From the IMG/VR virus record IMGVR_UViG_3300046705_000096, positions 1,348-65,347 of that record: a stretch of DNA of 64,000 nucleotides. The stretch is one strand, 5' to 3'. Shown in pieces: positions 1 to 64,000 of the stretch (within the stretch, counting starts at the first letter, position 1; every line of letters starts with the position of its first letter). The stretch is from a virus. Taxonomy: Duplodnaviria > Caudoviricetes. The notes beneath the pieces were generated by a model. It was given only the letters and a program-made list of their open reading frames with translations. It searched no databases and was not told the DNA's origin. The position numbers were made by a program, and so were the translations under genes.

Positions 1-39
1 TTCCCGGTCGATTGTCAAGCGGACCGATGTTTGCGTATT

Positions 40-372
40 TCATTGTTCCCATTCCTCAGATTGTGCTACGTGTTCCACAACTTGATCGAACAAGTCGGAT
101 GCAATGTCCCGCGCGGATTCTTCATCCTCATTCGCGCCAACGCATGAACTTCCCCAGAATCCCCGATGGTCTTGATCGTATTGGGAATTGCCCGTTAGAA
201 ATGCGAATCCCCTTCCGGGTTGATAGTTCAGACGACAATCGATTGTCGGTTCATCACAACCGGGGTCAACCATTTCCGGCTCAACATCGGCCGATAGCGT
301 GAGGATATCGGCAATCAGTGTGGGGAATCCCCCGTCATTCTCAAATTCTTCCCGGATGGTTTGTTCGTTCAT
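40..372 (-). CDS. hypothetical early phage protein (acidic)
   Basis: 110-aa ORF with GGAG RBS upstream, in a tightly packed - strand array of small ORFs. Confidence 0.7.
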   Translation of the reverse strand: MNEQTIREEFENDGGFPTLIADILTLSADVEPEMVDPGCDEPTIDCRLNYQPGRGFAFLTGNSQYDQDHRGFWGSSCVGANEDEESARDIASDLFDQVVEHVAQSEEWEQ

Positions 373-384
373 TTGATTCTCCCC

Positions 385-528
385 TCAGAATTCGGTTTCC
401 AGAATTTCGCGAATACGTTCACTCGATTCCCGATTCGCGAGTACATCTCGCACGTTGTCATTCTCTAACGCGATTGACGGATCGATCAACAGCTCCCCGC
501 AAAGGGAATTGAATTCGGACTGTTTCAT
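385..528 (-). CDS. small hypothetical early protein (47 aa, MKQSEFNSLCGELLIDPSIALEND...ETEF)
   Basis: Read manually, below the ORF-track cutoff; fills the gap between neighbouring ORFs. Confidence 0.6.
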   Translation of the reverse strand: MKQSEFNSLCGELLIDPSIALENDNVRDVLANRESSERIREILETEF

Positions 529-546
529 CGTTAGTATTCTCACCAT

Positions 547-804
547 TCAGGTTAGCGCGGCGGTTGATACGCTGGAAAACGTCGCAATGCGGTTTTGCAA
601 TCCGGATTCGTCAACCGGAAAGTTTCTCAGTCCCATTTCGTTGATATGTCGGCCCGTGGTTTGAGCCCATACGTTTTCCCGGCGCACGTTTCCCAGCGGG
701 CCGCTATAGCCGATGCACATTTCGTAGGAAAAGTAAAACGCATGCTGGCCGAATGTCAGAACGCGCGCATCGGTTTTCCGGCCGGTCGGATTCGTGAGTT
801 TCAT
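547..804 (-). CDS. hypothetical early protein
   Basis: ATG at 804 preceded by GGAG RBS. Confidence 0.6.
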   Translation of the reverse strand: MKLTNPTGRKTDARVLTFGQHAFYFSYEMCIGYSGPLGNVRRENVWAQTTGRHINEMGLRNFPVDESGLQNRIATFSSVSTAALT

Positions 805-816
805 TGTTTTCTCCAA

Positions 817-1168
817 TCAATTTAAGTATCCCGGATCAACAATTTCCGCGCCGTCGTTTTCGATCAAAAATGTGTGCGCGGCCCGAATGAAATCGCCCGC
901 GGACAATCCGCATTGAGGGCAATCAATCGTTCCATCAGTCCCGTTGTGCCCGCATCGGTGACGTAGGGAAAGCGGCGGTAACGCGTCGAGTGATTCGCCG
1001 ATTCGTTCCACTAGGTCAATCCCGCGGCCGTCTGCTAACTCGCCGAATGTTCCATCCGAAATATCGGGCGACTGAGGGATAGTCGTAGTCTGTCTGAATT
1101 GGAACAATTCGACCATCATCGGCCACAAGCCGGATGAGATAGGTTGAAGAATCAAGCGTGAGTTTCAT
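817..1168 (-). pseudogene. frameshift-split early gene (N-part 1016-1168, C-part in +1 frame to 817; Cys-rich C-terminus)
   Basis: Strong RBS (GGGGAG) plus ATG at 1168 gives 50 aa ending GAT TGA at 1016; the overlapping +1 frame continues to CGHNGTDGTIDCPQC...DPGY. Confidence 0.5.
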
Positions 1169-1171
1169 TGG

Positions 1172-1618
1172 TTACTCCCCGAAATAGATTTCTGTGAGTT
1201 CACCGTAAACGCGGGTTCCTTCCATTTCGCATGTTCCGTATGGTTTCGACATTGCCGTTAGTTCGTCGCCGTGTTGCCAATCCCCGTCCCAAAATCCCGC
1301 GCCGTGTTCGTTGCGCGTGAAATGGAAATCGGTTCCGGCTTGTTCATGGTCGTCGATGAGATGTTTCGCATCATTCCAGAATGCGAACGCATCAGAGAAC
1401 AATTCCTGCAATTGATCGGCCGAAACGAGAGATTCGATTTCATCCCATACGTTCCACGAATGGCCGAATTCGCCCATAGCTGGGAATAGCGGTTCGGGGT
1501 TTTGGTCTCCCTCAATCCATTCATGCGCGGTAAACCCCATCGCCTGAATGTAACCCTTCCAGAATTCCCCGAATTCTGGGATCGTGTCACAAATCCATTG
1601 GAGTTGTGATTGTGTCAT
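1172..1618 (-). CDS. conserved-looking hypothetical phage protein (AGTDFHFTRNEHGAGFWDG motif)
   Basis: Motif resembles a recurring uncharacterised phage family (AGHDFWLTRNxHGAGFWD), recalled from memory. Confidence 0.7.
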   Translation of the reverse strand: MTQSQLQWICDTIPEFGEFWKGYIQAMGFTAHEWIEGDQNPEPLFPAMGEFGHSWNVWDEIESLVSADQLQELFSDAFAFWNDAKHLIDDHEQAGTDFHFTRNEHGAGFWDGDWQHGDELTAMSKPYGTCEMEGTRVYGELTEIYFGE

Positions 1619-1687
1619 CGGTCCATTACCCAAAGGTAGAAGGTCGGAAGAAGGAACGCGCAGAACAGGACGATTGCAATGTTCATT

Positions 1688-2092
1688 TCAGTAGCCCAAT
1701 GCCAGTTTCAATTGTGACAGGTTGGCGCAATGGACCGATTCGATAGTTTCGATTCCTGTTGAATGAATGACGGGAATGTGAACTACGATTCGTCCGCTGC
1801 GCCAAGAGGGGGCCGTAGAAACGTGGTGATTGTCGGCGAATGCTTTTAGCTTCTGGTAGACGGTCAAAGAATCACTCCCCTTTCTGATGCAACGGCCAGC
1901 ATCGCGGAAACCGCAATTGCTTCCCGTGGGTTTGCCGTCATGCGGTTCAATGCAGACTGATAAGCGGTTTTGAGTTGAGGGATTGGATAGAGACGATACA
2001 GATTGCAATCGAATTCGTAGCTGGCGGAAATGGTCATTGGATTCTCCCGGTTGCGGGTTGCGTTGAATGATGCGTTGATAGTCAGAATTCAC
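1688..2092 (-). CDS. hypothetical early protein
   Basis: 134-aa ORF in the early array, overlapping the stop of the upstream ORF. Confidence 0.55.
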   Translation of the reverse strand: MNSDYQRIIQRNPQPGESNDHFRQLRIRLQSVSSLSNPSTQNRLSVCIEPHDGKPTGSNCGFRDAGRCIRKGSDSLTVYQKLKAFADNHHVSTAPSWRSGRIVVHIPVIHSTGIETIESVHCANLSQLKLALGY

Positions 2093-2267
2093 TACCTGTC
2101 AGATAGTCGAGAGTTTGATCGATGTGGGAATCGGTTTCCCGCATTGAATCAATGTCGAATTCGCAACCGTGCGCCTTGACGAACTCATAAAGGTTATGAC
2201 TTGCCAAGCGCAGGTTTTCCATCAGACGGGCGAATTCGATTTCATCGGCCATGTTTTGCATTTTCAT
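2082..2267 (-). CDS. small hypothetical early protein
   Basis: GGAG-ttcaaccg-ATG start at 2267. Confidence 0.55.
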   Translation of the reverse strand: MKMQNMADEIEFARLMENLRLASHNLYEFVKAHGCEFDIDSMRETDSHIDQTLDYLTGSEF

Positions 2268-2309
2268 CGGTTGAACTCCGGCGGTTGAAGGATGCGTTGC
2301 GAACACTAA

Positions 2310-2345
2310 AGGTTAGTTCGCGGTTGACCGGGGTCAAATGGAATT
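2310..2345 (-). promoter_or_regulatory. sigma70-type early promoter P3
   Basis: - strand AATTCCAT-TTGACC-N16-TAACCT; same upstream 8-mer and spacing as P1 and P2. Confidence 0.6.
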
Positions 2346-2353
2346 CTGAGAAT

Positions 2354-2530
2354 TCAACCGTTCCGATAGGGTTTGCCATCAGGAACAATCCAGATTGCAA
2401 CGATGTGAATTACTTTCGGCGAATGACACGCAAGTAGCTCATTGATTGCATCTAGTTCGGAGTCGGCTGGACAATCCATGTTCCAGCCGTCGGATTCTTC
2501 ATCGTCAAATCGGATTCGATAGCGTTTCAT
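2354..2530 (-). CDS. small hypothetical early protein (58 aa)
   Basis: Read manually; GGGAG RBS, ATG 2530, TGA 2354. Confidence 0.5.
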   Translation of the reverse strand: MKRYRIRFDDEESDGWNMDCPADSELDAINELLACHSPKVIHIVAIWIVPDGKPYRNG

Positions 2531-2549
2531 TGTTGGTTAAAACTCCCGG

Positions 2550-2591
2550 CGGTTGAACTCGGTTGGATGTTTCGGTTGAACTCGGTTGGAT
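2550..2591. repeat. 19-bp direct repeat x2 (CGGTTGAACTCGGTTGGAT)
   Basis: Exact copies at 2550-2568 and 2573-2591. Confidence 0.9.
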
Positions 2592-2699
2592 TTCAATACC
2601 ACTTGAAACCATCGATGCACGAATAGATTCCATAAGCGGCAGCGGCGATTGCGGCGATTGCGAGAAACATTGTTTGATTCCTTTTGTTGAAGTTAATGA

Positions 2700-2735
2700 A
2701 GTCTAGGTCAAGTGTGATCGGTGTCAAATGGAATT
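2700..2735 (-). promoter_or_regulatory. sigma70-type early promoter P2
   Basis: - strand AATTCCAT-TTGACA-N16-TAGACT. Confidence 0.7.
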
Positions 2736-3011
2736 CAGATTATTTCCGTCGAATTCTTCAGGGTTGCCGATGGCATCCCAATACCCACCGGGGAATCCGG
2801 GTTCATATTGTGTATATTCGACTTCCCGAATACTAACGGAACCGAAGACGTCCAGCGGGAAAACCTTGCGAGCATAGTCAAGCGCGGACTCTTTCGTCCG
2901 GAAAACTTTGGAAACGCAATCGGCATGATCGAAGTCGCCATCCCCGCATTCATCGAAGGGGAGATTGTTGCACCATTCCACTTCAAAAGCGCGTTGACCG
3001 AACGTTGTCAT
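2724..3011 (-). CDS. hypothetical early protein (first gene after P1)
   Basis: 95-aa ORF directly downstream of P1; its TGA lies inside the -35 box of P2. Confidence 0.65.
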   Translation of the reverse strand: MTTFGQRAFEVEWCNNLPFDECGDGDFDHADCVSKVFRTKESALDYARKVFPLDVFGSVSIREVEYTQYEPGFPGGYWDAIGNPEEFDGNNLNSI

Positions 3012-3055
3012 TGTGATGTTCCTGATTGAGTGAAAAGACTGTCACCGAACACTCA

Positions 3056-3091
3056 ATTCTAGTTCAAGCGGAATCGTTGTCAAATGGAATT
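3056..3091 (-). promoter_or_regulatory. sigma70-type early promoter P1
   Basis: - strand AATTCCAT-TTGACA-N16-TAGAAT, near consensus. Confidence 0.75.
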
Positions 3092-3415
3092 TGGCTACAA
3101 TAATGGAATTGACGTAAGTTGTTCGATGGAAGGTACTTAAATGCACTTATTATCCACGGTACTAAGTCACCAATGCGGATGTTACATAGCATCGGACTTA
3201 GGATGCTATATAGCATCTAATTAGTATAATTGATACACCCGGAACTTTCACGCGCGGTTGAAGCGCGGGGTTTCCAAGGTAGTCCACTAGATTGTTCATC
3301 AGTATATGGTAGTACAAAAGACACGGTGTCTTGTCCAGCCTGATCCGAACAGCAATTGACAGGGAATCAATTGAGAGGGCAACGTAACCTATTGGTATGT
3401 AAGGGATTGCAGCCT

Positions 3416-3447
3416 GAAAATGCACAGAAAATGCACCGAAAATGCAC
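3416..3447. repeat. GAAAATGCAC x3, 11-bp period
   Basis: Copies at 3416, 3427 and 3438. Confidence 0.9.
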
Positions 3448-3664
3448 GCGAACCCGGCGGGTCAAAACCGCGATCCCGACCATCCGGTATCCCGGCCGCG
3501 AAACGGCCTGCCCTTTCGACTCTGACGTATCCATTAGACTTACGACAAGGATCGACGCGTCGAAACGTCAAGGGGCGCGTTAAAGTACGCGTCGATCGGT
3601 CGGTCCTGTTCAGGCAGCCCAGCAGGCTCAGAGACCGCCGACCCGACGAACGGTCCTGCCGCCC

Positions 3665-3704
3665 GCGGCACCCAGCGGCACCCAGCGGCACCCAGCGGCA
3701 CCCA
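3665..3704. repeat. 10-bp tandem repeat GCGGCACCCA x4
   Basis: Four exact tandem copies. Confidence 0.95.
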
Positions 3705-3952
3705 GACTCCGGTCGAGCCAAAAGTCTGCCGGCGAGGTCCGGTGGGTGGGTCAAATCCGCGGACGGCGACCGCCCAGCGGCAACCCAGCGACTCGCCCTC
3801 GGACAGTCAGGTTAGGCGTTTCAGGTCATTATCGACGCGTCGATTCACCGTGCTTAACTGCCTGCCGGGAGTTAGGTCAATCGATGCGTCGCGCGTCCGA
3901 TCGTCCGTGCGACGCGTCGATTGACTGTGAATAACTGCCTGTCGGGAGTTAG

Positions 3953-4074
3953 GTCGATCGACGCGTCGCGCGGACGATCGGACGATTTCCCTATTTTTCT
4001 TTGTATAAGACTTTATTAGAGCGGCTACAAGGTTTCCATACACGGATAAGTAGGTAAAAATCGTCCAACGTCCG
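3953..4074. repeat. dyad element copy A (inverted homologue of 37384-37502)
   Basis: 3953-4011 matches the reverse complement of 37444-37502 at 58/59 nt; internal inverted arms 3971-3993 and 4051-4074. Confidence 0.9.
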
Positions 4075-4234
4075 GAATCTGCACCACAAGCTAAGTTATA
4101 AACAGAGGTAACTAATCAACTTACATCAATCACCAAGTCTCTACCCATCCAATATCGATAGAATTATCGTCCGGGAAGGGACACTACTGGGCCTGCTGGG
4201 ACGCCCCGGTGATTGGCGACGTGAGCCTAGCATC

Positions 4235-4344
4235 CGTTCTAAGGCCCCTAGCAGCTTCGCTGAGGACCAATATCCGAAAAGATGAGACCTGAGTCATCTT
4301 GCTGCCTGTCACCGCTTAGAGAGGACGCTAGGGGCCTTAAAACG
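4235..4344. ncRNA. candidate structured RNA or cruciform (13-bp closing stem, inner hairpin)
   Basis: TAAGGCCCCTAGC (4240-4252) pairs with GCTAGGGGCCTTA (4327-4339); inner AAGATGA/TCATCTT hairpin. Confidence 0.35.
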
Positions 4345-4616
4345 CATATCAAGTAAAATAAGGACTTATGACGAGATTCAACGCGTCGAAAACAACAATC
4401 AGAAACTAGCAAGTACCTTATGACTTTCAACGCGTCGAAAAGCCCAACTATTTCCAGAAAATGAAAAGATTGTTGAGCGTCTTAACAATCGGTCTGTGTA
4501 CTACATATAAGGACTTATGTCGAGAATTGACGCGTCGATCTACCATCAACAAAAGACTTACATCGAGAATCGACGCGTACTTTAATCCGACCCCTATAGG
4601 GTAGAGGGTAAGATAC

Positions 4617-4967
4617 ATGCCAGATTACGAAGCCGAGTGGTCCCAACGACAAGCCGAGGCACCACCCCGCCGTGAGTGTGAGACCGCTGATCTGTTCCTG
4701 TGGGAATACGCCAACTCACGTGACCCTGCTTTGATCGATTTTGTGGTGAAGGAATTCGGCGATTACGTTCAGAACCTCGCTCGAAAAAATTCCCCGGCAT
4801 CCCACGTTGAAGACGTGGTTCAAGAGACATGGCTCCGAGTGTTGTCGAAATGCCACAAGTATGACCGGTTCAAACATTCTGCAAAAACGTGGATCGGCCA
4901 ACAATTTTGGAAAGTTCTCGACAAAATCAAGCGAACTGAAGCCCGCTACGTACCGCTCGAAGCATGA
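4617..4967 (+). CDS. ECF-like sigma70 region-2-only protein
   Basis: VEDVVQETWLRVL...YD...AKTWI resembles sigma regions 2.2-2.3; ends at 116 aa with no region 4. Confidence 0.7.
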   Translation: MPDYEAEWSQRQAEAPPRRECETADLFLWEYANSRDPALIDFVVKEFGDYVQNLARKNSPASHVEDVVQETWLRVLSKCHKYDRFKHSAKTWIGQQFWKVLDKIKRTEARYVPLEA

Positions 4968-5509
4968 ACGACCCGGCCCGATCAAACCGATGCCAGCACG
5001 TCGGCCGAACGAGCCAATGCGGCGAAGACGCCGTCCCCGGACACGCCAGATGCCAATCCCATCTCCCGCGGACGCAACTTGTTGCCCATGAGCAACGGCA
5101 GTACCTGCTGACCAAAATCGATGATCGCGTCAGACTCAGCCAGTTCGCCGAGCACGATAGCATCAAGTCGCTTCGCGACGAAATCGCAATGGCTCGGTTG
5201 CTTGTCGAAAAACGCTTCAATCTGATCCGAAATGATGCCGAACTGCTCACTGCCTGCGCCCCGATCAACCAACTGCTTTTGACGATCGAGCGACTCGTCA
5301 AAACCTGCCACACGATGGAACAGTCGCTCGGAAGTCTACTCGCCCGCACAACCGTGCTGGCACTCGGCCGCAAACTCTGCGAAGTGATTGTGAACGAACT
5401 TCAGGGTCTGCCCGACTACGAAAACGTGATTGACCAACTCATCGAGAAACTTGTCCCAGTTCTGGCCGGAGAGACCAATGTCGCCCAAATACAAACTCAC
5501 CAAAGCTGA
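4964..5509 (+). CDS. putative terminase small subunit (N-terminal Cys/His knuckle, helical body)
   Basis: C..C..C..H N-terminus, helical remainder, upstream of TerL; assignment mainly positional. Confidence 0.45.
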   Translation: MNDPARSNRCQHVGRTSQCGEDAVPGHARCQSHLPRTQLVAHEQRQYLLTKIDDRVRLSQFAEHDSIKSLRDEIAMARLLVEKRFNLIRNDAELLTACAPINQLLLTIERLVKTCHTMEQSLGSLLARTTVLALGRKLCEVIVNELQGLPDYENVIDQLIEKLVPVLAGETNVAQIQTHQS

Positions 5510-5681
5510 CCTGCCGGCCATCGCCAAAGCTGCTGCCATCGGCGCGTCTCTCGCCCTCGTCACGTGGGCATCCACGTTCGTCGTCGAGATCGACTACGGA
5601 TGGCTGTCGCCGATCGTCATGGGCGTTGCCGTTCCCGGCCTTGCGACGCTGAAGCGTTGGCTCACCGAATACTCCGCATAA
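5478..5681 (+). CDS. small two-TM membrane protein, holin-like
   Basis: 67 aa, two hydrophobic segments, basic C-terminus (LKRWL), GGAGAG RBS. Confidence 0.55.
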   Translation: MSPKYKLTKADLPAIAKAAAIGASLALVTWASTFVVEIDYGWLSPIVMGVAVPGLATLKRWLTEYSA

Positions 5682-5685
5682 CACC

Positions 5686-5785
5686 GCTGCGGCCGATGAC
5701 GCCGCTCCCCGCTACCGCCGCTTCAGAGGACGCTGAGCCGCAATTGCCTGCCGCGTCCCACTCGGTCAGCACCATCGGCCGCAGC
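5686..5785. ncRNA. candidate structured RNA leader (13-bp closing stem)
   Basis: GCTGCGGCCGATG (5686-5698) pairs with CATCGGCCGCAGC (5773-5785); inner GGACGC/GCGTCC stem. Confidence 0.35.
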
Positions 5786-5803
5786 ATCACACAGAGGTTT
5801 GCC

Positions 5804-6946
5804 ATGCTGAGACGCTTTGCCATCGCCGCGACCCTGATCGGGGCCGTCTGCCTTACCAGTTCGTTCGTTTCTCAACCCGATCGGAAAGAGCCGGTAAAGA
5901 GTGAGGAGCCGGTAAAGAGCCAGAAAGAGGAGAAGCCGGCCGAGAAGCCGGCCGAGAAGCCGGCCGAGAAGCGACAGCCCGAGAAGACAATCCTGTTCTT
6001 CACTGCGGGTTGGTGCCAAGCCTGCCAGAGGTTCAAAAACGGCCCGCTCGCACTGCTTCGCAAAGCGGGTTGGACCGAGAAGCACATCCGCGAGGTTTCC
6101 GACGAGGCCACGTTCGACAAGTACGACATTCGCGTCCTGCCGACGTTCATCTTGACCGTGGATGGCAAAGAGATCAGCCGTCGCACCGGGTACATGGACC
6201 AATGGGAAATCGGTGAGTTCCACAAGAGCAAGGGTGAGACCTCGATTGCGAACTGGCGTAGTGCCGTTGTGCAGATCGGCGGTTGCTCCGGCGTCTGCAT
6301 CCACCCGTCCGGTATTTTCCTGACGGTCAAGCATTGCCGAGTCCCCCAGAAAACGACGCTGACGATCGACGGCCAAACCGTGAGCGTCGCCCGCATCTTC
6401 GAGTCCAGAGGTGAGGGTCCGGTTATTCTTGCCGCAGTGGAACCCGGCATGTTCCCGTATCTGAAGCTCGCCAAGCTGTTGCCCAAGGTCAATGATCTCG
6501 TCTACTCACTCGGCTACCCCGCCGGTAGTGGTGAACACCGACGCATCTACACGATCTCCGAAGTCCGATATCTGGGTCAGGACAAAGGCGGGTTTCTGGT
6601 CACAAACCACGTGACCATCCCCGGCAACTCTGGGGGGCCGCTGCTGAACGATCGCGGTGAAGTGATTGGTCTGCTTTCGTCGTCCACGTGGGGCACCATC
6701 GGTAAAACCCCGCCGAAATCCTATTGGGTACCGAGGGGCGAGATCATTGATGCGTTGAAGACCACACGCACCAAATATACGGCCCTGTTGAATCTGAAGA
6801 AAGGGCCGATTCCTTGGGCGCGCACTATCGTGATCGGACTCATCTCGGTCTCGGGCGTTGTCTTGACTGCATTTTTCGGTGCTCCACTCCTCATCATCGT
6901 GCCGCTCACAGCCGTGTTGAAAGTCATCGCGGGGGCAGTTTTGTGA
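5804..6946 (+). CDS. exported thioredoxin-domain plus trypsin-like serine protease with C-terminal TM anchor
   Basis: Signal peptide MLRRFAIAATLIGAVCL; EKPA linker; WCQAC; LTVKH and PGNSGGP; C-terminal hydrophobic stretch; GAGG RBS. Confidence 0.8.
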   Translation: MLRRFAIAATLIGAVCLTSSFVSQPDRKEPVKSEEPVKSQKEEKPAEKPAEKPAEKRQPEKTILFFTAGWCQACQRFKNGPLALLRKAGWTEKHIREVSDEATFDKYDIRVLPTFILTVDGKEISRRTGYMDQWEIGEFHKSKGETSIANWRSAVVQIGGCSGVCIHPSGIFLTVKHCRVPQKTTLTIDGQTVSVARIFESRGEGPVILAAVEPGMFPYLKLAKLLPKVNDLVYSLGYPAGSGEHRRIYTISEVRYLGQDKGGFLVTNHVTIPGNSGGPLLNDRGEVIGLLSSSTWGTIGKTPPKSYWVPRGEIIDALKTTRTKYTALLNLKKGPIPWARTIVIGLISVSGVVLTAFFGAPLLIIVPLTAVLKVIAGAVL

Positions 6947-7287
6947 AGCTGGTCAATAAAGAACTGGGGACGCTGCCGCGAGACATGATCGACAAAATCA
7001 AAGCAGCGATTGGTCTGTTTGGTCAAAAGGGTTCTCTGCGACTAGACGCGGAGAACGCCAAGGTCAACATACCGATTAACGACGATTTGTCCATCGACGT
7101 TTTCGCCCCTAACACCATCCACTACCAGTTCGTGGATCAGCGACTCATTGTCACATTCGATCAACAGCCGCTAGTGTGCTACCGCGGTAGCGGCCTTCTC
7201 AGTAAGTACCTGAAGTCGGTGACTGCCGGGCCGGAAAAAATCACACTCGACCTTGGGTGGGTAACCGCCAGCTTTGACTTGGAGTAA
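6943..7287 (+). CDS. hypothetical protein
   Basis: GTGA overlap with the upstream stop; 114 aa. Confidence 0.65.
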   Translation: MKLVNKELGTLPRDMIDKIKAAIGLFGQKGSLRLDAENAKVNIPINDDLSIDVFAPNTIHYQFVDQRLIVTFDQQPLVCYRGSGLLSKYLKSVTAGPEKITLDLGWVTASFDLE

Positions 7288-7289
7288 CC

Positions 7290-7685
7290 ATGAGAGTCGA
7301 TCTGAAAGACGTACCCGGACCACTGGTATGTGTCTCCGTGAAGTACCCGCTTACCGAACCGATCAACTCTATGATCGACCGACACTACCACAAAGACTTC
7401 GAAGTCGGTGACGTCACAGACGCATGGGTCACGGCATGGCAATGCGATTCTCGTGGTGAGCAGGTGGGTGACGCCCATGTGCTTCATTCGCCGCCGCCGG
7501 GTGACCCAGCCCCGCCCGAGGATGACGGGGACCATGACGGGGACCATGACGGGGACCATGACGGGGACCATGACGGACCGCCGCCCGGTGAACCAGCCCC
7601 GCCCGAGGAAGATCAGCCGAGGATCGCAATCAAATATCGAGACGAGGATGAAACGCAAGACTCTCCCGAAGTCGGCGCTGACTGA
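7290..7685 (+). CDS. acidic low-complexity protein with (DGDH)4 repeat
   Basis: GGAG RBS; 12-bp unit ATGACGGGGACC x4 (7522-7569) between two PPPG[DE]PAPPE[DE]D blocks. Confidence 0.65.
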   Translation: MRVDLKDVPGPLVCVSVKYPLTEPINSMIDRHYHKDFEVGDVTDAWVTAWQCDSRGEQVGDAHVLHSPPPGDPAPPEDDGDHDGDHDGDHDGDHDGPPPGEPAPPEEDQPRIAIKYRDEDETQDSPEVGAD

Positions 7686-7757
7686 CATGAACTTTGAGGA
7701 CGTTACCGGCAGAATCCTCAACAACTACGGACCAAGCCGGGTGGAAGCCAAAACCCA

Positions 7758-9464
7758 ATGTCCGCCGAATTGCTCGACGATTTTCGAGCCAGCATCATCG
7801 ACGGACTCAAGACCCGAACTCTCACGACCTGCCTTCGATGGGCCAATTATCGCCGGGTAATGGGACACCCTTTTCCCGGCCCGTACACCACGAAGTACCA
7901 CCCGTGGTGTGCCGAGATGCACAATTCAAAGGCACCGTTCAACTATGCCCGTAAGGGCGCGCAGCTTGGCGTCACGGAAGTCGCGATCAACCGAGCGTTC
8001 TACACGCTCGATCAACTGAAGCGAGATGTTCTCTACGTTCTGCCGACTACGTTGAACGCCGGCGACTTTTCGAAGGCACGATTCAATACGGCGTTGGCCG
8101 AGTCGCCCTACCTCAAGGGGCTGTTCACAGACACCAACGCGATCAATCTGAAGCAGGCCGGGTCGAATACCCTCTACATCCGCGGGAGTCGCGGCGACTC
8201 GAACCTGAAGTCGATCCCCGTCAGCGAGCTAATTCTCGACGAAGTCGATGAAATGGCTCAACGACAAATCTGGCTTGCTCTCGAACGTCTGAGCGGTCAG
8301 AAGATCAAGAACGTATTCGGCCTCTCGACGCCGACGATTCCGGAGCGGGGTATCGACCTGCTCTATAAGGACTCGACTCAAGAGACGTTCAACTTCCGAT
8401 GTCCGTCGTGCTCGCGATGGACTGAGCTAGTCTGGCCGGACTGCATTGAAGTCATCGGCGAGTTTATCGGCGACCCTCGCTGCCATGAATCATACCTGAA
8501 GTGCAAGGAATGCAAGAACAAGTTGTCGCATGAGGCGAAGCCGGAGTGGTTGTCAACGGCCAAGTGGGTCGCCAACAACTCCAACGCGAATACCGACGTC
8601 CGCGGCTTCGCGATCAGCCAGTTGTACTCGTTCACGGTCACACCGGGCGAGATCGCGGTAGCGCATTTCCGCGGACTGGGTGACGAGTACGCGAACAAAG
8701 AATTCCACAACAGCAAGCTCGGCCTGCCGTTCATCGGCGACGGTGCCAAAGTCACGGATGAAATGATTGGTCGATCGGTACGTCCCCATACGATGGACGC
8801 CCCACGGCCGAGAGTCGGCGGCGATCGTCTCATTACTCTTGGAGTCGATCAGGGGAAATGGAGTTATTGGACTATTGTTGAGTGGATGATCCAAGGTGAT
8901 CCCGGTTACGACGTAAACTCGGCAGCCCTTGCAAAGGTATTGGCCGCCGGCAAGTTTCTGGAAGACGACTGGGGACGTTTGGACGAGTTGATGCGAGAGT
9001 TTCAGATTCTCGCCTGTGTAATCGACGCCGACCCGCAGATCAATGAAGCGAGGCGTTTCGCAAGGCGTTTTCCCGGCTACGTCTGGTTGTGTCGGTATCG
9101 TCGCGGTCAGACCGGGAAGGAAATGAGTGAACAGGATGGCGACACAGGTGCCCCGTTGGTGACGGTAGATCGCACGTCGTGGATGTCAGCAACGCTCAGT
9201 CGTTTCAAAAGTGACCCTACACGAATCCATTTACCGGCAGACATCAGTGCCGAGTTTCGCGAACACCTGAAGTCTCCGGTCAGAACGTATCAGAAGCCGG
9301 AGTCACCTAAGAACGAAAAGAAACAGAAGGAATCCGAGTCTCCGGTTGCTGTTTACGTTGAAACAGGCCCCGACCATTACGCACATAGTTTGACGTATGC
9401 TGAGATCGCCCTTCCTCTGGCGCAGTCGATCACCACTGGGCAAGACGTTAAGGCGTTCTTATGA
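7758..9464 (+). CDS. terL: terminase large subunit (lambda GpA-like)
   Basis: KGAQLGVTE Walker A-like, LILDEVDEM Walker B, STPT motif, CPSC/CKEC Zn motif, GVDQG nuclease motif. Confidence 0.9.
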   Translation: MSAELLDDFRASIIDGLKTRTLTTCLRWANYRRVMGHPFPGPYTTKYHPWCAEMHNSKAPFNYARKGAQLGVTEVAINRAFYTLDQLKRDVLYVLPTTLNAGDFSKARFNTALAESPYLKGLFTDTNAINLKQAGSNTLYIRGSRGDSNLKSIPVSELILDEVDEMAQRQIWLALERLSGQKIKNVFGLSTPTIPERGIDLLYKDSTQETFNFRCPSCSRWTELVWPDCIEVIGEFIGDPRCHESYLKCKECKNKLSHEAKPEWLSTAKWVANNSNANTDVRGFAISQLYSFTVTPGEIAVAHFRGLGDEYANKEFHNSKLGLPFIGDGAKVTDEMIGRSVRPHTMDAPRPRVGGDRLITLGVDQGKWSYWTIVEWMIQGDPGYDVNSAALAKVLAAGKFLEDDWGRLDELMREFQILACVIDADPQINEARRFARRFPGYVWLCRYRRGQTGKEMSEQDGDTGAPLVTVDRTSWMSATLSRFKSDPTRIHLPADISAEFREHLKSPVRTYQKPESPKNEKKQKESESPVAVYVETGPDHYAHSLTYAEIALPLAQSITTGQDVKAFL

Positions 9465-9868
9465 AAATCCGGCACGTCAAGAATCTCGCAAAGGAATTGC
9501 CCACGCTGCATAAGCTGGATGAGAAACTGTTCAGCGACGTTTGCTTCAAAGAGAACAGTGAATGGTGGGTCGCAGAGGACTATAGGCCAATTGCATTCGC
9601 TGGCCTTCACCTTTATCAGCAGCCAAAAGTCGCGTTTCTTTGTCGAGTCGGCGTATTGCCGAGCCATCGCGGCTTTGGATTGCAGAGACGATTCATCCGA
9701 GTGCGAGAGCAGTATGCCGTTCGCCGAGGTTATGATCGCATCGTGACCTACACTGAACGAAACAATTACGCGAGTGCGAACAACCTCATCCGGTGTGGTT
9801 ATCGACTGTATCACCCCCGGTGTGAATTCGGTCTGAAGGATTCACTGTACTTCGAGAAGCAGTTGTGA
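9461..9868 (+). CDS. GNAT-family acetyltransferase
   Basis: VGVLPSHRGFGLQRR acetyl-CoA motif A; NYASANNLIRCGY motif B. Confidence 0.8.
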   Translation: MKIRHVKNLAKELPTLHKLDEKLFSDVCFKENSEWWVAEDYRPIAFAGLHLYQQPKVAFLCRVGVLPSHRGFGLQRRFIRVREQYAVRRGYDRIVTYTERNNYASANNLIRCGYRLYHPRCEFGLKDSLYFEKQL

Positions 9869-11616
9869 GCGAATTCATCACGGCCATTCAGTCGATCCAT
9901 CCGACAGTCAGAAGCGACTCGTTGGATTGGACGAAATGGCGTTTGACATACGAGGGCGGCGACGATTTTCGAAACCGGTATCTCGAACAGTTCACGACTC
10001 GTGAGTCTGCATCTGATTTCCAACTGCGGAAGAAACTGACACCCGTGCCGCGGTTTGCCGGCGCGGCGATCGACGACATCCGAAACTCCATCTTCCAGCG
10101 AATGCGTGACATCACACGCGTCGATGGAAGTCAGAGTTACCAAGAGGCCGTCCAAGGTAATAAGGGCGGGGTCGATCGAAACGGGAACTCGATGAATGCC
10201 TTCCTCGGCACCGAGATTCTCACAGACCTTCTCGTCCTCGGCAAAGTCGGCGTGTTCGTCGATAACAGCGCCGTGGTCGGTCCGACGATGGCCAGTGGAT
10301 CATCCAAACCATACCTGTACCCGTACCCGCTAGAGAGCATTCTTAACTGGCGCAGGGACGACCCGGAGAATCCCAAAGAGTTTCAAGCGATTATGCTGAG
10401 AGATCAGAGCCTCAGCTTCGATCCGCTGACGTTGATGCCATCAGGGATCGAGACTCGTTTTCGCAAGCTCTGGCTTGAAGACGGTCGCGTTCGACTTCAG
10501 TTCTACAACAAGTCCGGTCAAGAGATCGGGCGTGATGGCAACCCGAGCGGTCCGATCGACCTCGAACTCGATCGCATCCCGTTCGTCTTGATCGACCTCG
10601 GACGGTCGCTCATCAAGGACGTCGCTGACTATCAGATCGCCCTTCTGAACCTTACGTCCAGCGACATCTGGTATGCCCTCAAAAGCAATTTCCCGTTCTA
10701 CGTGGAGCAACGCGATCAGCGAGCGATTGGCTCACACCTGAAGCGAGTCCCGACTGCGGATGGTACTGCGGAAGCCGGCGGTCAGACCGCGGCTGATGAA
10801 GATGCCCGCGTGGGCACCACGCAGGGTCGCTATTACGATCTGAAAGCCGCACAGCCGGCGTTCATCAACCCGTCGCCGGACCCGTTGAAGGCGTCGATGG
10901 AATTGCAGGATAAATTCGAGGCGAAGATTCGACGACTGGTCAACCTCGCAGTCGCGACATTGTCGAGTCGTCAGTCTGCGGAGTCGAAGTCGATCGACAA
11001 TCAGGGACTCGAAGCCGGACTGTCCTTCATCGGGCTTGTGTTGCAGACAGCGGAGCGTCAGATCGCCGAGCACTGGTCGGCCTACGAGCAACGGCAGGTG
11101 TCCCGCCGTCGAATCCCAACGATCACATACCCGGATCGTTACTCACTGAAGAACGACAACGATCGCATCGAAGAGGCGGACAAGCTGTCCGACTTGATGT
11201 TCCGAGTCCCGAGTCAGACGGCAAAGAAAGAGATCAGCAAGTCGGTCATCAACACGTTGATGAGCGGTCGCATCTCGGTCGAGACCCTGAACAAGATCAA
11301 CAAAGAGATCGACGAATCGCCGTACCTCACGTCCGATCCGAAAACGATTCTTGAAGCCGTGAAAAGCGGGTTGGTTGGTGAACAGGTCGGCTCTATCGCA
11401 CTTGGATTCAAGGACGACGAGTACCTCACCGCGCGTGAGGATCATGCTCACCGGATCGCACGGATTCAGGCTGCTCAGACTCCGGACAATCCGGCCGCCC
11501 GCGGCAATCCAGACGCCGATCCGAATCCTAAGTCGGGCGAGGAAGAACGAGCCGCGGCGACTAATGTTGATGAACAGCCCGATCGGAAAGAACCGGTCAG
11601 GGGCGAAGGCCAATAA
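9865..11616 (+). CDS. portal protein
   Basis: 583 aa after TerL; YEGG...YL...RE...R N-terminus typical of siphophage portals; helical core, acidic tail. Confidence 0.8.
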   Translation: MSEFITAIQSIHPTVRSDSLDWTKWRLTYEGGDDFRNRYLEQFTTRESASDFQLRKKLTPVPRFAGAAIDDIRNSIFQRMRDITRVDGSQSYQEAVQGNKGGVDRNGNSMNAFLGTEILTDLLVLGKVGVFVDNSAVVGPTMASGSSKPYLYPYPLESILNWRRDDPENPKEFQAIMLRDQSLSFDPLTLMPSGIETRFRKLWLEDGRVRLQFYNKSGQEIGRDGNPSGPIDLELDRIPFVLIDLGRSLIKDVADYQIALLNLTSSDIWYALKSNFPFYVEQRDQRAIGSHLKRVPTADGTAEAGGQTAADEDARVGTTQGRYYDLKAAQPAFINPSPDPLKASMELQDKFEAKIRRLVNLAVATLSSRQSAESKSIDNQGLEAGLSFIGLVLQTAERQIAEHWSAYEQRQVSRRRIPTITYPDRYSLKNDNDRIEEADKLSDLMFRVPSQTAKKEISKSVINTLMSGRISVETLNKINKEIDESPYLTSDPKTILEAVKSGLVGEQVGSIALGFKDDEYLTAREDHAHRIARIQAAQTPDNPAARGNPDADPNPKSGEEERAAATNVDEQPDRKEPVRGEGQ

Positions 11617-11639
11617 CCCCGCCGATGGACGATCGGCTC

Positions 11640-11669
11640 GACTCCTGATCTCGATCGGGAGTCTATTTT
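11640..11669 (+). terminator. intrinsic terminator after portal
   Basis: GACTCCTGATC/GATCGGGAGTC stem followed by TATTTT. Confidence 0.6.
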
Positions 11670-11673
11670 CAAT

Positions 11674-11691
11674 GTTCACTACGTAGTGAAC
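11674..11691. promoter_or_regulatory. 18-bp perfect palindrome (operator or hairpin candidate)
   Basis: GTTCACTACGTAGTGAAC equals its own reverse complement; about 22 nt upstream of the next ATG. Confidence 0.45.
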
Positions 11692-11713
11692 CCCGCTGAG
11701 TTGGAGATCAAAG

Positions 11714-12007
11714 ATGTCTGCCGCAGTCGAAGTCGTCAAGTCCGGCGTGAAGGACTTCAGCCACGGTCAAACCACAGTTGGTGCGACTGCGGTGAAACTT
11801 GTCGAAACGAGCCACGCGGTGTATGGCGTGGCGATTGTTCCATCAGTTGACACCGGGCAAAGCGTTTACGTGGGCGGGGTAGGTGTGACCGCAGCGACAG
11901 GTCTGCTTGTCCCCGCCGGTGGGATTCTCATCCCCGTGTCCGACCCGTCCAAACTGTTCGTTGTCGCAACGGCCGCCGATCAAACCGTGACTTGGATGGT
12001 CCTGTAA
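11714..12007 (+). CDS. small beta-rich putative virion protein
   Basis: 97 aa, V/G/T-rich, GGAG RBS, in the head module. Confidence 0.6.
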   Translation: MSAAVEVVKSGVKDFSHGQTTVGATAVKLVETSHAVYGVAIVPSVDTGQSVYVGGVGVTAATGLLVPAGGILIPVSDPSKLFVVATAADQTVTWMVL

Positions 12008-12988
12008 ATGCTTTTAGTCGTTAGCCAAAACGATGACTTTGGGGCATTTGCCCTACCCGAGGCTACCGGCACGTTCGAGACGTGGGCGGCAGACGTTGGC
12101 GATTCTTTCGCGTGTGCGATTGACAAAGACGGGAACCTGTTTGTCGCTGGTACGAACCTCTACAAACTCAGCCCTGTTGATGGGAGCGTGATCTGGGGTC
12201 CGGTCGCGATCGGGGCGCAAGCACACGGACTTGCAACCGACAGCAACGGTAACATCTTTGTAGCACACTCTCTGTTTAGCAACCAGTCAATCTCGAAGTA
12301 TGACCCGACCGGCACCCTTGTGATCCGAGCTAACACTGGTGCGAATTCGAGAGGCGTGTTTGTTGATGGGGCCGGTAACGTCTATGTGACCTATGACCGA
12401 ACGATCGTCACGGACACAACCAAGAAATTCAACAATGCTCTGACTTCGGTATTGCTGACGATGGATTACGGCACGCACACGCAGTCTGTGTATGTTGGCG
12501 ACGACGGTAAAATCTACGTCGTCGGAAACAGTGTCGCGGAACCCAGAGTCAAGATTTTCGATACCGATGGGACATTGCTGAATTCATTCGGCCCCTCGTC
12601 CGTAACTGTCACCGCGATTGTCGTTGATGCTGCCGGTAACTTTTACATCGCTGAGCAGCACACCACGTCGGATAACGTCAAGAAATTCAATTCCGCAGGT
12701 GTTGAGCAGTGGGGCTACGCGGCAACTGAAACTCCCCGCGCACTGGAACTGGACGTAGACGGGAATCTCTACGTCCCAATGTTTGCGGTCGGGGTCGCGA
12801 CAAACATTGCCAAACTTGATCCGGACGGGAACGAGTTGTGGAAAACCACGGGTGATGGCACGAGCGCGCGGTACTGGCAGGTTCGCTCAACAATCAGCCC
12901 CCGGATTGCCGGTCTCAGTGCGGGTGCAGCGGCCGGCGGCTCACGATTCCTGTCTGGCTTGAGTTACTCGCGATGGGGGGTGTTCTAA
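12008..12988 (+). CDS. beta-propeller (NHL/SBBP-like repeat) protein
   Basis: Repeated [AVI]xD.xGN[LIV][FY]V and K[YF]D.xG units about every 40 aa. Confidence 0.75.
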   Translation: MLLVVSQNDDFGAFALPEATGTFETWAADVGDSFACAIDKDGNLFVAGTNLYKLSPVDGSVIWGPVAIGAQAHGLATDSNGNIFVAHSLFSNQSISKYDPTGTLVIRANTGANSRGVFVDGAGNVYVTYDRTIVTDTTKKFNNALTSVLLTMDYGTHTQSVYVGDDGKIYVVGNSVAEPRVKIFDTDGTLLNSFGPSSVTVTAIVVDAAGNFYIAEQHTTSDNVKKFNSAGVEQWGYAATETPRALELDVDGNLYVPMFAVGVATNIAKLDPDGNELWKTTGDGTSARYWQVRSTISPRIAGLSAGAAAGGSRFLSGLSYSRWGVF

Positions 12989-13447
12989 ATGCTAACTCTC
13001 CCCTTCTACGGCACAGTCCTTGAGGCCACATCGTACTTTGATAATCGGCTGCATTCGACGGTATGGTTCAACGCCAGCGCGCCAAACCGAAACGCCGCAT
13101 TGATTCAATCGGCACGCATCATTGATGGATTTGCCTTCAAAGGTCAGAAGACCGACCCCGAACAGTCGTTGGAGTTCCCCCGCGGAACAGACACCGAAGT
13201 TCCGCAGGACATCAGAATCGCCGCCTACGAAATCTCCATCAATCTACTCGATGGTCGCGACCCTGAGATGGAACTCGAAAGCATGGCTGTGACTTCGGAA
13301 GGATACTCGTCGGTTCGAACCACGTATAACCGTGACGCGGTGCCAACAGAACATCTCATCAACGGCGTCCCTAGTGCAACGGCATGGAGACTCATTCGGC
13401 CCTATTTGAGGGACGACAATACCCTGAAATTGTCTCGCGTGTCTTAA
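12989..13447 (+). CDS. head-tail adaptor-like protein
   Basis: EATSYF...FKGQKTDPEQSLEFPR...VPQDIRIAAYE pattern typical of adaptor proteins. Confidence 0.65.
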   Translation: MLTLPFYGTVLEATSYFDNRLHSTVWFNASAPNRNAALIQSARIIDGFAFKGQKTDPEQSLEFPRGTDTEVPQDIRIAAYEISINLLDGRDPEMELESMAVTSEGYSSVRTTYNRDAVPTEHLINGVPSATAWRLIRPYLRDDNTLKLSRVS

Positions 13448-13538
13448 TGAAGCGATACGCAGATTCACAACCGTAGCGAAAATGTAACCGAGCAACTTTC
13501 GCACAACGGGAACCTTACCAAAATCGGGAGAGCTTCAA

Positions 13539-14330
13539 ATGAGTTTCGACGAACTGTTCTACCTGTCTCTTCCCTTCATCGCTGCGTTTGACGGTGACGA
13601 TCCCCCGGCCGACGATCCCCCGGCTGACGATCCCCCGGCTGACGATCCCCCGGCAGGTAAATCCTTCACGCAGGATGAGGTCAACAAATTCCTTGCCGAC
13701 GACAGGCGGAAACACCAAACCAAACTCAAGCAGGTAGAAACGCGTCTGCAAGAGACGCTAAAGAACAAGGGGCTGTCTGAAGAGGAGCGGGCAAACCTCG
13801 AAGAGAGTCTTGAGGACATGCGGAAGCAGATCAGGACCAAGGACGAGCAAGCCACGCACGAGAAGAAGAAGCTGGAAACGAAGTACACAAAGGAGCTTGA
13901 AGAACAAAAGGAAGCCGCAAAGACGTGGGAGTCGAGATACCGCAACTCGATGATTGAGCGATCTTTGCAGGACGCGGCGGTTTCCGGGGACGCATTCAGC
14001 GCCTCGCAGATCGTTGCCCTTCTCAAACCGACCTCGAAACTCATTGAAGACGAGGGCGGTAAATTCAAACCGGTCGTGGATATTGACACCACGAACGATG
14101 CGGGTGAATCGGTCGTTTTGCAATTATCGCCGGCTGAGGCCGTCGAACACATGAAGAACGACCTTGCACGATTCGGTAACTTGTTCAAGTCGAACGTAGT
14201 GCCGGGTATCGGTTCGAATTCGGCAACCGGCGGCCTTGCTCCGGGTAAGGACGGCAGAATTGATTTGAAGAAGCTGGCGGAAGACCCCGTTGCCTATCGT
14301 GAGGCGCGGAAGAAAGGTCTTCAAGTCTAA
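13539..14330 (+). CDS. capsid scaffolding protein
   Basis: FTQDEVNKFL plus long coiled coil, directly before the capsid gene; (DDPPA)4 from a 15-bp repeat at 13596-13654. Confidence 0.75.
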   Translation: MSFDELFYLSLPFIAAFDGDDPPADDPPADDPPADDPPAGKSFTQDEVNKFLADDRRKHQTKLKQVETRLQETLKNKGLSEEERANLEESLEDMRKQIRTKDEQATHEKKKLETKYTKELEEQKEAAKTWESRYRNSMIERSLQDAAVSGDAFSASQIVALLKPTSKLIEDEGGKFKPVVDIDTTNDAGESVVLQLSPAEAVEHMKNDLARFGNLFKSNVVPGIGSNSATGGLAPGKDGRIDLKKLAEDPVAYREARKKGLQV

Positions 14331-14373
14331 GACCAGCTTGCTCGGCCTCTGGTAACTAACAAACAAAGGGTTG

Positions 14374-15789
14374 ATGATGAAGAATCTGTACTTGTCCCAT
14401 GCCATGATCGCTTCGTTCGCCAGTCTGACGGACGGGAACAACGACGCGTTCATTCCGGATGTTTGGGCACAGGAAAGCCTGATGATTCTGGAAGAAAATA
14501 TGGTCATGGCGAACCTTGTCCATCGTTCCTTCGAAGCTGAGATTTCCGAGTTCGGAGATGTCGTGAAGACCCGCCGGCCGGATGACTTCAAGGTTCGCCG
14601 GAAGACCGATGCCACGACCTACAAGCGGCAGGACGCGAAGTCCACGAACGTGAACGTCCCGCTCGACCAGTGGTTCGAGTCTTCGTTCACGATCAAGGAC
14701 GCCGAACTGTCGAAGAGCTTCACCGATCTGGTGCAGGTCTATCTGCTGCCGGCGGCTCAGAACCTCGCTCGCGGCGTCGATCGCGCCCTTGTCGGCCACG
14801 TTCACAAGTACCTTGCGAACCGTGCCGGCCGTCTGAACAATCTCGACAAGACGAACGCCAGTGATTTCGTGCTTGACGCCCGCGAGCAGTTGAACATCAA
14901 CAAATGCCCGGATGACACGCGGTATCTGGTCTTGTCGCCGCGGTCGGAAACCCCGATGCACAAGACGACCCTGTTCGTCAGCGCGGAACAGCGTGGCGAC
15001 GGTGGGTCGGCGTTGGAGAACGCGCGTCTGGGACGCATTCACGGCTTCGACAGCTTCCTCGCGCAGAACGTCCCGTCGATTTCCAGCCCGTCTGATGTCG
15101 CGACTGGGACGGTGACGGACGCGCAGCCGGCAGGAGAGGCGGGTTCGCAGACGGTAGTCATCACTGGCTACGAAGCGGTCATTGGCGAGTACGCGACGGT
15201 TGCCGGAAACGATCAGCCGACCCACATCACCGCGGTGACGGCCGGTGCGGGCGACACGACCGCTGTCACGATGGACGAGGCGAACAAGTTTTCCACGCTC
15301 GCCGCCGCAGTCATCACCGTCTACAAATCGTATGACGTGAAGGGCGCGTTTGCTGCTGGTTACTCTGAAGGTGTCGTGATCGACGGTTGGACTGTCGCTC
15401 CGAAGGTCGGGCAGTTGATCGCGTTTGGCACCGGTGCCAGCCGCCGTGTCTACACGATCATCGAAGAGGAAAACGACGGGACCGACTCCACGATCTACCT
15501 CGATCGACCGCTGGAACTGGCGTTGGCCAACGACGATCTGGCCTTCCCCGGCCCGACCGGCTCGTTCAACCTCGCGTTCCATCGGAATTCGCTGGCACTG
15601 GTTAGCCGGCCGCTTGCCGTGCCGAACAACGCACTCGGTGTGATGTCCAGCGTTGCCAACTTCAACGGCCTGTCGATGCGAGTGTCGTTCCAGTACGACA
15701 TCGATCAGGGCGGGATCAAGGTCAACATGGACATGTTGGCCGGGATCGCCGTGCTGGACGATCGCTGCGGCGTGATGCTGCTCGGCTAA
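14374..15789 (+). CDS. major capsid protein (P22 coat-like, with insertion domain)
   Basis: FIPDVWAQESL...GDVVKTRRP and NLAFHRNSLALVSRPL motifs; strong terminator downstream. Confidence 0.85.
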   Translation: MMKNLYLSHAMIASFASLTDGNNDAFIPDVWAQESLMILEENMVMANLVHRSFEAEISEFGDVVKTRRPDDFKVRRKTDATTYKRQDAKSTNVNVPLDQWFESSFTIKDAELSKSFTDLVQVYLLPAAQNLARGVDRALVGHVHKYLANRAGRLNNLDKTNASDFVLDAREQLNINKCPDDTRYLVLSPRSETPMHKTTLFVSAEQRGDGGSALENARLGRIHGFDSFLAQNVPSISSPSDVATGTVTDAQPAGEAGSQTVVITGYEAVIGEYATVAGNDQPTHITAVTAGAGDTTAVTMDEANKFSTLAAAVITVYKSYDVKGAFAAGYSEGVVIDGWTVAPKVGQLIAFGTGASRRVYTIIEEENDGTDSTIYLDRPLELALANDDLAFPGPTGSFNLAFHRNSLALVSRPLAVPNNALGVMSSVANFNGLSMRVSFQYDIDQGGIKVNMDMLAGIAVLDDRCGVMLLG

Positions 15790-15803
15790 TCCCCGATTCC
15801 TTT

Positions 15804-15840
15804 GGCCCGCCCGGTGCCGTAACCGGGCGGGCCGTTCTTT
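15804..15840 (+). terminator. intrinsic terminator after capsid gene
   Basis: 12-bp stem GGCCCGCCCGGT/ACCGGGCGGGCC then GTTCTTT. Confidence 0.75.
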
Positions 15841-15856
15841 GGGAAGGGGTAACCCG

Positions 15857-16096
15857 ATGCACGACCTGTCAAATCTGGTCACGCTTGCGCAACAGTATGG
15901 CCCCGCGATCATCATTCTCTTGTTCTTCTTGTGGAAGGACTGGCGTCGAGAGATTCGCCATTGCATCCGCATCGAGACTCTTGAGGACGAGATTCGAGGG
16001 GCGTTGTTGGGAAAGCTGACCAAGAACACCGAAGTCCTAACTCGCGTGGAAAAGAGACTGGATGACTGGCAACTCCACGTTAACCCGGCTCATTAA
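15857..16096 (+). CDS. single-TM holin-like protein (BhlA/UviB-like layout)
   Basis: QYGPAIIILLFFLW TM followed by a coiled coil with KNTEVL. Confidence 0.5.
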   Translation: MHDLSNLVTLAQQYGPAIIILLFFLWKDWRREIRHCIRIETLEDEIRGALLGKLTKNTEVLTRVEKRLDDWQLHVNPAH

Positions 16097-16553
16097 AAGA
16101 ACCGTCTACGACCTCAAGAGAAGGTACGGAGATCGGGTTGATGTCTACACACTGCTTAGCAGCGAGTCGGACCCACAGAAGGGCACTGTCAGCACCGAAG
16201 TTGACGTCTTCGTAGTTGACCGAGCTATCGTTCTGCCCAGCCGGCTATCCAAAGCTGAGCACCGAACGATCTCAATCATCTCGGCCAATAAAGCAATCCT
16301 TCAGGGGGGTCACTATGAAGCTGATGCAAGAAATTTCCTCATCGACCGCGATGACTTACCCGGTGTGACGCTGACTACCAGTTCTTGGATCGTTTACCAA
16401 GGGCGAAAGTACGCGATCGAAAGTTTGAACGATTACGAATTCGACATGGGGTGGATCGTCACAGCAAGAGCATTGACTGGTGAGAAGCCTCAGCAGGTGT
16501 TTAAGTTGAAAGCTGAGAACTTTGTGGAGTGGGGGTCCGATGCCGAAGCCTAA
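16062..16553 (+). CDS. head-closure (stopper)-like protein
   Basis: SDPQKGTV...WIVYQGRKYAIESL pattern; position after capsid. Confidence 0.6.
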   Translation: MTGNSTLTRLIKRTVYDLKRRYGDRVDVYTLLSSESDPQKGTVSTEVDVFVVDRAIVLPSRLSKAEHRTISIISANKAILQGGHYEADARNFLIDRDDLPGVTLTTSSWIVYQGRKYAIESLNDYEFDMGWIVTARALTGEKPQQVFKLKAENFVEWGSDAEA

Positions 16554-17028
16554 GCGTCGCTCAAAACATAACCCGAAATTGAAGGTGTTGCGATCGCTTG
16601 AAGAGCTTGATAGCAAGGCGTGCCCTTGTTGTCTACAAACCAAACCACTGGCAGAGTTCTATCGAAGCGTCATACATCGAAAAGGTGTACGTTCCTGCTG
16701 CAAGGTTTGCGATAAGGAATGTAGTAAGAAACATCGCAAGACTCGACGAGGTAAGCCCCGAGCCTCGCACTTGAAACGTCGGTACGGAATAACCGAAGCC
16801 GACTACGAACGAATGTTGACACGTCAGGGCAGTGCATGTGCAATATGTCGGTCCAAGAATTCTGGTATAAAGGATTCTGACAAGTTTGCAGTAGACCACG
16901 ACCACAAAACAGGGAGAGTTCGCGGATTACTGTGTACGAATTGCAATAAGGGTCTGGGATGTTTCAAAGACAACCCGAACTTCATGTGGACCACAATAGA
17001 ATATCTGGCAAAGTCAAATGCAAGCTAA
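16540..17028 (+). CDS. endonuclease VII-family homing endonuclease
   Basis: RRYGIT...CAIC...AVDHDHKTGRVRGLLCTNCNKGLG. Confidence 0.9.
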   Translation: MPKPKRRSKHNPKLKVLRSLEELDSKACPCCLQTKPLAEFYRSVIHRKGVRSCCKVCDKECSKKHRKTRRGKPRASHLKRRYGITEADYERMLTRQGSACAICRSKNSGIKDSDKFAVDHDHKTGRVRGLLCTNCNKGLGCFKDNPNFMWTTIEYLAKSNAS

Positions 17029-17524
17029 TCCAAATTGGCCTCGCTGGATTTTCGCTTCTGTCACGTATCACTTAAGTCAGGTGGACGTAGGCGACATCCC
17101 TTTCCTCATTGAGGGGATCGACGAGCGAACGGACTCTTTCCTGTCTGCTCCCGACCGGATAGAAGCCCGAGTAAACGGTCCGTACATCCGACCGCTGCAA
17201 GGCTGCTTCGAAGTATGGGTTGATGTAAACGTCCTATTGACCTCATACATGGGCGACGACACAAAGTCCCGACATGAGTTGCACAGGTTATCCGGACTCT
17301 ACCAAGCAGCATTGACTGCTCCCATCGAAGTCTGGAATTTCGGAAATCAACTGGGGGACTTTGACGAGGGCGACCCCGACTCTCAGATTCTACTTGGGTG
17401 CCTTGTGAATCGGTATTCCAAGGGTGACATGACGAAACTCTTTCACTTTGGTCAGGTTGAAAAAACCGATCGCGTCAAGCAGGCTATCGTAGACGCCCGC
17501 TATCAGATGAACCTTGAGGACTAA
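17018..17524 (+). CDS. putative tail terminator or tail completion protein
   Basis: 168 aa directly before the tail tube gene; positional. Confidence 0.5.
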   Translation: MQANPNWPRWIFASVTYHLSQVDVGDIPFLIEGIDERTDSFLSAPDRIEARVNGPYIRPLQGCFEVWVDVNVLLTSYMGDDTKSRHELHRLSGLYQAALTAPIEVWNFGNQLGDFDEGDPDSQILLGCLVNRYSKGDMTKLFHFGQVEKTDRVKQAIVDARYQMNLED

Positions 17525-17525
17525 C

Positions 17526-18296
17526 ATGAACTGCTACCTTTCTACCCCCTGCATTGCCGCGTTTGCTCGCATCGACCTGCGGAACTCCACGATCTTCATT
17601 CAGGATGGTCTGAGTGGGGTTGCCGAGCTTACTGCATCCCCGCCTGTGGCGACTGACACCGACGCCGACGTTGAGGCGGTCGTTTTGAACTCGACCGTTA
17701 CCGATCAAATTCCCATCGGTGCCCGCTTCACCATTGACGGCGAGACTGATACCGAACAGATTCACACCGTGACGGCGCGCACGCCCGCGAACGGGACAAC
17801 CACGAACATCGAGTTCACACCCGCACTCGGTGCTGGAACTTACGTGGACGGCGGTGTCCTGACGTTCCTTCCTCAGCGAATCGAAATCAAGGTTGGCGAC
17901 GGCAACTTGACGTACACCGAAGCCGATGAATTCGAGTACGAACTCGACCGCGGTAAGCTCGACACCGTTCGCGAAGGTGACGACCAACCCCTGTCAGTCG
18001 ATCTTGAGTTCGTCTACGAGTCGATCACCACCGGCACCGGCGAAACGATTGCTCCGATGGATGCGATCAAACGCAGAGGTAGTGCCACGGAGTGGGTCAG
18101 TTCGGCCGCAGACCTGTGCGAACCGTATGCCGTGGACGTGATTGTCGAACACGTTCCCCCGTGCGGCACGAAAGAGTCCGAGCGAACGACCTTCCCGGAC
18201 TTCCGTTCCGAGAGCCGTGCCCCGGACTTCAGCGAAGCCCAAATCTCGGTCTCCGGGCGATGCAACGTTCGGGTGCCGATCACGGAACGCTTCTAA
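17526..18296 (+). CDS. major tail (tube) protein
   Basis: GAGG RBS; IKVGDGNLTYTE...YELDRG; followed by terminator and chaperone-like gene. Confidence 0.7.
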   Translation: MNCYLSTPCIAAFARIDLRNSTIFIQDGLSGVAELTASPPVATDTDADVEAVVLNSTVTDQIPIGARFTIDGETDTEQIHTVTARTPANGTTTNIEFTPALGAGTYVDGGVLTFLPQRIEIKVGDGNLTYTEADEFEYELDRGKLDTVREGDDQPLSVDLEFVYESITTGTGETIAPMDAIKRRGSATEWVSSAADLCEPYAVDVIVEHVPPCGTKESERTTFPDFRSESRAPDFSEAQISVSGRCNVRVPITERF

Positions 18297-18305
18297 AAGC
18301 TCTTC

Positions 18306-18342
18306 AGTCAGGGTTGCTCAACTAGAGCAACCCTGACTATTT
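18306..18342 (+). terminator. 14-bp hairpin after tail tube gene
   Basis: AGTCAGGGTTGCTC/GAGCAACCCTGACT then ATTTC. Confidence 0.65.
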
Positions 18343-18369
18343 CACCACCATCAGCTTGAGGCAACGAAG

Positions 18370-18837
18370 ATGAAGATCAATGGCGTAATTGTGGGCGGGC
18401 CGAATGAGGAAGTCCTTGTTCTACCCCGCGGGGACCAGATGGTCCCATTTGTGGGGCGGGCAATTAGCGACTTCGAATCGTTTGACGCGGCTTGCCCCGC
18501 ACCAAAAGTCCCCGTTCGATTGACCCCCAAGGGTCGGGAAGAGAACCACGACGATCCCGGCTACAAGCAACTCGTTGAACAGTACAACGAGAAGCGGATG
18601 GGCTGGATGGTCATCGAGACTCTGAAGCCTTCGAACATCGAGTGGGACAAGGTCGATCCCGAGAAACCGTCCACGTGGCGGCATTGGCAGGATGACTTCA
18701 AGGCCGCCGGCTTCACGCAGATCGAGGCCGGTCACATTCTTCGGCACGTCATGGAAGTCAACTGCCTCGATGAAGAAAAGCTGAAGTGGGCGCGGGATGT
18801 TTTTCTGCGTGGTCAGCAGCCGACTCCCGAAAGCTAA
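18370..18837 (+). CDS. tail assembly chaperone (gpG-like)
   Basis: Position between tail tube and tape measure genes; overlapping -1 frame ORF downstream. Confidence 0.6.
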   Translation: MKINGVIVGGPNEEVLVLPRGDQMVPFVGRAISDFESFDAACPAPKVPVRLTPKGREENHDDPGYKQLVEQYNEKRMGWMVIETLKPSNIEWDKVDPEKPSTWRHWQDDFKAAGFTQIEAGHILRHVMEVNCLDEEKLKWARDVFLRGQQPTPES

Positions 18838-19034
18838 CGCTCCCGAAGTTTCGCACCAGCCACTTCGAAATCTGGGCGGCCTGTGCCCGTCTCGGGATCA
18901 GGCCGCCCGGAGTGGCCGCGAGTTGGGACGAATGTAGCCCGGTCACGCAAGCCCTGATCGTGGCCTTCTACCAAATCGACAGCCACGACGCGTTTGAGCG
19001 TGAGGCTGCATTCGCTGGTGTGGATACGAAGTAG
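18786..19034 (+). CDS. probable frameshift extension of tail chaperone (gpT-like)
   Basis: -1 frame relative to 18370-18837, 52-nt overlap, no convincing ATG or RBS. Confidence 0.45.
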   Translation: MGAGCFSAWSAADSRKLTLPKFRTSHFEIWAACARLGIRPPGVAASWDECSPVTQALIVAFYQIDSHDAFEREAAFAGVDTK

Positions 19035-19052
19035 TAGGATGTCCTGCTGACA

Positions 19053-19574
19053 ATGCGCATTCAAGCTCGCTTGCGACCTATCAAGTTCGACCTGCGGGGT
19101 TACAAGAAAGAACTTCGCGAACACATGACGGCGCAAGTCAAAGCTGCTGCCCGTGCATGGCTTGAACGTATCGTTCTGAACGGCCCGCTGCACGATAGTA
19201 AGGGCGGCATGCCCGTGTGGTCGGGTGCCTCTGCTGCCACGTTCATGGAGTTAGCGTCGAAGGTGTCTCTTACCCTCGGCATATCCCCTTCTGCCCCCAG
19301 TCGAATCAGTCTGGGGAAGTCACTTGGCGACGGCGACTTGTCTATCGAATCGTCGAAGGGGAGTTACACGTTCATTTATCGGACGTCCCTAGACCATCTC
19401 ATCATCAATGAGTCCGTGAATGTAAACGCATTGGAGAAGGGTTTTCATTTGGAACGTCCCGGCCCGTACAACTTCATTGGAGCGGGTCGAGAGACGTTCA
19501 ATGAGTTCGCCGGGAAGGTCCGACTTCCCAACCCGTTCAAGTTTCTCAAAGCTGGTGCAACGATCACGATCTGA
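19053..19574 (+). CDS. HK97 gp10-like neck or tail completion protein
   Basis: MPVWSG (PVxTG-like) and HL...E...PGPY motifs. Confidence 0.5.
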   Translation: MRIQARLRPIKFDLRGYKKELREHMTAQVKAAARAWLERIVLNGPLHDSKGGMPVWSGASAATFMELASKVSLTLGISPSAPSRISLGKSLGDGDLSIESSKGSYTFIYRTSLDHLIINESVNVNALEKGFHLERPGPYNFIGAGRETFNEFAGKVRLPNPFKFLKAGATITI

Positions 19575-20116
19575 TGGCTAAGAAACGACTCGCCCTTAAT
19601 AAAGGTCAACAATTCGGCACTTGGATTGTCGGCGATCGGTCTATTACTCACAGGTCATCGTATTATTGGTGCCGGTGTACCTGTGATAGCGGCACTATCA
19701 GAGCTATTTCCGCATCGACGTTGGTGCGGGGGATTAGTCAACGATGTGTCAAATGTAGGAAGTCAGGTAAAGACAATGGCCGATGGACAGGGGTTGGTGA
19801 TCTTCCGGGAAGGTATTGGACTCGATTACTGTCAAATGCTCGCAGACGAGACCTTGAAGTAAACATCACAATCCATCAGGCGTGGGAACTGTTTCAAGAA
19901 CAAGATGCAAAGTGCGCTGAAACTGGGTGGGAGTTGCAGTTTGGATCAGACACAAAGACAACTGCCTCATTAGATCGAATTGATCCATCGAAGCATTATG
20001 ATCTTAACAACGTCCAGTGGGTACACAAAACGGTCAACCGGTGTAAGTGGGTATTGACATCACAAGAGTTTCGTGACTTGTGCCGATCTGTGTACCTAAA
20101 ACACAATAAAGTGTAA
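19574..20116 (+). CDS. His-Me finger (HNH-like) homing endonuclease
   Basis: WCRCTC N-terminal module; ASLDRIDPSKHYDLNNVQWVHKTVNRCK. Confidence 0.85.
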   Translation: MAKKRLALNKGQQFGTWIVGDRSITHRSSYYWCRCTCDSGTIRAISASTLVRGISQRCVKCRKSGKDNGRWTGVGDLPGRYWTRLLSNARRRDLEVNITIHQAWELFQEQDAKCAETGWELQFGSDTKTTASLDRIDPSKHYDLNNVQWVHKTVNRCKWVLTSQEFRDLCRSVYLKHNKV

Positions 20117-23100
20117 TGGCTAACATAACGCAAGAGTTGGGTTTTGACGTCCAAAAGGCACTCGCCTCGTTGGACTCGCTCAATAAATCGATCTCAAGTT
20201 TCAACAGGCGGATCGGCAGTCTCGGCAAAACGCTGAACAGGTTCAACACTGCCGGCAATGCTGCGGCAGCGGTGTTCAATAATGTCAATACGGCCAGCGG
20301 CAGCGTTCAACAGGGCCTTAACAGTGCGACCAAATCCACTGAACGTCTAACCGTGTCTTGGCAGTTGCTAAGCCGAGTCGTCGTCACACAGCTTATCGTT
20401 CGTGCTCTTAGACGTGTTCAAGCGGCATTTGGTGATGCAGCAAAAGAATCGATCACGTTGGGGACGCGAATCGAAGAGATTCAGACTATCGCCGGGGGTG
20501 CGTTTGGTAACAGTGAGAGACTTACCCAAACGGTCCGACAACTCTCAGACGAATTCGGCAATCCGATTCTCGACACCGCTGCGGGTCTGTATCAGACGAT
20601 CTCGAACCAGATTGGCCGCGGCGCTGACGAACAGATTCGATTTCTTCGGGCGGTTCAGACGTTTGCCAAAGTCGGCGTTGCGTCAGTCCGGGATAGTACG
20701 AATCTGCTGTCCGGTACGCTGAACGCTTTTGGGAAGAGCGTACTCGAAGTCAATAAGGTCTCGTCCCAATTCTTCAAAACGATTGAACTGGGGCGAACTA
20801 CCGCTTCTGAACTGGCGACTTCATTCGGACGACTTCCGCCCTTTGCGCAGGCTCTCGGAGTTTCCCTTGCGGAGACTCAAGGTGTGCTTGCCTCTCTCAC
20901 CATTCGCGGTTTGAAAACCTCTGAGGCCGTAACTCAGATTCGCGGCGTGATGAATGCGCTCTTGAAGCCCTCGCAGGCGATGCGGGCGGCCCTTGAGCGG
21001 TTGGGATTTTCCAGCGGTGAGTTAGCGGTCAGAACTTTGACGTTGACCGGAGTTCTGAGAGAGTTGCGTGCGACGGGTGCTAATTTCACCGAATTGTTCC
21101 CTAGAATCCGCGCCCGTGCTGGTGCTGAAGCTATCGCAAAAACCGCCGATGAAGTTGAAGAAACCACCCGAAAGATTGCTGAAGCCGACCGAAATCTGAC
21201 TAATCTGAAGTTCGCGGAATTCATCCAAGCGGATTCTCAACAAGCGGTTATTGAACTGAATAAGTTCAAGAACTTCTTCGTTACGGAAGTTGGCCCCCCA
21301 ATTGTTCGCGGACTTCTGGTTTTCGGCCGCGGGTTAAGGACAATCGGCGGTGAGATTTCCGGTCTTAGAGACACCCCACTTCGCGCGGCATTCAGAGAGT
21401 TGGACGAAAGTCTGACATTGACGGGTCGTAACTCAGAACTGTTTCGTGCCAAACTCGAAGCCGAATTCTTGAAGGCTGAGAAAGCAACCGACAACTCAAT
21501 TCGAAACATTCGAAAAGGTCTTCGCGACCTCAATTCGCAATTCATTGAGGCGCAGAAAGATGTTGATTTCGCCGACAGGCAATTTTCAGACGCCACGTCT
21601 CGACGGGTTAATCAGACGATCCGAGATAGGGAGCGTCTGGTAAATGTTGTCAAGCGCCAACTTGTTGAAACATTGCGATTGCAAGATGCGAGCAAACAAC
21701 GAGTTCTTGATATCGGCACCTCGCAATCGGATCGAAGATTTGAGTTTGATCTTCGCGGTCTGAGTCAGGTCGATCAATTTGAAAGTCTGCTGACCAAGGC
21801 GCGTCAGGAAGCTGGTAAAGCCGGTGAACTGTTCAGTAAAGCTGCCGATCCGAAAGTCGCTCAGCAAATCACTCAGCAGTTTCAACGTGCGATTCAGTTC
21901 GCTGATCGTGCTCGACAAGCCGCTATTTCCAGTGGGGATAGGACGGCCGAGGAAGATGCAGTTCGACAAATCAATTCGCTGCTGAATAAGCAAGTTGCAT
22001 TCGAAGAGCGACTGCAAAAGATTCAGGGCGAACGCGCAGCGAACCTTCAACGTGAGCAAGTTCTTCAAGAAAAACGAAATGAACAACTCCGCGAAGCGGG
22101 TAAACTGCTGCTTGCAAATCTGAAAGCCACTGACGCGCAAGGTCAACCTCTTTCGGGTGAGGCTCTTGCAAGGCAGCAAAGAAACCAACGGAAAGCCCTT
22201 GAAGATTTTCAGAGTGCGGCGTTCCAGCAGCGAGATATCAGTACGGCGGATATTCTGGGAATCACTCGACTGACTCGCGAGATCAATGCAGACCTTGAAC
22301 GTCGCCCCATTAAGTTGAATGTTGACGTGCAGGAAGGGTTCCGCGATCAAATTCAGAGGGTTCAAAGGCTTGCTGAGGCTTCGCAAAGTCAGATCAGACT
22401 GGCAATCGATCCTGAAAGTCTCTCTATCATCGAGAGATTTTCTGGCGGCGGCCGTATTCAAAATGTCAACGACCTTCAACGTGGTTTGACATTGGTCCAA
22501 CAAAATATCACACAGGCGCGCCAAGCAAATGCGGAATTGGCTGAGACTCGACGACAGGTTGAGGCGATTCAGGGCGAACTGCCCAAGGTACTTGGTGCCG
22601 TTCCTGATCTTAGCGACCGCGTCAGTAGAATTATCAAGACTCGTACTCGCGGGTTTGAAGAGGATGATACGGAGGCGCAGCAAAGTCGAGCCAGTCTGAA
22701 ACTTGCTAAGGATTTGGACGTCTTCACTAATAGTTTACGGGCTGTAAGCAAGGATGGCAACGTAACATCGGAGCAGGTTAAGACACTTACAGCTTCGCTT
22801 GTTGAATTGACCAAACGCGCATCGGAAGACGGTCCAGCAGGTATTGGGGCTATTAAAGATCAGCTTGTTGATCTTACACGCGCCTTAGCAAGCCTCAATC
22901 AATTGGCGAATCTCCAAAAGTCAATCAGCACCACGGAGACTCAGTTCAACATTCGCGGAGTCAACGAAGCTCAAACGGCTTTGGCTGCCGTCGCCAGTCA
23001 ACTTCGGTTCCTGAAAGAGAACCCGAATGTACAAGTCACAATCAATGCTTTGATTCGTGGTCAGAATCAGTTGGATCGGATTCTTTCCGGTCAGGAACCA

Positions 23101-23388
23101 GCCCCCAGTGGGCGTGCCCACGGCGGTCCAACGCAAGGTAGTGACACGATCAACGCCTTACTCTCTCCGGGCGAGACTGTTGTCAATGCTCGTCAATCGC
23201 GACGCCACTTCGCGATGCTCCAAGCTCTCAACGCCGACCAACGTCTGCGTCTGAATCACGGCGGTGCTGTCACCAACGTCGGTGATGTGACCGTGAACGT
23301 CAACGAAAGCTCGTCACCGCGGATGACCGCGCGAGCAGTTGCTTCTGAATTGCGGCGCGAGTTCCGCCGCGGAACTTCCAAACTGTGA
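20116..23388 (+). CDS. tape measure protein
   Basis: 1090 aa, helical and Ala/Gln-rich, TP901-like core (ELATSFGRL...SEAVTQIRGVM), C-terminal HGG...DTINALLSPGE. Confidence 0.9.
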   Translation: MANITQELGFDVQKALASLDSLNKSISSFNRRIGSLGKTLNRFNTAGNAAAAVFNNVNTASGSVQQGLNSATKSTERLTVSWQLLSRVVVTQLIVRALRRVQAAFGDAAKESITLGTRIEEIQTIAGGAFGNSERLTQTVRQLSDEFGNPILDTAAGLYQTISNQIGRGADEQIRFLRAVQTFAKVGVASVRDSTNLLSGTLNAFGKSVLEVNKVSSQFFKTIELGRTTASELATSFGRLPPFAQALGVSLAETQGVLASLTIRGLKTSEAVTQIRGVMNALLKPSQAMRAALERLGFSSGELAVRTLTLTGVLRELRATGANFTELFPRIRARAGAEAIAKTADEVEETTRKIAEADRNLTNLKFAEFIQADSQQAVIELNKFKNFFVTEVGPPIVRGLLVFGRGLRTIGGEISGLRDTPLRAAFRELDESLTLTGRNSELFRAKLEAEFLKAEKATDNSIRNIRKGLRDLNSQFIEAQKDVDFADRQFSDATSRRVNQTIRDRERLVNVVKRQLVETLRLQDASKQRVLDIGTSQSDRRFEFDLRGLSQVDQFESLLTKARQEAGKAGELFSKAADPKVAQQITQQFQRAIQFADRARQAAISSGDRTAEEDAVRQINSLLNKQVAFEERLQKIQGERAANLQREQVLQEKRNEQLREAGKLLLANLKATDAQGQPLSGEALARQQRNQRKALEDFQSAAFQQRDISTADILGITRLTREINADLERRPIKLNVDVQEGFRDQIQRVQRLAEASQSQIRLAIDPESLSIIERFSGGGRIQNVNDLQRGLTLVQQNITQARQANAELAETRRQVEAIQGELPKVLGAVPDLSDRVSRIIKTRTRGFEEDDTEAQQSRASLKLAKDLDVFTNSLRAVSKDGNVTSEQVKTLTASLVELTKRASEDGPAGIGAIKDQLVDLTRALASLNQLANLQKSISTTETQFNIRGVNEAQTALAAVASQLRFLKENPNVQVTINALIRGQNQLDRILSGQEPAPSGRAHGGPTQGSDTINALLSPGETVVNARQSRRHFAMLQALNADQRLRLNHGGAVTNVGDVTVNVNESSSPRMTARAVASELRREFRRGTSKL

Positions 23389-23395
23389 GGTAAGA

Positions 23396-24001
23396 ATGAA
23401 CCGTTTGCTTTTGCGGGATAACGCCAAAGTGGTCAAAGCTCCGACTCCCATGCGATTAAGGCACACCCTTGATAAGATGGGCGGGGTATTCAACATCGAA
23501 GTGTGGCGCGGCGACAAGTTTCTGCGGTCGTATCGGGCCAAGAACGGAATCACGAATGAAGGTAAGAACGACGCTTTAGACGTACTGTTTGACGGCGGTA
23601 CGCAGAAAACGTCGTGGTTCCTCGGTCTGATCGATCTCGCCGGCTTCACGGCGTTGGCCGCAGACGACATCTATGACGACATCGACCAAGCCGGGAACGG
23701 TTGGGACGAGTTCGCTGACTACACTGATCCCGCCAACGGTGACTCGGCGGTGACACGGCCCACGTGGACGCCCGGCGAACCCGCCAGTCAGTCGATCACT
23801 AACGCTACTGTTGTCGAGTTCGATATCACCTCGGCCGGTACGGTGAAGGGTCTCTTCGTAGCCGGCGGAACCAATGCTCAGACCAAGAGCGACCACACAG
23901 CGGCCGGCAACGTCCTGTGGGCCACGGCCCTCTTCACCGGCGGCGACGTCGCGGTGAACAACGGTGAAACGGCGAAGGTCACCTACACTGTGAGCGCGTA
24001 A
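23396..24001 (+). CDS. minor tail protein
   Basis: NGITNEGKNDALDV...WFLGLI...GTVKGLF...LWATALF pattern seen in tail proteins; follows TMP. Confidence 0.6.
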   Translation: MNRLLLRDNAKVVKAPTPMRLRHTLDKMGGVFNIEVWRGDKFLRSYRAKNGITNEGKNDALDVLFDGGTQKTSWFLGLIDLAGFTALAADDIYDDIDQAGNGWDEFADYTDPANGDSAVTRPTWTPGEPASQSITNATVVEFDITSAGTVKGLFVAGGTNAQTKSDHTAAGNVLWATALFTGGDVAVNNGETAKVTYTVSA

Positions 24002-24003
24002 TC

Positions 24004-25020
24004 ATGCTGGTCTGGGCGGAAGGGTTCGACTGGTTGCCGGGTTCCACCGGTGACGTAGCTACAAGCGACCTCGGCGTGAAATATGACGGCGTGAACCTCT
24101 CTTCCGCCGTCAAGGTCGGGGTGGGTCGCGGTACAGCCGGAAAGTCATTACGCATGGATGCGTCTCCGGCACGTATTGTGAAATTCATCGACTCCAATTC
24201 AGAGTTTGTTACCGGATTCGCATTTCGATTCAACAGTGGCGTGTCAGTTGGGCGTATCTTCTCACTCAATGACGACCCTACCGGTCAGCAGTGCCGTATC
24301 GAGATCAACGCGGACGACGAACTAGAATTGTATCGCGGGGCTGCGGTACAACTTCTCGGCACATCGACGACTGTTCTCGCGTCTGGGACGTGGTATTACG
24401 TCGAACTGTACTACAAGGTGGATTCCAGCGATGGTGCGTTCGAAATGCGAATCGACGGAGACACTGAAGTCTCCGGGGCCGGTGTCAACACCCGCGGCGT
24501 TGCGACCGACGTCATGGACCTGATTGTTCTCGCCGATGACTGTAACCGAAACGTGGAATTCGACGACTGGTATTTGCAGACTGGCAGTACCTTTTTAGGT
24601 GACAGCGTCGTCCGAGACATCTTCCCTACGTCTGACGGTGATGACTCTGAGTGGTCGCCGGATAGTGGCACCGATCACTTCGACCGGATTGATGAGACCC
24701 CTTTTGACGGTGACACGTCGTACCTCGATTCAGACACAGTGTCTGAACGGGATTTGTTCAATTTCCCTTCGTTGTCGATTGGTGGACAGATTCATGGAGT
24801 CCAACTGAACGCGATCGCGAGGAAAACTACCGGTACATCGTTCACGTTGAAGCAGGTTGTGAAATCAGATGCGAGTTTTGGGGGCGGTGACTCTAACCAA
24901 GCTGTCACCAGCACCACTTATGACCACTTTCATAAGGTGGTTGAGGATGACCCAGATACCTCAGCGGCGTGGCAACCGGCAGCATTGAACAACGCACAAT
25001 GGGGGATCGAGCACGGGTAA
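24004..25020 (+). CDS. LamG/concanavalin-like domain tail protein
   Basis: GTWYYVELYYK...GAFEMRIDG...FDDWY jelly-roll pattern. Confidence 0.65.
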   Translation: MLVWAEGFDWLPGSTGDVATSDLGVKYDGVNLSSAVKVGVGRGTAGKSLRMDASPARIVKFIDSNSEFVTGFAFRFNSGVSVGRIFSLNDDPTGQQCRIEINADDELELYRGAAVQLLGTSTTVLASGTWYYVELYYKVDSSDGAFEMRIDGDTEVSGAGVNTRGVATDVMDLIVLADDCNRNVEFDDWYLQTGSTFLGDSVVRDIFPTSDGDDSEWSPDSGTDHFDRIDETPFDGDTSYLDSDTVSERDLFNFPSLSIGGQIHGVQLNAIARKTTGTSFTLKQVVKSDASFGGGDSNQAVTSTTYDHFHKVVEDDPDTSAAWQPAALNNAQWGIEHG

Positions 25021-25044
25021 ACGCGAGCGGCGGAACGCGTGCAG

Positions 25045-25106
25045 CCGCCGGTGGGAGTTGTAGGGTGGTGGTGGTGTCGCCTTGCATTACTTCCCCGGCG
25101 GTTTTT
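25045..25106 (+). terminator. long G-U-rich hairpin plus T5
   Basis: CCGCCGG...CCGGCGG outer stem, wobble-rich inner stem, then TTTTT. Confidence 0.55.
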
Positions 25107-25125
25107 GTTACAACAGGACGGTGAG

Positions 25126-26244
25126 ATGATCCGAGTCACGCAACAGTACATTTCGGTTCTGTTCGAACGGATCGACGTACATACCGCTACATCGACCATC
25201 GTCTTCACAGACGCCGCAACCGGCGTGAACCTTGCCGGCCGCGGCGAGTCAACTGTGGTGTTCGGTCAAACGGCGGTCGGCCTTTTGGATCGGCTCGTTG
25301 ATGCGTCGAACACGATCACCTTTGCGCAGTCTGCCGATGTCGTAGACACTCTTCTGGTTGATGCGGCTTCCTCGATCACTTTCACCGATACGGCTTCCGC
25401 GGTTTCGGACGTGCTGGTCGATGCCGCGAGTACCCTGTCATTTTCACAGGTCGCAACCGGCCGCAATCTTCACGCACAAGCCGTAGATACAGTCCAGTTT
25501 GCACAGACCGCGGCCGGTATGGGCGATGCCCACCGAGCCAGTGATGTGTTGATATTCGCGCAATCCGCGGATGTCCCCCTCGGGGCGGTCAGTGTTTTCA
25601 ACCTGACGCAGTCTGCCGACCCAGTACGAGAGCCAGCATCGCAGTTCGCGTTCAACAATATCGCATTCACGCAGACAGCGGCCCGACTGATTGACCACCC
25701 TGTTTCTGCGGTCAGTACGATTTCATTTCAACAGTCTGTTCTGTTCCTGACAGACGGCGTAAACAATGAGTGCTTCTACACGCCCTTCATCGGGGAAGGG
25801 GCCGCCGGCAACCCGACGCCGCCGCCCGCGACCTTGTCTGATCCCGATGATGCCGGATTCACGAAGGGTCTTCAGTTGCGATTTCCGGCGGGCGACACAC
25901 CTTCTGAGTTGGTCACGCTCGACCGCAGTATGAATATCGGGAACATCGACAGGTTGGGATTTGATCGGATCAATCGCGAGAGCCGCGGTGGAACGCTGAA
26001 TGTGTTCGCTGATTCCCAATGGCCGAAGGTTGAGACACTTCTCTTTACCGTGTCTGCAATTTGTGAGGAAGACGCCGCACCAGTCCTGAACTTCATCGAG
26101 AATCACGTGGGCGAAGAGGTTGGGCTTCTGACCCATGAGGGCCGACTGTGGCGTGGCTTTGTGACCAACCCGACCGAGGCGGTTATTCAGGATCGGCAGG
26201 ACTCGTTCACGATCAATGTTGAGTTCGAAGGGAGACGCGAATGA
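25126..26244 (+). CDS. tail protein: N-terminal ~18-aa repeats plus C-terminal Dit-like domain
   Basis: Repeats AxS[TS][IL]xFxQxA; C-terminus aligns by eye with 26241-26630. Confidence 0.65.
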   Translation: MIRVTQQYISVLFERIDVHTATSTIVFTDAATGVNLAGRGESTVVFGQTAVGLLDRLVDASNTITFAQSADVVDTLLVDAASSITFTDTASAVSDVLVDAASTLSFSQVATGRNLHAQAVDTVQFAQTAAGMGDAHRASDVLIFAQSADVPLGAVSVFNLTQSADPVREPASQFAFNNIAFTQTAARLIDHPVSAVSTISFQQSVLFLTDGVNNECFYTPFIGEGAAGNPTPPPATLSDPDDAGFTKGLQLRFPAGDTPSELVTLDRSMNIGNIDRLGFDRINRESRGGTLNVFADSQWPKVETLLFTVSAICEEDAAPVLNFIENHVGEEVGLLTHEGRLWRGFVTNPTEAVIQDRQDSFTINVEFEGRRE

Positions 26245-26630
26245 TCTTGCAAGCCCCGTATCCCACGCTTCAAACGACAACGATCCTGCCCGACCCGGAG
26301 TTTAGCGACGGGGAAGGTGCGACGGGTGAGGCGATCCCGAGACGCACCATGAACAACGTCGTTCGCGTCTACCGCAAGACCAAGCCCCGTCGCCGGTTGA
26401 CTTGGCAATTCCGACTGACACAACCAAAGGCGATCGAACTTCTTGAATTCGTTCGTGCGTACTTCGGGTCACGGGTAAAGATCACAGACCACAACAACCG
26501 TCAGTGGGTCGGTTTTCTGATGAACAATCCCATTGAGATTCGCAGTGAGCGTTCGGGCAGACCGGACGTCCAAGGCATTCGAGGCGAAACGTACTCAGCG
26601 CAGATTGAGTTTGAGGGGGAAGAGGTTTAG
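26241..26630 (+). CDS. distal tail (Dit-like) protein
   Basis: 129 aa upstream of the tail-tip gene; ends IEFEG like its paralogue. Confidence 0.55.
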   Translation: MILQAPYPTLQTTTILPDPEFSDGEGATGEAIPRRTMNNVVRVYRKTKPRRRLTWQFRLTQPKAIELLEFVRAYFGSRVKITDHNNRQWVGFLMNNPIEIRSERSGRPDVQGIRGETYSAQIEFEGEEV

Positions 26631-27127
26631 ATGTGGGTCCAGCGTTTTCGTAGTTTGATTGCGCTAATCAACGAGAGACTGACCTTGTAGCGTTTGGCCA
26701 ACACACGCTGAAGTGCATCTGATTTACGAATCGCTACTACTTGCGACTCGGACAACTTTGAGCATGCACTTCTCTCACCCTTTAACCTCAACATACATCC
26801 ACGGCCCTTTCGCCACATATCTTGGACGTTCATTTTCTGAGTACCGAGAAACAGATGCCGCGGATTGCAACATAGTCGATTATCACATTTGTGACAGACT
26901 AACTTGTCTCCGGGGTCTTTTCCGTAATGAAGGAAGTAGGCGATTCGATGCGGCCCGAAAGCGCAGTAGTTCAACGACACCACTCCATAACCGTTACTAC
27001 TAGCTGTTGCAGCCCACTCCCAGCAATCGTCCGCCCCACCCTTGAAGACCTTGGACCAGAACCGTTTAATCTGCTTGTCAGTCAATTTCGGAATCGGGGT
27101 GTGTTTTCGCATAGTCGCATGCTCCAA
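26627..27127 (-). CDS. HNH homing endonuclease with C-terminal HTH
   Basis: CWEW...GYG...HRIAY...VCHKCDNRLCCNPRHLFLGT...N; antisense within the tail operon. Confidence 0.9.
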   Translation of the reverse strand: MEHATMRKHTPIPKLTDKQIKRFWSKVFKGGADDCWEWAATASSNGYGVVSLNYCAFGPHRIAYFLHYGKDPGDKLVCHKCDNRLCCNPRHLFLGTQKMNVQDMWRKGRGCMLRLKGERSACSKLSESQVVAIRKSDALQRVLAKRYKVSLSLISAIKLRKRWTHI

Positions 27128-27221
27128 AAGGTGTACGCGGAGAGTGTACCATTTCAGTCAATAAAACTACTCTCGCGGTAGAGAGTCAACCAATACACCA
27201 CCACTTGTAACGGTCGTAACG

Positions 27222-29996
27222 ATGAGAACCATTTCGGCAAATGCTCTCGCTGAGATTACCAAGACGCACGGCGCAGAACCAGTAAACATCGTCGAGATTC
27301 GATGGGTAGAAGGCGGTTCATGGCATATCTACGCAGATAAAACCATTCCCGGCGTAGCAGCCGGTCGGATTCTCGATTTTTCTGCGGTAGATAGCATCGT
27401 CAGCGTGACGAGTGGGTCAGACTCGAATCAAATCAGCCTGACGATTGATGATTCCGACGAGACAATCAAGCACATCTTCGATCAACATGACGTACACAAA
27501 CGCGATGTCCGCGTCTACCAGTGGTTCGAAGGTCTTGACCTCTCTGACAAGTTTCTGCTGTTCCGCGGGCAAATCAACTCTCCCATCGTGTGGAATGAGG
27601 GTGCGAGAACTTTCTCCCTAGATGTCGTCACCCGCGTCGAAGAAAAGGAAGTCGGGTTCTCGGCCGAAGAGGGTCAGTTCCCGCAGATTCCAGATTCGCT
27701 GATCGGCAAACCGTGGCCGCTTGCATTCGGCACGGTGCTCGACCTGCCGGCGCTGCGGATTGCGAAGTCGATCACCGGCACGACTCAGCAGGGAGTTGGT
27801 ATCATCAGCGGCACTGACCTTCATAAGAAGGTCCATCTGGTAGATGACGCCGACCTGCAAGACGTCGGACCGCAACTCGCCCAACTGAACACGCAGTCGA
27901 GTCTGCTGGCGCAAGTAGCAACCGACTGGCTCGGAGTTGACGACAGTGTGGCCGACCGGTTGCGATCTCAGATCAACGCCATCACCCACCAGATGTCAGT
28001 GATCCTCGCACAGGCTGCACTGTCGTCGCAAGTTGCGCAGGAACGGCGAACGCAGGACGTCGAGCGGTTCAACGACCCGGTAAACATCGGTCCCAGCGAG
28101 ATCAACATTCTGGGCGGCGAGGATTTCCCGCAGGGTATCCCCGTGCAAGTGGATATCAACGGCGGGCTGTTCACTGGTGTTTTCGACTGTCAAACGTTTC
28201 GCATCACCAGTCGCCGGCATCCAGATAATGAAGCTCGCGCACAGGAACTCTTTGACCAGTCCACAGGCGGGATCGAAACCTCACAAACGGGGTTGCAGAC
28301 GCTGTTTGAGCAGTCGTTGCTGGGTAATAACATCATCGACATGGAGATGCAGTCGCCGCGACATATCAACCCGCCGCGTCACATCCAGACGATTGTTATC
28401 ACCAACCCGCCTACCCAGCGACGGACGAACGTCACGCAGGTCGCTCAGCATTTCTGGGCGGACGCCGGGAGTCAGGTGCGACTGATCTCAGACCTTCCTG
28501 AGACGCACATTGTCTCTATCGTGCCCGGCACAGTGCTTGCCGTGAAAGCCTACAAGCAGTTCGAAGGCATTCGCCGACTCATCAACGTACCCAACGAGTT
28601 GTGGAGTCAGGTCACGGAGAACTTCGGCCCGATCACCGCGGAGACCGTCCGACTGACAAAGCAACTGTCGTCGATCCCCGATCAAGGCTGGGAAGACAAC
28701 CTCTACGTCACGTTCGAATCGTCAGTTGGGCCGAACACGGTAGACGTGATGGAATACCTGATCGACACGTACTCAAACTTGTCGAAGGATACGACCAGCT
28801 TTGACGCGGTGAAAACGAAACTGACACCATTCCCTTCTAGTTTCGCCGTGCTGGACCGCCCGCAGATTCTCGAACTGCTGCGGAAGATCGCGTTCCAATG
28901 TCGGTGCGCACTGTTCATCAAGGATGACACGGTCCATCTCAAGTACCTGCCCGAAGAACCGGCTGCCGACGATACGATCACTGAAAGTGACGTCGCCGCC
29001 CAGAGCATCAGCGTCACGCTGACACCGACCGAAGACCTCGTCACGAAGATGGACGTCACGTGGCGACCTACGTATGCCGACGACGACGAGCGGAAGATGA
29101 TTCTTCGGCACAACGTTGCGAAGTACGGAGATCAGGCCGAAGAGTTCGACTGGTTCATCTACAACCAGCCGGACATCATTCGCAAGGCTGCGACGTTCTG
29201 GTTGATCCGCAAGAGTAACACGTGGAAGCGGATCAAGTTCAAGACATTCTTGAACATGCTCCGACTTGAGACGTTCGACACGGTGTTGCTGGACTTCAAC
29301 CGGACTTTCGTCGCCGACAATGACGTAAAGGCAATCGTCGAGCAGGCCGTATATGATTCTGAAAGTAATTCGATCGACTTCGAGTGCCTTGTTCCGGTCA
29401 AGGCCGGTCAGATGTCGCCGTACAAATTCTTCTGGCCGGCGGCAGCCGAGGGTACGTTCCCGTTGCCGGATGATTTCCCCGGCGGCGACAATGTGGGAGA
29501 GGGGGCGACTGGTGACCTGCCCGTATCTAGCCTGAATCTGCCCAGCCCGTGCTCAAGCAAAATCTTCATCGGTGGGCCGAACATCGTGTTTGTCGGACCT
29601 GCCGATCACGGCGACCCGACGCCACAGGATACCGGTTTCGTTGCGCAACCGCTCATCCCTGCTGGCACCAACTTCAACCTGATCGCGTCGCCAAGGCCCA
29701 ACGTCGATCTGACGCTGACCTACGCACCCCGAATTCCGAGGCCGGTCATCCCGCCGCTTCCGGTCATTCCGGTGATTGATATCACGAAGACGTGGGTGGT
29801 TGACACCCAAAGCGGGAACAATCAGTTCGCCCTGCTGTCCACCATTTTGAGGGAGATCAACAGTGAGGGGAAGTTAGTCATTGACACGGATGCCCTGTGG
29901 GGCGACGGGACGGACGAGAAAGAGTTCGATTTCCGATTTGACGTCGAAGGCGATCAGTGGGGAGCCGGGACGGCATTTTTGAAATCTGATGAATAA
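27222..29996 (+). CDS. tail tip / baseplate hub protein
   Basis: 924 aa, last gene of the tail module; LLFRGQI, WPLAFGTV and NTVDVMEYLI patterns. Confidence 0.7.
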   Translation: MRTISANALAEITKTHGAEPVNIVEIRWVEGGSWHIYADKTIPGVAAGRILDFSAVDSIVSVTSGSDSNQISLTIDDSDETIKHIFDQHDVHKRDVRVYQWFEGLDLSDKFLLFRGQINSPIVWNEGARTFSLDVVTRVEEKEVGFSAEEGQFPQIPDSLIGKPWPLAFGTVLDLPALRIAKSITGTTQQGVGIISGTDLHKKVHLVDDADLQDVGPQLAQLNTQSSLLAQVATDWLGVDDSVADRLRSQINAITHQMSVILAQAALSSQVAQERRTQDVERFNDPVNIGPSEINILGGEDFPQGIPVQVDINGGLFTGVFDCQTFRITSRRHPDNEARAQELFDQSTGGIETSQTGLQTLFEQSLLGNNIIDMEMQSPRHINPPRHIQTIVITNPPTQRRTNVTQVAQHFWADAGSQVRLISDLPETHIVSIVPGTVLAVKAYKQFEGIRRLINVPNELWSQVTENFGPITAETVRLTKQLSSIPDQGWEDNLYVTFESSVGPNTVDVMEYLIDTYSNLSKDTTSFDAVKTKLTPFPSSFAVLDRPQILELLRKIAFQCRCALFIKDDTVHLKYLPEEPAADDTITESDVAAQSISVTLTPTEDLVTKMDVTWRPTYADDDERKMILRHNVAKYGDQAEEFDWFIYNQPDIIRKAATFWLIRKSNTWKRIKFKTFLNMLRLETFDTVLLDFNRTFVADNDVKAIVEQAVYDSESNSIDFECLVPVKAGQMSPYKFFWPAAAEGTFPLPDDFPGGDNVGEGATGDLPVSSLNLPSPCSSKIFIGGPNIVFVGPADHGDPTPQDTGFVAQPLIPAGTNFNLIASPRPNVDLTLTYAPRIPRPVIPPLPVIPVIDITKTWVVDTQSGNNQFALLSTILREINSEGKLVIDTDALWGDGTDEKEFDFRFDVEGDQWGAGTAFLKSDE

Positions 29997-30112
29997 TCAG
30001 GCATCCGGGCAGTGCTTCGATGCGGGTCAGCCTGAACTCCCCACCATCGCCACGGGCCGTATCCGTGGTCGGTGCTCCGCCCTCAGATTTTGAAAGAGCC
30101 GTCGAATGGTAA

Positions 30113-30412
30113 TCAAAATCGATTGGACTGTGTAGCCGGCTTCCACCCTTTTCTAAACGTCTTCGCTGCACGCTTGCGGCGAAGACGTTGTGCTTTGCGC
30201 CACGCGTCTTCCGACAACCGACACCAGTGAGTGTACCGGCCGGGCAGATCGTCACTCTCTCCGATGCGACCGAACGTGATGAAGCCTTCATCGTTCCACC
30301 GCTCGGCGGTACTGAAATCCTTCGGCGTCATGTTGATCGTGTTGACCTGCCCACCATAGCTGACCTGCCTGTCTTCGAAGTACAGCAGAAGCTCATGCTC
30401 ACGTTTCTTCAT
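30113..30412 (-). CDS. hypothetical protein
   Basis: GAGG RBS, ATG 30412; overlaps the stop of the upstream gene. Confidence 0.6.
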   Translation of the reverse strand: MKKREHELLLYFEDRQVSYGGQVNTINMTPKDFSTAERWNDEGFITFGRIGESDDLPGRYTHWCRLSEDAWRKAQRLRRKRAAKTFRKGWKPATQSNRF

Positions 30413-30726
30413 CTCAATGCCTCTCTTGCTGTTTGGACGTAGGAACAAGGTTCTGCGTTTGCGATTCTCTCCAATGCCGATCGGAGTTTTGAATTTTCGC
30501 AGTGTAGACACTGCCGCCCGGTGCGGGCGTGCCCGCACGTCTCGCAGGCGAAGCAAGTCCTACCTTGGTCGGCGACGAACCGGTTCAGCCTGCGGTTCTC
30601 GCCTTCGAGTTCGGTAAGTGCCGCCCCTCTGAAGTGACATGCGAGGCCGTACCACTCTCTATTTAGAATTTCGTACAAGTTCTGCGCGAAAGCCCGCACT
30701 TGTTCGTCAGTGATTTTCATCGTCAT
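30409..30726 (-). CDS. hypothetical protein with CxxC motifs
   Basis: CETC and CLHC; part of the - strand operon. Confidence 0.55.
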   Translation of the reverse strand: MTMKITDEQVRAFAQNLYEILNREWYGLACHFRGAALTELEGENRRLNRFVADQGRTCFACETCGHARTGRQCLHCENSKLRSALERIANAEPCSYVQTAREALR

Positions 30727-31030
30727 ACTCTCGGAGTAAACCTTCGAGGTCGGAGTTGATTTCACAACGATTTACCGGACCCAGCATCCCCGCCTCATAG
30801 AACCCGTTGACTTTCAACTGATCTTGGTGCCCTGTTACCCAGTAACAGCCTTCGTTGTTCGATGCGATTGGATTCGGTAGCAACTTCGCTACCGCCGCCA
30901 ACGTGCGCCGATTGTTGATTCGGTGGAAAGCCAAAGTCACATCGAAATGCTCGATGTCATCTGGAAGGTCCGAACATTCGATCATTTGTGCGAGGTATCG
31001 CAGTTGGTTAATCAGGTGTACTTTCTTCAT
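30707..31030 (-). CDS. hypothetical protein
   Basis: 107 aa, operon context. Confidence 0.55.
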   Translation of the reverse strand: MKKVHLINQLRYLAQMIECSDLPDDIEHFDVTLAFHRINNRRTLAAVAKLLPNPIASNNEGCYWVTGHQDQLKVNGFYEAGMLGPVNRCEINSDLEGLLREYDDENH

Positions 31031-31126
31031 TTCTTGACCTTTCCAAAATCGGGGCATTGCTTGTTTCTGCAACGATCCTCTTTGAAGCCGCTATGCTTTG
31101 ATTTGCACGTCGGACAAGTCCACGTA

Positions 31127-31705
31127 CTACTTTGCTTTAGCTTTCTGTTCATCGAGCACCCTGTAGAAGCTGAGTTGGTCGTGTCCGATACGTCGAATCA
31201 GTCGTTCGTGAATCTCTTCCAGTGAGAACGGTCGGTATTCGCCTAGTAACCGCTTCGCGTTGTCAACGCCGATGTCAATACTACGTCTCTCTGGAAACCG
31301 GTTATCCAACGTCTGCTCGCGCAATGAATGGACGTGCCCGTACACATGGCCGTGGCCGTTGTGGCTGCCGTCCCAGTACGCATGCGGGTAGTGACTGACC
31401 CAGATTTTGAAACCGTCTGGACATCTCACTGACAGACCGTCGAGAACTCGCGTGAACAACTTCGGATTTTTCTTGTCGTGATTCCCGCGGATCAAGACAA
31501 CATCCTTGCAGGTGATCCGGTGTCGGTATTGCTCTTTACCGAAGTCGCCGGCGACAATCAGACGGTCGTTTCGATGTACGAGATTATTGATGTACGACAG
31601 CAGATGGTCATCATGCTCCTCGATCGTGCTGAACTGACTTCGGCTGGCGACATTCAGGATTTCAGGGGAGCCAAAGTGCGTGTCGGCGGTGATCCAGACT
31701 TTCAT
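31127..31705 (-). CDS. calcineurin-like metallophosphoesterase
   Basis: ADTHFG, GDFG, GNHD, SHYP and GHVHS motifs. Confidence 0.9.
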   Translation of the reverse strand: MKVWITADTHFGSPEILNVASRSQFSTIEEHDDHLLSYINNLVHRNDRLIVAGDFGKEQYRHRITCKDVVLIRGNHDKKNPKLFTRVLDGLSVRCPDGFKIWVSHYPHAYWDGSHNGHGHVYGHVHSLREQTLDNRFPERRSIDIGVDNAKRLLGEYRPFSLEEIHERLIRRIGHDQLSFYRVLDEQKAKAK

Positions 31706-32022
31706 GCGAGTCCCGACAAGATTGAAAAAGAGACAGTGTCACCGGGTTCAATGGTTCGATCAAAACCCTGACAATGGATAGACTCACCATTTCGGTACAA
31801 AACCAACATGGTCAGGTCAAATGCGAAAAATGGGCTTTCTTCACACACTATCAATCCAGTGACCGGTTCGTAATGACATTGGAGAGTGGCAACTAACTCC
31901 AAGCCACGGTAGAAATGAATCACGAACTTCGGAACATCGACGCAGTGGCAGTCTTCAACCACGTTAAGGCCGATGTACTTTCTGGTTCCTTTGCAATCAG
32001 GACACATTAACGGCCTCGTCAC
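31702..32022 (-). CDS. hypothetical protein with N-terminal Zn finger
   Basis: CPDCKG...CHC. Confidence 0.55.
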   Translation of the reverse strand: MTRPLMCPDCKGTRKYIGLNVVEDCHCVDVPKFVIHFYRGLELVATLQCHYEPVTGLIVCEESPFFAFDLTMLVLYRNGESIHCQGFDRTIEPGDTVSFSILSGLA

Positions 32023-32299
32023 TATGTGGGCAAAAGTCGCACGTACCTTGATTCACAATTCGACCGTTCGCCGGACACTCTGCACACCGACAGAATTTCG
32101 TAATCAACGCCGCTCCGCACTGTGGCCTTCGCTTCATGGTCAACTCGCGGTGACGGCATGGTGCCCATTCCGAGAGTTGTCGCCACGGATTGCTCGGGTC
32201 TCGCACGTAGCCCGCGTGCAGTTTCGGGATCGTCAACCCCGGAACCTTCTCGTAGGTCAGTGCATCCGGTTCGATGATCGGCAGCTTATACTTCGGCAT
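31997..32299 (-). CDS. Cys-rich hypothetical protein
   Basis: Several Cys pairs; operon context. Confidence 0.55.
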   Translation of the reverse strand: MPKYKLPIIEPDALTYEKVPGLTIPKLHAGYVRDPSNPWRQLSEWAPCRHRELTMKRRPQCGAALITKFCRCAECPANGRIVNQGTCDFCPHSDEAVNVS

Positions 32300-33149
32300 C
32301 GCAGAGCAGTCTCAGCACAGCTTCCAGCCTTACCGACTGTACTTCAGGATCAAAGGTCTGGTCAATTTCAGCCACGTAAGGCGACGAGACGATTGCTGGG
32401 TCTACGAATCCAATCTCGTCGTCACCAACCAACTCGAAAATCTCGACACCGAATCGGTCCAGAATGACAGCATTCGGTTCTCCCTCGGGGAAGAACGTGT
32501 ATGGAAATCGCCACTCTGAGTCTTGAGTGCCAAGTGGGGTTGCATTCCCCGGCGCAACCCCACAATCCGGCTCTGGTTCCCATTGCCCTTCACCGACGTC
32601 AATGTACCCGTCGATCACATCGCCAGTTGCGATCAGGGTATTCTGCACCCGCATCTCCCAGCGTTTGAACCCGCGGCCGACCCAGCCTCGCCCGCCGGAT
32701 CGTCGTTGAATCACAGACTCTTCACTGCACGCCATTTGGGTGATCGTCAGCGGAATTACTTCCGCCATAATCCAACCGGCCCAGTCGAAGTAAAGAAATC
32801 TTCCAAGGTTCGGGAAGAAAAAATCAGTCACGTCGAGAAGTTTTTCGGACGTGTGATCCCGGTCTTCCTCTTCGCAGCAGCACTCGGGAAGTGATTCCAA
32901 TGCTGCTACAAGCTCGTCGATCGTGGACTGCTTCCACAGTTCAGGCACCGGAGAGAAATTAAACTCTTCAGGACACATCTCCAATAGTTTGTCGATCGCG
33001 CCCTGCACGTCGGATCGTTTCCAAATGGCGGGGTCTTCCAGCAATTCGAGCGGATCGACGTTGCAGTTTTCCGCAGCGTCGTTTATGGTTTGGATCAGTG
33101 CGTTCCACGCTTCCGCGGAGTCTGCACCGTCGAGCTTGTAGACTGTCAT
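32286..33149 (-). CDS. acidic hypothetical protein (repeated WKxSx[IV] helices, CCC)
   Basis: 287 aa, overlaps neighbours. Confidence 0.65.
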   Translation of the reverse strand: MTVYKLDGADSAEAWNALIQTINDAAENCNVDPLELLEDPAIWKRSDVQGAIDKLLEMCPEEFNFSPVPELWKQSTIDELVAALESLPECCCEEEDRDHTSEKLLDVTDFFFPNLGRFLYFDWAGWIMAEVIPLTITQMACSEESVIQRRSGGRGWVGRGFKRWEMRVQNTLIATGDVIDGYIDVGEGQWEPEPDCGVAPGNATPLGTQDSEWRFPYTFFPEGEPNAVILDRFGVEIFELVGDDEIGFVDPAIVSSPYVAEIDQTFDPEVQSVRLEAVLRLLCDAEV

Positions 33150-33400
33150 GGGTACGTCTCACTGACCTCTTCGAGTGATTGTTCGAGTTCAGCGACTCTA
33201 CTTTCGAGTTGAATCACGTCATCGTCACGCGATGCTGCCCCCTCTTCGAAGCCCGCGTCGTAATTGTCGGGTACGTCTTCCTGCGCCCTTTGCATGCAGT
33301 CGTCGCACGGATCGACAACCAATTCACCACGGTGGTAGGTCGCGTTCAAAGTGTTCCCACAATCACACACAACGTCTACGTCGATTTTAATTTCAGCCAT
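33146..33400 (-). CDS. hypothetical protein with Zn finger and coiled coil
   Basis: CDCG and CDDC; acidic tail. Confidence 0.6.
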   Translation of the reverse strand: MAEIKIDVDVVCDCGNTLNATYHRGELVVDPCDDCMQRAQEDVPDNYDAGFEEGAASRDDDVIQLESRVAELEQSLEEVSETYP

Positions 33401-33403
33401 TTC

Positions 33404-33961
33404 TCACCATTGAAGTTGAAGCATTCGTTTGTAAACTTCAGAGCATGCAATCGCATCCGACAAGGCGTCGTGCGGGTTGTCGTTGTTGACCTTTAGCTTT
33501 CGGCACAACCTCGTCAGCGTGAGTCGTTCAAAGGGCGGTTCCTCGGCGTTGAGCACCGCCCGGTCGTTCATCGCCGCGGCGATCGCCATCGTGTCGCGAG
33601 CGCGGACGTCGAACAGGTCACCCAACAAGTCGTCTCCCAGCCACGCCAGCAGAAAACCCCGCTCGAATGGCCAGTTGTGCGAGATCGGCACAGGGCGATA
33701 GCCGAGCTTCTCCTGCCACTCGATCAACAACTCCATCACCTTGTCGGAGTCGGGGGCGTGTAGCCTCAACTCTTCGAGCGATATCCCATGTGTCCGAGAC
33801 GCGGCTATGTCCGACCGTTCCGGATACTCGGGCTTCAAATTCGTGTAGAACGGGGTGCCGGCAAACTGGAAATCCGAAGTGAGCGGTAGCACCGCCACTT
33901 GAATGATTTCGTGGTAGCCCGGTGCGGTCCCAGTCGTCTCGATGTCAATGGATGCGAACAT
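33404..33961 (-). CDS. DEDDh 3'-5' exonuclease (DnaQ-like)
   Basis: DIETTG, HNWPFE, D and HDALSD motifs. Confidence 0.9.
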   Translation of the reverse strand: MFASIDIETTGTAPGYHEIIQVAVLPLTSDFQFAGTPFYTNLKPEYPERSDIAASRTHGISLEELRLHAPDSDKVMELLIEWQEKLGYRPVPISHNWPFERGFLLAWLGDDLLGDLFDVRARDTMAIAAAMNDRAVLNAEEPPFERLTLTRLCRKLKVNNDNPHDALSDAIACSEVYKRMLQLQW

Positions 33962-33963
33962 GG

Positions 33964-34749
33964 TTAGTCTCGTGTGAAGTCTGCAATCAGCTTCGAAGCT
34001 GGTCCCGCGGGCGGCCGGTCGTCGTTGGCACGCTCACACATGATCGCGTCAATCAGGATTCCCAAACACGCCCGTGCGTGGGCGAGATGTATCAGCCCGG
34101 ACTCGTTGTCGTTATCCTCGCCGTCAAACCACCGGTCGAGATGTCGCCTTGCGGCTGAAATGTAGATGGACGCGTTGATCTTTGTAGATCGCCAATTGAA
34201 TGCTCCGTACTTCTCGGCCCCCAACTCCATGACCTTTGCTTCGATGATGTTCGCCGATGCGGGAATCAAATGCAGGTTCGGTTTCTTTCGACCGATTACA
34301 TCCTTCGGGTTGCCGTCATCTGGGGCGTCATCTGGGGTGTTGTCGTCGGGTGCGTTGCCGAACACCTGAGCGTCGCCGAACACCCGAGCGTCGCCGAACA
34401 CCTGAGCGTCGCCGTACACCCATGCGTTGCCAAACACCTGAGCGTCGCCGGACACCGAGGCGTTGCCAAACACCCAAGCGTCGTCGGACACCGAGGCGTT
34501 GCCAAACACCTGAGCGTCGCCGTACACCCATGCGTTGCCAAACACCTGAGCGTCGCCGGACACCGAGGCGTTGCCAAACACCTTTGCGTTGTCGGACACC
34601 CAAGCGTCGCCAGTTTGTGAGAGGTTGCTCTCACTTTCTAACCATCCACCAAGACACTGATCGGATACTCGCCGAATTCTTGTCAAGGTTCGGCCGAGGA
34701 AAACCATCTTTTCATCGGTGAAGGTGTACTTCACAGTTGCATTACTCAT
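33964..34749 (-). CDS. hexapeptide-repeat beta-helix fused to DUF5664 (dATP/dGTP diphosphohydrolase-like) domain
   Basis: 14 repeats A-x-V-[FSY]-[GD]-[ND]; then NPKDVIG...GAEKYGAFNWR...RHL..W.DGE...ESGLIHLAHA. Confidence 0.85.
   Translation of the reverse strand: MSNATVKYTFTDEKMVFLGRTLTRIRRVSDQCLGGWLESESNLSQTGDAWVSDNAKVFGNASVSGDAQVFGNAWVYGDAQVFGNASVSDDAWVFGNASVSGDAQVFGNAWVYGDAQVFGDARVFGDAQVFGNAPDDNTPDDAPDDGNPKDVIGRKKPNLHLIPASANIIEAKVMELGAEKYGAFNWRSTKINASIYISAARRHLDRWFDGEDNDNESGLIHLAHARACLGILIDAIMCERANDDRPPAGPASKLIADFTRD
34357..34611. repeat. coding 18-bp tandem repeats with 108-bp higher-order duplication
   Basis: The block at 34397 recurs at 34505. Confidence 0.9.
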
Positions 34750-37322
34750 TGTACTCTCCACTTCAGGTTTGCAATCATCACCATGTTCTTACCGTCCCGC
34801 TCCCGCGGGTAGTTGTCCGGCAAGCGTTTGGACACTTTCTTCTGACTCCACTGACTACGTTCATCGATTGGTAACCAGTTGATGAACCGTTCGTAAACCT
34901 CACTAAATCGCACGGAATCCCCGACCGAGTTCTCACCGAATTCCGTCAGGAACTGCAACAACGAATCCTGATTCATTTCTTCGGCGGCCCGTTTATTAGC
35001 CGTCTCAATTGCACAGAGTCGCATCCGACCGCAGTGCGCCGGTAATGTCATTCCCATCAAGGTTCGCATGAACGCTGAAGATTCCTCTCGGAGTCTTGCC
35101 ATCAACGTCGGCTTGGGGATGTCTTTAACCGGCGGTGGGACATTCAGGACGACGATCCGTGTGTCTCCGGGAAACACCGGGCAGGCGTCTCGCTTGTTTG
35201 CACACTGAATGAAGTGAAGCGTGTTCGGCTGTGGGTATGCGTCTGTCCGCATCTTGCGAATCCACAGCGTGCGACTCGTCACCCAGTCTTTGATCCTGTT
35301 GTAAATCTGCTCACCCGCGGTACTGAGGTCACGTTCTTCAACAACGGCAAGAATCGCGTTTGACAGTTCCCCGTTGAATTCTGTGTTGTTGGACAACGCT
35401 CGGTCTGCACTGCACACTCCGCGAGTCATCAACAACCCGATTGCTTCATGCAGAATTGACTTCCCGGTGTTCTGCCCGCCATACAGGAACAGATATGGCA
35501 GCGGCTCGAACGGTTCCCGCAGCATGCACGCAATCCAGAGCAGTCCGTAGTCATACCCGGTGCGTATGTTGTTGCCTTTCGCCCAACAAGATTCCTTCAG
35601 TGGCTGAGTCAGGTCTTGGAAGACATGCGATAGAACGGCGTCCCAATGTTCGTGAGGCCCGTCATCATCTGCGGGGGAAAAGGTGAATTGCGGCGCTCCG
35701 AGGTTCCACCGGCGATCGCCGGGGTACTCAGGTTGAAACGGCAAATTGACAAGGCCCCACGCGTCAACCACTGCCCCGCCCAAAATCTCTTCGGCTTCGG
35801 CTTTCTTGTGACCCAGTGAAACGAGATATGATCGAACATTGTCTTTGGATTTCCGGAACCAGCCAGTCTTCGTCTTCACTGCCCAACCGCCCTCATCGCC
35901 GCTGGATAGCACAAGGTGTCTGACAACTCCGTCGAAATCTTGTTTCGCGTCGTGTACGACAGCCCTGACTCCGAAAACGCGAGTGTACTTCCCGCGCTTC
36001 CGGACCCAGCCTTGCATCCCGTCAACTTCCTGCCCGACGACGTCGATCACGACACGTCCATCTTTTGCCGTCCGCATGACCGCGGTGTGGCCGTGGAGTG
36101 CCGGCAGTTTCACGCTGACCCCAAGTGAGGCGGCTGCCTCTTCGACCTTCCTCGGGTCGCTAAATGTGAATGTGCCCTCGTTGTCCGGGTCTTCCGTGCC
36201 TTGAAAGACGCGGCAAGCCGTTTCCAGATCGAGATCGCGGTTGTACGGGCACGACGTCCAGTCTGAGCCGTCCTGTTTCCAGAGCGGAGACTCGACGACA
36301 CCGGGGGAGAACCGGTAGACCAGCCACGACCCGCCCGGCTCAGGGAAGAGGAATGAATTCGGCGATCCGGGGTCTCCCCCACTGGACAACGTCTCGAATC
36401 GACCCCGCAGTCCGAGGTCTTCGTGGACTTTCTTCAGCGCAGATGTATGTGTCTGAAGCAAGTGATGGTCGGCAACCCAGATCGTTGAGAACCCTGTCAC
36501 CATCAAAGCGTCGATAACCGCATGATGCTCAGCGTCCAGAACCGTCGCCGGCCGAGAGTTTGCAAGTTGTTCGAAGGTGTCGTTAGCTCCGACGAGACGG
36601 ACCTTCGACCGCCGCCGGGCGACAACCTCAAGGTGGTCACGCCAGTTCAGAGGCAAGTCAGCTTCGGTCAACACCTGCGTTGACGCCTTGATGAGAGCAA
36701 GTCCGCCGGCATCCCATGCTTTTCTATGCCAGAACCACATATTTCCGCCACAAGCATCGACCTGCGCGGCGAAATCGAATCCCGACTCGCTCGACAACAT
36801 TCCGAGCACGGCACGGGCTAGAGCCGCGTGCTCGTTGTGGTTGGTCGTGGGAATGGCATCCAGCAAGACATACAGGTGGATGCCGCCGCCGCCTGTGGAT
36901 CGTCGAACTTCGACGAACGGGAAGTCCGACGCGACAGCCTGCACATTCCGCAGTTCCGAGTCGGTGATCCCGATGCCCGCGGCGTGCCCAGTGATGGTGT
37001 CAAAATCGAAACCGACCCAACGGCTGACACGATCTCTCCAATCCCAACCGGTCGAGCCAATGGCTTCGACGTAGAGGTCAAGCGGGAAGCGGATGGTCCA
37101 ATCGCTGAACTCCGGGTCGCTGCTGGCTTTACGGGGTATTCGGAAATTGTACCACTCGGTGATCCCATCCGACCAAGTATTCCGCTTCCCATCGACAGGC
37201 TCCCCGTCGCCGGCCAACACGTTGACCTGCGTTTCGAGGTCGATAGACCACCGGTCGAGCATCGCGGGGTCGTGATGCTCTTGATTTCGGATGAAGCTGG
37301 TGAGAGATTCGCTAACTCGCAT
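34746..37322 (-). CDS. primase-helicase (AEP-like N-terminus plus SF3/D5-like P-loop)
   Basis: RRSTGGGGIHLY primase-type motif; GGQNTGKS Walker A; VEE Walker B; CAN sensor. Confidence 0.85.
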   Translation of the reverse strand: MRVSESLTSFIRNQEHHDPAMLDRWSIDLETQVNVLAGDGEPVDGKRNTWSDGITEWYNFRIPRKASSDPEFSDWTIRFPLDLYVEAIGSTGWDWRDRVSRWVGFDFDTITGHAAGIGITDSELRNVQAVASDFPFVEVRRSTGGGGIHLYVLLDAIPTTNHNEHAALARAVLGMLSSESGFDFAAQVDACGGNMWFWHRKAWDAGGLALIKASTQVLTEADLPLNWRDHLEVVARRRSKVRLVGANDTFEQLANSRPATVLDAEHHAVIDALMVTGFSTIWVADHHLLQTHTSALKKVHEDLGLRGRFETLSSGGDPGSPNSFLFPEPGGSWLVYRFSPGVVESPLWKQDGSDWTSCPYNRDLDLETACRVFQGTEDPDNEGTFTFSDPRKVEEAAASLGVSVKLPALHGHTAVMRTAKDGRVVIDVVGQEVDGMQGWVRKRGKYTRVFGVRAVVHDAKQDFDGVVRHLVLSSGDEGGWAVKTKTGWFRKSKDNVRSYLVSLGHKKAEAEEILGGAVVDAWGLVNLPFQPEYPGDRRWNLGAPQFTFSPADDDGPHEHWDAVLSHVFQDLTQPLKESCWAKGNNIRTGYDYGLLWIACMLREPFEPLPYLFLYGGQNTGKSILHEAIGLLMTRGVCSADRALSNNTEFNGELSNAILAVVEERDLSTAGEQIYNRIKDWVTSRTLWIRKMRTDAYPQPNTLHFIQCANKRDACPVFPGDTRIVVLNVPPPVKDIPKPTLMARLREESSAFMRTLMGMTLPAHCGRMRLCAIETANKRAAEEMNQDSLLQFLTEFGENSVGDSVRFSEVYERFINWLPIDERSQWSQKKVSKRLPDNYPRERDGKNMVMIANLKWRVQ

Positions 37323-37348
37323 GCCCCCAGTACACGAGTCACGGGCAA
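37320..37348 (-). promoter_or_regulatory. putative leaderless phage promoter, copy 1 (primase)
   Basis: - strand TTGCC-cgtgactc-GTGTACT-gg-GGGC-ATG. Confidence 0.7.
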
Positions 37349-37383
37349 ATCTGCGCGTGATTCTGGGAAATTCTTGAAAGTTC

Positions 37384-37502
37384 CGGACGATCGGATGATT
37401 TCCCTACTATCCGTGTATGGGCTTTGTAGAGGTCTACAAAAAGGTCTTATACAAAGAAAAATAGGGAAATGGTCCGATCGTCCGCGCGACGCGTCGATCG
37501 AC
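37384..37502. repeat. dyad element copy B (candidate origin or recombination site)
   Basis: 23-bp inverted arms 37384-37406 and 37462-37484 (21/23 match) around a 55-bp spacer containing the TTTGTAGA-GG-TCTACAAA dyad. Confidence 0.85.
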
Positions 37503-37567
37503 GTAAGCAAATGATGACACTTCAACTAACAACGAATCTGAAAATCTGCTGACTTTTGCTAACAGAT

Positions 37568-37596
37568 TTGCCGACTGGGCGTGTACTGTGGGCATG
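37568..37596 (+). promoter_or_regulatory. putative leaderless phage promoter, copy 2 (ParB-like)
   Basis: TTGCC-gactgggc-GTGTACT-gt-GGGC-ATG. Confidence 0.7.
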
Positions 37597-38427
37597 CAGA
37601 TCGCCGTCGCAAACATTCGAGACCCAAAAGTTCTGCTGAGAACGGTAGACACCGGGTCGGTCGAGTTTCAGGAACTGATGGACTCGATTCACGATCGGGG
37701 GGTATTGAAACCTTTACTGGTCCGCCCATTTGGAGCTTTCTACGAACTGATCGACGGGATGCACCGCCTGATGGCTGTGCGGATGCTTGATCTTCTCACC
37801 GTCGATGTCAAGGTCATCGACTGCGACGACAACGACGCTCTACTTCTCCAACTGCAAGCAAACGCGATTCAGGTGCCGACGTCTCCGGTCGATTATGCGA
37901 GGCGGCTACGTCACCACATGGACCTCAACCCGACGCTGACGTTGTCGGGCTTAGCACGCGTCCTCAACAAGAGTACGCAGTGGGTCCGACAGATTCTCGG
38001 CCTACTCGGCCTCTCAGAGGATGCCCGTAAAGCCGTCGAGCGGGGCGAGATTTCCCTGCGGTCGGCCTACGAACTGCGAAAGCTGCCGCACCCCGATCAA
38101 GATCGGTGGTTGCCGCGGGCGGTTGTTTGCAGTGCGAAGCAATTCGTCGCCGAGATCGCTCCCGCTGTCCGTGCCTACGTCAACGGCCGGCAGCAGGGGC
38201 GATACGTTCGAACGAGTGGTGAGCCGAAGGCGTACCTTCGGTCTTTGAAAGAAATCCAACACGAATTGGAGAACGAAAATGAAGCGTCTGCTGTAATCAC
38301 CGTTGAGGGAGCAAAGAACTCGTTGGACGGATTCAAAGCAGCCCTCAAATGGGTACTGCACCTTGACAACTTCACTATCAGGAAACGCAATGAGCAAAAC
38401 CGCAACGAAACCGAAAGGGACGGCTGA
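37594..38427 (+). CDS. ParB/RepB/Spo0J-family protein 1
   Basis: ELMDSIHDRGVLKPLLVRP...LIDGMHRL ParB N-domain; HTH LSGLARVLNKSTQWV. Confidence 0.9.
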   Translation: MQIAVANIRDPKVLLRTVDTGSVEFQELMDSIHDRGVLKPLLVRPFGAFYELIDGMHRLMAVRMLDLLTVDVKVIDCDDNDALLLQLQANAIQVPTSPVDYARRLRHHMDLNPTLTLSGLARVLNKSTQWVRQILGLLGLSEDARKAVERGEISLRSAYELRKLPHPDQDRWLPRAVVCSAKQFVAEIAPAVRAYVNGRQQGRYVRTSGEPKAYLRSLKEIQHELENENEASAVITVEGAKNSLDGFKAALKWVLHLDNFTIRKRNEQNRNETERDG

Positions 38428-39097
38428 GCCGGAGACCGGCCTAACCGTCGCATCCTTGACCAACCTGCCTTCGACTGAATTCGCATCCAGCGATTACGAC
38501 GACCTGTCGAAACGCACCGAGTTCCTCGGCCGCGTGCAACTGTACTCGAAGGGCGAGGCTATCGACACCGGCAAGGTCCGTCCGGGTCACTATGGCATCC
38601 CCGAGAGCAAAGAGAAGATCATCGAACTCGGCAACAGCATCGACATCCTCGTCCTTGCTCGCCGACCGAAAGCGATGGACTTGTCCGACATCAAAGACAT
38701 CGTTACGGTCTATGACTCGGGCGATCCCGAGTTCCAGCGGATCAAAGAGACGTCGAGCAAATCGAACTCCGGCTGCATGTACGGCGTGTCGTTTCTGGTC
38801 TGCGAGCGCTCGACGGGTCGCTTCCTCGAACTGTTCTTTGGCGGCAAGTCGAGTCGCCCGGTCGCCGCGGAAGTCTATCCGTACATGCCGGCCGAGGACA
38901 AGGCTCCGCAGCCTTTGACGCTCAAGTCCAAGCTGGTCAAGAACAAAGCCGGCAACACGTGGTTCGTCCCCGTGGTCGTCCCGTGTTCTACGCCGATCGA
39001 CATCGACGCCGCCAAGGCAATCGATGAGATCAACAAATTCATCAACCCGCCGAAGACGGAAGTCGTCGAACAGCCGGCCAACCAGCGGACTCGATAA
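38390..39097 (+). CDS. putative ssDNA-binding or annealing protein
   Basis: beta-rich, KNKAGNTWFVP near the C-terminus, replication context; family uncertain. Confidence 0.45.
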   Translation: MSKTATKPKGTAEPETGLTVASLTNLPSTEFASSDYDDLSKRTEFLGRVQLYSKGEAIDTGKVRPGHYGIPESKEKIIELGNSIDILVLARRPKAMDLSDIKDIVTVYDSGDPEFQRIKETSSKSNSGCMYGVSFLVCERSTGRFLELFFGGKSSRPVAAEVYPYMPAEDKAPQPLTLKSKLVKNKAGNTWFVPVVVPCSTPIDIDAAKAIDEINKFINPPKTEVVEQPANQRTR

Positions 39098-39099
39098 CC

Positions 39100-39522
39100 G
39101 TGCAAGCTCTACTCATTCAATCGCCGCGCGTTGATTTCGCGAAATTCCTGCAAACGTGCGAGAAGTTGTTACCTCATCGCCCGGCCGCACTCTCTGATGC
39201 GAGTCCCCGGCGATTGAGTGAGTTGGAGCGATGGCTTTCTTGTCTGGCCGGCTTCCGTGCGACAGACGACATCGAGTCTGACGTTGCTAGGCACGCGATG
39301 CTCAGTGTTTTGATCTGGGCACCGCACGATCAACTGCGGGAATTCGTCGAGTTGTGCGGCCTGCCGCACATCACGACGCACACGGTGAACTTCGCATTCA
39401 GCGCGGCCGTTGTCAGCGGAACGTTGTACCACTGGCAGCGGTTGACGGTCGATCGTCCTCATTTGCAACCCCTCGTCGATGACATTCACGCACAATTCAA
39501 GCTCGCCGGGGTGCCGTTGTGA
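39100..39522 (+). CDS. hypothetical protein (faint ThyX-like pattern)
   Basis: H..LSVLI...VVSGTL..W; lacks RHR, so unlikely to be an active ThyX. Confidence 0.5.
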   Translation: MQALLIQSPRVDFAKFLQTCEKLLPHRPAALSDASPRRLSELERWLSCLAGFRATDDIESDVARHAMLSVLIWAPHDQLREFVELCGLPHITTHTVNFAFSAAVVSGTLYHWQRLTVDRPHLQPLVDDIHAQFKLAGVPL

Positions 39523-39631
39523 AACTGATTCTCTTCGACCTGCTCACCGTCGCGTTCCTTATTTCGATTCCGGCCGCCGGAGTCTTGTCCGTCGTCTGGT
39601 TGTCCGCCCTCATTCACGACAGGTTGTTCAA

Positions 39632-39853
39632 ATGACAAAGCCTAACCCTGATGATTACGCAGCCCTTAACACCACGTGGTTGCCGAGCATTGTGCAAACC
39701 CTTCAAGCTGCGGAAGAGATGAACAAGGTGCAAACCGAGTTCTTTATGGAGTTTGACGAAATTCGACTTTGGCACGGTGACGGGTGGAGTCCCGGATTCA
39801 TCGTAACCCGTGATGACGAGTTCGTGTTCGTACCGGATTACAAAGATCGATGA
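39632..39853 (+). CDS. hypothetical protein
   Basis: ATG 39632; ATGA overlap with the helicase gene. Confidence 0.55.
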   Translation: MTKPNPDDYAALNTTWLPSIVQTLQAAEEMNKVQTEFFMEFDEIRLWHGDGWSPGFIVTRDDEFVFVPDYKDR

Positions 39854-41730
39854 TCGAACAGACCCACTTCATCCTGCCCAGCGGAAAGCGTTACCGGAAG
39901 CACCCGGTCACGCTCCGACACGACGGCGACCAAATCTGGTTCGTCGAGTCGCCCTTCGCGTTGAAGGATGAGATCAAGGCAATGCAGGGTGCGAAGTGGC
40001 ATGGCTTCGACGACGACCCAATCAAGCAGTGGTCGATCAAGGATACGCCGCGGAACCGGTTCAACCTCGGCTACCTCAAAGGCGAGAATGTCTACGAGTG
40101 GTTTGACCGACGTGTTGAAGATCGAGGGTTCTCAGACTTCGGCGGTGAATTCAGTCTGATGCCGCATCAGATAGAGATGGCGAGTTCGGCACTCACCCAC
40201 CACTACCAAATTTGGGCAGTGGAAATGGGCGCGGGAAAATCTGCCGCAGCGCAAGCAGTAATCGAGAAATCGGGTAAGCGTAATTGGCTCTGGGTCGGAC
40301 CAAAGAATACGCTACCGACTATTCAATTCGAGTTCGAGAAGTTTTCGTTCCCCTTTTCAAATTTCAACGTCCGATTCATCAGCTTCGAACAACTCGTCAA
40401 GGCCATTGCTGAAGGTCTTGAGACGCCTGACGGGATGATCGTTGACGAAGCGTCAAAGGTCAAGACAGCAACGGCCCAGCGTTCGAAGGCTGTGCAGAGC
40501 GTGGCGGACCGCATCCGCGACAAACACGGTTACGACGGGTTTGTTATCCTGATGACCGGTACGCCGGCAACGAAATCACCGACTCATTGGTGGAAGCAAT
40601 GCGAAATCGCGTGGCCGGGGTTCCTGCGTGAGGGGAGTCCGCAGTCGTTGGAGAAGCGACTGGCATTCATGGTTGCGGAAGAGTATGCGGCCGGCGTCTT
40701 CAACAAGCGGGTCGGATGGCGAGACGACGAGCGGAAGTGCAACGTCTGTGGCAAGTTAAGCGCCGAACATACAATTCCAAACGTGCCGGCGAGTAAATGT
40801 GCGTCTGTTGGACCGGACGAACATTACTTTGAACCGTCTGTCAACGAGATTGCCTTACTGTACGAGCGCCTGAAGGGACTCGTAATCATCAAGAACAAGA
40901 AAGACTGCATCTCGCTCCCGGACAAGCGATACCGCACCATCCGGTGCAAGCCGTCGTCGTCTATTCTCCGTGCCGCGAAGACTTTGGCAGATTCCGCCCC
41001 GAACACCATCACTGGCTTGACATGGCTGCGTGAACTCTCAGACGGGTTCCTATACCGAGATGAGAAAGACGGCGTCCAGAAGTGTGACCACTGCACCGAA
41101 GGTAAGGCATTGGACTGGCAGCGAATTGACGGTGAGTTCGAGCAGGTCGAAATCACCTGCCCGAAGTGTAACGGGGCAATGGAAGTACCGCGGGTTGTTC
41201 GGGTCTCGAAAGAAATCCCCTGTCCGAAGATCGACGAACTCAAGAACCTGTTGCTTGAGTGCGACGAGACGGGGCGGATTGTGATCTTTGCAGGCTTCAC
41301 CGGCTCGATCGACCGAATCACCGCCGAAGTGCTGAAAGCCGGCTGGGACGTCTGGCGGTGCGACGGGCGGGGTCAATCGATCACGACCAAAGACGGTCAG
41401 TTGAGTCTCGACCCCCTTCGGTATTGGAAGAATTGGGACAATCCGCGGGTTGCATTTGTCGCCCACCCGAAGTCGGGCGGATACGGACTGACGTTGACCG
41501 AGTCTCGAATGGCGGTGTTCTACAGCAACGTCCATGAGAGTGAGGTCCGGGTGCAAGCCGAAGATCGGATTCACAGGAAAGGGATGGACGAGAATCTGGG
41601 TTGCGAGATCGTGGACTTGATTCACCTACCAACCGACGAGCGTGTGTTGGAGATCGTCCGAGAGGACCGAAGGATTGAAATGATGACTATGGGCGAGATC
41701 ACCAAAGACATCGATTGGGAGAGTGAATAA
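39850..41730 (+). CDS. SF2 (SNF2-like) helicase
   Basis: VEMGAGKS, IVDEAS, MTGTP, GGYGLTL and QAEDRIHRKG motifs. Confidence 0.9.
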   Translation: MIEQTHFILPSGKRYRKHPVTLRHDGDQIWFVESPFALKDEIKAMQGAKWHGFDDDPIKQWSIKDTPRNRFNLGYLKGENVYEWFDRRVEDRGFSDFGGEFSLMPHQIEMASSALTHHYQIWAVEMGAGKSAAAQAVIEKSGKRNWLWVGPKNTLPTIQFEFEKFSFPFSNFNVRFISFEQLVKAIAEGLETPDGMIVDEASKVKTATAQRSKAVQSVADRIRDKHGYDGFVILMTGTPATKSPTHWWKQCEIAWPGFLREGSPQSLEKRLAFMVAEEYAAGVFNKRVGWRDDERKCNVCGKLSAEHTIPNVPASKCASVGPDEHYFEPSVNEIALLYERLKGLVIIKNKKDCISLPDKRYRTIRCKPSSSILRAAKTLADSAPNTITGLTWLRELSDGFLYRDEKDGVQKCDHCTEGKALDWQRIDGEFEQVEITCPKCNGAMEVPRVVRVSKEIPCPKIDELKNLLLECDETGRIVIFAGFTGSIDRITAEVLKAGWDVWRCDGRGQSITTKDGQLSLDPLRYWKNWDNPRVAFVAHPKSGGYGLTLTESRMAVFYSNVHESEVRVQAEDRIHRKGMDENLGCEIVDLIHLPTDERVLEIVREDRRIEMMTMGEITKDIDWESE

Positions 41731-42005
41731 TGGACGAACACCGCGGACACCCAATCGAGAAGTGTTATGGTCGCTGGGTCTATTCAGACACCAGAGTACC
41801 TGTCGAACGTCAGAAGAACAGAGTCACTCACCTGATGCACGCGTGCCAAATCATCGGATACAAGCACCCCGATCTAACAATCGCCCAGTGCTTCGAAGAT
41901 TGCTACAACGAATTCTGCCGGAAGACACACGTATTCCCCGAATCGGAAGGGGCACTCGACAACCGGCTGAACGCTGAAGAGTCCGTTTTCAAATCCCAAC
42001 AGTAA
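41730..42005 (+). CDS. hypothetical protein
   Basis: 91 aa, stop-start coupled. Confidence 0.55.
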   Translation: MDEHRGHPIEKCYGRWVYSDTRVPVERQKNRVTHLMHACQIIGYKHPDLTIAQCFEDCYNEFCRKTHVFPESEGALDNRLNAEESVFKSQQ

Positions 42006-42014
42006 GAGGTTGAC

Positions 42015-42806
42015 ATGAAGAGACGACGAGCATTGGTATTCGCGTTGTGCGCGATGGCGATTGCAACTGCGTTTGTGACCGCCAGAGTGATGTACCCGCC
42101 CAAGACGAAGACGGTGATTGAAGAACTGCATAACGCAAGTGTGGTCATTCGAACCAATGGCTCAACCGGGAGCGGCACGATCTTCAATCGCGGCGGTCGG
42201 TCATTTGTATGGACGGCAGGGCACGTTGTTGACGGTGGGATCGATGGCGTCACTGTGATCCACGGCATCGATAAGTACAAGGCCCGTGTCATCAGATACA
42301 GCAGCATCGGCAACGGCCGTGACCTTGCACTGCTTGAAGTGGACGGCTTCATTGAATGCAAGCCGATCCACTTTCGAAAGTCAGACGTAAAGATTGGGAT
42401 GCTGGTGACGCACATCGGAAGCATCTTCGGAACAGAGAACGAACGCAGCGTCAGTCGGGGAACAGTTGCGTCACCATCCCGGTTTTTTCGAATCGGCCAA
42501 GCTCACAACTGGTTTGACCAGTACGACATCACGGCGTACCCCGGATGTTCTGGCGGCGGACTTTTCAGCGGCGATCAGTACGTCGGAATGCTCACGCTCG
42601 GACGCCGCGGCACTGAGGCAGTCCACTTCTGCGTCCCGTCGAGTGAGATCGTGAAGTGGGCAATCGCTGCCGGCGTCCCGTGGGCTGTCGATTACACGTC
42701 GCCCGTTCCCTCGGAGATCATCCCACTGTTCGAGCGGAGTGACACGACCTTCGGGAAGAGTCGTAACCTTTCGTGCGGATTCAAAACTATGATCGGGAAG
42801 AAATGA
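42015..42806 (+). CDS. exported trypsin-like serine protease
   Basis: Signal or TM N-terminus; TAGH, DLALL and PGCSGG give a full His-Asp-Ser triad. Confidence 0.9.
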   Translation: MKRRRALVFALCAMAIATAFVTARVMYPPKTKTVIEELHNASVVIRTNGSTGSGTIFNRGGRSFVWTAGHVVDGGIDGVTVIHGIDKYKARVIRYSSIGNGRDLALLEVDGFIECKPIHFRKSDVKIGMLVTHIGSIFGTENERSVSRGTVASPSRFFRIGQAHNWFDQYDITAYPGCSGGGLFSGDQYVGMLTLGRRGTEAVHFCVPSSEIVKWAIAAGVPWAVDYTSPVPSEIIPLFERSDTTFGKSRNLSCGFKTMIGKK

Positions 42807-42985
42807 TCCAACACCTGTTGTTTTGGCCTCAATCGGTCAACCGCTGCTATGCTCCGTGGTGGGTTGTTCTTTGGCGTATTCCGTTTTGGGTGATCGTCAA
42901 ACTGCTGCGGTTTGTCTTGTGCTCAGTTTGTTTTGCCGGGTGGGGGCCAACGTCCTTCGCCCGAATGTGGAGAGGCACTAAATGA
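42803..42985 (+). CDS. small membrane protein
   Basis: Hydrophobic, Trp-rich, ATGA coupled. Confidence 0.5.
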   Translation: MIQHLLFWPQSVNRCYAPWWVVLWRIPFWVIVKLLRFVLCSVCFAGWGPTSFARMWRGTK

Positions 42986-43839
42986 AGTACCCAGCGGAAA
43001 CCATTGCTGCCGTCAAGCGGAGTCTATCCGCGACGAACGGTAAGCGACAAGAGCAGATTGCCGCGGAGCATTGCGTGAGCCGGTCGTTAGTCTCCGATAT
43101 CTGGACCGGCCGCTGCCATGCGGATGAGATGTCTCGCACCACTCTGCACCCTGACGCGTCGTCGCGAGTTCTCGTGATCGGCGACACGCACTGCCCCGGT
43201 ATGCGGAAAGGGTACATCGATTTCCTGAAGCGGATCGCTGATGGTTACTCAGTCAATCGGGTCGTCCATATCGGTGACCTCGTTGACTGGGCGTCGATCT
43301 CGTACCACGAAAAGATGCCAACCCTCAGCAACGCGTCGGCTGAGTACAAGAAAGCCAAAAAACAGGTTTCGAAGCTGGTGAAGGCGTTCCCGCAAGCCGA
43401 CTGGCTGATCGGCAACCACGACGCGCTGACATCGCGACAAGCTCACACCGCGGGCCTTCCAACGGAAATCCTGCGGGACTATGGAGACCTCTGGGACGTC
43501 CCTTGGACGGTCCATCCTCGGTTCGCCAAGCTGACCATCGACAACGTGATTTACTCCCACGGTGACAGTGGAGCCGCCGGAAAGGGGGCAGCGTTCCGGC
43601 AGGCCAAAGACAACTTCCGCTCGACGGTGATCGGCCACTTTCATTCGCAGGCGGGGGTCAACTGGTGGGCCAACCCAGAGTATCGCGTCTTCAGCATGTC
43701 GGTCGGCTGCGGTATTGACGCCGCAAAGCTGCAATTCGAGTACGGCCGGAAGTTCCCGTCGAAGCCGATTCTGGGATGCGGAGTCGTGATCGACGGTCGC
43801 AAGGCTTACTTCGAACCGTGGCTCTTGAAAAGCAGGTGA
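42982..43839 (+). CDS. HTH plus calcineurin-like metallophosphoesterase
   Basis: QIAAEHCVSRSLVSDI HTH; GDTH, GDLVD, GNHD, HGD and GHFH motifs. Confidence 0.85.
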   Translation: MKYPAETIAAVKRSLSATNGKRQEQIAAEHCVSRSLVSDIWTGRCHADEMSRTTLHPDASSRVLVIGDTHCPGMRKGYIDFLKRIADGYSVNRVVHIGDLVDWASISYHEKMPTLSNASAEYKKAKKQVSKLVKAFPQADWLIGNHDALTSRQAHTAGLPTEILRDYGDLWDVPWTVHPRFAKLTIDNVIYSHGDSGAAGKGAAFRQAKDNFRSTVIGHFHSQAGVNWWANPEYRVFSMSVGCGIDAAKLQFEYGRKFPSKPILGCGVVIDGRKAYFEPWLLKSR

Positions 43840-43843
43840 ATGT

Positions 43844-44050
43844 GTGAACCAAAGACAGTCCGTACTACAAGCCCTGACCGAAGCTGGCGACAAGGGTCTG
43901 TCGATGGACGAACTCATTACCGAAGTCGCCGCTCTCACGGGGAATACACCGACTGTCGGGAGCGTGTTCGTTGCCGTCGCAAAACTGAGAATCCATGATG
44001 AGTACACGATCCCACTCTACGACGGGCGATACCGAATCACGCCTGACTGA
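43844..44050 (+). CDS. small winged-helix protein
   Basis: GLSMDELITEV...SVFVAVAKLR...GRYRI. Confidence 0.55.
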   Translation: MNQRQSVLQALTEAGDKGLSMDELITEVAALTGNTPTVGSVFVAVAKLRIHDEYTIPLYDGRYRITPD

Positions 44051-44828
44051 GTATGACGCGATCCCGATTCCGGTCACGGAGATTTACTTCGACAGTGCGT
44101 TCAATTGCCGCGGAGCGTTCACGCCCGACTCTGTCCGAGAACTTGCGGACTCAATCAGAAATACCAGACTTCAGCAGCCGATTGTTGTGCAACCGGCTGC
44201 TGAAGTCATCTCCATACCCGAGGGCTATGGATATCGGCTCGTCTGTGGTCATCGCCGGTTCATCGCCGTCACGCTGTTCCTGAAGTGGGAGACGATCCCC
44301 GCGATTGTCCGAACCGGGCTGGACGAGTTGGCCGCCCGTATCGACAACCTCAAAGAGAATCTTGACCGCGTCTCCCTGAACCCGCTTGAGGAAGCTCGCG
44401 CGATTGACGCAGCGTTCTCGGGCCAGTCGAACTACGCCGTCGCCAAGCAACTCAACCGATCGACCGGGTGGGTTTCGGATCGTAGGGCCTTGTTGACTTT
44501 GCCCGACACGTTGCAGCAGCAGGCCGCGGCCGGCTACTTCACGTGGCGGGACATCCGAGACATCAGCGTGGCTGATAATCCGATTATTTTTGCACAAAAG
44601 ATACATTCGGTGCGCAGAAAAGACAAGTCGGCGTGTACCAAGGGTCGTAAGGCAGCCACGCGGACGCGGCCGGAAATCAAGTCGATGATCGATGCGTTGA
44701 TCCGACTGAACATGGATGGCTTTGTCACACGGTTGTTGGCATGGTCTGCCGGCTGGTTGAGCACCGAGGAAGTGATGAGCGAAGCCCATGCAATCCACAA
44801 ACGGCGAAAAGGTAGTGCTCGAAATTGA
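43995..44828 (+). CDS. ParB/RepB/Spo0J-family protein 2 (start uncertain)
   Basis: ELADSIR...QQPIVVQP...LVCGHRR...ENLDRVSLNPLEEA; HTH. Confidence 0.9.
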   Translation: MMSTRSHSTTGDTESRLTEYDAIPIPVTEIYFDSAFNCRGAFTPDSVRELADSIRNTRLQQPIVVQPAAEVISIPEGYGYRLVCGHRRFIAVTLFLKWETIPAIVRTGLDELAARIDNLKENLDRVSLNPLEEARAIDAAFSGQSNYAVAKQLNRSTGWVSDRRALLTLPDTLQQQAAAGYFTWRDIRDISVADNPIIFAQKIHSVRRKDKSACTKGRKAATRTRPEIKSMIDALIRLNMDGFVTRLLAWSAGWLSTEEVMSEAHAIHKRRKGSARN

Positions 44829-45115
44829 CAAGAAGCGAGTCATTCGATGGATACGGTACGACGCAATTGAATACCCGATTGTCTCGCTTCCCGTTCTTCC
44901 GGGAGACATCGTGATATTCACACCCCCGCAACCCACAAACGACGACGCGACATGCTGACACTTTTGAACTACCTCATCGACGCCGTGCTGGCGATTTGGT
45001 TTGGGATGATTATCGCTGTGATCGCCTTTGGCGTTCCACTCAGTGTTGGTTTCCTACTGAGTCACCTGCTCCTCAAACTCTACCGAAAGATCAAACCGGA
45101 CCAAAGGCCGCCACT

Positions 45116-45517
45116 ATGAAACTCGAAGGCAGACTCACGATCCTTGGCGACGACGAAGGTGTGACGATCGAGGTTGAAGACAGCGACGCGTCAACGACAT
45201 TCCTGAGAATCGAACTGACGCCAGAGCAATTCTGTCAAGCGGCTCTCGGGCGTCTCGCGTCCTTGAGATGTGAGTTGGAAGTCGTCGGGTTGGACCATGT
45301 CGGCAAGCGGATGGAGTTAGATGAGATTGTGTTTCCAATGCCCGACAGATTCAACGACGTCTACGACCGCGAACAACTGTCGAAGGCCGCCGCCGAAATT
45401 GCGAAGGAAGTCTGCCCTGCGGGATGGTCCCCAGCTACTTACTTCGGGTCACAGGATTCTTTCAAGCGTGAGGCCGGCAGGTTGTACGCACGGACGACGA
45501 TCCGCAGGTGGGTGTGA
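45116..45517 (+). CDS. hypothetical protein
   Basis: 133 aa, typical codon pattern for this arm. Confidence 0.6.
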   Translation: MKLEGRLTILGDDEGVTIEVEDSDASTTFLRIELTPEQFCQAALGRLASLRCELEVVGLDHVGKRMELDEIVFPMPDRFNDVYDREQLSKAAAEIAKEVCPAGWSPATYFGSQDSFKREAGRLYARTTIRRWV

Positions 45518-45568
45518 CATGAACTACTTCGAATTCCTTTTCGTCCTGATCCTGCTGCACGCGTTCAA

Positions 45569-47956
45569 ATGATAGAATCTGACATCCCGCAAATCAGGCA
45601 CGAACTCGCCATCGGTGAGACCGTCGTTCTCGATTCGGAAACGGCCGGATTACATTCGATGATGGTTCTGCTTCAGTTCGCCGTCGATGACGGGCCGATC
45701 CATCTCGTCGATATCTGGAAGGTGCCCGTCTGGTGGACGTTGGAACTGCTGAAAGCGTTCAGCCGAAAGACGATCGTCGGCTTCAATCTTTCGTTTGACG
45801 TCTTCCACATTTGCAAGCTCTACACCATCTGGCGGCTGCTGCCGGCCGACTGGATTCCCGAAGAACACATCGAAGAGATCGCCGAGATTGAGCCACAAGG
45901 GTGCGACGGCCCGTGCTGGAAACCGCGGTCGGCTCTGGACCTGATGTTGCACGGGCGGAAGACGTCGCTCCAAAGCCTGATGGCTCGGTCAGACATTCGC
46001 GTCCGCCGGGTGCCCACCGTTCTCGCAGGTCCGCTCGCGGAAGAACTCGAACGCCGGGTCGAGATCGACGACATCTACTTCGCCCGGTCGGCGAACCCGG
46101 ACGCCCCTCGCTGGGCGGTCTACGAGAACGACAAAGACCCAGAATTCAGCGACGTCGTCCTGAAGTTCAAGGCGGCCGGCGGTTTGAAGTTCATTGCCGA
46201 ACACGTGTTGGGCTACAAACCGAAGTACCACTTCAAAGACGTCGAACCACAAACCCGGCCTTATGAGTTGGGGTACGCCCCCTACGCAAAAGCCGTGTCG
46301 TCGCGTGAAAAGGGTTGGGCTGTCGAGACAGACAAGGGTACGAAGTACGCATGGCCGGCTATAATCCAGCAGCACATCAACCATTGGGCGACGAATAAAG
46401 AAGCCAGAGAATATGCTCTCGATGACATCGTCTACACCCGAGGTCTCTACGAACATTGGAACAAGCCCGACCACGGGGACGACGATTCTGTTCTCGCTTG
46501 TGCTGTCGCTGCAATCCGCTGGCGGGGGTACATCGTTGATCTTGACGGTATCCGGGAGTGCCGGCGCGAGGCAGAAGGGATCGTCGCTTCCGCCCCTTGC
46601 GACCTGAATAAGCCGGATGAAATCCGAGCCTATCTCGGAGAGTGTCTCGATGAGCTTGAAGCCCTCACCATCGACGCCAGTGTTGCCAAGCCGATCTTGA
46701 AGCTGATGACGAGTTGGATGATCGATGAGGAAGAGTGCAGTAAGTGCTGCGGCGGCGGGTGCCATCGGTGCGGGTTCACCGGGAAGACGACAGCCGGCGA
46801 GCATCCGGTTGTTTCGCGGGTGGTCGAGATTCTGAAGTGTAAGTCGAAACTCAAAGAGATCAACTTGTTGCGAAAGCTCGAAGTCGCCGGCCGATTTCAT
46901 GCTGACTTCAAGGTCATCGGAACACTGTCGTCGCGAATGTCGGGAAGTTCAGGGTTAAACGCACAAGGCGTACCCGCTGATAACCGCATTCGCAAGAACT
47001 TTATCTTCAAGCGTGAAGGTGAAGAACTATCGCTGGGGGATTTCTGGAGTTTTGAAGTCTGTCTGGCGGAATCCGTGTACAACGACGATCAGCTTCGAGC
47101 CGACCTGCTGAGCGGGAAAAAACTACACGCTCTCTTTGCAATGGCACTGTTCCCCGGCATGACTTATGAGGACGTGATCGCTTCTGCTGGGACGGAAAAT
47201 GACGCCTACACCAAGGGAAAACAAGGGGTCTTCGGCGGCATCTTCTACGGCGGTAACGAGAATACGTTGGTCAAGCGTCTCGGCGTAACGCCGGAGAACG
47301 CCGCCGCGGCCTTCCAAGAGTTCAGCGGTCGTTACCCCGGCGTCGGCGTCCGCCGCAAGCAAATTACCAACATGTTCAGTTGCTTGCGACAGCCGGCGGG
47401 GATCGGGTCCGCGATCTACTGGCATGAACCCGCCGACTCGATCGACAACGGACTGGGCTTCCACCGGTACTTTACACTGGAAAACAAAATCTGCCGGGCA
47501 CTGTTTGACCTCGCTCGCTCTGTCCCCTCGGAGTGGCGGAAGATCAAGGTCAAGGTCGTCCGGCGGGACCGGCTTCAGACCGCGAGTGGTGCAGTGGCCT
47601 CAGCGTTGTATGGGGCCGCATTTGCAATTCAGGGCTGCAACATCCGGGCGGCGGCCAACCACGAAATTCAGTCACGCGGGGCGGTCATCACAAAATACGT
47701 CCAACGTAAAGTCTGGGACTTGCAACCCGCCGGCGTCCATGAGTTCGTCGTCGCCCCGTGCAACATCCATGACGAAATTGTTACTCCGGTGAAGCCGGAG
47801 TATGTTGATCGAGTGACAGAAGTCATCCGCGAGAGCGTTGAAAACTTCCGGCCGTCTGTTGCATTGATAGGAATCGACTGGTGCCCACGGGCAGAATCGT
47901 GGGCTGAGAAGAAAGCAGGCGGCGTATCCATTAGACCCGAGGGGATGGAACGGTGA
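45569..47956 (+). CDS. polA: family A DNA polymerase with 3'-5' exonuclease
   Basis: LDSETAG ExoI, FNLSFD ExoII, YALDD ExoIII, GTLSSRMS, DFWSFEV motif A, K...F...YG motif B, IHDEI motif C. Confidence 0.9.
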   Translation: MIESDIPQIRHELAIGETVVLDSETAGLHSMMVLLQFAVDDGPIHLVDIWKVPVWWTLELLKAFSRKTIVGFNLSFDVFHICKLYTIWRLLPADWIPEEHIEEIAEIEPQGCDGPCWKPRSALDLMLHGRKTSLQSLMARSDIRVRRVPTVLAGPLAEELERRVEIDDIYFARSANPDAPRWAVYENDKDPEFSDVVLKFKAAGGLKFIAEHVLGYKPKYHFKDVEPQTRPYELGYAPYAKAVSSREKGWAVETDKGTKYAWPAIIQQHINHWATNKEAREYALDDIVYTRGLYEHWNKPDHGDDDSVLACAVAAIRWRGYIVDLDGIRECRREAEGIVASAPCDLNKPDEIRAYLGECLDELEALTIDASVAKPILKLMTSWMIDEEECSKCCGGGCHRCGFTGKTTAGEHPVVSRVVEILKCKSKLKEINLLRKLEVAGRFHADFKVIGTLSSRMSGSSGLNAQGVPADNRIRKNFIFKREGEELSLGDFWSFEVCLAESVYNDDQLRADLLSGKKLHALFAMALFPGMTYEDVIASAGTENDAYTKGKQGVFGGIFYGGNENTLVKRLGVTPENAAAAFQEFSGRYPGVGVRRKQITNMFSCLRQPAGIGSAIYWHEPADSIDNGLGFHRYFTLENKICRALFDLARSVPSEWRKIKVKVVRRDRLQTASGAVASALYGAAFAIQGCNIRAAANHEIQSRGAVITKYVQRKVWDLQPAGVHEFVVAPCNIHDEIVTPVKPEYVDRVTEVIRESVENFRPSVALIGIDWCPRAESWAEKKAGGVSIRPEGMER

Positions 47957-48216
47957 TTGATGACATTTTCAATCGACCGCCCGAAGGTCAACTGACTGTA
48001 TTGAATACGGTACTGACAATCTCAAAACGATTTGATGGTTTTCTCTCACGAGAGTTTCCGGGTAAACGCGCATCAAATTCAGAGATTCGTCGGTGGATCG
48101 CTAATGGGTCAGTGTCCATCAACGATGTCCGCTATAAGGATTTGCACGCAATCGTTGATTGGCCGTTGACGGAATTCTCATTGTTCCCTAACGGTCGGAA
48201 GGTCACTCTGCATTGA
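47953..48216 (+). CDS. stand-alone S4-like RNA-binding domain protein
   Basis: RFDGFL...SNSEIRRWIANGSVSIND matches the S4 pattern by eye. Confidence 0.55.
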   Translation: MIDDIFNRPPEGQLTVLNTVLTISKRFDGFLSREFPGKRASNSEIRRWIANGSVSINDVRYKDLHAIVDWPLTEFSLFPNGRKVTLH

Positions 48217-48398
48217 ACTTCAACATCTACTTCGACCTTCAGGGTCCAGCCGGGACGGCTACTCGCATCCCGAACAAGAACAATCCCGTCACCGTTGAGC
48301 GACTATCATCAGTGCTCGACGGACTGTCGTCTCAAATTGACCAGTGGCCGTTTGGCCTCGAAGTGATCGGTGTCCATATTGAAAAGGTAGTTGAATGA
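48213..48398 (+). CDS. hypothetical protein
   Basis: Stop-start coupled 61-aa ORF. Confidence 0.5.
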   Translation: MNFNIYFDLQGPAGTATRIPNKNNPVTVERLSSVLDGLSSQIDQWPFGLEVIGVHIEKVVE

Positions 48399-48586
48399 GA
48401 ATCCCGAAAGATCGTGCTGTAGCTCTCGTGGGCATCCCCGGTCGGATACGGACGTTCCTTCCGATTCCGAAGGACGCGTTGACCGACCAGAAGAACCCCC
48501 GCGAGCATTGCATCGAGTGCGAGTCTCCAATCCCGCCGGGGAAGCCCGGCCGTGTTTGCAAACCCTGTCGAGAGGACAAGCTGTGA
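48395..48586 (+). CDS. small C4 Zn-finger protein (TraR/DksA-finger-like)
   Basis: CIECESPIP...CKPC. Confidence 0.5.
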   Translation: MRIPKDRAVALVGIPGRIRTFLPIPKDALTDQKNPREHCIECESPIPPGKPGRVCKPCREDKL

Positions 48587-49005
48587 GATTACTGAAGATT
48601 CTCTGGGCACTGCCCAACACGTTGCTCGGGCTGTGCCTGCTGCCCTTGATTCTCTTGTCTGGGGGCCGTGTGCGACTGTTCCTCGGCTGTGTCGAGATGG
48701 TCGCCAACGGTTGGATTCGCCGCCTCTTCCACCGGAATGAGATTTTGGCGGTCACCCTCGGTCACGTAATCATCGGAAAGTCAGGGCCGTGCCTCTTTAG
48801 CTGCCGAAGCCACGAACACGTCCACGTGCGGCAGTGCGAGCGTTGGGGTCCGTTATTCCTACCGGCGTACTTCTACTTTGCATTGCTGATGAGGGTGATT
48901 GGGAAAGACCCGTACTGGGATAATCCCTTCGAACTAGACGCTTTTGAGAACGCCGGGCACGACGTAGCCCACCCTGACGACTTCGCTGAGCACCAGTGCA
49001 AATGA
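48583..49005 (+). CDS. membrane-anchored HExxH metallopeptidase-like protein
   Basis: N-terminal TM; AVTLGHVI...HEHVHVRQ...NPFE.DA. Confidence 0.7.
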   Translation: MRLLKILWALPNTLLGLCLLPLILLSGGRVRLFLGCVEMVANGWIRRLFHRNEILAVTLGHVIIGKSGPCLFSCRSHEHVHVRQCERWGPLFLPAYFYFALLMRVIGKDPYWDNPFELDAFENAGHDVAHPDDFAEHQCK

Positions 49006-49373
49006 AACCCGAAGAGAAGATTCGCAACGACCTTCGGGAGTTCTTGCAGGTCCGCGGCTGGCTGGTCGAGATCATGCACGGGAACATGTACCAGTCCGGA
49101 ATTCCCGACGCATACCTCTTTCGTCGGGACGCCGGGCCGAGGTGGGTCGATTTCAAAACCCCGAATCGCTACTCATTCACACGGGCACAACGTCGTAAGT
49201 GGCCCCAGTGGGAGAGGCACGGCGTGGGAATCTGGGTGCTCACGGCTGCCACTCAAGAGGAATACGACAAGCTGTTCGGCCCGCCCAATTGGCGTGATTA
49301 CTGGAAAGATTCGTGGGGCGTTCTTGACCCGCAAGACGCGATAGATAAGGCAATCGATGAGGCAAGTGAATGA
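49002..49373 (+). CDS. VRR-NUC-like PD-(D/E)xK nuclease
   Basis: EEKI...SGIPD...WVDFK...FTRAQ. Confidence 0.8.
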   Translation: MKPEEKIRNDLREFLQVRGWLVEIMHGNMYQSGIPDAYLFRRDAGPRWVDFKTPNRYSFTRAQRRKWPQWERHGVGIWVLTAATQEEYDKLFGPPNWRDYWKDSWGVLDPQDAIDKAIDEASE

Positions 49374-49890
49374 AGAATGGCGATCTGTTGTCGGATGGGA
49401 AGGGTTATACGAGGTCAGCGACCTTGGACGCGTAAGATCATTGGATCGGATCGTGTCTTATAGAGACGGGCGAGTGCGAAAGTATTCAGGAAAGGTGCTA
49501 TGCCCCGGAACATTGAAACATGGGTACTTGCTTGTCGTGCTGAGTGATGCCGGAAGGAAGGAATCACGAACAGTACATTCCATTGTTGCAGAAGCATTCT
49601 TAGGAACACGTCCACCCGGAAAGCAAATCCGACATGGTCCTGACGGCCCTTCAGTAAACACAGTTAAGAATCTGTGTTATGGAACGGTTTCCGAAAACCA
49701 AATGGACCGCCACAGAGACGGTACAGCGAATATAGGCACACGGAACGGACAATCGAAGCTGACGCCTGATGATATTGTTACGATCAGACAGTCCGACGAA
49801 AATCAACGCGATGCTGCTGCACGTCTGAAAGTGTCTCAATCCTTGATTAGCCGCATTCGATCAGGCGAAGTCTGGAAACACATCAAATGA
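49357..49890 (+). CDS. NUMOD4-HNH homing endonuclease
   Basis: EEWRSVVGWEGLYEVSDLGRVRS; VHSIVAEAFLG...H...N...NL.Y; C-terminal HTH. Confidence 0.9.
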   Translation: MRQVNEEWRSVVGWEGLYEVSDLGRVRSLDRIVSYRDGRVRKYSGKVLCPGTLKHGYLLVVLSDAGRKESRTVHSIVAEAFLGTRPPGKQIRHGPDGPSVNTVKNLCYGTVSENQMDRHRDGTANIGTRNGQSKLTPDDIVTIRQSDENQRDAAARLKVSQSLISRIRSGEVWKHIK

Positions 49891-50477
49891 AACATCTCAA
49901 GAAATACCAACTGTGGGGCTGCATGGCCACGTCGTTCGCGATGGCCTACGACATGACGCTCGACGAGTTCTACCAGAGCGTCGGGCACGACGGCTCGGAG
50001 ATCGTGTACCCCGAACTGCCGGAACCAATGAGACGTCGCGGGGTACACCCCAACGAGTGCGTACTTGTCGGATTGCAGAACGGGTGCGCCGTCACACCCT
50101 TTGAAGTGCATTCGCAGCTTCAAGCCTCACAAGACATCAATGCCCTGTTGGACATCGGGATATCGCGTTTCCACAGAAAGTACGCGCGGAAGACTGTCGA
50201 ACAATCCAAGACGGCATTGAAGAACATCCTACAAAGCACGATCCAAGAAATCTGTACGCCCCTCGATTCGAACTGGCTCGACTTCAAGTATTTCATTTGC
50301 AGACGGCGGGGCGTTCTCGAAGGTTGGGCCGGCAAGTGCAAACACGCTGTCGCCTTTGATCGCGGAACGATCTACGACCCGGACGGCCCGCAATATCCCT
50401 ACGACCGTGCCGAGTGTGAGCGGCGAGGTTTCTTCGGAAATAGACTCTGGATTGTGGATAAAGTCGCGCAGAATTGA
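49887..50477 (+). CDS. C39-like (papain-fold) cysteine peptidase
   Basis: Q..GCMATSFAM (Cys), HAVAF (His), IYDP (Asp). Confidence 0.6.
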   Translation: MKHLKKYQLWGCMATSFAMAYDMTLDEFYQSVGHDGSEIVYPELPEPMRRRGVHPNECVLVGLQNGCAVTPFEVHSQLQASQDINALLDIGISRFHRKYARKTVEQSKTALKNILQSTIQEICTPLDSNWLDFKYFICRRRGVLEGWAGKCKHAVAFDRGTIYDPDGPQYPYDRAECERRGFFGNRLWIVDKVAQN

Positions 50478-50502
50478 CGCGTCGCCGTGTACTACGGGCA
50501 TG
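50474..50502 (+). promoter_or_regulatory. putative leaderless phage promoter, copy 3 (HTH gene)
   Basis: TTGAC-gcgtcgcc-GTGTACT-ac-GGGC-ATG. Confidence 0.7.
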
Positions 50503-50685
50503 AACATTGAAGACGACACGTGGCAACCCTTCTGGGAATGCAGCACCGACGCCGAGTGGCCGGCGGTGAAGTTGATTCTAAAGGGGTACTCACCGGAAGA
50601 GGCGGCACGCCAGTTGGAATTGAAAACAAAGGAAGTTCGCACGATTGTCAGACGAGTTTGGGGTCGGCATGCAAATTCTTCTTGA
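50500..50685 (+). CDS. small sigma4/LuxR-like HTH protein
   Basis: AVKLILKGYSPEEAARQLELKTKEVRTIVRR. Confidence 0.65.
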   Translation: MNIEDDTWQPFWECSTDAEWPAVKLILKGYSPEEAARQLELKTKEVRTIVRRVWGRHANSS

Positions 50686-51250
50686 CCTCGATGATTGCCT
50701 CAATACATTTACGACCTCGGCACTTACGCGCTTCTGCCGAGTCAACGTAACAGAGAGTACCTACCCAAACAAGGGTAGCTTCGACATCTGCAAAGCGGCG
50801 TCGATGATTCTAGGGAGACAAGTCGAAAAACAAGAATTCTGGGATTCGTTCGACCGTGAGTTCTGGGCGACCGTTCCTAAGTCGGCCGAGTTCGACATGA
50901 TACTCGAATTTGCCGAATCGTTCGGCCGAGAGAACGTCTGCATCCTCACGGCCCCGACCAAAGACCCGTTGTGCCTAGCTGGGAAGTTGGACTGGATTCA
51001 CGACAATCTGCCAGAGTGGTTGCACCGTCAATTCCTCATGGGTCCACGTAAACACTTCTGCGCCAGCAAGAATCGACTGTTGATCGACGACTCGGACAAG
51101 AACATTGACGAATTCAATGCACATGGTGGGTGGGCAATCCTTGTTCCTCGGGCATGGAACGTTCTGAATCGATTCAACACGAAAGAGCATCTCGAAGCGT
51201 GTTTTCAATTGGCAAACGGCCATTCACGACTCTTTCACTGGGTGAAATGA
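50669..51250 (+). CDS. HAD-family 5'(3')-deoxyribonucleotidase
   Basis: ILLDLDD, ILTAP, K..W and LLIDDS motifs. Confidence 0.85.
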   Translation: MQILLDLDDCLNTFTTSALTRFCRVNVTESTYPNKGSFDICKAASMILGRQVEKQEFWDSFDREFWATVPKSAEFDMILEFAESFGRENVCILTAPTKDPLCLAGKLDWIHDNLPEWLHRQFLMGPRKHFCASKNRLLIDDSDKNIDEFNAHGGWAILVPRAWNVLNRFNTKEHLEACFQLANGHSRLFHWVK

Positions 51251-51543
51251 TGCTGTACGGAGACCTGTCCCAAATCGAACCGACATCTTTCATCTGGGGA
51301 GACGCCACGGGACTCCGAGGCGATGTCAATGGATTGCAGGGGGATGTCACTAACGTCCGAGGCGATGCGACCGGCGTCTCCGGGTATGTCGGTGACATCA
51401 GCGGCGACATCACCAACATTACCGGCTCGGTGTGTGGAATCAAAGGTGATGTCTCCGGCATTTGGGGTGATGTGAATAGGATTGTTGGTAGTGTGACCGG
51501 GGTCCAAGGCGATATGACAGGAAAGCAAGGTTATGATCGCTAA
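51247..51543 (+). CDS. heptapeptide-repeat (GD[VA][TS]G[LIV]x) beta-solenoid protein 1
   Basis: About 11 tandem 7-aa units. Confidence 0.75.
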   Translation: MMLYGDLSQIEPTSFIWGDATGLRGDVNGLQGDVTNVRGDATGVSGYVGDISGDITNITGSVCGIKGDVSGIWGDVNRIVGSVTGVQGDMTGKQGYDR

Positions 51544-51703
51544 GGTTATGATCTCTCGATTCAGGAAGCCGTCAATGGTCTGGATTCTCGTTGCACTGTT
51601 CACGCTCCTCGCGATTGAGCAGTTTTTTCGCGGTAACTACGCCAAGGCAACGTACTGGACAGCGTCGGCTGTCCTCACACTCTCAGTACATTGGATGAAG
51701 TGA
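51533..51703 (+). CDS. small membrane protein (56 aa)
   Basis: Read manually; WILVALFTLLAI TM; stop overlaps the next ATG. Confidence 0.5.
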   Translation: MIAKVMISRFRKPSMVWILVALFTLLAIEQFFRGNYAKATYWTASAVLTLSVHWMK

Positions 51704-52296
51704 TGCCAACAATCGAGCACGTCAAACAAGCGATCAACTGGGCAATGGGCGAACGCGACCTGCTGCCCGACTACGGCTACGACCAAGAAGTCTATCTGTG
51801 TGGCACTGCCTGCTGCGTGTACGGCGCTGCGTGCCTTCTAGCCGGTGAGACGCCGCCAATATTTGGCGGCCCGAATCACGACGCATTGGGCGACGACCCG
51901 ACAATGCTGTTGCTCGTCCGGGCAATGAAGTGTCACGCAACCACTCCGAAGCAAATGCTGGATATCATCGAAGGTCGGTCGCGAATCTTCGGCGACTTCA
52001 ACGAAGTGGTGGGTGACGCGTCGCGTATCGCGGGGGACGTCACCTACATCAAGGGGGACGTCTCCAACCTGTGCGGCGATGTGACTTACCTAAACGGAGA
52101 CGTCTCAAACTTAAGGGGCGACGCGACTGGCGTGGAAGGACGTGCGACGATTCGAGGAGATGTGACAAACATTAGGGGGCGTATCAGCGGACTTGAGGGC
52201 GACGTGTCCGGACTCTCCGGTGATGTCACCCACGTCTACGGCGACGCAACCGGCATCAACGCCCACATGACCGGAGTAGAGGGGCCGCTGAAATGA
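51703..52296 (+). CDS. N-terminal Cys-containing domain plus heptapeptide-repeat beta-solenoid protein 2
   Basis: CGTACCVYG; then GDVTYIK/GDVSNLC-type repeats. Confidence 0.75.
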   Translation: MPTIEHVKQAINWAMGERDLLPDYGYDQEVYLCGTACCVYGAACLLAGETPPIFGGPNHDALGDDPTMLLLVRAMKCHATTPKQMLDIIEGRSRIFGDFNEVVGDASRIAGDVTYIKGDVSNLCGDVTYLNGDVSNLRGDATGVEGRATIRGDVTNIRGRISGLEGDVSGLSGDVTHVYGDATGINAHMTGVEGPLK

Positions 52297-52583
52297 GTGA
52301 GTTCAAAGATGTGTCGGAATTCTGGCAAGACGAACTGCCCTTTGATCTGAAGGTGGGTAATTGCATTGTCATCTATATGGACAAGGGTCCGGGCGGCCCC
52401 TGCGGCCAGTCGATGTCGGTGACGTGCCCACATGCGATGTTCGCAGTGTTTTCTGATTATGAGCAGATGGAAGAGTGGGCACAAAGTCGTTACTCAACTC
52501 GACAAGGTGATCGGGCCGACCTTCGCTGGTGGGAAGTGGGGCAGGGCGGTCCCGGTAGGTTGAGAGTGGCAGACTTCCGATGA
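52293..52583 (+). CDS. hypothetical protein
   Basis: ATGA coupled. Confidence 0.55.
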   Translation: MSEFKDVSEFWQDELPFDLKVGNCIVIYMDKGPGGPCGQSMSVTCPHAMFAVFSDYEQMEEWAQSRYSTRQGDRADLRWWEVGQGGPGRLRVADFR

Positions 52584-52867
52584 TCGACCATCAACTGATT
52601 GAACAATTCAAGCTGTACCGGGCGCACGTAGAAGACCCGGCCGCGGCAGCCATCCTCGTACTTGTAGACAACATGAAAGCTGTCCCGAGAGTCAAGGACG
52701 ACAAAGACGTATACTCAGTTTCCGAGGCTTCAGAATACCTGAAGGTCACCCCGACCACCGTTTACACGTTGTGCAAAGAAGGCAGACTGAAGCATCACAG
52801 GATCGGTAAAGGGCGAGGGACTATTCGAATCAAAAAACGCAATTTGGAGAACCTGACCCGTGGATAG
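52580..52867 (+). CDS. xis: excisionase-like HTH_17 protein
   Basis: YSVSEASEYLKVTPTTVYTLCKEGRLKHHRIG...IRI. Confidence 0.75.
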   Translation: MIDHQLIEQFKLYRAHVEDPAAAAILVLVDNMKAVPRVKDDKDVYSVSEASEYLKVTPTTVYTLCKEGRLKHHRIGKGRGTIRIKKRNLENLTRG

Positions 52868-53042
52868 ATCACTCGAAGAAAAGATCAACAACGCCATCAC
52901 CGAGCATCTCGGTTTCAAGATCGGAGAACTTGAATTCTGCGACAAGGCGCTCGACGCACTGGATGCCGTGCAGTACGGCTTGGAGATGCGTCGTCAGGAA
53001 TTGGTCGCCGAAGCTGAAGACTTTGACGATGAGGAGTGGTAA
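52860..53042 (+). CDS. small acidic protein
   Basis: 60 aa, coupled to the next gene. Confidence 0.5.
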   Translation: MDRSLEEKINNAITEHLGFKIGELEFCDKALDALDAVQYGLEMRRQELVAEAEDFDDEEW

Positions 53043-53941
53043 TGCCCAAACTCAAATACGTCAGTAAGAAATTCCGCAGTGACAGTCTCGTTCGCATCGA
53101 TAAGGCGAACGAGATCATCGACGAGTACATGAACGCTGGTTATCAGTTGACCTTGCGTCAGCTTTACTACCAGTTCGTGTCCCGTGATCTGATAGCGAAC
53201 TCCCAGAAGGAATACAAGAGGTTGGGGTCGCTCATCAACGATGCCCGACTGGCCGGACGGATCGACTGGCACGCGATCGAGGATCGCACTCGGAACCTTC
53301 AGTCGCTCGCGCACTGGGACAGCCCGTCCGAGATCGTCGATGCCATTGCCGACCAGTACCGAACTGACCGCTGGCAGAACCAGCAGTTCTACGTGGAAGT
53401 CTGGATCGAGAAAGAAGCGTTGGCTGGCGTCTTCGAGCGAGTTTGTAGCGAACTCGACGTACCGTTCTTCTCTTGCCGCGGCTACACGTCGCAGTCCGAG
53501 ATGTGGTCGGCAGCCCAGCGGCTTCGAAAGCGTAGTCGGTCGGGCAAAGAGATCGTGATCTTGCACTTTGGGGACCATGACCCCTCTGGCATCGACATGA
53601 CGCGGGATATCCGCGAGCGATTGCAGATGTTCGGGTGCATGCTCGACCTTCAGCGGCTAGCCCTGAACATGGATCAGGTCGATGAGTACGAGCCGCCGCC
53701 GAATCCCGCGAAGACGACCGACAGCCGATTCGCTGGTTACATCGCCGAGTACGGCGACGAAAGCTGGGAACTCGACGCGCTGGAGCCAAGCGTACTCGCC
53801 GACCTTGTCCGGGATCAGGTCAACGAGCTTCTCGATCACCTGCAATGGGGTTTCGACACCGAGTACATGGAAGAGGAACGTGCCGTGCTGACGCAAGTCA
53901 GTCAGCGGTGGGACGACGTGACACAGTATCTGGCGGGGTGA
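53042..53941 (+). CDS. Topo VI-A/Spo11-like 5Y-CAP plus TOPRIM protein (Mini-A/JetD-like)
   Basis: LTLRQLYYQF (CAP Tyr), VWIEKEA (TOPRIM Glu), GDHDPSG (DxD), WELDAL. Confidence 0.8.
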   Translation: MPKLKYVSKKFRSDSLVRIDKANEIIDEYMNAGYQLTLRQLYYQFVSRDLIANSQKEYKRLGSLINDARLAGRIDWHAIEDRTRNLQSLAHWDSPSEIVDAIADQYRTDRWQNQQFYVEVWIEKEALAGVFERVCSELDVPFFSCRGYTSQSEMWSAAQRLRKRSRSGKEIVILHFGDHDPSGIDMTRDIRERLQMFGCMLDLQRLALNMDQVDEYEPPPNPAKTTDSRFAGYIAEYGDESWELDALEPSVLADLVRDQVNELLDHLQWGFDTEYMEEERAVLTQVSQRWDDVTQYLAG

Positions 53942-53944
53942 CTT

Positions 53945-54130
53945 GTGGGCTACCCGAAAGACCTTGACGAGTACACGATCGCCGAGCTTCTCACTGAAGT
54001 CGCCCGTCGTCGAACCGCGTTTGGCAGGGGTGTGTGCCCCTACTGTAACCGACTGGCAAGCGAGCCGAATTGTCGAATGGTTGGGCAACACGAATTGGCG
54101 AGGTCCATTTTGGAACTGAAACAACTCTGA
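53945..54130 (+). CDS. small Zn-finger protein
   Basis: CPYC...C...H. Confidence 0.5.
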   Translation: MGYPKDLDEYTIAELLTEVARRRTAFGRGVCPYCNRLASEPNCRMVGQHELARSILELKQL

Positions 54131-54139
54131 GGGGTGAGC

Positions 54140-54334
54140 ATGCTGCTAGCGAGAATCGGAAAGACGTGGGTCCGACCGGAAAACATCCTCGAAGTCCAAG
54201 AGTTCTACGACGACGAACAAAATCGGAATCTCGTAAACGTCACAGTAAGATCGCCGCAAGGCGGTCTGAAGATGCTGACCGTCGAGAAGTCCGACGTCTC
54301 GAAGGAAATCTTCTACAACTGGCCTAAGAAATGA
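54140..54334 (+). CDS. small hypothetical protein
   Basis: GAGGGG RBS. Confidence 0.55.
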   Translation: MLLARIGKTWVRPENILEVQEFYDDEQNRNLVNVTVRSPQGGLKMLTVEKSDVSKEIFYNWPKK

Positions 54335-54516
54335 ACGACCCAGAAACCTACCTCTGGCTTGGCGGCTGGTTGGAACACTCCGGCCGCTGGCATCCGCCGC
54401 ACTGCCTCGCGTCCTTTACCGTGACGGACGCCGTCCACATGGCCAAGGCGGGACCGACGACATCTGGGGAGAATGTTGCCGGCGGGCCGCTTTGCATCTT
54501 TCGATGGAATTGCTGA
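54331..54516 (+). CDS. small hypothetical protein
   Basis: ATGA coupled. Confidence 0.45.
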   Translation: MNDPETYLWLGGWLEHSGRWHPPHCLASFTVTDAVHMAKAGPTTSGENVAGGPLCIFRWNC

Positions 54517-54577
54517 TGGCGGACCACATGCCGGAACTCGCCGACGACCTGAAACGCCTTGTCATGGAGTGCGACGC

Positions 54578-55111
54578 GTGACAGAGATTTGGAAACCCGT
54601 CGTTGGCTACGAGGGTGTCTACGAAGTCAGTGACAAGGGCCGAGTCCGGTCGCTGACACGAAAGGTACGATGCCGCGGCGGAAAGTTCCGACTCAAACGC
54701 GGAAGGGTGATGTCACCTTCAATCGATCAGAAAACAGGTTACCAGTCGGTATGCTTGGCGTTTGAAGGTGCCGTCAAGACATTCAGGGTTCATGTTCTCG
54801 TTGCCGCCGCGTTCATTGGTCCGCGACCGAATGGGCAGGACGTATGTCATGGGCCGTTAGGTAAAGCGATCCACCACGCGAGTAACTTGAGTTACGGCAC
54901 AAGGGAAAAGAACTGTGCCGATCGCCTTAGAGACGGAACGCACTTGGAAGGCGAAGACATCGCCCAAAGCAAGCTGACCGTTGAAGACGTGTTGGATGTT
55001 CGGAGACGCTGCACTCGCAGAGGGATGAAGCGAAAGATGGCAAGGAAGTTGAAGGTGACCGAGTCTTTAGTCAGCATGATCGTTAACCGTAGAATTTGGA
55101 AACACATATGA
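54578..55111 (+). CDS. NUMOD4-HNH homing endonuclease
   Basis: EIWKPVVGYEGVYEVSDKGRVRS; VHVLVAAAFIG...CH...NL.Y; C-terminal HTH. Confidence 0.9.
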   Translation: MTEIWKPVVGYEGVYEVSDKGRVRSLTRKVRCRGGKFRLKRGRVMSPSIDQKTGYQSVCLAFEGAVKTFRVHVLVAAAFIGPRPNGQDVCHGPLGKAIHHASNLSYGTREKNCADRLRDGTHLEGEDIAQSKLTVEDVLDVRRRCTRRGMKRKMARKLKVTESLVSMIVNRRIWKHI

Positions 55112-56040
55112 GACAGCCCGCCTACCTCTCCCACAGCGCATTATGCCTGTGGGAGTCCGACCGACGCGAGTTCTACCTGAAGTACCTCGCTGAACACCGG
55201 CCGCCACGGATTCCGCAGGGGTCGCCCGCAGCGGCCGGGTCGGCGTTTGATGCCTACGTGAAGTATTCGCTGGCGTCGGACCTCGGCCTCGAAGGATCGC
55301 TCGACGAACTGTTCGAGTCGCAGGTCGAGTCGCACAACCGAGACTTCGGCCGTCAGGCTGGGCCGTACATCCTCTACTGGTACAGACAATGTGGCGCTTA
55401 CGACGAGCTTCTCGACCTGCTGCGGCAGTCCACCACCCAGCCTCGATTCGAGTCCACCGTGCGGGACGTGGTTGACGGTATCCCCCTTCTCGGGAAGCCC
55501 GACTTGGACTTCAAAGTGGGTTACCCGGTCGTGTTCGACTGGAAGGTCCGCGGGTTCTGCTCGAAGAACACGACGTCGCCATCGAAAGGCTACCGTCTCT
55601 GCCGAGATGCCAACGGTGGTAAGCCGAGTAAGTCCCACAACCAGTCCCACAAGGACTTCAGACCGAGTGGGCCGCTCAAAGTCAGCCAGACCCCGCTGGA
55701 AGAAACAAACGTGACGTTCGCCGAGCAGTTGACAATGTATGGCTGGCTGCTCGGGCACGGCCAGCCGGTGTTGATGCTCGACGAGATCGTGTGCAAACCG
55801 AACGGGACACCAACTCCGCTACTTCGGGTTGCGAACCATCGGGCACAGGTGTCACTCGAATTCGGGGCGACTCTGTTGGACCGCTACCGAAACATGTGGT
55901 ACGACATCGAGGCTGGTCGCATCTTCGATGAAGACAACGACGCGATCTGCGAAAGCCTTGACAAGGCCGCTAAGTCGTTGGCCGAAGAAGGGGATGATTT
56001 CTTTGCATCTGTTTGCCGAAATGACGGCTACTGGGGGTAA
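55108..56040 (+). CDS. PD-(D/E)xK exonuclease (RecB/Cas4-like)
   Basis: YLSHSAL...GKPDL...VFDWK...QLTMY. Confidence 0.8.
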   Translation: MRQPAYLSHSALCLWESDRREFYLKYLAEHRPPRIPQGSPAAAGSAFDAYVKYSLASDLGLEGSLDELFESQVESHNRDFGRQAGPYILYWYRQCGAYDELLDLLRQSTTQPRFESTVRDVVDGIPLLGKPDLDFKVGYPVVFDWKVRGFCSKNTTSPSKGYRLCRDANGGKPSKSHNQSHKDFRPSGPLKVSQTPLEETNVTFAEQLTMYGWLLGHGQPVLMLDEIVCKPNGTPTPLLRVANHRAQVSLEFGATLLDRYRNMWYDIEAGRIFDEDNDAICESLDKAAKSLAEEGDDFFASVCRNDGYWG

Positions 56041-56043
56041 ACC

Positions 56044-56517
56044 GTGTTCCATATTCGATGTGCTGTCCCGTCCGATATCCCTGTCTTGCATGACATGGAT
56101 ATCAAATGCAACGAGACCGACTGGTGGTCCGAAGAGGATTGGGGCTACCGGATGAGGTACAACGGGACCAACATCATGTGCTTTTACGGCGAGCCGGTCG
56201 CACTCATCGCGGTAGACGCCTTGAACAGCACAGTGGCGTGCTTGATGAAACTGGTCGTTCGGCCGCATTTTCGTCGGCGGAAGATTGCTAAGCAGTTGAT
56301 CGCTGAAACCGAGTTGATGCTGCTTAATAAGGGCTACCGCATCCTGCGCTTGTATGTCCCCGACCGGCGCTTGGACCCGCGGAATGGTGATGACCTGTCC
56401 GTATTTCTGACCAAGGCTGGCTTTCGACCAGCACTCACGATGACGCCCGAGAATAGTGAGCGTGGGGTCGAAGACCTTGTCCTGTTTGAGAAAGAAATCT
56501 CATGCTTCGTAACGTAG
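56044..56517 (+). CDS. GNAT-family acetyltransferase (RimI-like)
   Basis: LVVRPHFRRRKIAKQL...FLTKAGF. Confidence 0.8.
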   Translation: MFHIRCAVPSDIPVLHDMDIKCNETDWWSEEDWGYRMRYNGTNIMCFYGEPVALIAVDALNSTVACLMKLVVRPHFRRRKIAKQLIAETELMLLNKGYRILRLYVPDRRLDPRNGDDLSVFLTKAGFRPALTMTPENSERGVEDLVLFEKEISCFVT

Positions 56518-56723
56518 ACCGCATCAGCAACGCGTCGGCGAGTTGGCCGAAGATCGCCAGCCTGATCGAAGGGTTGGCCGTAACCGCAGAGAATTTGGGG
56601 GCCGACAGTTCAGAGGCGTGCTTCACCTACGAGACGCTCGACTGCGAGCACGACGACCTTGTTCCGTTTATTCGGATCGGTGTTGCCCGAGTCCAACGAT
56701 CGGAGAATGTGACCAGTGAATGA
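56502..56723 (+). CDS. hypothetical protein
   Basis: Coupled ORF. Confidence 0.5.
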   Translation: MLRNVDRISNASASWPKIASLIEGLAVTAENLGADSSEACFTYETLDCEHDDLVPFIRIGVARVQRSENVTSE

Positions 56724-57423
56724 CCAAGTCATCTGCGGCGACCTGCGGGACGTCCTGCCGGACCTTGACCAGCGGTTCACGATGTGCTTTATGGACCCGC
56801 CCGATGGGATTAACCTGAACTACAACTCGTTCAGTGACCAGTTTGAGGATTACTACACATACCTCGAAGAGGTTGTGCGACTGGTCATCGCCCGTTGCGA
56901 CATCAGTTGGCTGTCGTTCAACGCTATCTGGCTACCGGTTGTCGGTAGTTTGGTTCGTCAGTTATGCCGAGAGAAGCCCGAGTTGAAATTCAAACCTTGC
57001 GTGCAAACCTTCACATTCGGGCAAACCCGGCAAACCGATCTCGGCAATGGCCATCGCCCCCTTTGGCGGTTGGCGTGGGAAGGCTCGACTCTGTATCCGG
57101 ACGCGATCCGTGTGCCGTCGTGGCGACAACTGAACGGCGACCGTCGAGCCGACCCGCGCGGTCGCGTGCCGCTTGACGTCTTTGACGTGCCGCGGGTCAC
57201 GGGGAATTCAAAGCAACGTCGTAAGTGGCACCCCACGCAAATCGGGGAAGACCTCGTAGAGCGGTGCGTCAAACTCTCCACGGTTGAGGGCGATTCGGTT
57301 CTCGATGGGTTCTCCGGTACGGGGACGACGCTTCGCGTGTGTAAGCGATTGAATCGGACGTGTACCGCCATCGAGATTGACCCGATGTACTGCGAGAAAA
57401 TTCGGAAAGAGAATCATGTTTGA
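56716..57423 (+). CDS. amino-DNA methyltransferase (beta class) with atypical DPPD motif IV
   Basis: VICGD, FMDPPD, HPTQ and VLDGFSGTGTT (motif I). Confidence 0.85.
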   Translation: MNDQVICGDLRDVLPDLDQRFTMCFMDPPDGINLNYNSFSDQFEDYYTYLEEVVRLVIARCDISWLSFNAIWLPVVGSLVRQLCREKPELKFKPCVQTFTFGQTRQTDLGNGHRPLWRLAWEGSTLYPDAIRVPSWRQLNGDRRADPRGRVPLDVFDVPRVTGNSKQRRKWHPTQIGEDLVERCVKLSTVEGDSVLDGFSGTGTTLRVCKRLNRTCTAIEIDPMYCEKIRKENHV

Positions 57424-57781
57424 CCGAATCTTCAACCGATTGTTCCGGGGCAGTAAGACGAAATGGACCTGGCGCTGGTATGTGTTTCGGTGTCGATGGT
57501 TTGGGATCAAGTTTCACAGAATCCGGCCCGAAGAGGATGAGTGGCACACACACCCGTGGAATGGTATCTCCATCATCTTCGGAAGCTACGAAGAACAAAT
57601 TACCCGCGATGGTCCGTGGCTTCATCGTTGGGGAATTAATTTCATCGGAGCGAATCGCGAACACCGCACACGCGGCAACTGTTTCACTCTGTTCATTCAT
57701 GGTCGCCGAGTGAACGACGGTTGGTATTGGGGTGACAAAATTAAACCGTGGAAAGGCCCACAAAGTGCTGACGAAAATTGA
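57416..57781 (+). CDS. cupin-like protein
   Basis: H..E..WHTHPW...GSYEE...HR..G..TLF. Confidence 0.65.
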   Translation: MFDRIFNRLFRGSKTKWTWRWYVFRCRWFGIKFHRIRPEEDEWHTHPWNGISIIFGSYEEQITRDGPWLHRWGINFIGANREHRTRGNCFTLFIHGRRVNDGWYWGDKIKPWKGPQSADEN

Positions 57782-58001
57782 CTACCTCGGATCACCAATC
57801 CAAACCGGCTGCCGGATCGTTTATCCCGTTCGAAAAGGGTCATCCTTGGGCATGCGGCAGATGAAGGTAGAGCGCATCCTTGCCGACCGACTCGTGGGCT
57901 ACAACCCGGATGGTCGGAGAATATCGCTCCAAAACTGGAAGACGTGCGTTGTCGTCGAGCGGGATGCCACGGACCCGCGGGAAGATGACTGGTTCGACTA
58001 G
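57765..58001 (+). CDS. small hypothetical protein
   Basis: DYLG..I..GCRIVYP pattern; last gene of the + arm. Confidence 0.55.
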   Translation: MLTKIDYLGSPIQTGCRIVYPVRKGSSLGMRQMKVERILADRLVGYNPDGRRISLQNWKTCVVVERDATDPREDDWFD

Positions 58002-58005
58002 GGAA

Positions 58006-58022
58006 AGACCCCGCCGGGGTCT
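58006..58022. terminator. hairpin between convergent arms
   Basis: AGACCCC-GCC-GGGGTCT. Confidence 0.4.
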
Positions 58023-58177
58023 CCTGCACGACCTGTGCAGAGAACAGGTTGGTATCAAAGCGGTTGCCGGGAAAACTGCCACGGACAAGGTCACGTGGAC
58101 TTACGGTCTTCGTATCCAGCAACAAGCAACCCTGCCCGCTTAAATTGGGGTGCATCCAGACACCCGGCGGGGCGCTT

Positions 58178-58465
58178 TCATGCTCGCTTCACCTTGTATG
58201 GAGTGAATTTGAACCCGTGACGGCGGTAATTCGGGCCATCCACGAAAACAGTGTACCGGCCGCCGGGTTGCCTTTCCATCCCCGTGTCTCGAATTTCAAG
58301 GTACGTTCGTCTCTTACCCCGCTTCAAGACCTCAAGGACTTCCCAAACGCCCGGAAGCCGGTAAACCACGTCGCCGCCGGAACCGATCAGTTTCACCCGA
58401 CTGCCGGCGCGGATCGTGACGCGCGGTGAGAGTTGGTATTCAAGGACTGACTTCAGCATCATCAC
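58178..58465 (-). CDS. hypothetical protein
   Basis: 95 aa downstream of the integrase. Confidence 0.55.
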   Translation of the reverse strand: MMMLKSVLEYQLSPRVTIRAGSRVKLIGSGGDVVYRLPGVWEVLEVLKRGKRRTYLEIRDTGMERQPGGRYTVFVDGPNYRRHGFKFTPYKVKRA

Positions 58466-58574
58466 CCCGTAGATTTACGCGCCATCGATTTCAAGACACT
58501 TCGACGCTGAAGTGACCTCAGCTTGGCCGCCCGTTTCTCCGCGGCTTTCCTGATCTTCTTTTCTCGTTCGGGCT

Positions 58575-59570
58575 TCATGCTCCCCCCACTGCGCGCTTGG
58601 CGCTCTCTTGGATGTGGTCTCGCCGATAGCGAAGTTTCTGGTACGTCCGCTGGATCATGTCGAGCGTCCGGTGACCAACCAGTTCGGCGAGCGTAATCGG
58701 GTCAACACCGTTGACCAGTGCGTCGGTGATGTACGTGTGCCGGATGGCGTAAGGGGTGATCTCAATGTCCGTGTCGGTTGCGACCTTGCGGAAAGCGTGC
58801 GTCAACGCGGACGACGTCCACGGGCCGCCGCGGCTGTTGCGGAATAGCGGACCCTCGGGATACTTCAGCATCAACCGCTCGGTCACGGCCTTCGCCTTCG
58901 CCGTCAAGGCGATGATGCGGTCATGCTTTCGACCCTTGGCTTCCTTCGCCGGGATCACCCAGACGTTGTTCGCCCTGTCAACGTGACGCGACTCGATCCG
59001 CCGGGCCTCTTCCGGCCGACAGCCGGTTTCACGCAGTACGGTCATCAGGTCTTTCAGCGATCCGTCCACGTGCTTCATCAAGGTCCGCCACTGGTCGGCT
59101 TCGACGTATGTCTGCCGGGCCTCGGCTTGCGGCCGTTCGATTCCCAGCACAGGGTTGTTCAGGTCAGGAATCACCTGCCGTTTCTTGGCCCAGTTAAAGA
59201 GGCGACTGACGCACCGGATCAGACCGTTCCGCGTGGTGGCGCTCGCGTCCGGGTATTCGTCCTCGATCCACGCCTCGATGTGGAAGGCGCGGATGCTGCG
59301 GATTGTCACGTTGCCCGCGTGTTGGCAGAACGACGTCAGGAAGTCCAGATACCACCTGTGGGTGCTCGGCGCTTTGTTGTTTTTCGTCCATTGCAGGAAG
59401 TCGCTGACGAGGTCCGCCAGCGGTCGGTCTTGTCCGATCTCCCGACGACCGGCGCTCAGGTCGTGCCAAAGCCGGAAGGCTTCATCCTTGTCCTTGGCGA
59501 GCCGCTTCTGCTTCCCGTTGACGTAGCAATACCACGTCTGATTCTGCTTTCGGAAGAACGGCCTATTCAT
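58575..59570 (-). CDS. int: tyrosine integrase
   Basis: GCRPEE (R), YAIRH (R), LVGH, TY (Tyr); N-terminal PFFRKQNQTWYCYVNGKQ arm-binding region. Confidence 0.95.
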   Translation of the reverse strand: MNRPFFRKQNQTWYCYVNGKQKRLAKDKDEAFRLWHDLSAGRREIGQDRPLADLVSDFLQWTKNNKAPSTHRWYLDFLTSFCQHAGNVTIRSIRAFHIEAWIEDEYPDASATTRNGLIRCVSRLFNWAKKRQVIPDLNNPVLGIERPQAEARQTYVEADQWRTLMKHVDGSLKDLMTVLRETGCRPEEARRIESRHVDRANNVWVIPAKEAKGRKHDRIIALTAKAKAVTERLMLKYPEGPLFRNSRGGPWTSSALTHAFRKVATDTDIEITPYAIRHTYITDALVNGVDPITLAELVGHRTLDMIQRTYQKLRYRRDHIQESAKRAVGGA

Positions 59571-59701
59571 CGCTGTCTCTCTTTCTTGGCGAGGGCATCG
59601 AGTCGCCGGTTGACCCGTGATCGGTTGAGCGTCCGACCGTGGACACTGACGAAAAGTGGTAGTAAAATGGAAGCGATGTAGATGCTGAAGGTCAGCAACA
59701 T
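59567..59701 (-). CDS. small membrane peptide coupled to int (44 aa)
   Basis: Read manually; hydrophobic N-half, basic tail, ATGA overlap with int. Confidence 0.4.
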   Translation of the reverse strand: MLLTFSIYIASILLPLFVSVHGRTLNRSRVNRRLDALAKKERQR

Positions 59702-59814
59702 GGGATTCGCCCTTTCAAGTGTAGCACACGATTTGCACGACGTCGGATTTCGTGCATCAATCTGTGCATTTTGAAGAAACCGGTCCGTCACAACTCGAAT
59801 ATCCATAACCATTT

Positions 59815-59855
59815 GCCCCTATAGCTCAACTGGCAGAGCAACTGACTCTTAATCA
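59815..59855 (+). other. attP core: 5' 41 nt of tRNA-Lys(CUU)
   Basis: GCCCCTA-TA-GCTC-AACTGGCA-GAGC-A-ACTGA-CT-CTT-AA-TCA: acceptor 5' strand, D-arm and anticodon loop, then the similarity stops; next to int. Confidence 0.85.
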
Positions 59856-60040
59856 CATGCAGCAAAAACGACGTGTTGCAGACCCTTGGCATAAGTCGAT
59901 AGACGACAAGGCTTTGGTGATTGTCTCATTCACCTATCTTACTGGTTTCGGTTAGTGGTTGCAAACTGTTTTGTTGCAGTTTACACCCACCTTTTGGTTC
60001 GCAGTGCAATGGGTTTGTGCATTTTGTGCATGTGCAGCCC

Positions 60041-60697
60041 TCAGACAACATGTGACCACGTTTGGCGCTTGTCGATTCGCCCAACTGTAGTCACGTGTAC
60101 GTTGAACTCTCTCGCCAGTTTCACCCGGCTCTCACCGGCCCTCAACCGCAGTCGAATCTCCAAGACCTGCGACACGTCCAGTTTTGCGAACGCAACTCTC
60201 CCTTTCTTCAAGGCGTCCTGCGTGTTATCAGCGTGAGTCCCCAGAAACAGGTGGTCGGGATGGCAGCACTGTCGATTGTCGCAATGGTGAAGCACGCACA
60301 ACCCTTGCGGCACTTCCCCTTTGAAAATCCGGTACATCACGATGTGCATCGCGTAATTCTTGCCGCGATGGTACGTCTTCCCGTACCCAGTCGAACTGAC
60401 CCCGCGGCACCACTCCAAACAACCGGTCTCTGTAAGCCGCGTTCGCTTGAGAATCCATTCGAGGGACATCGCCGGATATCGCGGAAATTCGAAGACCTCT
60501 GGCTCGAAGACCTCTGGCTCGTCGTCAACCCACCGGCGACGTCGAATCGTTGGTTTGGCTTCCGTAATCCCACACCCGCCGCACCCGCTTCGATTCGATC
60601 CCACGTCCCGGACGGGAATACGGATCAATGCCCCGCAGACACACCGGCAGACGGCGTTCTTACCTACGGTTTCGAGTACGGTTAGGTGTTCAGGCAT
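60041..60697 (-). CDS. HNH homing endonuclease with N-terminal Zn module and C-terminal HTH
   Basis: CRCVCG; GCLEW...GYG...VLHHCDNRQCCHPDHLFLGT..DN. Confidence 0.9.
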   Translation of the reverse strand: MPEHLTVLETVGKNAVCRCVCGALIRIPVRDVGSNRSGCGGCGITEAKPTIRRRRWVDDEPEVFEPEVFEFPRYPAMSLEWILKRTRLTETGCLEWCRGVSSTGYGKTYHRGKNYAMHIVMYRIFKGEVPQGLCVLHHCDNRQCCHPDHLFLGTHADNTQDALKKGRVAFAKLDVSQVLEIRLRLRAGESRVKLAREFNVHVTTVGRIDKRQTWSHVV

Positions 60698-60769
60698 GGT
60701 TGACCTCACAACGCCGACTCGCCGGGAAAGGGGGTCGGAATCGGGCCGACCGCTCCGTAGGATTAAACT

Positions 60770-61054
60770 TCATGGCCGAATTAGGTGCCCCATCACGACC
60801 ATTGGGAGTGACCGATCGACGACCATTTGGGCATCGGTGACGGTCTCCACCCCCAGTTCAACCGCCGCGGAGCAAGCCGCCCGCATGTGTGCCAGCACAA
60901 CTGCCGGAGACATCTCGATACGCTCCCCGGCAACCATTCGCAACCGCTCAATCTCACCGCACAGGTCATAGACCAGACGGTGCGGCTTGTCTGCCCATGT
61001 TGCGGCGAGAGGCCCCTCACCGTTGACGGCGCTTCGATAGTCATTCGTGTTCAT
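60770..61054 (-). CDS. hypothetical early protein
   Basis: WADKPHRLVYDLC motif; coupled. Confidence 0.6.
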   Translation of the reverse strand: MNTNDYRSAVNGEGPLAATWADKPHRLVYDLCGEIERLRMVAGERIEMSPAVVLAHMRAACSAAVELGVETVTDAQMVVDRSLPMVVMGHLIRP

Positions 61055-61314
61055 GGTTCTCCAATCCAAGATTCAAAGGTGACTTCCCGGCGAAATGCCC
61101 GGAGTTCGTCGTCGGTTAGGTCGGCGTCAAAGCAGCCAAGGGCCGACATCAGATGCCCGTAGCCGCGCTCAACGTGATTCACCGCGCCCCGTAGCTCGTC
61201 CACCATCTTTCGGTCCCGCGGTAGGACGTGATTGAACTCGATCAGCTTCGCACAGTCCGTCGCCCGCGCTGCCGCGGCACACGCGAGCTTCAGGTGTTGG
61301 AACAGTTCGTGCAT
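61051..61314 (-). CDS. hypothetical early protein
   Basis: 87 aa, coupled. Confidence 0.55.
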   Translation of the reverse strand: MHELFQHLKLACAAAARATDCAKLIEFNHVLPRDRKMVDELRGAVNHVERGYGHLMSALGCFDADLTDDELRAFRREVTFESWIGEP

Positions 61315-61323
61315 CAGTGACTT

Positions 61324-61581
61324 TCAAACACAGATTTCGCAGTTAGAGTCTCCGCAGCAGAGGCAGTCACGCCACGTTTGACCGCATCGCGAGCAAGGTG
61401 AGTCGCCGCTATGCTCCGCTGCCAATGCCTCGAACTCCGACGACCATTGTTTCCGTTGCTCCACCCCCTCGAAACTTTTCAAACTCATCGCGAAGTCGAT
61501 GCAGGAAAACTGATCGACCAAAGCGGGGACATTCAACGGCCACGGAAGGTCAGCCGTGTTCGCGACTATTGCTGCCCTCAA
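61324..61581 (-). CDS. hypothetical early protein, Cys-rich C-terminus
   Basis: CSRC...CLCC...CEIC. Confidence 0.55.
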   Translation of the reverse strand: MRAAIVANTADLPWPLNVPALVDQFSCIDFAMSLKSFEGVEQRKQWSSEFEALAAEHSGDSPCSRCGQTWRDCLCCGDSNCEICV

Positions 61582-61631
61582 GTCAACGGCAAGAGCCTCT
61601 CACACTTTCAACTCCAACGACTCGTTCGTGT

Positions 61632-61826
61632 TCATGGTTTAACCTCGATGAGTGATTGGCCGCCCTGCTTCGGTGACGGCGTGTTGCGCTTGTAACTATT
61701 CACGCACGCGATGATCGTGTCGCGGACCTCGCGACTCTTCGGCCCTGAGATTGGCACTGCGACTGGTTTCGCATCCGGTCGTTCGTGAATGACTTTGGCC
61801 CGGCCGTTGGCGTACCACTCGTTCAC
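61632..61826 (-). CDS. hypothetical early protein
   Basis: GGAG RBS. Confidence 0.5.
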   Translation of the reverse strand: MNEWYANGRAKVIHERPDAKPVAVPISGPKSREVRDTIIACVNSYKRNTPSPKQGGQSLIEVKP

Positions 61827-61983
61827 GATTCAATCTCCACTGGTTGACCGGCATAGGCCGGGTAGATTTGCCTCTCACCCTGACGGCGGGCGTACTCTTC
61901 GGCCGCACCCTTGTCAGGGAAGAATTCACGGTGCCCGTCCGGTTCTGGCTCACGGCAGAACACGAACCATCCGAGAGGGGTTT

Positions 61984-62232
61984 TCATACCGGCAGAATCT
62001 CCACGGTGTTGCGGTCGTACTCACTGTCATATCCGACGACTACCGCCCAGTCGTCGAACACGTGAACCCGCGGGTCAGTCTCGTTCAGTTGCTCGGTGAC
62101 GTCGCACATCCGGGAACGGATATCGTGCAGTCGTCCATCGAGAATTTCTCGTATCCGCTGCAACTTGATTTCACGACAATTCAGCTTCATCAGTTCGGCC
62201 GCAAGTTCGCGGGCGTCAGTTTTGGTTGTCAT
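61984..62232 (-). CDS. hypothetical early protein
   Basis: ATG 62232, ATGA coupled. Confidence 0.55.
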   Translation of the reverse strand: MTTKTDARELAAELMKLNCREIKLQRIREILDGRLHDIRSRMCDVTEQLNETDPRVHVFDDWAVVVGYDSEYDRNTVEILPV

Positions 62233-62549
62233 GGTTTTCTCGCTTTCGTGATGGTCTTTCGCGCTTGCTTCACGTAGTCCCGGCAAAGGGTCCGATAGGT
62301 CTTACCCACGGGGTGGACACTGCGGCTGTCCAAGGCCCCGGCGTCGAGTGCCGTGAAGACGTCTTCCAGCAGGTCGGCCAGACGTTCGCATTCGGCCTCA
62401 AGGTCTGGGGCCGCTTCCATTATGGCGGCATTGGCCCGCCGCTCCGGGTCTTTGTCTTCCGAGTCTCGCGGCGTGTTCACAATCTGACCGGCCCCATTCC
62501 GGAGTTTTGTGAACTGTCCGTTCCACTTCCACGTTCCGGGAGTTCTCAT
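62229..62549 (-). CDS. hypothetical early protein (ANAxxxxAAPDL motif)
   Basis: TPGTW...RANAAIMEAAPDL, a recurring phage motif. Confidence 0.65.
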   Translation of the reverse strand: MRTPGTWKWNGQFTKLRNGAGQIVNTPRDSEDKDPERRANAAIMEAAPDLEAECERLADLLEDVFTALDAGALDSRSVHPVGKTYRTLCRDYVKQARKTITKARKP

Positions 62550-62550
62550 G

Positions 62551-62751
62551 TCAGTAACCTTTCGCTGCACGGTTCGCCAAAGAGATTCCGTTAGACCGAC
62601 CGATGAGTGTATCGAAATCATACCCGACTTCTGGGTACACGTCGGCAATGTCGGCAACGAGTTCGTAGTGCCGTATTGTCGCTTCCCCGTTCTCGTCGAG
62701 AAAGTCGATGGCATCGAGAATCGTTTCAGCGTCGTTGACGTCTATGAACAT
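62551..62751 (-). CDS. hypothetical early protein
   Basis: Acidic, 66 aa. Confidence 0.55.
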   Translation of the reverse strand: MFIDVNDAETILDAIDFLDENGEATIRHYELVADIADVYPEVGYDFDTLIGRSNGISLANRAAKGY

Positions 62752-62755
62752 GGTA

Positions 62756-63151
62756 TCACCCGTAAATGAGTTCCCCGAAGAGGCAGCATTGGAGATAGAC
62801 GTCGCCGGTCGTCGCGTCGCCGGTCTCATTCAGCACATCGGCGAAGTGACACGGGTACTTCTTGGCCATGACTTGCATGCCCCGTCCCAGCGCTTGGCGG
62901 TCCAGCCGGTACTCAGCCTTGTCACTTTCCATGTCGGCAATAACGAGGGCACAATCCGGAGCGAATGGGATCATGTACGTTTCCGGCCAACTGTCATCAT
63001 AGAGCGGACCGCCATAACGGAATTCTTCCACCGTGACACAAGCTGGAAGACTAACGCCGTTAATCTGATACCAGTAGTTACTCCCGCCCTCGAATGCAGA
63101 ACAGAGTAGGGAGCGGATTTGATCGTCGGAAAATTCGATGGTCGCTTTCAT
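62756..63151 (-). CDS. conserved-looking hypothetical phage protein
   Basis: SAFEGGSNYW...GDATTGDVYLQCCLFGELIYG motif. Confidence 0.7.
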   Translation of the reverse strand: MKATIEFSDDQIRSLLCSAFEGGSNYWYQINGVSLPACVTVEEFRYGGPLYDDSWPETYMIPFAPDCALVIADMESDKAEYRLDRQALGRGMQVMAKKYPCHFADVLNETGDATTGDVYLQCCLFGELIYG

Positions 63152-63153
63152 GG

Positions 63154-63399
63154 TTATGCCTCTTCAAGATGGAATCGTTCGCCATTCAGTCTCAAACGTC
63201 GTTGGCTTTCGTCGGTGGACTCTGCCCACGGTCTCAACTCATCGGGAATCGTCTCGACGTCCCGGAGCATCCCACGGTGGAGTTTCTCTAGGGCGGTTAC
63301 AGCTTCCGCCCGGCTGTAGGTTGCGTTGCTGCCGGGGTAACTCACGGCTTTCAATTTGCCGTTTCGCCGGTAAGGTACGATGACGATGTATCTCAGCAT
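63154..63399 (-). CDS. hypothetical early protein
   Basis: AAGGTG RBS. Confidence 0.55.
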   Translation of the reverse strand: MLRYIVIVPYRRNGKLKAVSYPGSNATYSRAEAVTALEKLHRGMLRDVETIPDELRPWAESTDESQRRLRLNGERFHLEEA

Positions 63400-63401
63400 G
63401 G

Positions 63402-63596
63402 TCACACCTTGAAGACACGGTTAAGGGTGTCAATCAGTTCGGCAGCTTCAGAAGCCGTCAGATCATCGGCGATGGTTTCACGGTTAGAGCCGTGGTATGC
63501 GTTGACGTAGTAATCATCGCCGGCATCGGCCAACACGTCAACACTCCCGTAGCCGGTTCGACCGACGTCAAACTGCGTACACTCGTTCAGAAGCAT
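63402..63596 (-). CDS. hypothetical early protein
   Basis: AAGGTGGTG RBS. Confidence 0.6.
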   Translation of the reverse strand: MLLNECTQFDVGRTGYGSVDVLADAGDDYYVNAYHGSNRETIADDLTASEAAELIDTLNRVFKV

Positions 63597-64000
63597 GGTT
63601 CACCACCTTGGTAACTGGTCAATGGAAGTCACTTCGCACACCTTGCGGCGCTTACGCTTCGGGTGTCGGGTTTAGGGCAATATGCCCCCATTCAGATATG
63701 CTGAATTCGAGCATGTCGCTACCAACGAACAAATTCACGGTGTCACAGTTCAGTCCGATGACCTGAGTCTCCCGTGTCTGCCAATGATGAGACGGTTCGG
63801 CAATTCGTTCTCGAAGGAACGAAACGAAGTCATCCCCTTTCAAGCCAAGTGTCGGAATTTCAAATGGAATCTTCATGGTTCACCACCTTGGTAACTGGTC
63901 AATGGAAGTCACTTCGCACACCTTGCGGCGCTTACGCTTCGGGTGTCGGGTTTAGGGCAATATGCCCCCATTCAGATATGCTGAATTCGAGCATGTCGCT
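63594..64000. repeat. exact direct repeat, 280-bp period (63594-63720 equals 63874-64000, runs off the window)
   Basis: 127 identical nt up to the window edge. Confidence 0.95.
63652..63876 (-). CDS. hypothetical early protein
   Basis: Same RBS context as 63596. Confidence 0.55.
   Translation of the reverse strand: MKIPFEIPTLGLKGDDFVSFLRERIAEPSHHWQTRETQVIGLNCDTVNLFVGSDMLEFSISEWGHIALNPTPEA

Follow-up and report, generated by a model that had tools for sequence, protein, structure and literature searches.

A short N-terminal tag is shared by three virion proteins, the scaffolding protein, the P22-type coat protein and the tail tube protein, of a phage whose host belongs to the Planctomycetes (Table 1). 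The tag, found in the 64-kb stretch of DNA analyzed here (the window), is almost certainly a real functional module. Sequence comparisons make it likely that this module is cleaved off and, given cleavage, the enzyme responsible is probably a peptidase with a predicted C39-like fold encoded by the phage itself. The complete reading, in which the tag is a cleaved leader of scaffold, coat and tube and this peptidase is the cutter, is offered tentatively as the best of the explanations weighed below.

The tag is captured by the pattern YLS...IA.F, which has exactly three matches in the six-frame translation of the window (13560-13589, 14389-14418 and 17535-17564), all of them at the N-termini of these virion proteins and within the first 13-17 codons of the respective genes. 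They are the same three that an earlier note on this DNA had pointed out, and relaxed variants of the pattern lead back to these places only. The number expected from residue frequencies is 0.0012 (Poisson P(>=3) 3e-10), and 300 shuffles of the sequence gave no match at all. The codons behind the shared residues vary synonymously between the three motifs: leucine is encoded by CTG, TTG and CTT, serine by TCT, TCC and TCT, isoleucine by ATC, ATC and ATT, alanine by GCT, GCT and GCC, and phenylalanine by TTT, TTC and TTT. Checked residue by residue, and with the tag itself conserved, these codons bear out the earlier contention that the constraint acts at the protein level. All three proteins further share the Cys-free ending IA[AS]F; a Cys-based lipobox, or an N-terminal nucleophile at the position where tags usually have Cys, was rejected since Ala or Ser stands there in each of the three window proteins.

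Table 1. Tagged genes, their predicted leaders and the peptidase genes considered as possible cutters in the window.
Feature	Coordinates	Strand	Assignment or remarks
Scaffold leader, Met1-Phe17	13539..13589	+	Predicted junction after 13589; DGD and four PPADD repeats come next
Scaffolding protein gene, 263 aa	13539..14330	+	phrog_206 and phrog_172, head scaffolding protein
Major capsid leader, 14 aa with a start at ATG 14377	14377..14418	+	Predicted junction after 14418
Major capsid protein gene, P22-coat type	14377..15789	+	PF11651 E 1e-33; phrog_283 E 2e-58
Tail tube leader, 13 aa	17526..17564	+	Predicted junction after 17564; predicted mature part ARIDLR...
Tail tube protein gene, 256 aa	17526..18296	+	AlphaFold model, Foldseek and gene order
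Candidate leader peptidase, stand-alone, 196 aa	49887..50477	+	C39-like papain fold (predicted), conserved Cys-His-Asp
Trypsin-like peptidase fused to thioredoxin	5564-6946		PF13365
Second trypsin-like peptidase	42015-42806		PF13365

The coat ORF belongs to the P22 coat family, with 117 bits against PF11651 where the cut-off is 24, and the Pfam profile begins no earlier than its residue 23. Its start is most likely the ATG at 14377 (ATG 14374 and TTG 14371 are likewise in frame), which gives a leader as long as the commonest coat leader among relatives. The scaffolding protein gene is present in 88 of 97 related loci, and the matching tag of its relatives ends in a small residue plus Tyr or Phe, with an acidic or Gly-rich stretch behind it. 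The tail tube protein has no Pfam or PHROG match; its start is placed at ATG 17526, which is preceded by a GAGGA ribosome-binding site, rather than at TTG 17514, as the mechanical ORF list has it. The AlphaFold model of this protein (pLDDT 82, with a mean of 49 over the first 10 residues) finds as its top Foldseek matches the tail tubes of the phages T1 (E 4e-4), FCWL1 and Mystique, all three with a probability of 0.97-1.0, although the TM-scores are low (0.26-0.32). The gene is flanked by connector genes and by chaperone and tape-measure genes: in its modeled fold and in its position ahead of the chaperones and tape measure, it has the features of a siphophage tail tube.

Related phages and prophages of Planctomycetota with scaffold and coat tags number more than 100, which provides the conservation in homologues on which the earlier note had made its claim depend. 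The tags usually end in Tyr or Phe, preceded by Cys, Ala or Ser. The proposed extension of the leader to the tail tube holds for the window phage but is a minority trait in its family, being seen in about 5 of the 45 distinct tubes. When eight whole genomes were scanned with a profile for further tagged proteins, only coat, scaffold and, with a low and non-significant score, the window tube came up. As many as 40 of the 45 distinct tube homologues start with Met-Ala-Arg-Ile (Met-ARIELRD) exactly where the window tag ends, and in leaderless distant coat homologues, from four Planctomycetota prophages and the Streptomyces phage Keanu, the Met lies at or just after the junction. Alignment with these relatives presents the N-terminal tag as an add-on with a sharp junction, the predicted site of which is placed, by such comparison only, within about one residue.

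Tags within one genome are alike, and between genomes they drift together. Across 31 dereplicated lineages, the coat tag scores 20.3 against the scaffold tag of its own genome, as opposed to 11.1 against shuffled partners (z 9.1, 0/20000 shuffles), and the match persists when the last two residues are left out (z 7.9). Moreover, novel endings arise in both or all three tagged proteins of a genome: the tags of relative L020 end in VLVCR, with Arg as the last residue, those of L074 end in ADAFIVC, the coat and tube of L089 share KIWxSVY, and PVLALY and ARFVG[YF] are further lineage-specific shared endings. Gene conversion between the 5' ends was considered and rejected as the cause of these concerted tags, because identical codons at shared tag residues show no surplus (121 of 304, with 143 expected). 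Thus, as the tags drift together without sharing codons, selection acts on the peptide.

Such within-genome selection for matching sequences is also what would be expected of self-pairing peptides, and it could be read to mean that the tag is retained as an assembly or chaperone tag, the copies of which pair mutually or bind a common partner to coordinate folding or to delay premature polymerization. A precedent is offered by Staphylococcus phage 80alpha, where the scaffold tag itself is essential while cleavage of the leader is dispensable (PMC5744158). However, most tubes and the leaderless coats start at or just after the junction, indicating that the protein is functional in untagged form; a pairing tag specific to the head would misdirect a tail protein that carried it; and the coupling to the peptidase described below would be left unexplained. 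We hence regard retention of the tag as rather unlikely.

The capsid and scaffold of 80alpha are also the precedent for cleavage: their N-terminal processing depends on Prp, the cysteine protease that trims L27, and the major tail protein of phi13 bears the same motif (PMC5744158). The parallels with the window phage are several, namely a short N-terminal tag of ~13-17 residues carried by scaffold, coat and, in some cases, also the major tail protein, an aromatic tag end ahead of a small or acidic residue, a separate scaffold, the lack of a classical prohead protease and a small cysteine peptidase as the presumed agent. Given the same three kinds of tagged protein, the similar tag length and the Phe/Tyr end ahead of a small residue, the tag might be supposed to belong to the Firmicute system itself, copying L27 and being cut by a host or phage Prp. 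However, its sequence is unrelated to the L27 leader, and L27 in the five host genomes checked has no N-terminal extension, starting MAHKKGQGS. Likewise, the Prp family (PF04327) has no match in the contig of the window, five related viral records, seven host genomes and 80 further Planctomycetota genomes (with G002, a phylum sample of 81 genomes), in a search where the control genomes of Bacillus, Thermotoga and Lactococcus scored. Membership in the Prp/L27 system is refuted as far as sequence can show, and we assign it next to no probability.

Nor do the hosts appear to provide any other template. In five host genomes, a 15-column profile of the tag recovers only prophage coat and scaffold proteins (E <= 7e-4), the next-best matches having E > 0.1, and the strict DNA pattern finds prophage genes only. 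A search of the hosts for the tag and for a Prp-like enzyme, as suggested earlier, has accordingly returned neither a tagged host protein (five genomes) nor a Prp (seven hosts). The view in the earlier note that these leaders are analogous to, and distinct from, those of 80alpha stands, in that place, length and aromatic end are similar but Prp was not found and L27 is not extended. The differences extend to the enzyme: the candidate in the window phage is phage-encoded and has a predicted papain/C39 fold instead of the Prp fold, while the tags are lineage-specific and co-evolve with it.

Other tailed phages use dedicated prohead proteases. HK97 gp4, T4 gp21 and lambda C are serine proteases with a herpesvirus-assemblin or ClpP-like fold, whose genes form part of the head module and which work within the prohead. 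About 50 window ORFs were scanned for the classical families (HK97 gp4, T4 gp21, ClpP-like) and none was found, in keeping with the failure of the earlier note to recognize an HK97-type protease; portal and coat are separated by a 97-aa ORF, the genes of a beta-propeller protein and of the adaptor Ad1, and the scaffold gene. The system proposed here resembles these proteases and the T4 capsid targeting sequence in combining a phage enzyme, several structural proteins and a shared short motif. It differs from them in its candidate enzyme, a cysteine peptidase whose gene lies far away from those of the head, and in that a tail protein is tagged too.

The two trypsin-like peptidases of the window (PF13365, E 3e-13 for the thioredoxin fusion and 5e-14 for the second) were also considered as removing the tag, as a chymotrypsin-type fold would suit its aromatic last residue. 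However, both look exported, with an N-terminal signal or membrane anchor, and both are poorly conserved: the second has a counterpart in just two of five relatives, and in L081 a small thioredoxin lipoprotein takes the place of the first. We accordingly rejected them as tag cutters, and a role for either is very improbable. Among the remaining core genes, that at 38303-39097 has no family match and gives no protease lead. Separately, the core gene at 55096-56040 resembles a PD-(D/E)xK nuclease on reading its sequence and likewise gives no protease lead.

The preferred candidate is the stand-alone peptidase at 49887-50477, which had already been named as a possible cutter in the earlier note and called C39-like there, a label that its predicted fold bears out. 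Lacking a signal peptide, it is a cytoplasmic peptidase of the Cys-His-Asp type: His153 and Asp164 are invariant in the alignment, and Cys12 is shared by 13 of 14 homologues, the one exception being truncated. In the model (pLDDT 83.6), the Cys lies at the N-terminus of a helix. No Pfam (including PF03412 and PF13529), PHROG or PDB-sequence match was obtained, and the resemblance to C39 is one of predicted structure only, consisting of a papain-type fold with the Cys/His/Asp set. The best structural matches are the C39 domains of PCAT1, LahT150 and ComA (Foldseek E 6e-5 to 1e-3, and 1e-2 for ComA; VIA-align Z 13.3, 13.0 and 12.6, respectively), so that the nearest solved folds are of enzymes that cut N-terminal leaders. 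The pseudomurein endoisopeptidase PeiR matches almost as well (Z 12.4) and no endolysin was recognized in the window; thus, a role as a lysin is conceivable for this peptidase.

In comparison to the C39 leader peptidases, the enzyme shares the predicted fold, the Cys-His-Asp set with the Cys at a helix start and, presumably, the job of removing a short N-terminal leader. Unlike them, it is matched by no Pfam C39 model and is a separate cytoplasmic protein instead of forming part of an ABC exporter; of the window ORFs that were scanned against Pfam, none showed an ABC-transporter domain. Its presumed substrates are virion proteins and not exported peptides. Whereas C39 enzymes cut after Gly-Gly, the leaders of these substrates have Cys, Ala or Ser as the second-last residue and Tyr or Phe as the last. 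Enzymes with the papain fold often read the second-last position, and the cut could therefore fall one residue further on.

The peptidase is a core gene, present in all near-complete relatives and prophages and missing only from fragments without that part of the genome. An apparent exception, G027, which is rated complete and has the peptidase without a coat gene, was dismissed as it belongs to the same phage family and its contig is broken inside the head module. Searches for the peptidase in 80 other genomes of the phylum, six of which have leaderless or distant coats, and in 50,697 records of cultured phages gave no match; at 50% identity, its family falls into more than 1,700 clusters and carries no annotation. 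The co-occurrence of tag and peptidase may go back to one single ancestral event.

Beyond co-occurrence, tag divergence follows the peptidase better than it follows the bodies of the tagged proteins, and the two are statistically coupled. With coat and scaffold bodies controlled for, the partial correlation between tag and peptidase distances is 0.52 (36 genomes, 0/3000 permutations), as against 0.16 for the scaffold body, 0.17 for the coat body and 0.04 for the gene adjoining the peptidase, in partial Mantel tests that shared descent and similar evolutionary rates can inflate. Together with the C39-like predicted fold, the conserved triad and the status as a core gene, this co-evolution strengthens the case for the peptidase as the candidate.

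One could alternatively suppose that a host protease other than Prp, for instance a general cytoplasmic enzyme preferring aromatic residues, cuts the tag, and that the phage peptidase serves in lysis or counter-defense. The enzyme in the 80alpha precedent is indeed a host one (PMC5744158), the fold is nearly tied with that of a cell-wall isopeptidase, and the peptidase gene stands outside the head module, at a distance of 35 kb and in the replication arm, a location that we count against a leader-peptidase role. However, the five host genomes hold no tagged host protein, the wide concerted drift of tags within one host phylum does not sit easily with a conserved host specificity, and the divergence of the tag tracks the phage peptidase specifically. 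A host cutter of this kind is thus unlikely.

These considerations lead to the proposal that a phage-private leader (propeptide) of 13-17 residues precedes the normal start of scaffold, coat and, in this phage, also the tube. We infer that the leader would be removed at, or within one residue of, its terminal aromatic residue, leaving mature ends near DGD in the scaffold, ASL in the coat and ARI in the tube, and that the cutter would be the cytoplasmic C39-like cysteine peptidase of the phage and not a host protease. This would work much as Prp does on 80alpha, yet with an unrelated tag, another enzyme fold and no host substrate being copied.

To our knowledge, only in Firmicute phages are capsid, scaffold and tail proteins known to lose a leader to a small cysteine protease, which there comes from the host L27/Prp system, and our search of the literature found no description of a tag coupled to a C39-like peptidase. 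The window phage and its relatives could represent a new maturation class of tailed phages, in which a stand-alone C39-like peptidase acts on a private, co-evolving tag, with each lineage having its own pair and needing no host substrate. If so, the tag would mark the three most abundant self-assembling virion proteins, scaffold, coat and tube. The same logic would have been built in an unrelated phylum from different parts, a papain-fold enzyme and an unrelated tag without a host template, which points to convergent evolution and to a general need to cap abundant self-assembling proteins until the right moment. As each lineage has its own tag, the tag/peptidase pairs could supply orthogonal protease-and-tag tools, and they would constitute a natural experiment in the co-evolution of an enzyme with several substrates.

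Across the six-frame translation of the window the pattern YLS...IA.F matches three times, against an expected count of 0.0012 (P of at least three about 3e-10), and looser patterns yield no extra matches. All three matches lie within the first 13-17 codons of virion genes, where the earlier note had placed them, and the synonymous codon differences it described at the shared residues are likewise correct. The third tagged protein finds no family match; the best matches of its predicted structure are the tail tubes of phages T1, FCWL1 and Mystique, and its gene is flanked by connector genes on one side and by chaperone and tape-measure genes on the other. Directly after the scaffold tag (13590-13650) lie four tandem PPADD units; relatives have low-complexity stretches at this site, Gly/Ala-rich, Pro-rich or acidic, whose lengths vary widely.

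Positions of the genes and prophages discussed (window coordinates unless a genome is named)
Feature	Position	Strand	Remarks
Thioredoxin (WCQAC) and trypsin-like peptidase (PF13365) fusion, exported	5564-6946	+	signal peptide, C-terminal membrane anchor
GNAT acetyltransferase	9461-9868	+	between terminase and portal genes
Beta-propeller (NHL/SBBP repeat) protein, 326 aa	12008-12988	+	between portal and adaptor genes
Scaffold gene	13539-14330		phrog_206
P22-type major capsid (coat) protein gene	14377-15789		PF11651, phrog_283; ATG 14377 the most likely start
85-aa protein, one hydrophobic segment	15839-16096	+	directly 3' of coat gene
Third tagged protein, 256 residues	ATG 17526		tail tube by predicted structure and gene position
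Second trypsin-like peptidase	42015-42806	+	PF13365 E 5e-14; N-terminal signal or anchor; replication arm
Candidate peptidase	49887-50477	+	196 residues
Free-standing HNH/NUMOD4 homing-endonuclease genes	26627-27127, 49357-49890, 54473-55111, 60041-60709, 16522-17028	-, +, +, -, +	
Three prophages in a Thermoguttaceae chromosome (G002:C1)	near 1.48 Mb, 2.17-2.20 Mb, 2.69-2.72 Mb		loci L082, L187-L196

The window makes up almost the entire 65-kb IMG/VR viral contig. Viral contigs supply at least 80 relatives of its coat protein (45-60% identity), and prophages within Planctomycetota chromosomes and long contigs (Pirellulales, Thermoguttaceae, Planctomycetaceae) supply more. A Thermoguttaceae chromosome of genome G002 alone carries three such prophages; two of these are near-identical and mutually inverted, and in both the coat and scaffold tags have a distinctive ending, EF[VI]CY. 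A few short contigs with a window-type coat gene (L086, L088, L089, L090, L095) are binned as Anaerolinea, Rhodoferax, Methanomassiliicoccales, 'archaeon' and Methanoregula; these labels are probably binning errors, because every long integrated copy is in Planctomycetota.

Conservation of the motif in homologues was borne out for coat and scaffold, nearly all relatives being tagged on both. LYLSxPxxAC[YF] is the most frequent form, and short ones of 6-8 residues also occur; all of them end in a small residue plus Tyr/Phe, with Ala, Asp, Glu or Gly next. The tags on the non-homologous proteins of one genome are alike and change jointly between genomes: over 31 dereplicated lineages the match between a coat tag and the scaffold tag of the same genome scores 20.3 versus 11.1 for shuffled partners (z 9.1, 0/20000 shuffles), and 7.1 versus -0.5 (z 7.9) once the two nearly constant last residues are left out. 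Novel endings turn up together in the two or three tagged proteins of a genome, such as the Arg-terminated VLVCR on coat, scaffold and tube of L020, KIWxSVY on coat and tube of L089, ADAFIVC in L074, and PVLALY or ARFVG[YF] in other genomes. Only in the window, among the cases seen, do the tags have Ala/Ser in place of the usual Cys, and they have it in all three proteins. Recombination between gene starts was rejected as the source of this likeness, since identical codons at residues shared by coat and scaffold tags (121 of 304) show no excess over the 143 expected from codon usage. Selection is acting on the tag peptides themselves.

The extension of the tag to the tail tube, proposed in the earlier note, holds for the window and a few relatives (L020, L031/L070, L037, L089); the other 40 of the 45 distinct tube proteins lack a tag and start Met-ARIELRD, exactly at the residue after the window's tag. 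Leaderless coats similarly start at, or just past, the predicted junction behind the terminal aromatic residue: that of Streptomyces phage Keanu starts M-ANTFLTPD, aligned to the window's NDAFIPD, and the same kind of start is seen in four distant coats from other Planctomycetota genomes, e.g. M-ANNLGFYNPQF. Together with a Pfam coat profile that begins only at ORF residue 23, these leaderless proteins indicate that coat and tube are complete without the tag. Its removal would yield the N-terminus that relatives reach by mere loss of Met, which is the main, albeit indirect, argument for cleavage. The tag may instead be retained as an assembly tag; cleavage at or beside the aromatic residue is considered likely.

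As the earlier note held, no classical prohead protease is recognised in the window ORFs scanned, nor among the core genes from terminase to tape measure. The two trypsin-like peptidases were rejected as tag cutters, since neither is conserved in relatives, the second being found in only two of five large ones, and each carries a signal peptide or a membrane anchor. At the position of the thioredoxin-peptidase fusion, prophage L081 has only a 120-aa thioredoxin lipoprotein. A better candidate is the peptidase at 49887, which is without a signal peptide and whose homologues have invariant His153 and Asp164, with Cys12 absent from just one truncated homologue. Sequence searches of Pfam, PHROG and the PDB gave no match for it. 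The nearest structural matches of its AlphaFold model (pLDDT 83.6), which has the Cys at a helix start, are the C39 leader-peptidase domains of PCAT1, LahT150 and ComA (Foldseek E 6e-5 to 1e-3, ComA 1e-2; VIA-align Z 13.3, 13.0 and 12.6, respectively, with PeiR next at 12.4 and others at most 10.7), and the ESM Atlas agrees; predicted fold and conserved residues thus support its earlier description as C39-like. A role for it as a lysin may also be envisaged.

The candidate peptidase is a core gene: all near-complete relatives and prophages have it, only fragments without its genome arm lack it, and on contigs that hold both genes about 35-45 kb separate it from the coat gene. Among 31 further viral records with the peptidase, 23 have the window's coat family and the others are fragments, among them G027, a record without a coat gene whose contig breaks inside the head module. 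Neither 80 other genomes of the phylum nor cultured phages yielded the peptidase, and its large family comprises 1,765 clusters at 50% identity (E <= 0.001). Pairwise distances were compared over 36 genomes for tag, peptidase, coat body and scaffold body, with the peptidase's neighbour gene as control. Tag distance follows peptidase distance with a partial r of 0.52 when both bodies are controlled (0/3000 permutations), against 0.16 for the scaffold body and 0.17 for the coat body, despite the tags being parts of both proteins, and 0.04 for the adjoining control gene once the model includes the peptidase; shared descent and similar evolutionary rates can inflate such tests. Between G013 and G014 coats differ by 16%, peptidases by 58% and tags by 50%, while between G017 and G035 coats differ by 29%, peptidases by 11% and the tags are identical. 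These distances are suggestive of a coupling between tag and peptidase divergence.

In some relatives the coat gene is interrupted by a group I intron (RF00028, 52-56 bits; L006:5309-5969, L021:5337-5965, also L022-L024 and L072); that of L006 holds an HNH-type endonuclease ORF and is inserted right after the tag plus about 10 codons, exon 1 ending ...AFIPEL and exon 2 beginning WAQEGL. Homing-endonuclease genes are many, dispersed across the genome and variable among relatives, one lying immediately upstream of the candidate peptidase and one, putatively assigned by reading the sequence, within the head-tail module. The acetyltransferase and the beta-propeller protein have no match in the 97 related loci compared, and in L081 another repeat protein occupies the latter's site. 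The 85-aa protein behind the coat gene has no family match and is conserved in 68 of the 97 loci and 7 of 7 complete relatives.

The leader of phage 80alpha copies a host protein (PMC5744158). PF04327, the Prp family, was not found in the window's contig, 5 large related viral records, 5 host genomes or 81 sampled genomes of the host phylum (G002 and 80 others), with the control genomes scoring in every search, and L27 in the 5 hosts starts MAHKKGQGS with no extension. A 15-column tag profile retrieved only prophage coats and scaffolds from the 5 host genomes (E <= 7e-4; next matches E > 0.1), and a strict DNA pattern had the same outcome; thus neither the tagged host proteins nor the Prp-like enzyme suggested earlier was found. 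As only prophage genes match, the window's tag, unlike that of 80alpha, copies no host protein found. Membership in the Prp system was therefore rejected, in keeping with the earlier view of an analogous but distinct signal: the tag works alike, yet stands outside that system. A host protease may be the cutter; the phage's C39-like peptidase is the best candidate and, if the tag is cleaved, is in our judgement fairly likely the enzyme that removes it at or next to its aromatic residue. The tag itself is a real, functional and phage-private module.

Follow-up and report, generated by a model that had tools for sequence, protein, structure and literature searches.

Three near-identical 38-base signals, each running directly into a start codon, were found in the genome of a temperate phage whose host probably belongs to the Planctomycetota. 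On balance, they seem to be phage-specific early promoter cassettes, probably with a built-in operator, that would give rise to leaderless mRNAs. The shared pattern, CAGAWTTGMC-N7-CGTGTACT-NN-GGGC-ATG, was present in three copies in the DNA analyzed (a stretch of 64,000 nucleotides, hereafter the window), leading into the start codons at 37322 (minus strand), 37594 (plus strand), and 50500 (plus strand). The sites and the genes behind them are as follows:

Site 1, head of the primase operon: 37320..37357, minus strand; C−35 at 37357, CAGATTTGCC at 37353-37344, CGTGTACT at 37336-37329, and GGGC-ATG at 37326-37320, the A of the ATG being 37322.
Site 2, head of the ParB operon: 37559..37596, plus strand; C−35 at 37559, CAGATTTGCC at 37563-37572, CGTGTACT at 37580-37587, and GGGC-ATG at 37590-37596.
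Site 3, head of the unit starting with the 61-aa HTH gene: 50465..50502, plus strand; CAGAATTGAC at 50469-50478, CGTGTACT at 50486-50493, and GGGC-ATG at 50496-50502.
Primase/helicase (DUF5906), 858 aa: 34746..37322, minus strand; first gene of the leftward unit.
ParB-like protein, 277 aa: 37594..38427, plus strand; first gene of the rightward unit.
Three-helix HTH protein of the GerE/LuxR/sigma-region-4 type, 61 aa, an orphan: 50500..50685, plus strand.

Scanning the window with the full pattern and no mismatches returned exactly three matches (37348-37320 on the minus strand, 37568-37596 and 50474-50502 on the plus strand). No additional match appeared in the window when up to three mismatches were allowed (0.01 expected from shuffles), and the whole virus record of 65,347 nt held no copy beyond the three. 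The initial annotation had described an exactly spaced motif at three operon starts, and this was borne out; every copy in the window and in the full record lies at a start codon. Its two weaker look-alikes, at 4482-4502 and 14338-14357, dissolved into background, as they matched fewer than 15 of the 24 invariant columns, not above chance. These columns extend from −35 to +3 and include C−35, CAGA at −31 to −28, and C−14, so that the similarity is wider than the motif first described; columns −21 to −15, −6, and −5 are unrelated among the three sites. The runner-up position in the window matched 16 of the 24 columns, the same background level as in shuffled sequence, and GTGTACT alone occurred 10 times where about 8 were expected. 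Because the copies are exact, none is degenerate, and conserved blocks are interleaved with unrelated columns, the pattern suggests that individual positions are under selection, and not that the copies arose by recent duplication. In site 3, the stop codon (TGA) of ORF 49887-50477 falls within CAGAATTGAC, as does half of a GACGCGTC palindrome, an element separate from the cassette and recurring at 10 places. This site stands only 22 nt behind a co-directional ORF, and read-through transcripts are possible there.

The motif regions were identical in the strains covered by contigs of four public DNA runs; elsewhere, the phage strains in these runs differ by replaced segments. Among the public runs listed as containing this stretch, none was an RNA run. 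A search of IMG/VR for the exact motif gave only one unrelated, AT-rich chance match. Nor is it a frequent exact motif in the sampled host genomes: it was absent from 301 sampled Planctomycetota genomes, and in four host-like MAGs, matches occurred at chance level and lacked the upstream box.

All three sites head transcription units and are oriented with their genes. Alignments with primase homologues begin at residue 2 and those with ParB homologues at residues 3-8, and the next in-frame ATGs lie far inside the genes (codon 21 in the primase, codon 29 in ParB), so that the three ATGs are genuine start codons. Neither GGAG nor GAGG was present at Shine-Dalgarno distance before any of them, in agreement with the initial annotation; such sequences are present at many other genes of the phage. 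The hexamer TGTACT lies at −12 to −7 from the ATG in all three sites, and the gap between hexamer and ATG is identical, as a leaderless promoter requires. In leaderless genes of Actinobacteria and Deinococcus-Thermus, the −10 element is found about 12 nt before the start codon (PMC3160421); the three sites likewise combine a hexamer at −12 to −7, an AUG start, and no Shine-Dalgarno sequence, although the hexamer sequence deviates. The proposal that these are promoters of leaderless genes is supported by their place at unit heads, by the correspondence to promoter-like positions in relatives, and by the hexamer at the leaderless −10 place (PMC3160421); transcription is predicted to start at these sites.

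The relatives, whose primases share 40-50% identity with that of this phage, comprise prophages and viral contigs from Planctomycetota; the closest ones in viral, genome, and metagenome collections reached no more than 50% (primase) and 42% (ParB) identity. The divergent ParB/primase pair is kept at eleven related loci, and at eight of the nine loci examined, a phage-specific segment of 17-79 nt occurs as an inverted pair at the gene-proximal intergenic ends; at the ninth, L005, the repeats are far from the gene starts. Three relatives (G006, G007, and G008) carry exactly three copies each, of which two lie in the divergent region and the third is distant, and a reversed-pattern control gave zero matches in them. 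The third copy of the relatives is located at the sigma2/packaging arm. Once anchored, their copies can be read as a −35-like hexamer (TGACCA, GTCACA, or GGAACA), 18 nt, and an nAnnnT hexamer, followed by a leader of 15-57 nt, usually with a Shine-Dalgarno-like sequence. Because the promoter-like elements precede a variable leader, the motif of the relatives is a signal in the DNA that does not depend on the start codon. Copies agree within one phage and differ between phages. Compared with the relatives, whose hexamers keep A−11, the loss of the leader and the G at −11 are peculiar to this phage. The window cassettes are most likely a local variant of a three-promoter layout common to related phages; a point against this reading is that their motif was matched to those of the relatives by position and frame rather than by strong sequence identity.

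Set against these relatives, the window sites fit a normal frame of −35, 17-nt spacer, and −10, with C−35 to CA−30, TGTACT at −12 to −7, and 6 nt between the hexamer and the ATG. The "−26/−10" promoter class suggested in the initial annotation was not supported by this comparison: since the sites share the −35/−10 frame of the relatives, the TTG box (the "−26 box") is probably the conserved 5' part of the spacer and not a displaced −35. Compared with the sigma70-type −35 (like TTGACA, 16-18 nt upstream of the −10), the hexamer at 17 nt reads CTAACA in site 2 (4/6) and CGCGCA in sites 1 and 3 (2/6), with C−35, C−31, and A−30 invariant. TGTACT keeps T−12 and T−7 and has G at −11 in all three sites; none of them has a sigma70-type −10 (TAnnnT, with A−11). 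Two points speak against the reading as promoter cassettes: the G replaces the base most needed by housekeeping sigma factors, and only 2-4 of 6 positions of the weak −35 agree. An alternative register, TACTNN (compare TACTGT in two relatives), would place the start beyond the ATG. The promoter scan found no sigma70-consensus promoter elsewhere in 37250-37650 or 50200-50600.

Other promoter types and registers were also considered. With CAGAWT as the −10 and a 19-nt leader, the upstream −35 and TGn are both absent, and with TTGMCN as the −35, the start would fall about 10 nt inside the genes, contradicting the conserved N-termini. On reading the sequences, the spacings of sigma54, sigma B/F, and Bacteroidota −33/−7 patterns did not fit. 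An archaeal TATA/BRE reading of the −26 box was rejected, the relatives being Planctomycetota prophages and the box not being AT-rich. Promoters of T7-like single-subunit polymerases are contiguous sequences of about 20 nt, starting at GGG. No such polymerase gene was found, the large ORFs being primase, helicase, DNA polymerase A, and probable tail proteins; PF00940 had no match in the phage record or in four relatives, a weak absence, as the control genomes were also without a match.

We propose that the cassettes would each drive one transcription unit: leftward for the primase, rightward for ParB/replication, and rightward again for the unit that opens with the HTH gene. The normal frame would be bound by host RNA polymerase and would consist of a weak −35 (CTAACA or CGCGCA, −35 to −30), a 17-nt spacer with a conserved 5' part (GAWTTGMC), and the −10-like CG+TGTACT at −14 to −7. 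Transcription would begin at the A of the ATG (C−1/A+1), or within GGGC no more than 2-4 nt before it, and the leaderless mRNAs would then be translated without a Shine-Dalgarno sequence. The cassettes are probably also recognized by a DNA-binding protein of the phage, whether a repressor, an activator, or a sigma factor, because the agreement within the phage far exceeds what the polymerase needs and the copies differ between phages. As for the host, Shine-Dalgarno-like signals in a host-like MAG peaked at −14 to −10, most of its long ORFs had no such signal, and there was no clear TAnnnT peak at −12 (n=193, rough gene calls), so that leaderless starts are not evidently habitual in the host lineage, within the low power of this comparison.

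The motif might instead be an operator only, with other promoters lying upstream and leadered mRNAs without a Shine-Dalgarno sequence, which we consider unlikely. Copies identical within the phage and divergent between phages are typical of immunity operators, site 3 overlaps the recurring palindrome, and the scarcity of Shine-Dalgarno-like signals in the host-like MAG fits leadered mRNAs of this kind. However, an operator needs no identical distance to the ATG, and the motif always points with its gene and has no dyad or direct-repeat symmetry; by inspection, the invariant columns lack the symmetry of a dimeric repressor operator. Upstream of the sites, no consensus promoter was found, and the motif of the relatives itself contains −35-like and nAnnnT elements at 18-nt spacing.

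The initial annotation named two candidate readers of the motif, and these bear on a further possibility. The HTH gene is listed above; the remaining features are the following:

ECF-like sigma region 2 without region 4, 116 aa: 4617..4967, plus strand; candidate motif reader.
Short-spacer look-alike upstream of ORF 4617: 4565..4583, plus strand; GAGAATCGAC followed directly by GCGTACT, with TACTTT (TAnnnT) at 4578-4583; possibly an ordinary promoter of the sigma2/packaging arm.

It was considered unlikely that the sites are unusable by host sigma A and are read by the ORF 4617 sigma2 protein together with the ORF 50500 HTH protein as a split sigma factor, the latter providing the upstream contacts, giving leaderless mRNAs. 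ORF 4617 keeps the hallmarks of region 2 (Sigma70_r2, E=2.5e-7) and has no room for region 4, and the HTH protein folds as a GerE/LuxR/sigma4-type domain (Sigma70_r4_2, E=0.06; GerE, E=0.18; Foldseek matches to GerE/NarL-type domains at E>=0.065); both proteins are orphans. The G at −11 speaks against sigma A, and the second block opens with CGT (−14 to −12 in all three sites), the ECF −10 hallmark (PMC8103513), but the ECF −35 element AAC stands at the right distance in site 2 only. Neither the sigma2-only gene nor the HTH gene was present in five related phage records, which show nAnnnT hexamers at these promoters; this phage alone has both G−11 and a sigma2-like gene, a circumstantial association; yet the three whole records searched among those five still carry the three-copy layout, which thus exists without either gene. 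Through the TAnnnT look-alike, ORF 4617 could be expressed first, by the host. Against this, ORF 4617 heads the packaging arm, the usual place of late activators, whereas the sites drive replication genes; the HTH gene is itself driven by site 3; and a protein with sigma region 2 alone might just as well serve as a decoy, blocking host sigma. A stricter form, in which the nAnnnT early promoters of the relatives were replaced by a private type (G−11, CGT-led, leaderless) that is opened only by the 116-aa sigma2 protein with the 61-aa HTH protein at the upstream box, seems to us quite improbable. If true, it would be a split two-gene phage sigma factor making leaderless mRNAs in a Planctomycetota host.

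Action of the conserved sequence in RNA, either as a translational operator around the AUG to which a phage protein binds (cf. T4 RegA) or as a processing site giving leaderless mRNA, is very unlikely. The start codon and the four preceding bases are indeed conserved at a fixed distance, but conservation extends 35 nt upstream in three separated blocks, and the homologous motif of the relatives is separated from the AUG by a variable leader and hence not tied to it. No shared fold was found (z = −1.13, −0.55, and +1.53, with differing structures), and Rfam gave no match in the window. That the copies are functionless duplication or recombination remnants at module borders is hardly credible: mosaicism is a feature of phage genomes, and replaced segments distinguish the strains in the public runs, but columns that have fully diverged alternate with blocks preserved without change, all three start codons stand in exact register, and the layout is kept in relatives despite different sequences.

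The reading as phage-specific early promoter cassettes yields, through the comparison with relatives, a testable promoter set: three per phage, phage-specific in sequence, in a layout common to a temperate phage group. In one lineage, all three promoters would jointly have lost the leader and undergone a change of the key base at −11. Almost no published information was found on transcription signals of Planctomycetota or their phages, and this phylum has few genetic tools. If the sigma2-only protein reads the sites, it would be a minimal phage sigma factor outside the T4 group; if not, the sites would still be of use, both as defined promoters of a phage and as probable immunity operators.

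Among known systems, OL/PL and OR/PR of lambda are near-identical early promoter/operator regions of a temperate phage. Like them, the cassettes occur in few copies at the heads of early units, include a divergent pair, and are identical within the phage and different between relatives; unlike them, the cassette has no dyad symmetry, its repressor is only putative, and it runs into the start codon. T4 late promoters, which serve late genes, consist of a −10 element only (TATAAATA) and are read by gp55, a region-2-only sigma factor, and SigO-RsoA of Bacillus subtilis is a two-subunit sigma factor. The phage here likewise has a gene for a sigma region 2 that lacks region 4, together with a non-canonical −10; in contrast to the gp55 system, its sites have conserved upstream blocks and precede replication genes, and ORF 4617 is a candidate reader only. 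In T4 middle promoters, a MotA box at −30 replaces the −35. The window sites similarly have a conserved box nearer the −10 than a normal −35, but this box falls within a normal 17-nt spacer, and no MotA/AsiA-like genes were seen. ECF sigma promoters have AAC at −35 and CGT at −10 (PMC8103513), about 16-17 nt apart; CGT opens the −10-like block of every window site, and in site 2, AAC lies 16 nt upstream, whereas sites 1 and 3 have CGC in its place and ORF 4617 lacks the region 4 that reads AAC. Leaderless bacterial genes (PMC3160421) show a genome-wide loose signal, TANNNT with a near-invariant A, whereas the window has three long identical cassettes of one phage with TGTACT, G taking the place of the A, and its host lineage has no clear leaderless signature. 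With these genes and with lambda PRM-cI, the window sites share a hexamer starting 12 nt before the ATG, the lack of a Shine-Dalgarno sequence, the AUG start, and the C−1/A+1 at the predicted start.

The pattern TTGMC-N8-GTGTACT-NN-GGGC-ATG, which the initial annotation had read at three operon starts, was matched exactly three times in the window, with no further place at three or fewer mismatches, and shuffled sequences gave 0.01 matches. The full virus record (65,347 nt, of which the window covers 64,000 nt) contained the identical three matches and none in addition. Each copy ends in a start codon:

37322, minus strand: site 1, ATG of the primase gene
37594, plus strand: site 2, ATG of the ParB gene
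50500, plus strand: site 3, ATG of ORF 50500, a 61-aa HTH gene

When the sites were aligned on the A of the ATG (+1), 24 invariant columns were counted: C-35, CAGA (-31 to -28), TTG (-26 to -24), C-22, CGTGTACT (-14 to -7), and GGGCATG (-4 to +3); nothing was common to the three sites at -21 to -15, -6, and -5. Scanning both strands with these columns gave 24/24 at the three sites. Because the best other place (16/24) only matched shuffled sequence, the motif is a closed family of three without graded weaker members. Two weaker look-alikes proposed earlier fell below 15/24, and GTGTACT on its own occurred at chance frequency. The observation of three matching sites is solid.

Alignments of primase homologues (40-50% identity) begin at residue 2 of the ORF starting at 37322, and those of ParB homologues at residue 3-8; the next in-frame ATGs, at codon 21 (primase) and codon 29 (ParB), are both inside conserved sequence. 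The reported absence of a Shine-Dalgarno (SD) sequence held, with GGAG/GAGG at SD distance in none of the three genes, while many other genes of the phage have one. Sites 1 and 2 point outwards from a 271-nt divergent primase/ParB region (37323-37593), and site 3 follows a co-directional ORF at a distance of 22 nt, its upstream box containing the stop codon of that ORF. No consensus sigma70 promoter was found around the divergent region or site 3.

The palindrome GACGCGTC (often CGACGCGTCG), a candidate parS or operator, was found in 10 places, against about 1.3 expected in the window:

3553-4536: five copies in the non-coding stretch before ORF 4617 (4617-4967, plus strand)
37487-37496: between ParB and primase
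50476-50483: inside site 3
43153; 45185; 52015: further copies

In three whole records of related phages (G006, G007, and G008) and two loci of relatives (L004 and L023), one or two motif copies are preceded, at about 60-70 nt, by a similar TTGACGCGGCG element. The genome's two divergence points share a 69-nt segment as an inverted repeat (94%; 3949-4017 and 37438-37506), and the copy at 37384-37484 is itself a dyad, with 23-nt arms (37384-37406 and 37462-37484) and an A/T-rich center. Placed between the two divergent promoters, it may serve as an origin or in regulation. Downstream of the primase, ORF 33964-34761 contains about thirteen to nineteen tandem 18-nt units (34316-34648; six-residue repeats). 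A 46-nt element with GTCAAATGGAATT at its end occurs three times within 2300-3091, at intervals of about 370 nt. Two of the copies coincide with or lie close to the starts of small ORFs (2201-2437 and 2721-3029), an arrangement resembling a small family of tandem genes. Two neighboring short ORFs on the minus strand (63402-63596 and 63652-63876) are spanned by a perfect 127-nt direct repeat (63594-63720 and 63874-64000) and have the same start codon and the same 40 bases upstream of it.

ParB and primase stand back to back in eleven related loci. In eight of the nine examined, an inverted pair of a phage-specific 17-79-nt segment lies at the gene-proximal ends of the intergenic region, so that each gene has the same motif directed at it; L005, the ninth locus, has its repeats well away from the gene starts. 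Whole-record pattern searches of G006, G007, and G008 gave exactly three copies each (reversed-pattern control, 0). Two of these belong to the divergent region, and the third, at a distance of 31-35 kb, precedes an orthologue of window ORF 4964-5509 (34-44% identity over the full length). Two MAG prophages have the pair only. The layout of two copies plus one is conserved and the sequences are phage-specific. The motif loci of the relatives were as follows:

L028, L033, L035: third copies
L029, L031, L034: divergent pairs
L004, L023, L012: further loci

Anchored on their shared hexamer, the relatives' copies show a -35-like hexamer, which in G006-G008 is TGACCA, GTCACA, or GGAACA. The 18-nt spacer that follows is T-rich in its 5' half and includes a phage-specific 7-8-mer with CC or GC at its end. 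Next come the downstream hexamer (TACTGT, AACCTT, or TACCTT, all nAnnnT; TGATGT in L012) and a leader, 15 to about 57 nt long and usually with an SD-like sequence. Given this composition and the variable leader, the relatives' motif resembles a normal bacterial promoter that carries additional phage-specific conservation, and its place is not fixed by the start codon. Read in that frame, the window sites have C-35 to C-31A-30 (CTAACA or CGCGCA), a 17-nt spacer beginning GAWTTGMC, TGTACT at -12 to -7, NNGGGC, and ATG. The '-26/-10 promoter class' proposed earlier is not needed, since its '-26 box', judged against this frame, corresponds to a conserved 5' part of the spacer; as far as the alignment tells, it is not a misplaced -35 box. 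The ParB copy of G006 has AATTGC at that place. Two features remain unusual after re-reading, the G at -11 and the lack of a leader. The leader is missing at all three window sites, with identical spacing, and transcription would start on C-1/A+1, seven positions after the hexamer. We consider it most likely, with moderate confidence, that the three sites are copies of a phage early promoter/operator cassette predicted to give leaderless mRNAs.

The alternative register TACTNN matches TACTGT of two relatives; it is less likely because it would put the start at the G of the ATG, at the cost of the conserved N-termini. A pure operator is weakened as an explanation, as the motif has no symmetry, its orientation follows the genes, its distance to the ATG is exact, and the relatives' motifs have promoter-like content. 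An RNA-level element is likewise weakened, there being no fold common to the three sites and variable leaders among relatives.

The record is a temperate tailed phage with an integrase (58575-59570), and also encodes large terminase, portal, family A DNA polymerase, helicase, and ParB. Since the primase relatives include prophages in MAGs labeled Planctomycetota, Thermoguttaceae, and Pirellulales, a Planctomycetota host is likely. Near-identical DNA is present in soil and sediment metagenomes from several studies; strains from other soil runs are identical over 37100-40926 and diverged or replaced at 44300-46170 (including a 306-nt deletion at 44809-45116), a mosaic variation that starts shortly before the DNA polymerase gene and extends into it.

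None of 301 sampled Planctomycetota genomes gave the motif, and in four host-like MAGs it matched only at chance level; it is no common host signal. Long identity within a phage combined with divergence between phages suggests that a phage-encoded factor reads the motif alongside the polymerase. That the putative readers are the sigma-region-2-only ORF 4617 and the HTH protein seems doubtful. The G at -11, a CGT-led -10 block, and a sigma2-like gene occur together in this phage, relatives without the two genes have nAnnnT hexamers, and CGT in the -10 element is an ECF hallmark (PMC8103513); we regard this conjunction as a coincidence of interest, not as evidence. Against the proposal, five related phage records do not have either gene, and the layout of three promoters persists in the three of these that were searched as whole records; it is therefore independent of both. 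ORF 4617 reads convincingly as an orphan ECF-like region 2. The orthologous gene downstream overlaps its stop, which leaves no room for a region 4. The orphan 61-aa product was modeled as a three-helix HTH (pLDDT 74) whose closest matches are GerE/NarL/LuxR-type domains, with weak similarity to sigma region 4, and would belong to the sigma4/GerE class by fold only. A gene for a private single-subunit polymerase was not found, in a search whose control genomes likewise gave no match.

For ORF 4617, a search of 1.8 billion representatives gave only two relatives, both of them distant, full-length ECF sigmas. Its stop overlaps the start of ORF 4964-5509 (Cys/His-rich, 181 aa), which is conserved in relatives; there it is the first gene of the packaging arm, immediately after the third promoter copy. 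The sigma2 gene has the look of an insertion at this promoter. Four copies of a ~32-nt unit, each ending in the palindrome described above, lie at 4358-4581 and 3532-3563. The last (4550-4581) has GAGAATCGAC joined straight to GCGTACT, like site 3 minus 8 nt, and supplies TAnnnT 34 nt before ORF 4617.

A rough survey of one host-like MAG (193 long ORFs) showed an SD peak at -14 to -10 and no clear TAnnnT peak at -12, so the leaderless claim gains nothing from the host side. Leaderless starts are probably not a host habit, which makes the triple leader loss in this phage more notable. ORF 3064-3216 (start at 3216, minus strand; 50 codons) has TATACT at -12 to -7 and then six bases up to its ATG. 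This spacing equals that of the three sites, but the base at -11 is the canonical A. The match may mark a fourth leaderless start, of ordinary type, or have arisen by chance, with about 2.5 TAnnnT hits expected among 161 candidate starts. In leaderless bacterial genes, the -10 consensus TANNNT lies about 12 nt before the start codon (PMC3160421), and the window hexamer stands at this reported position.
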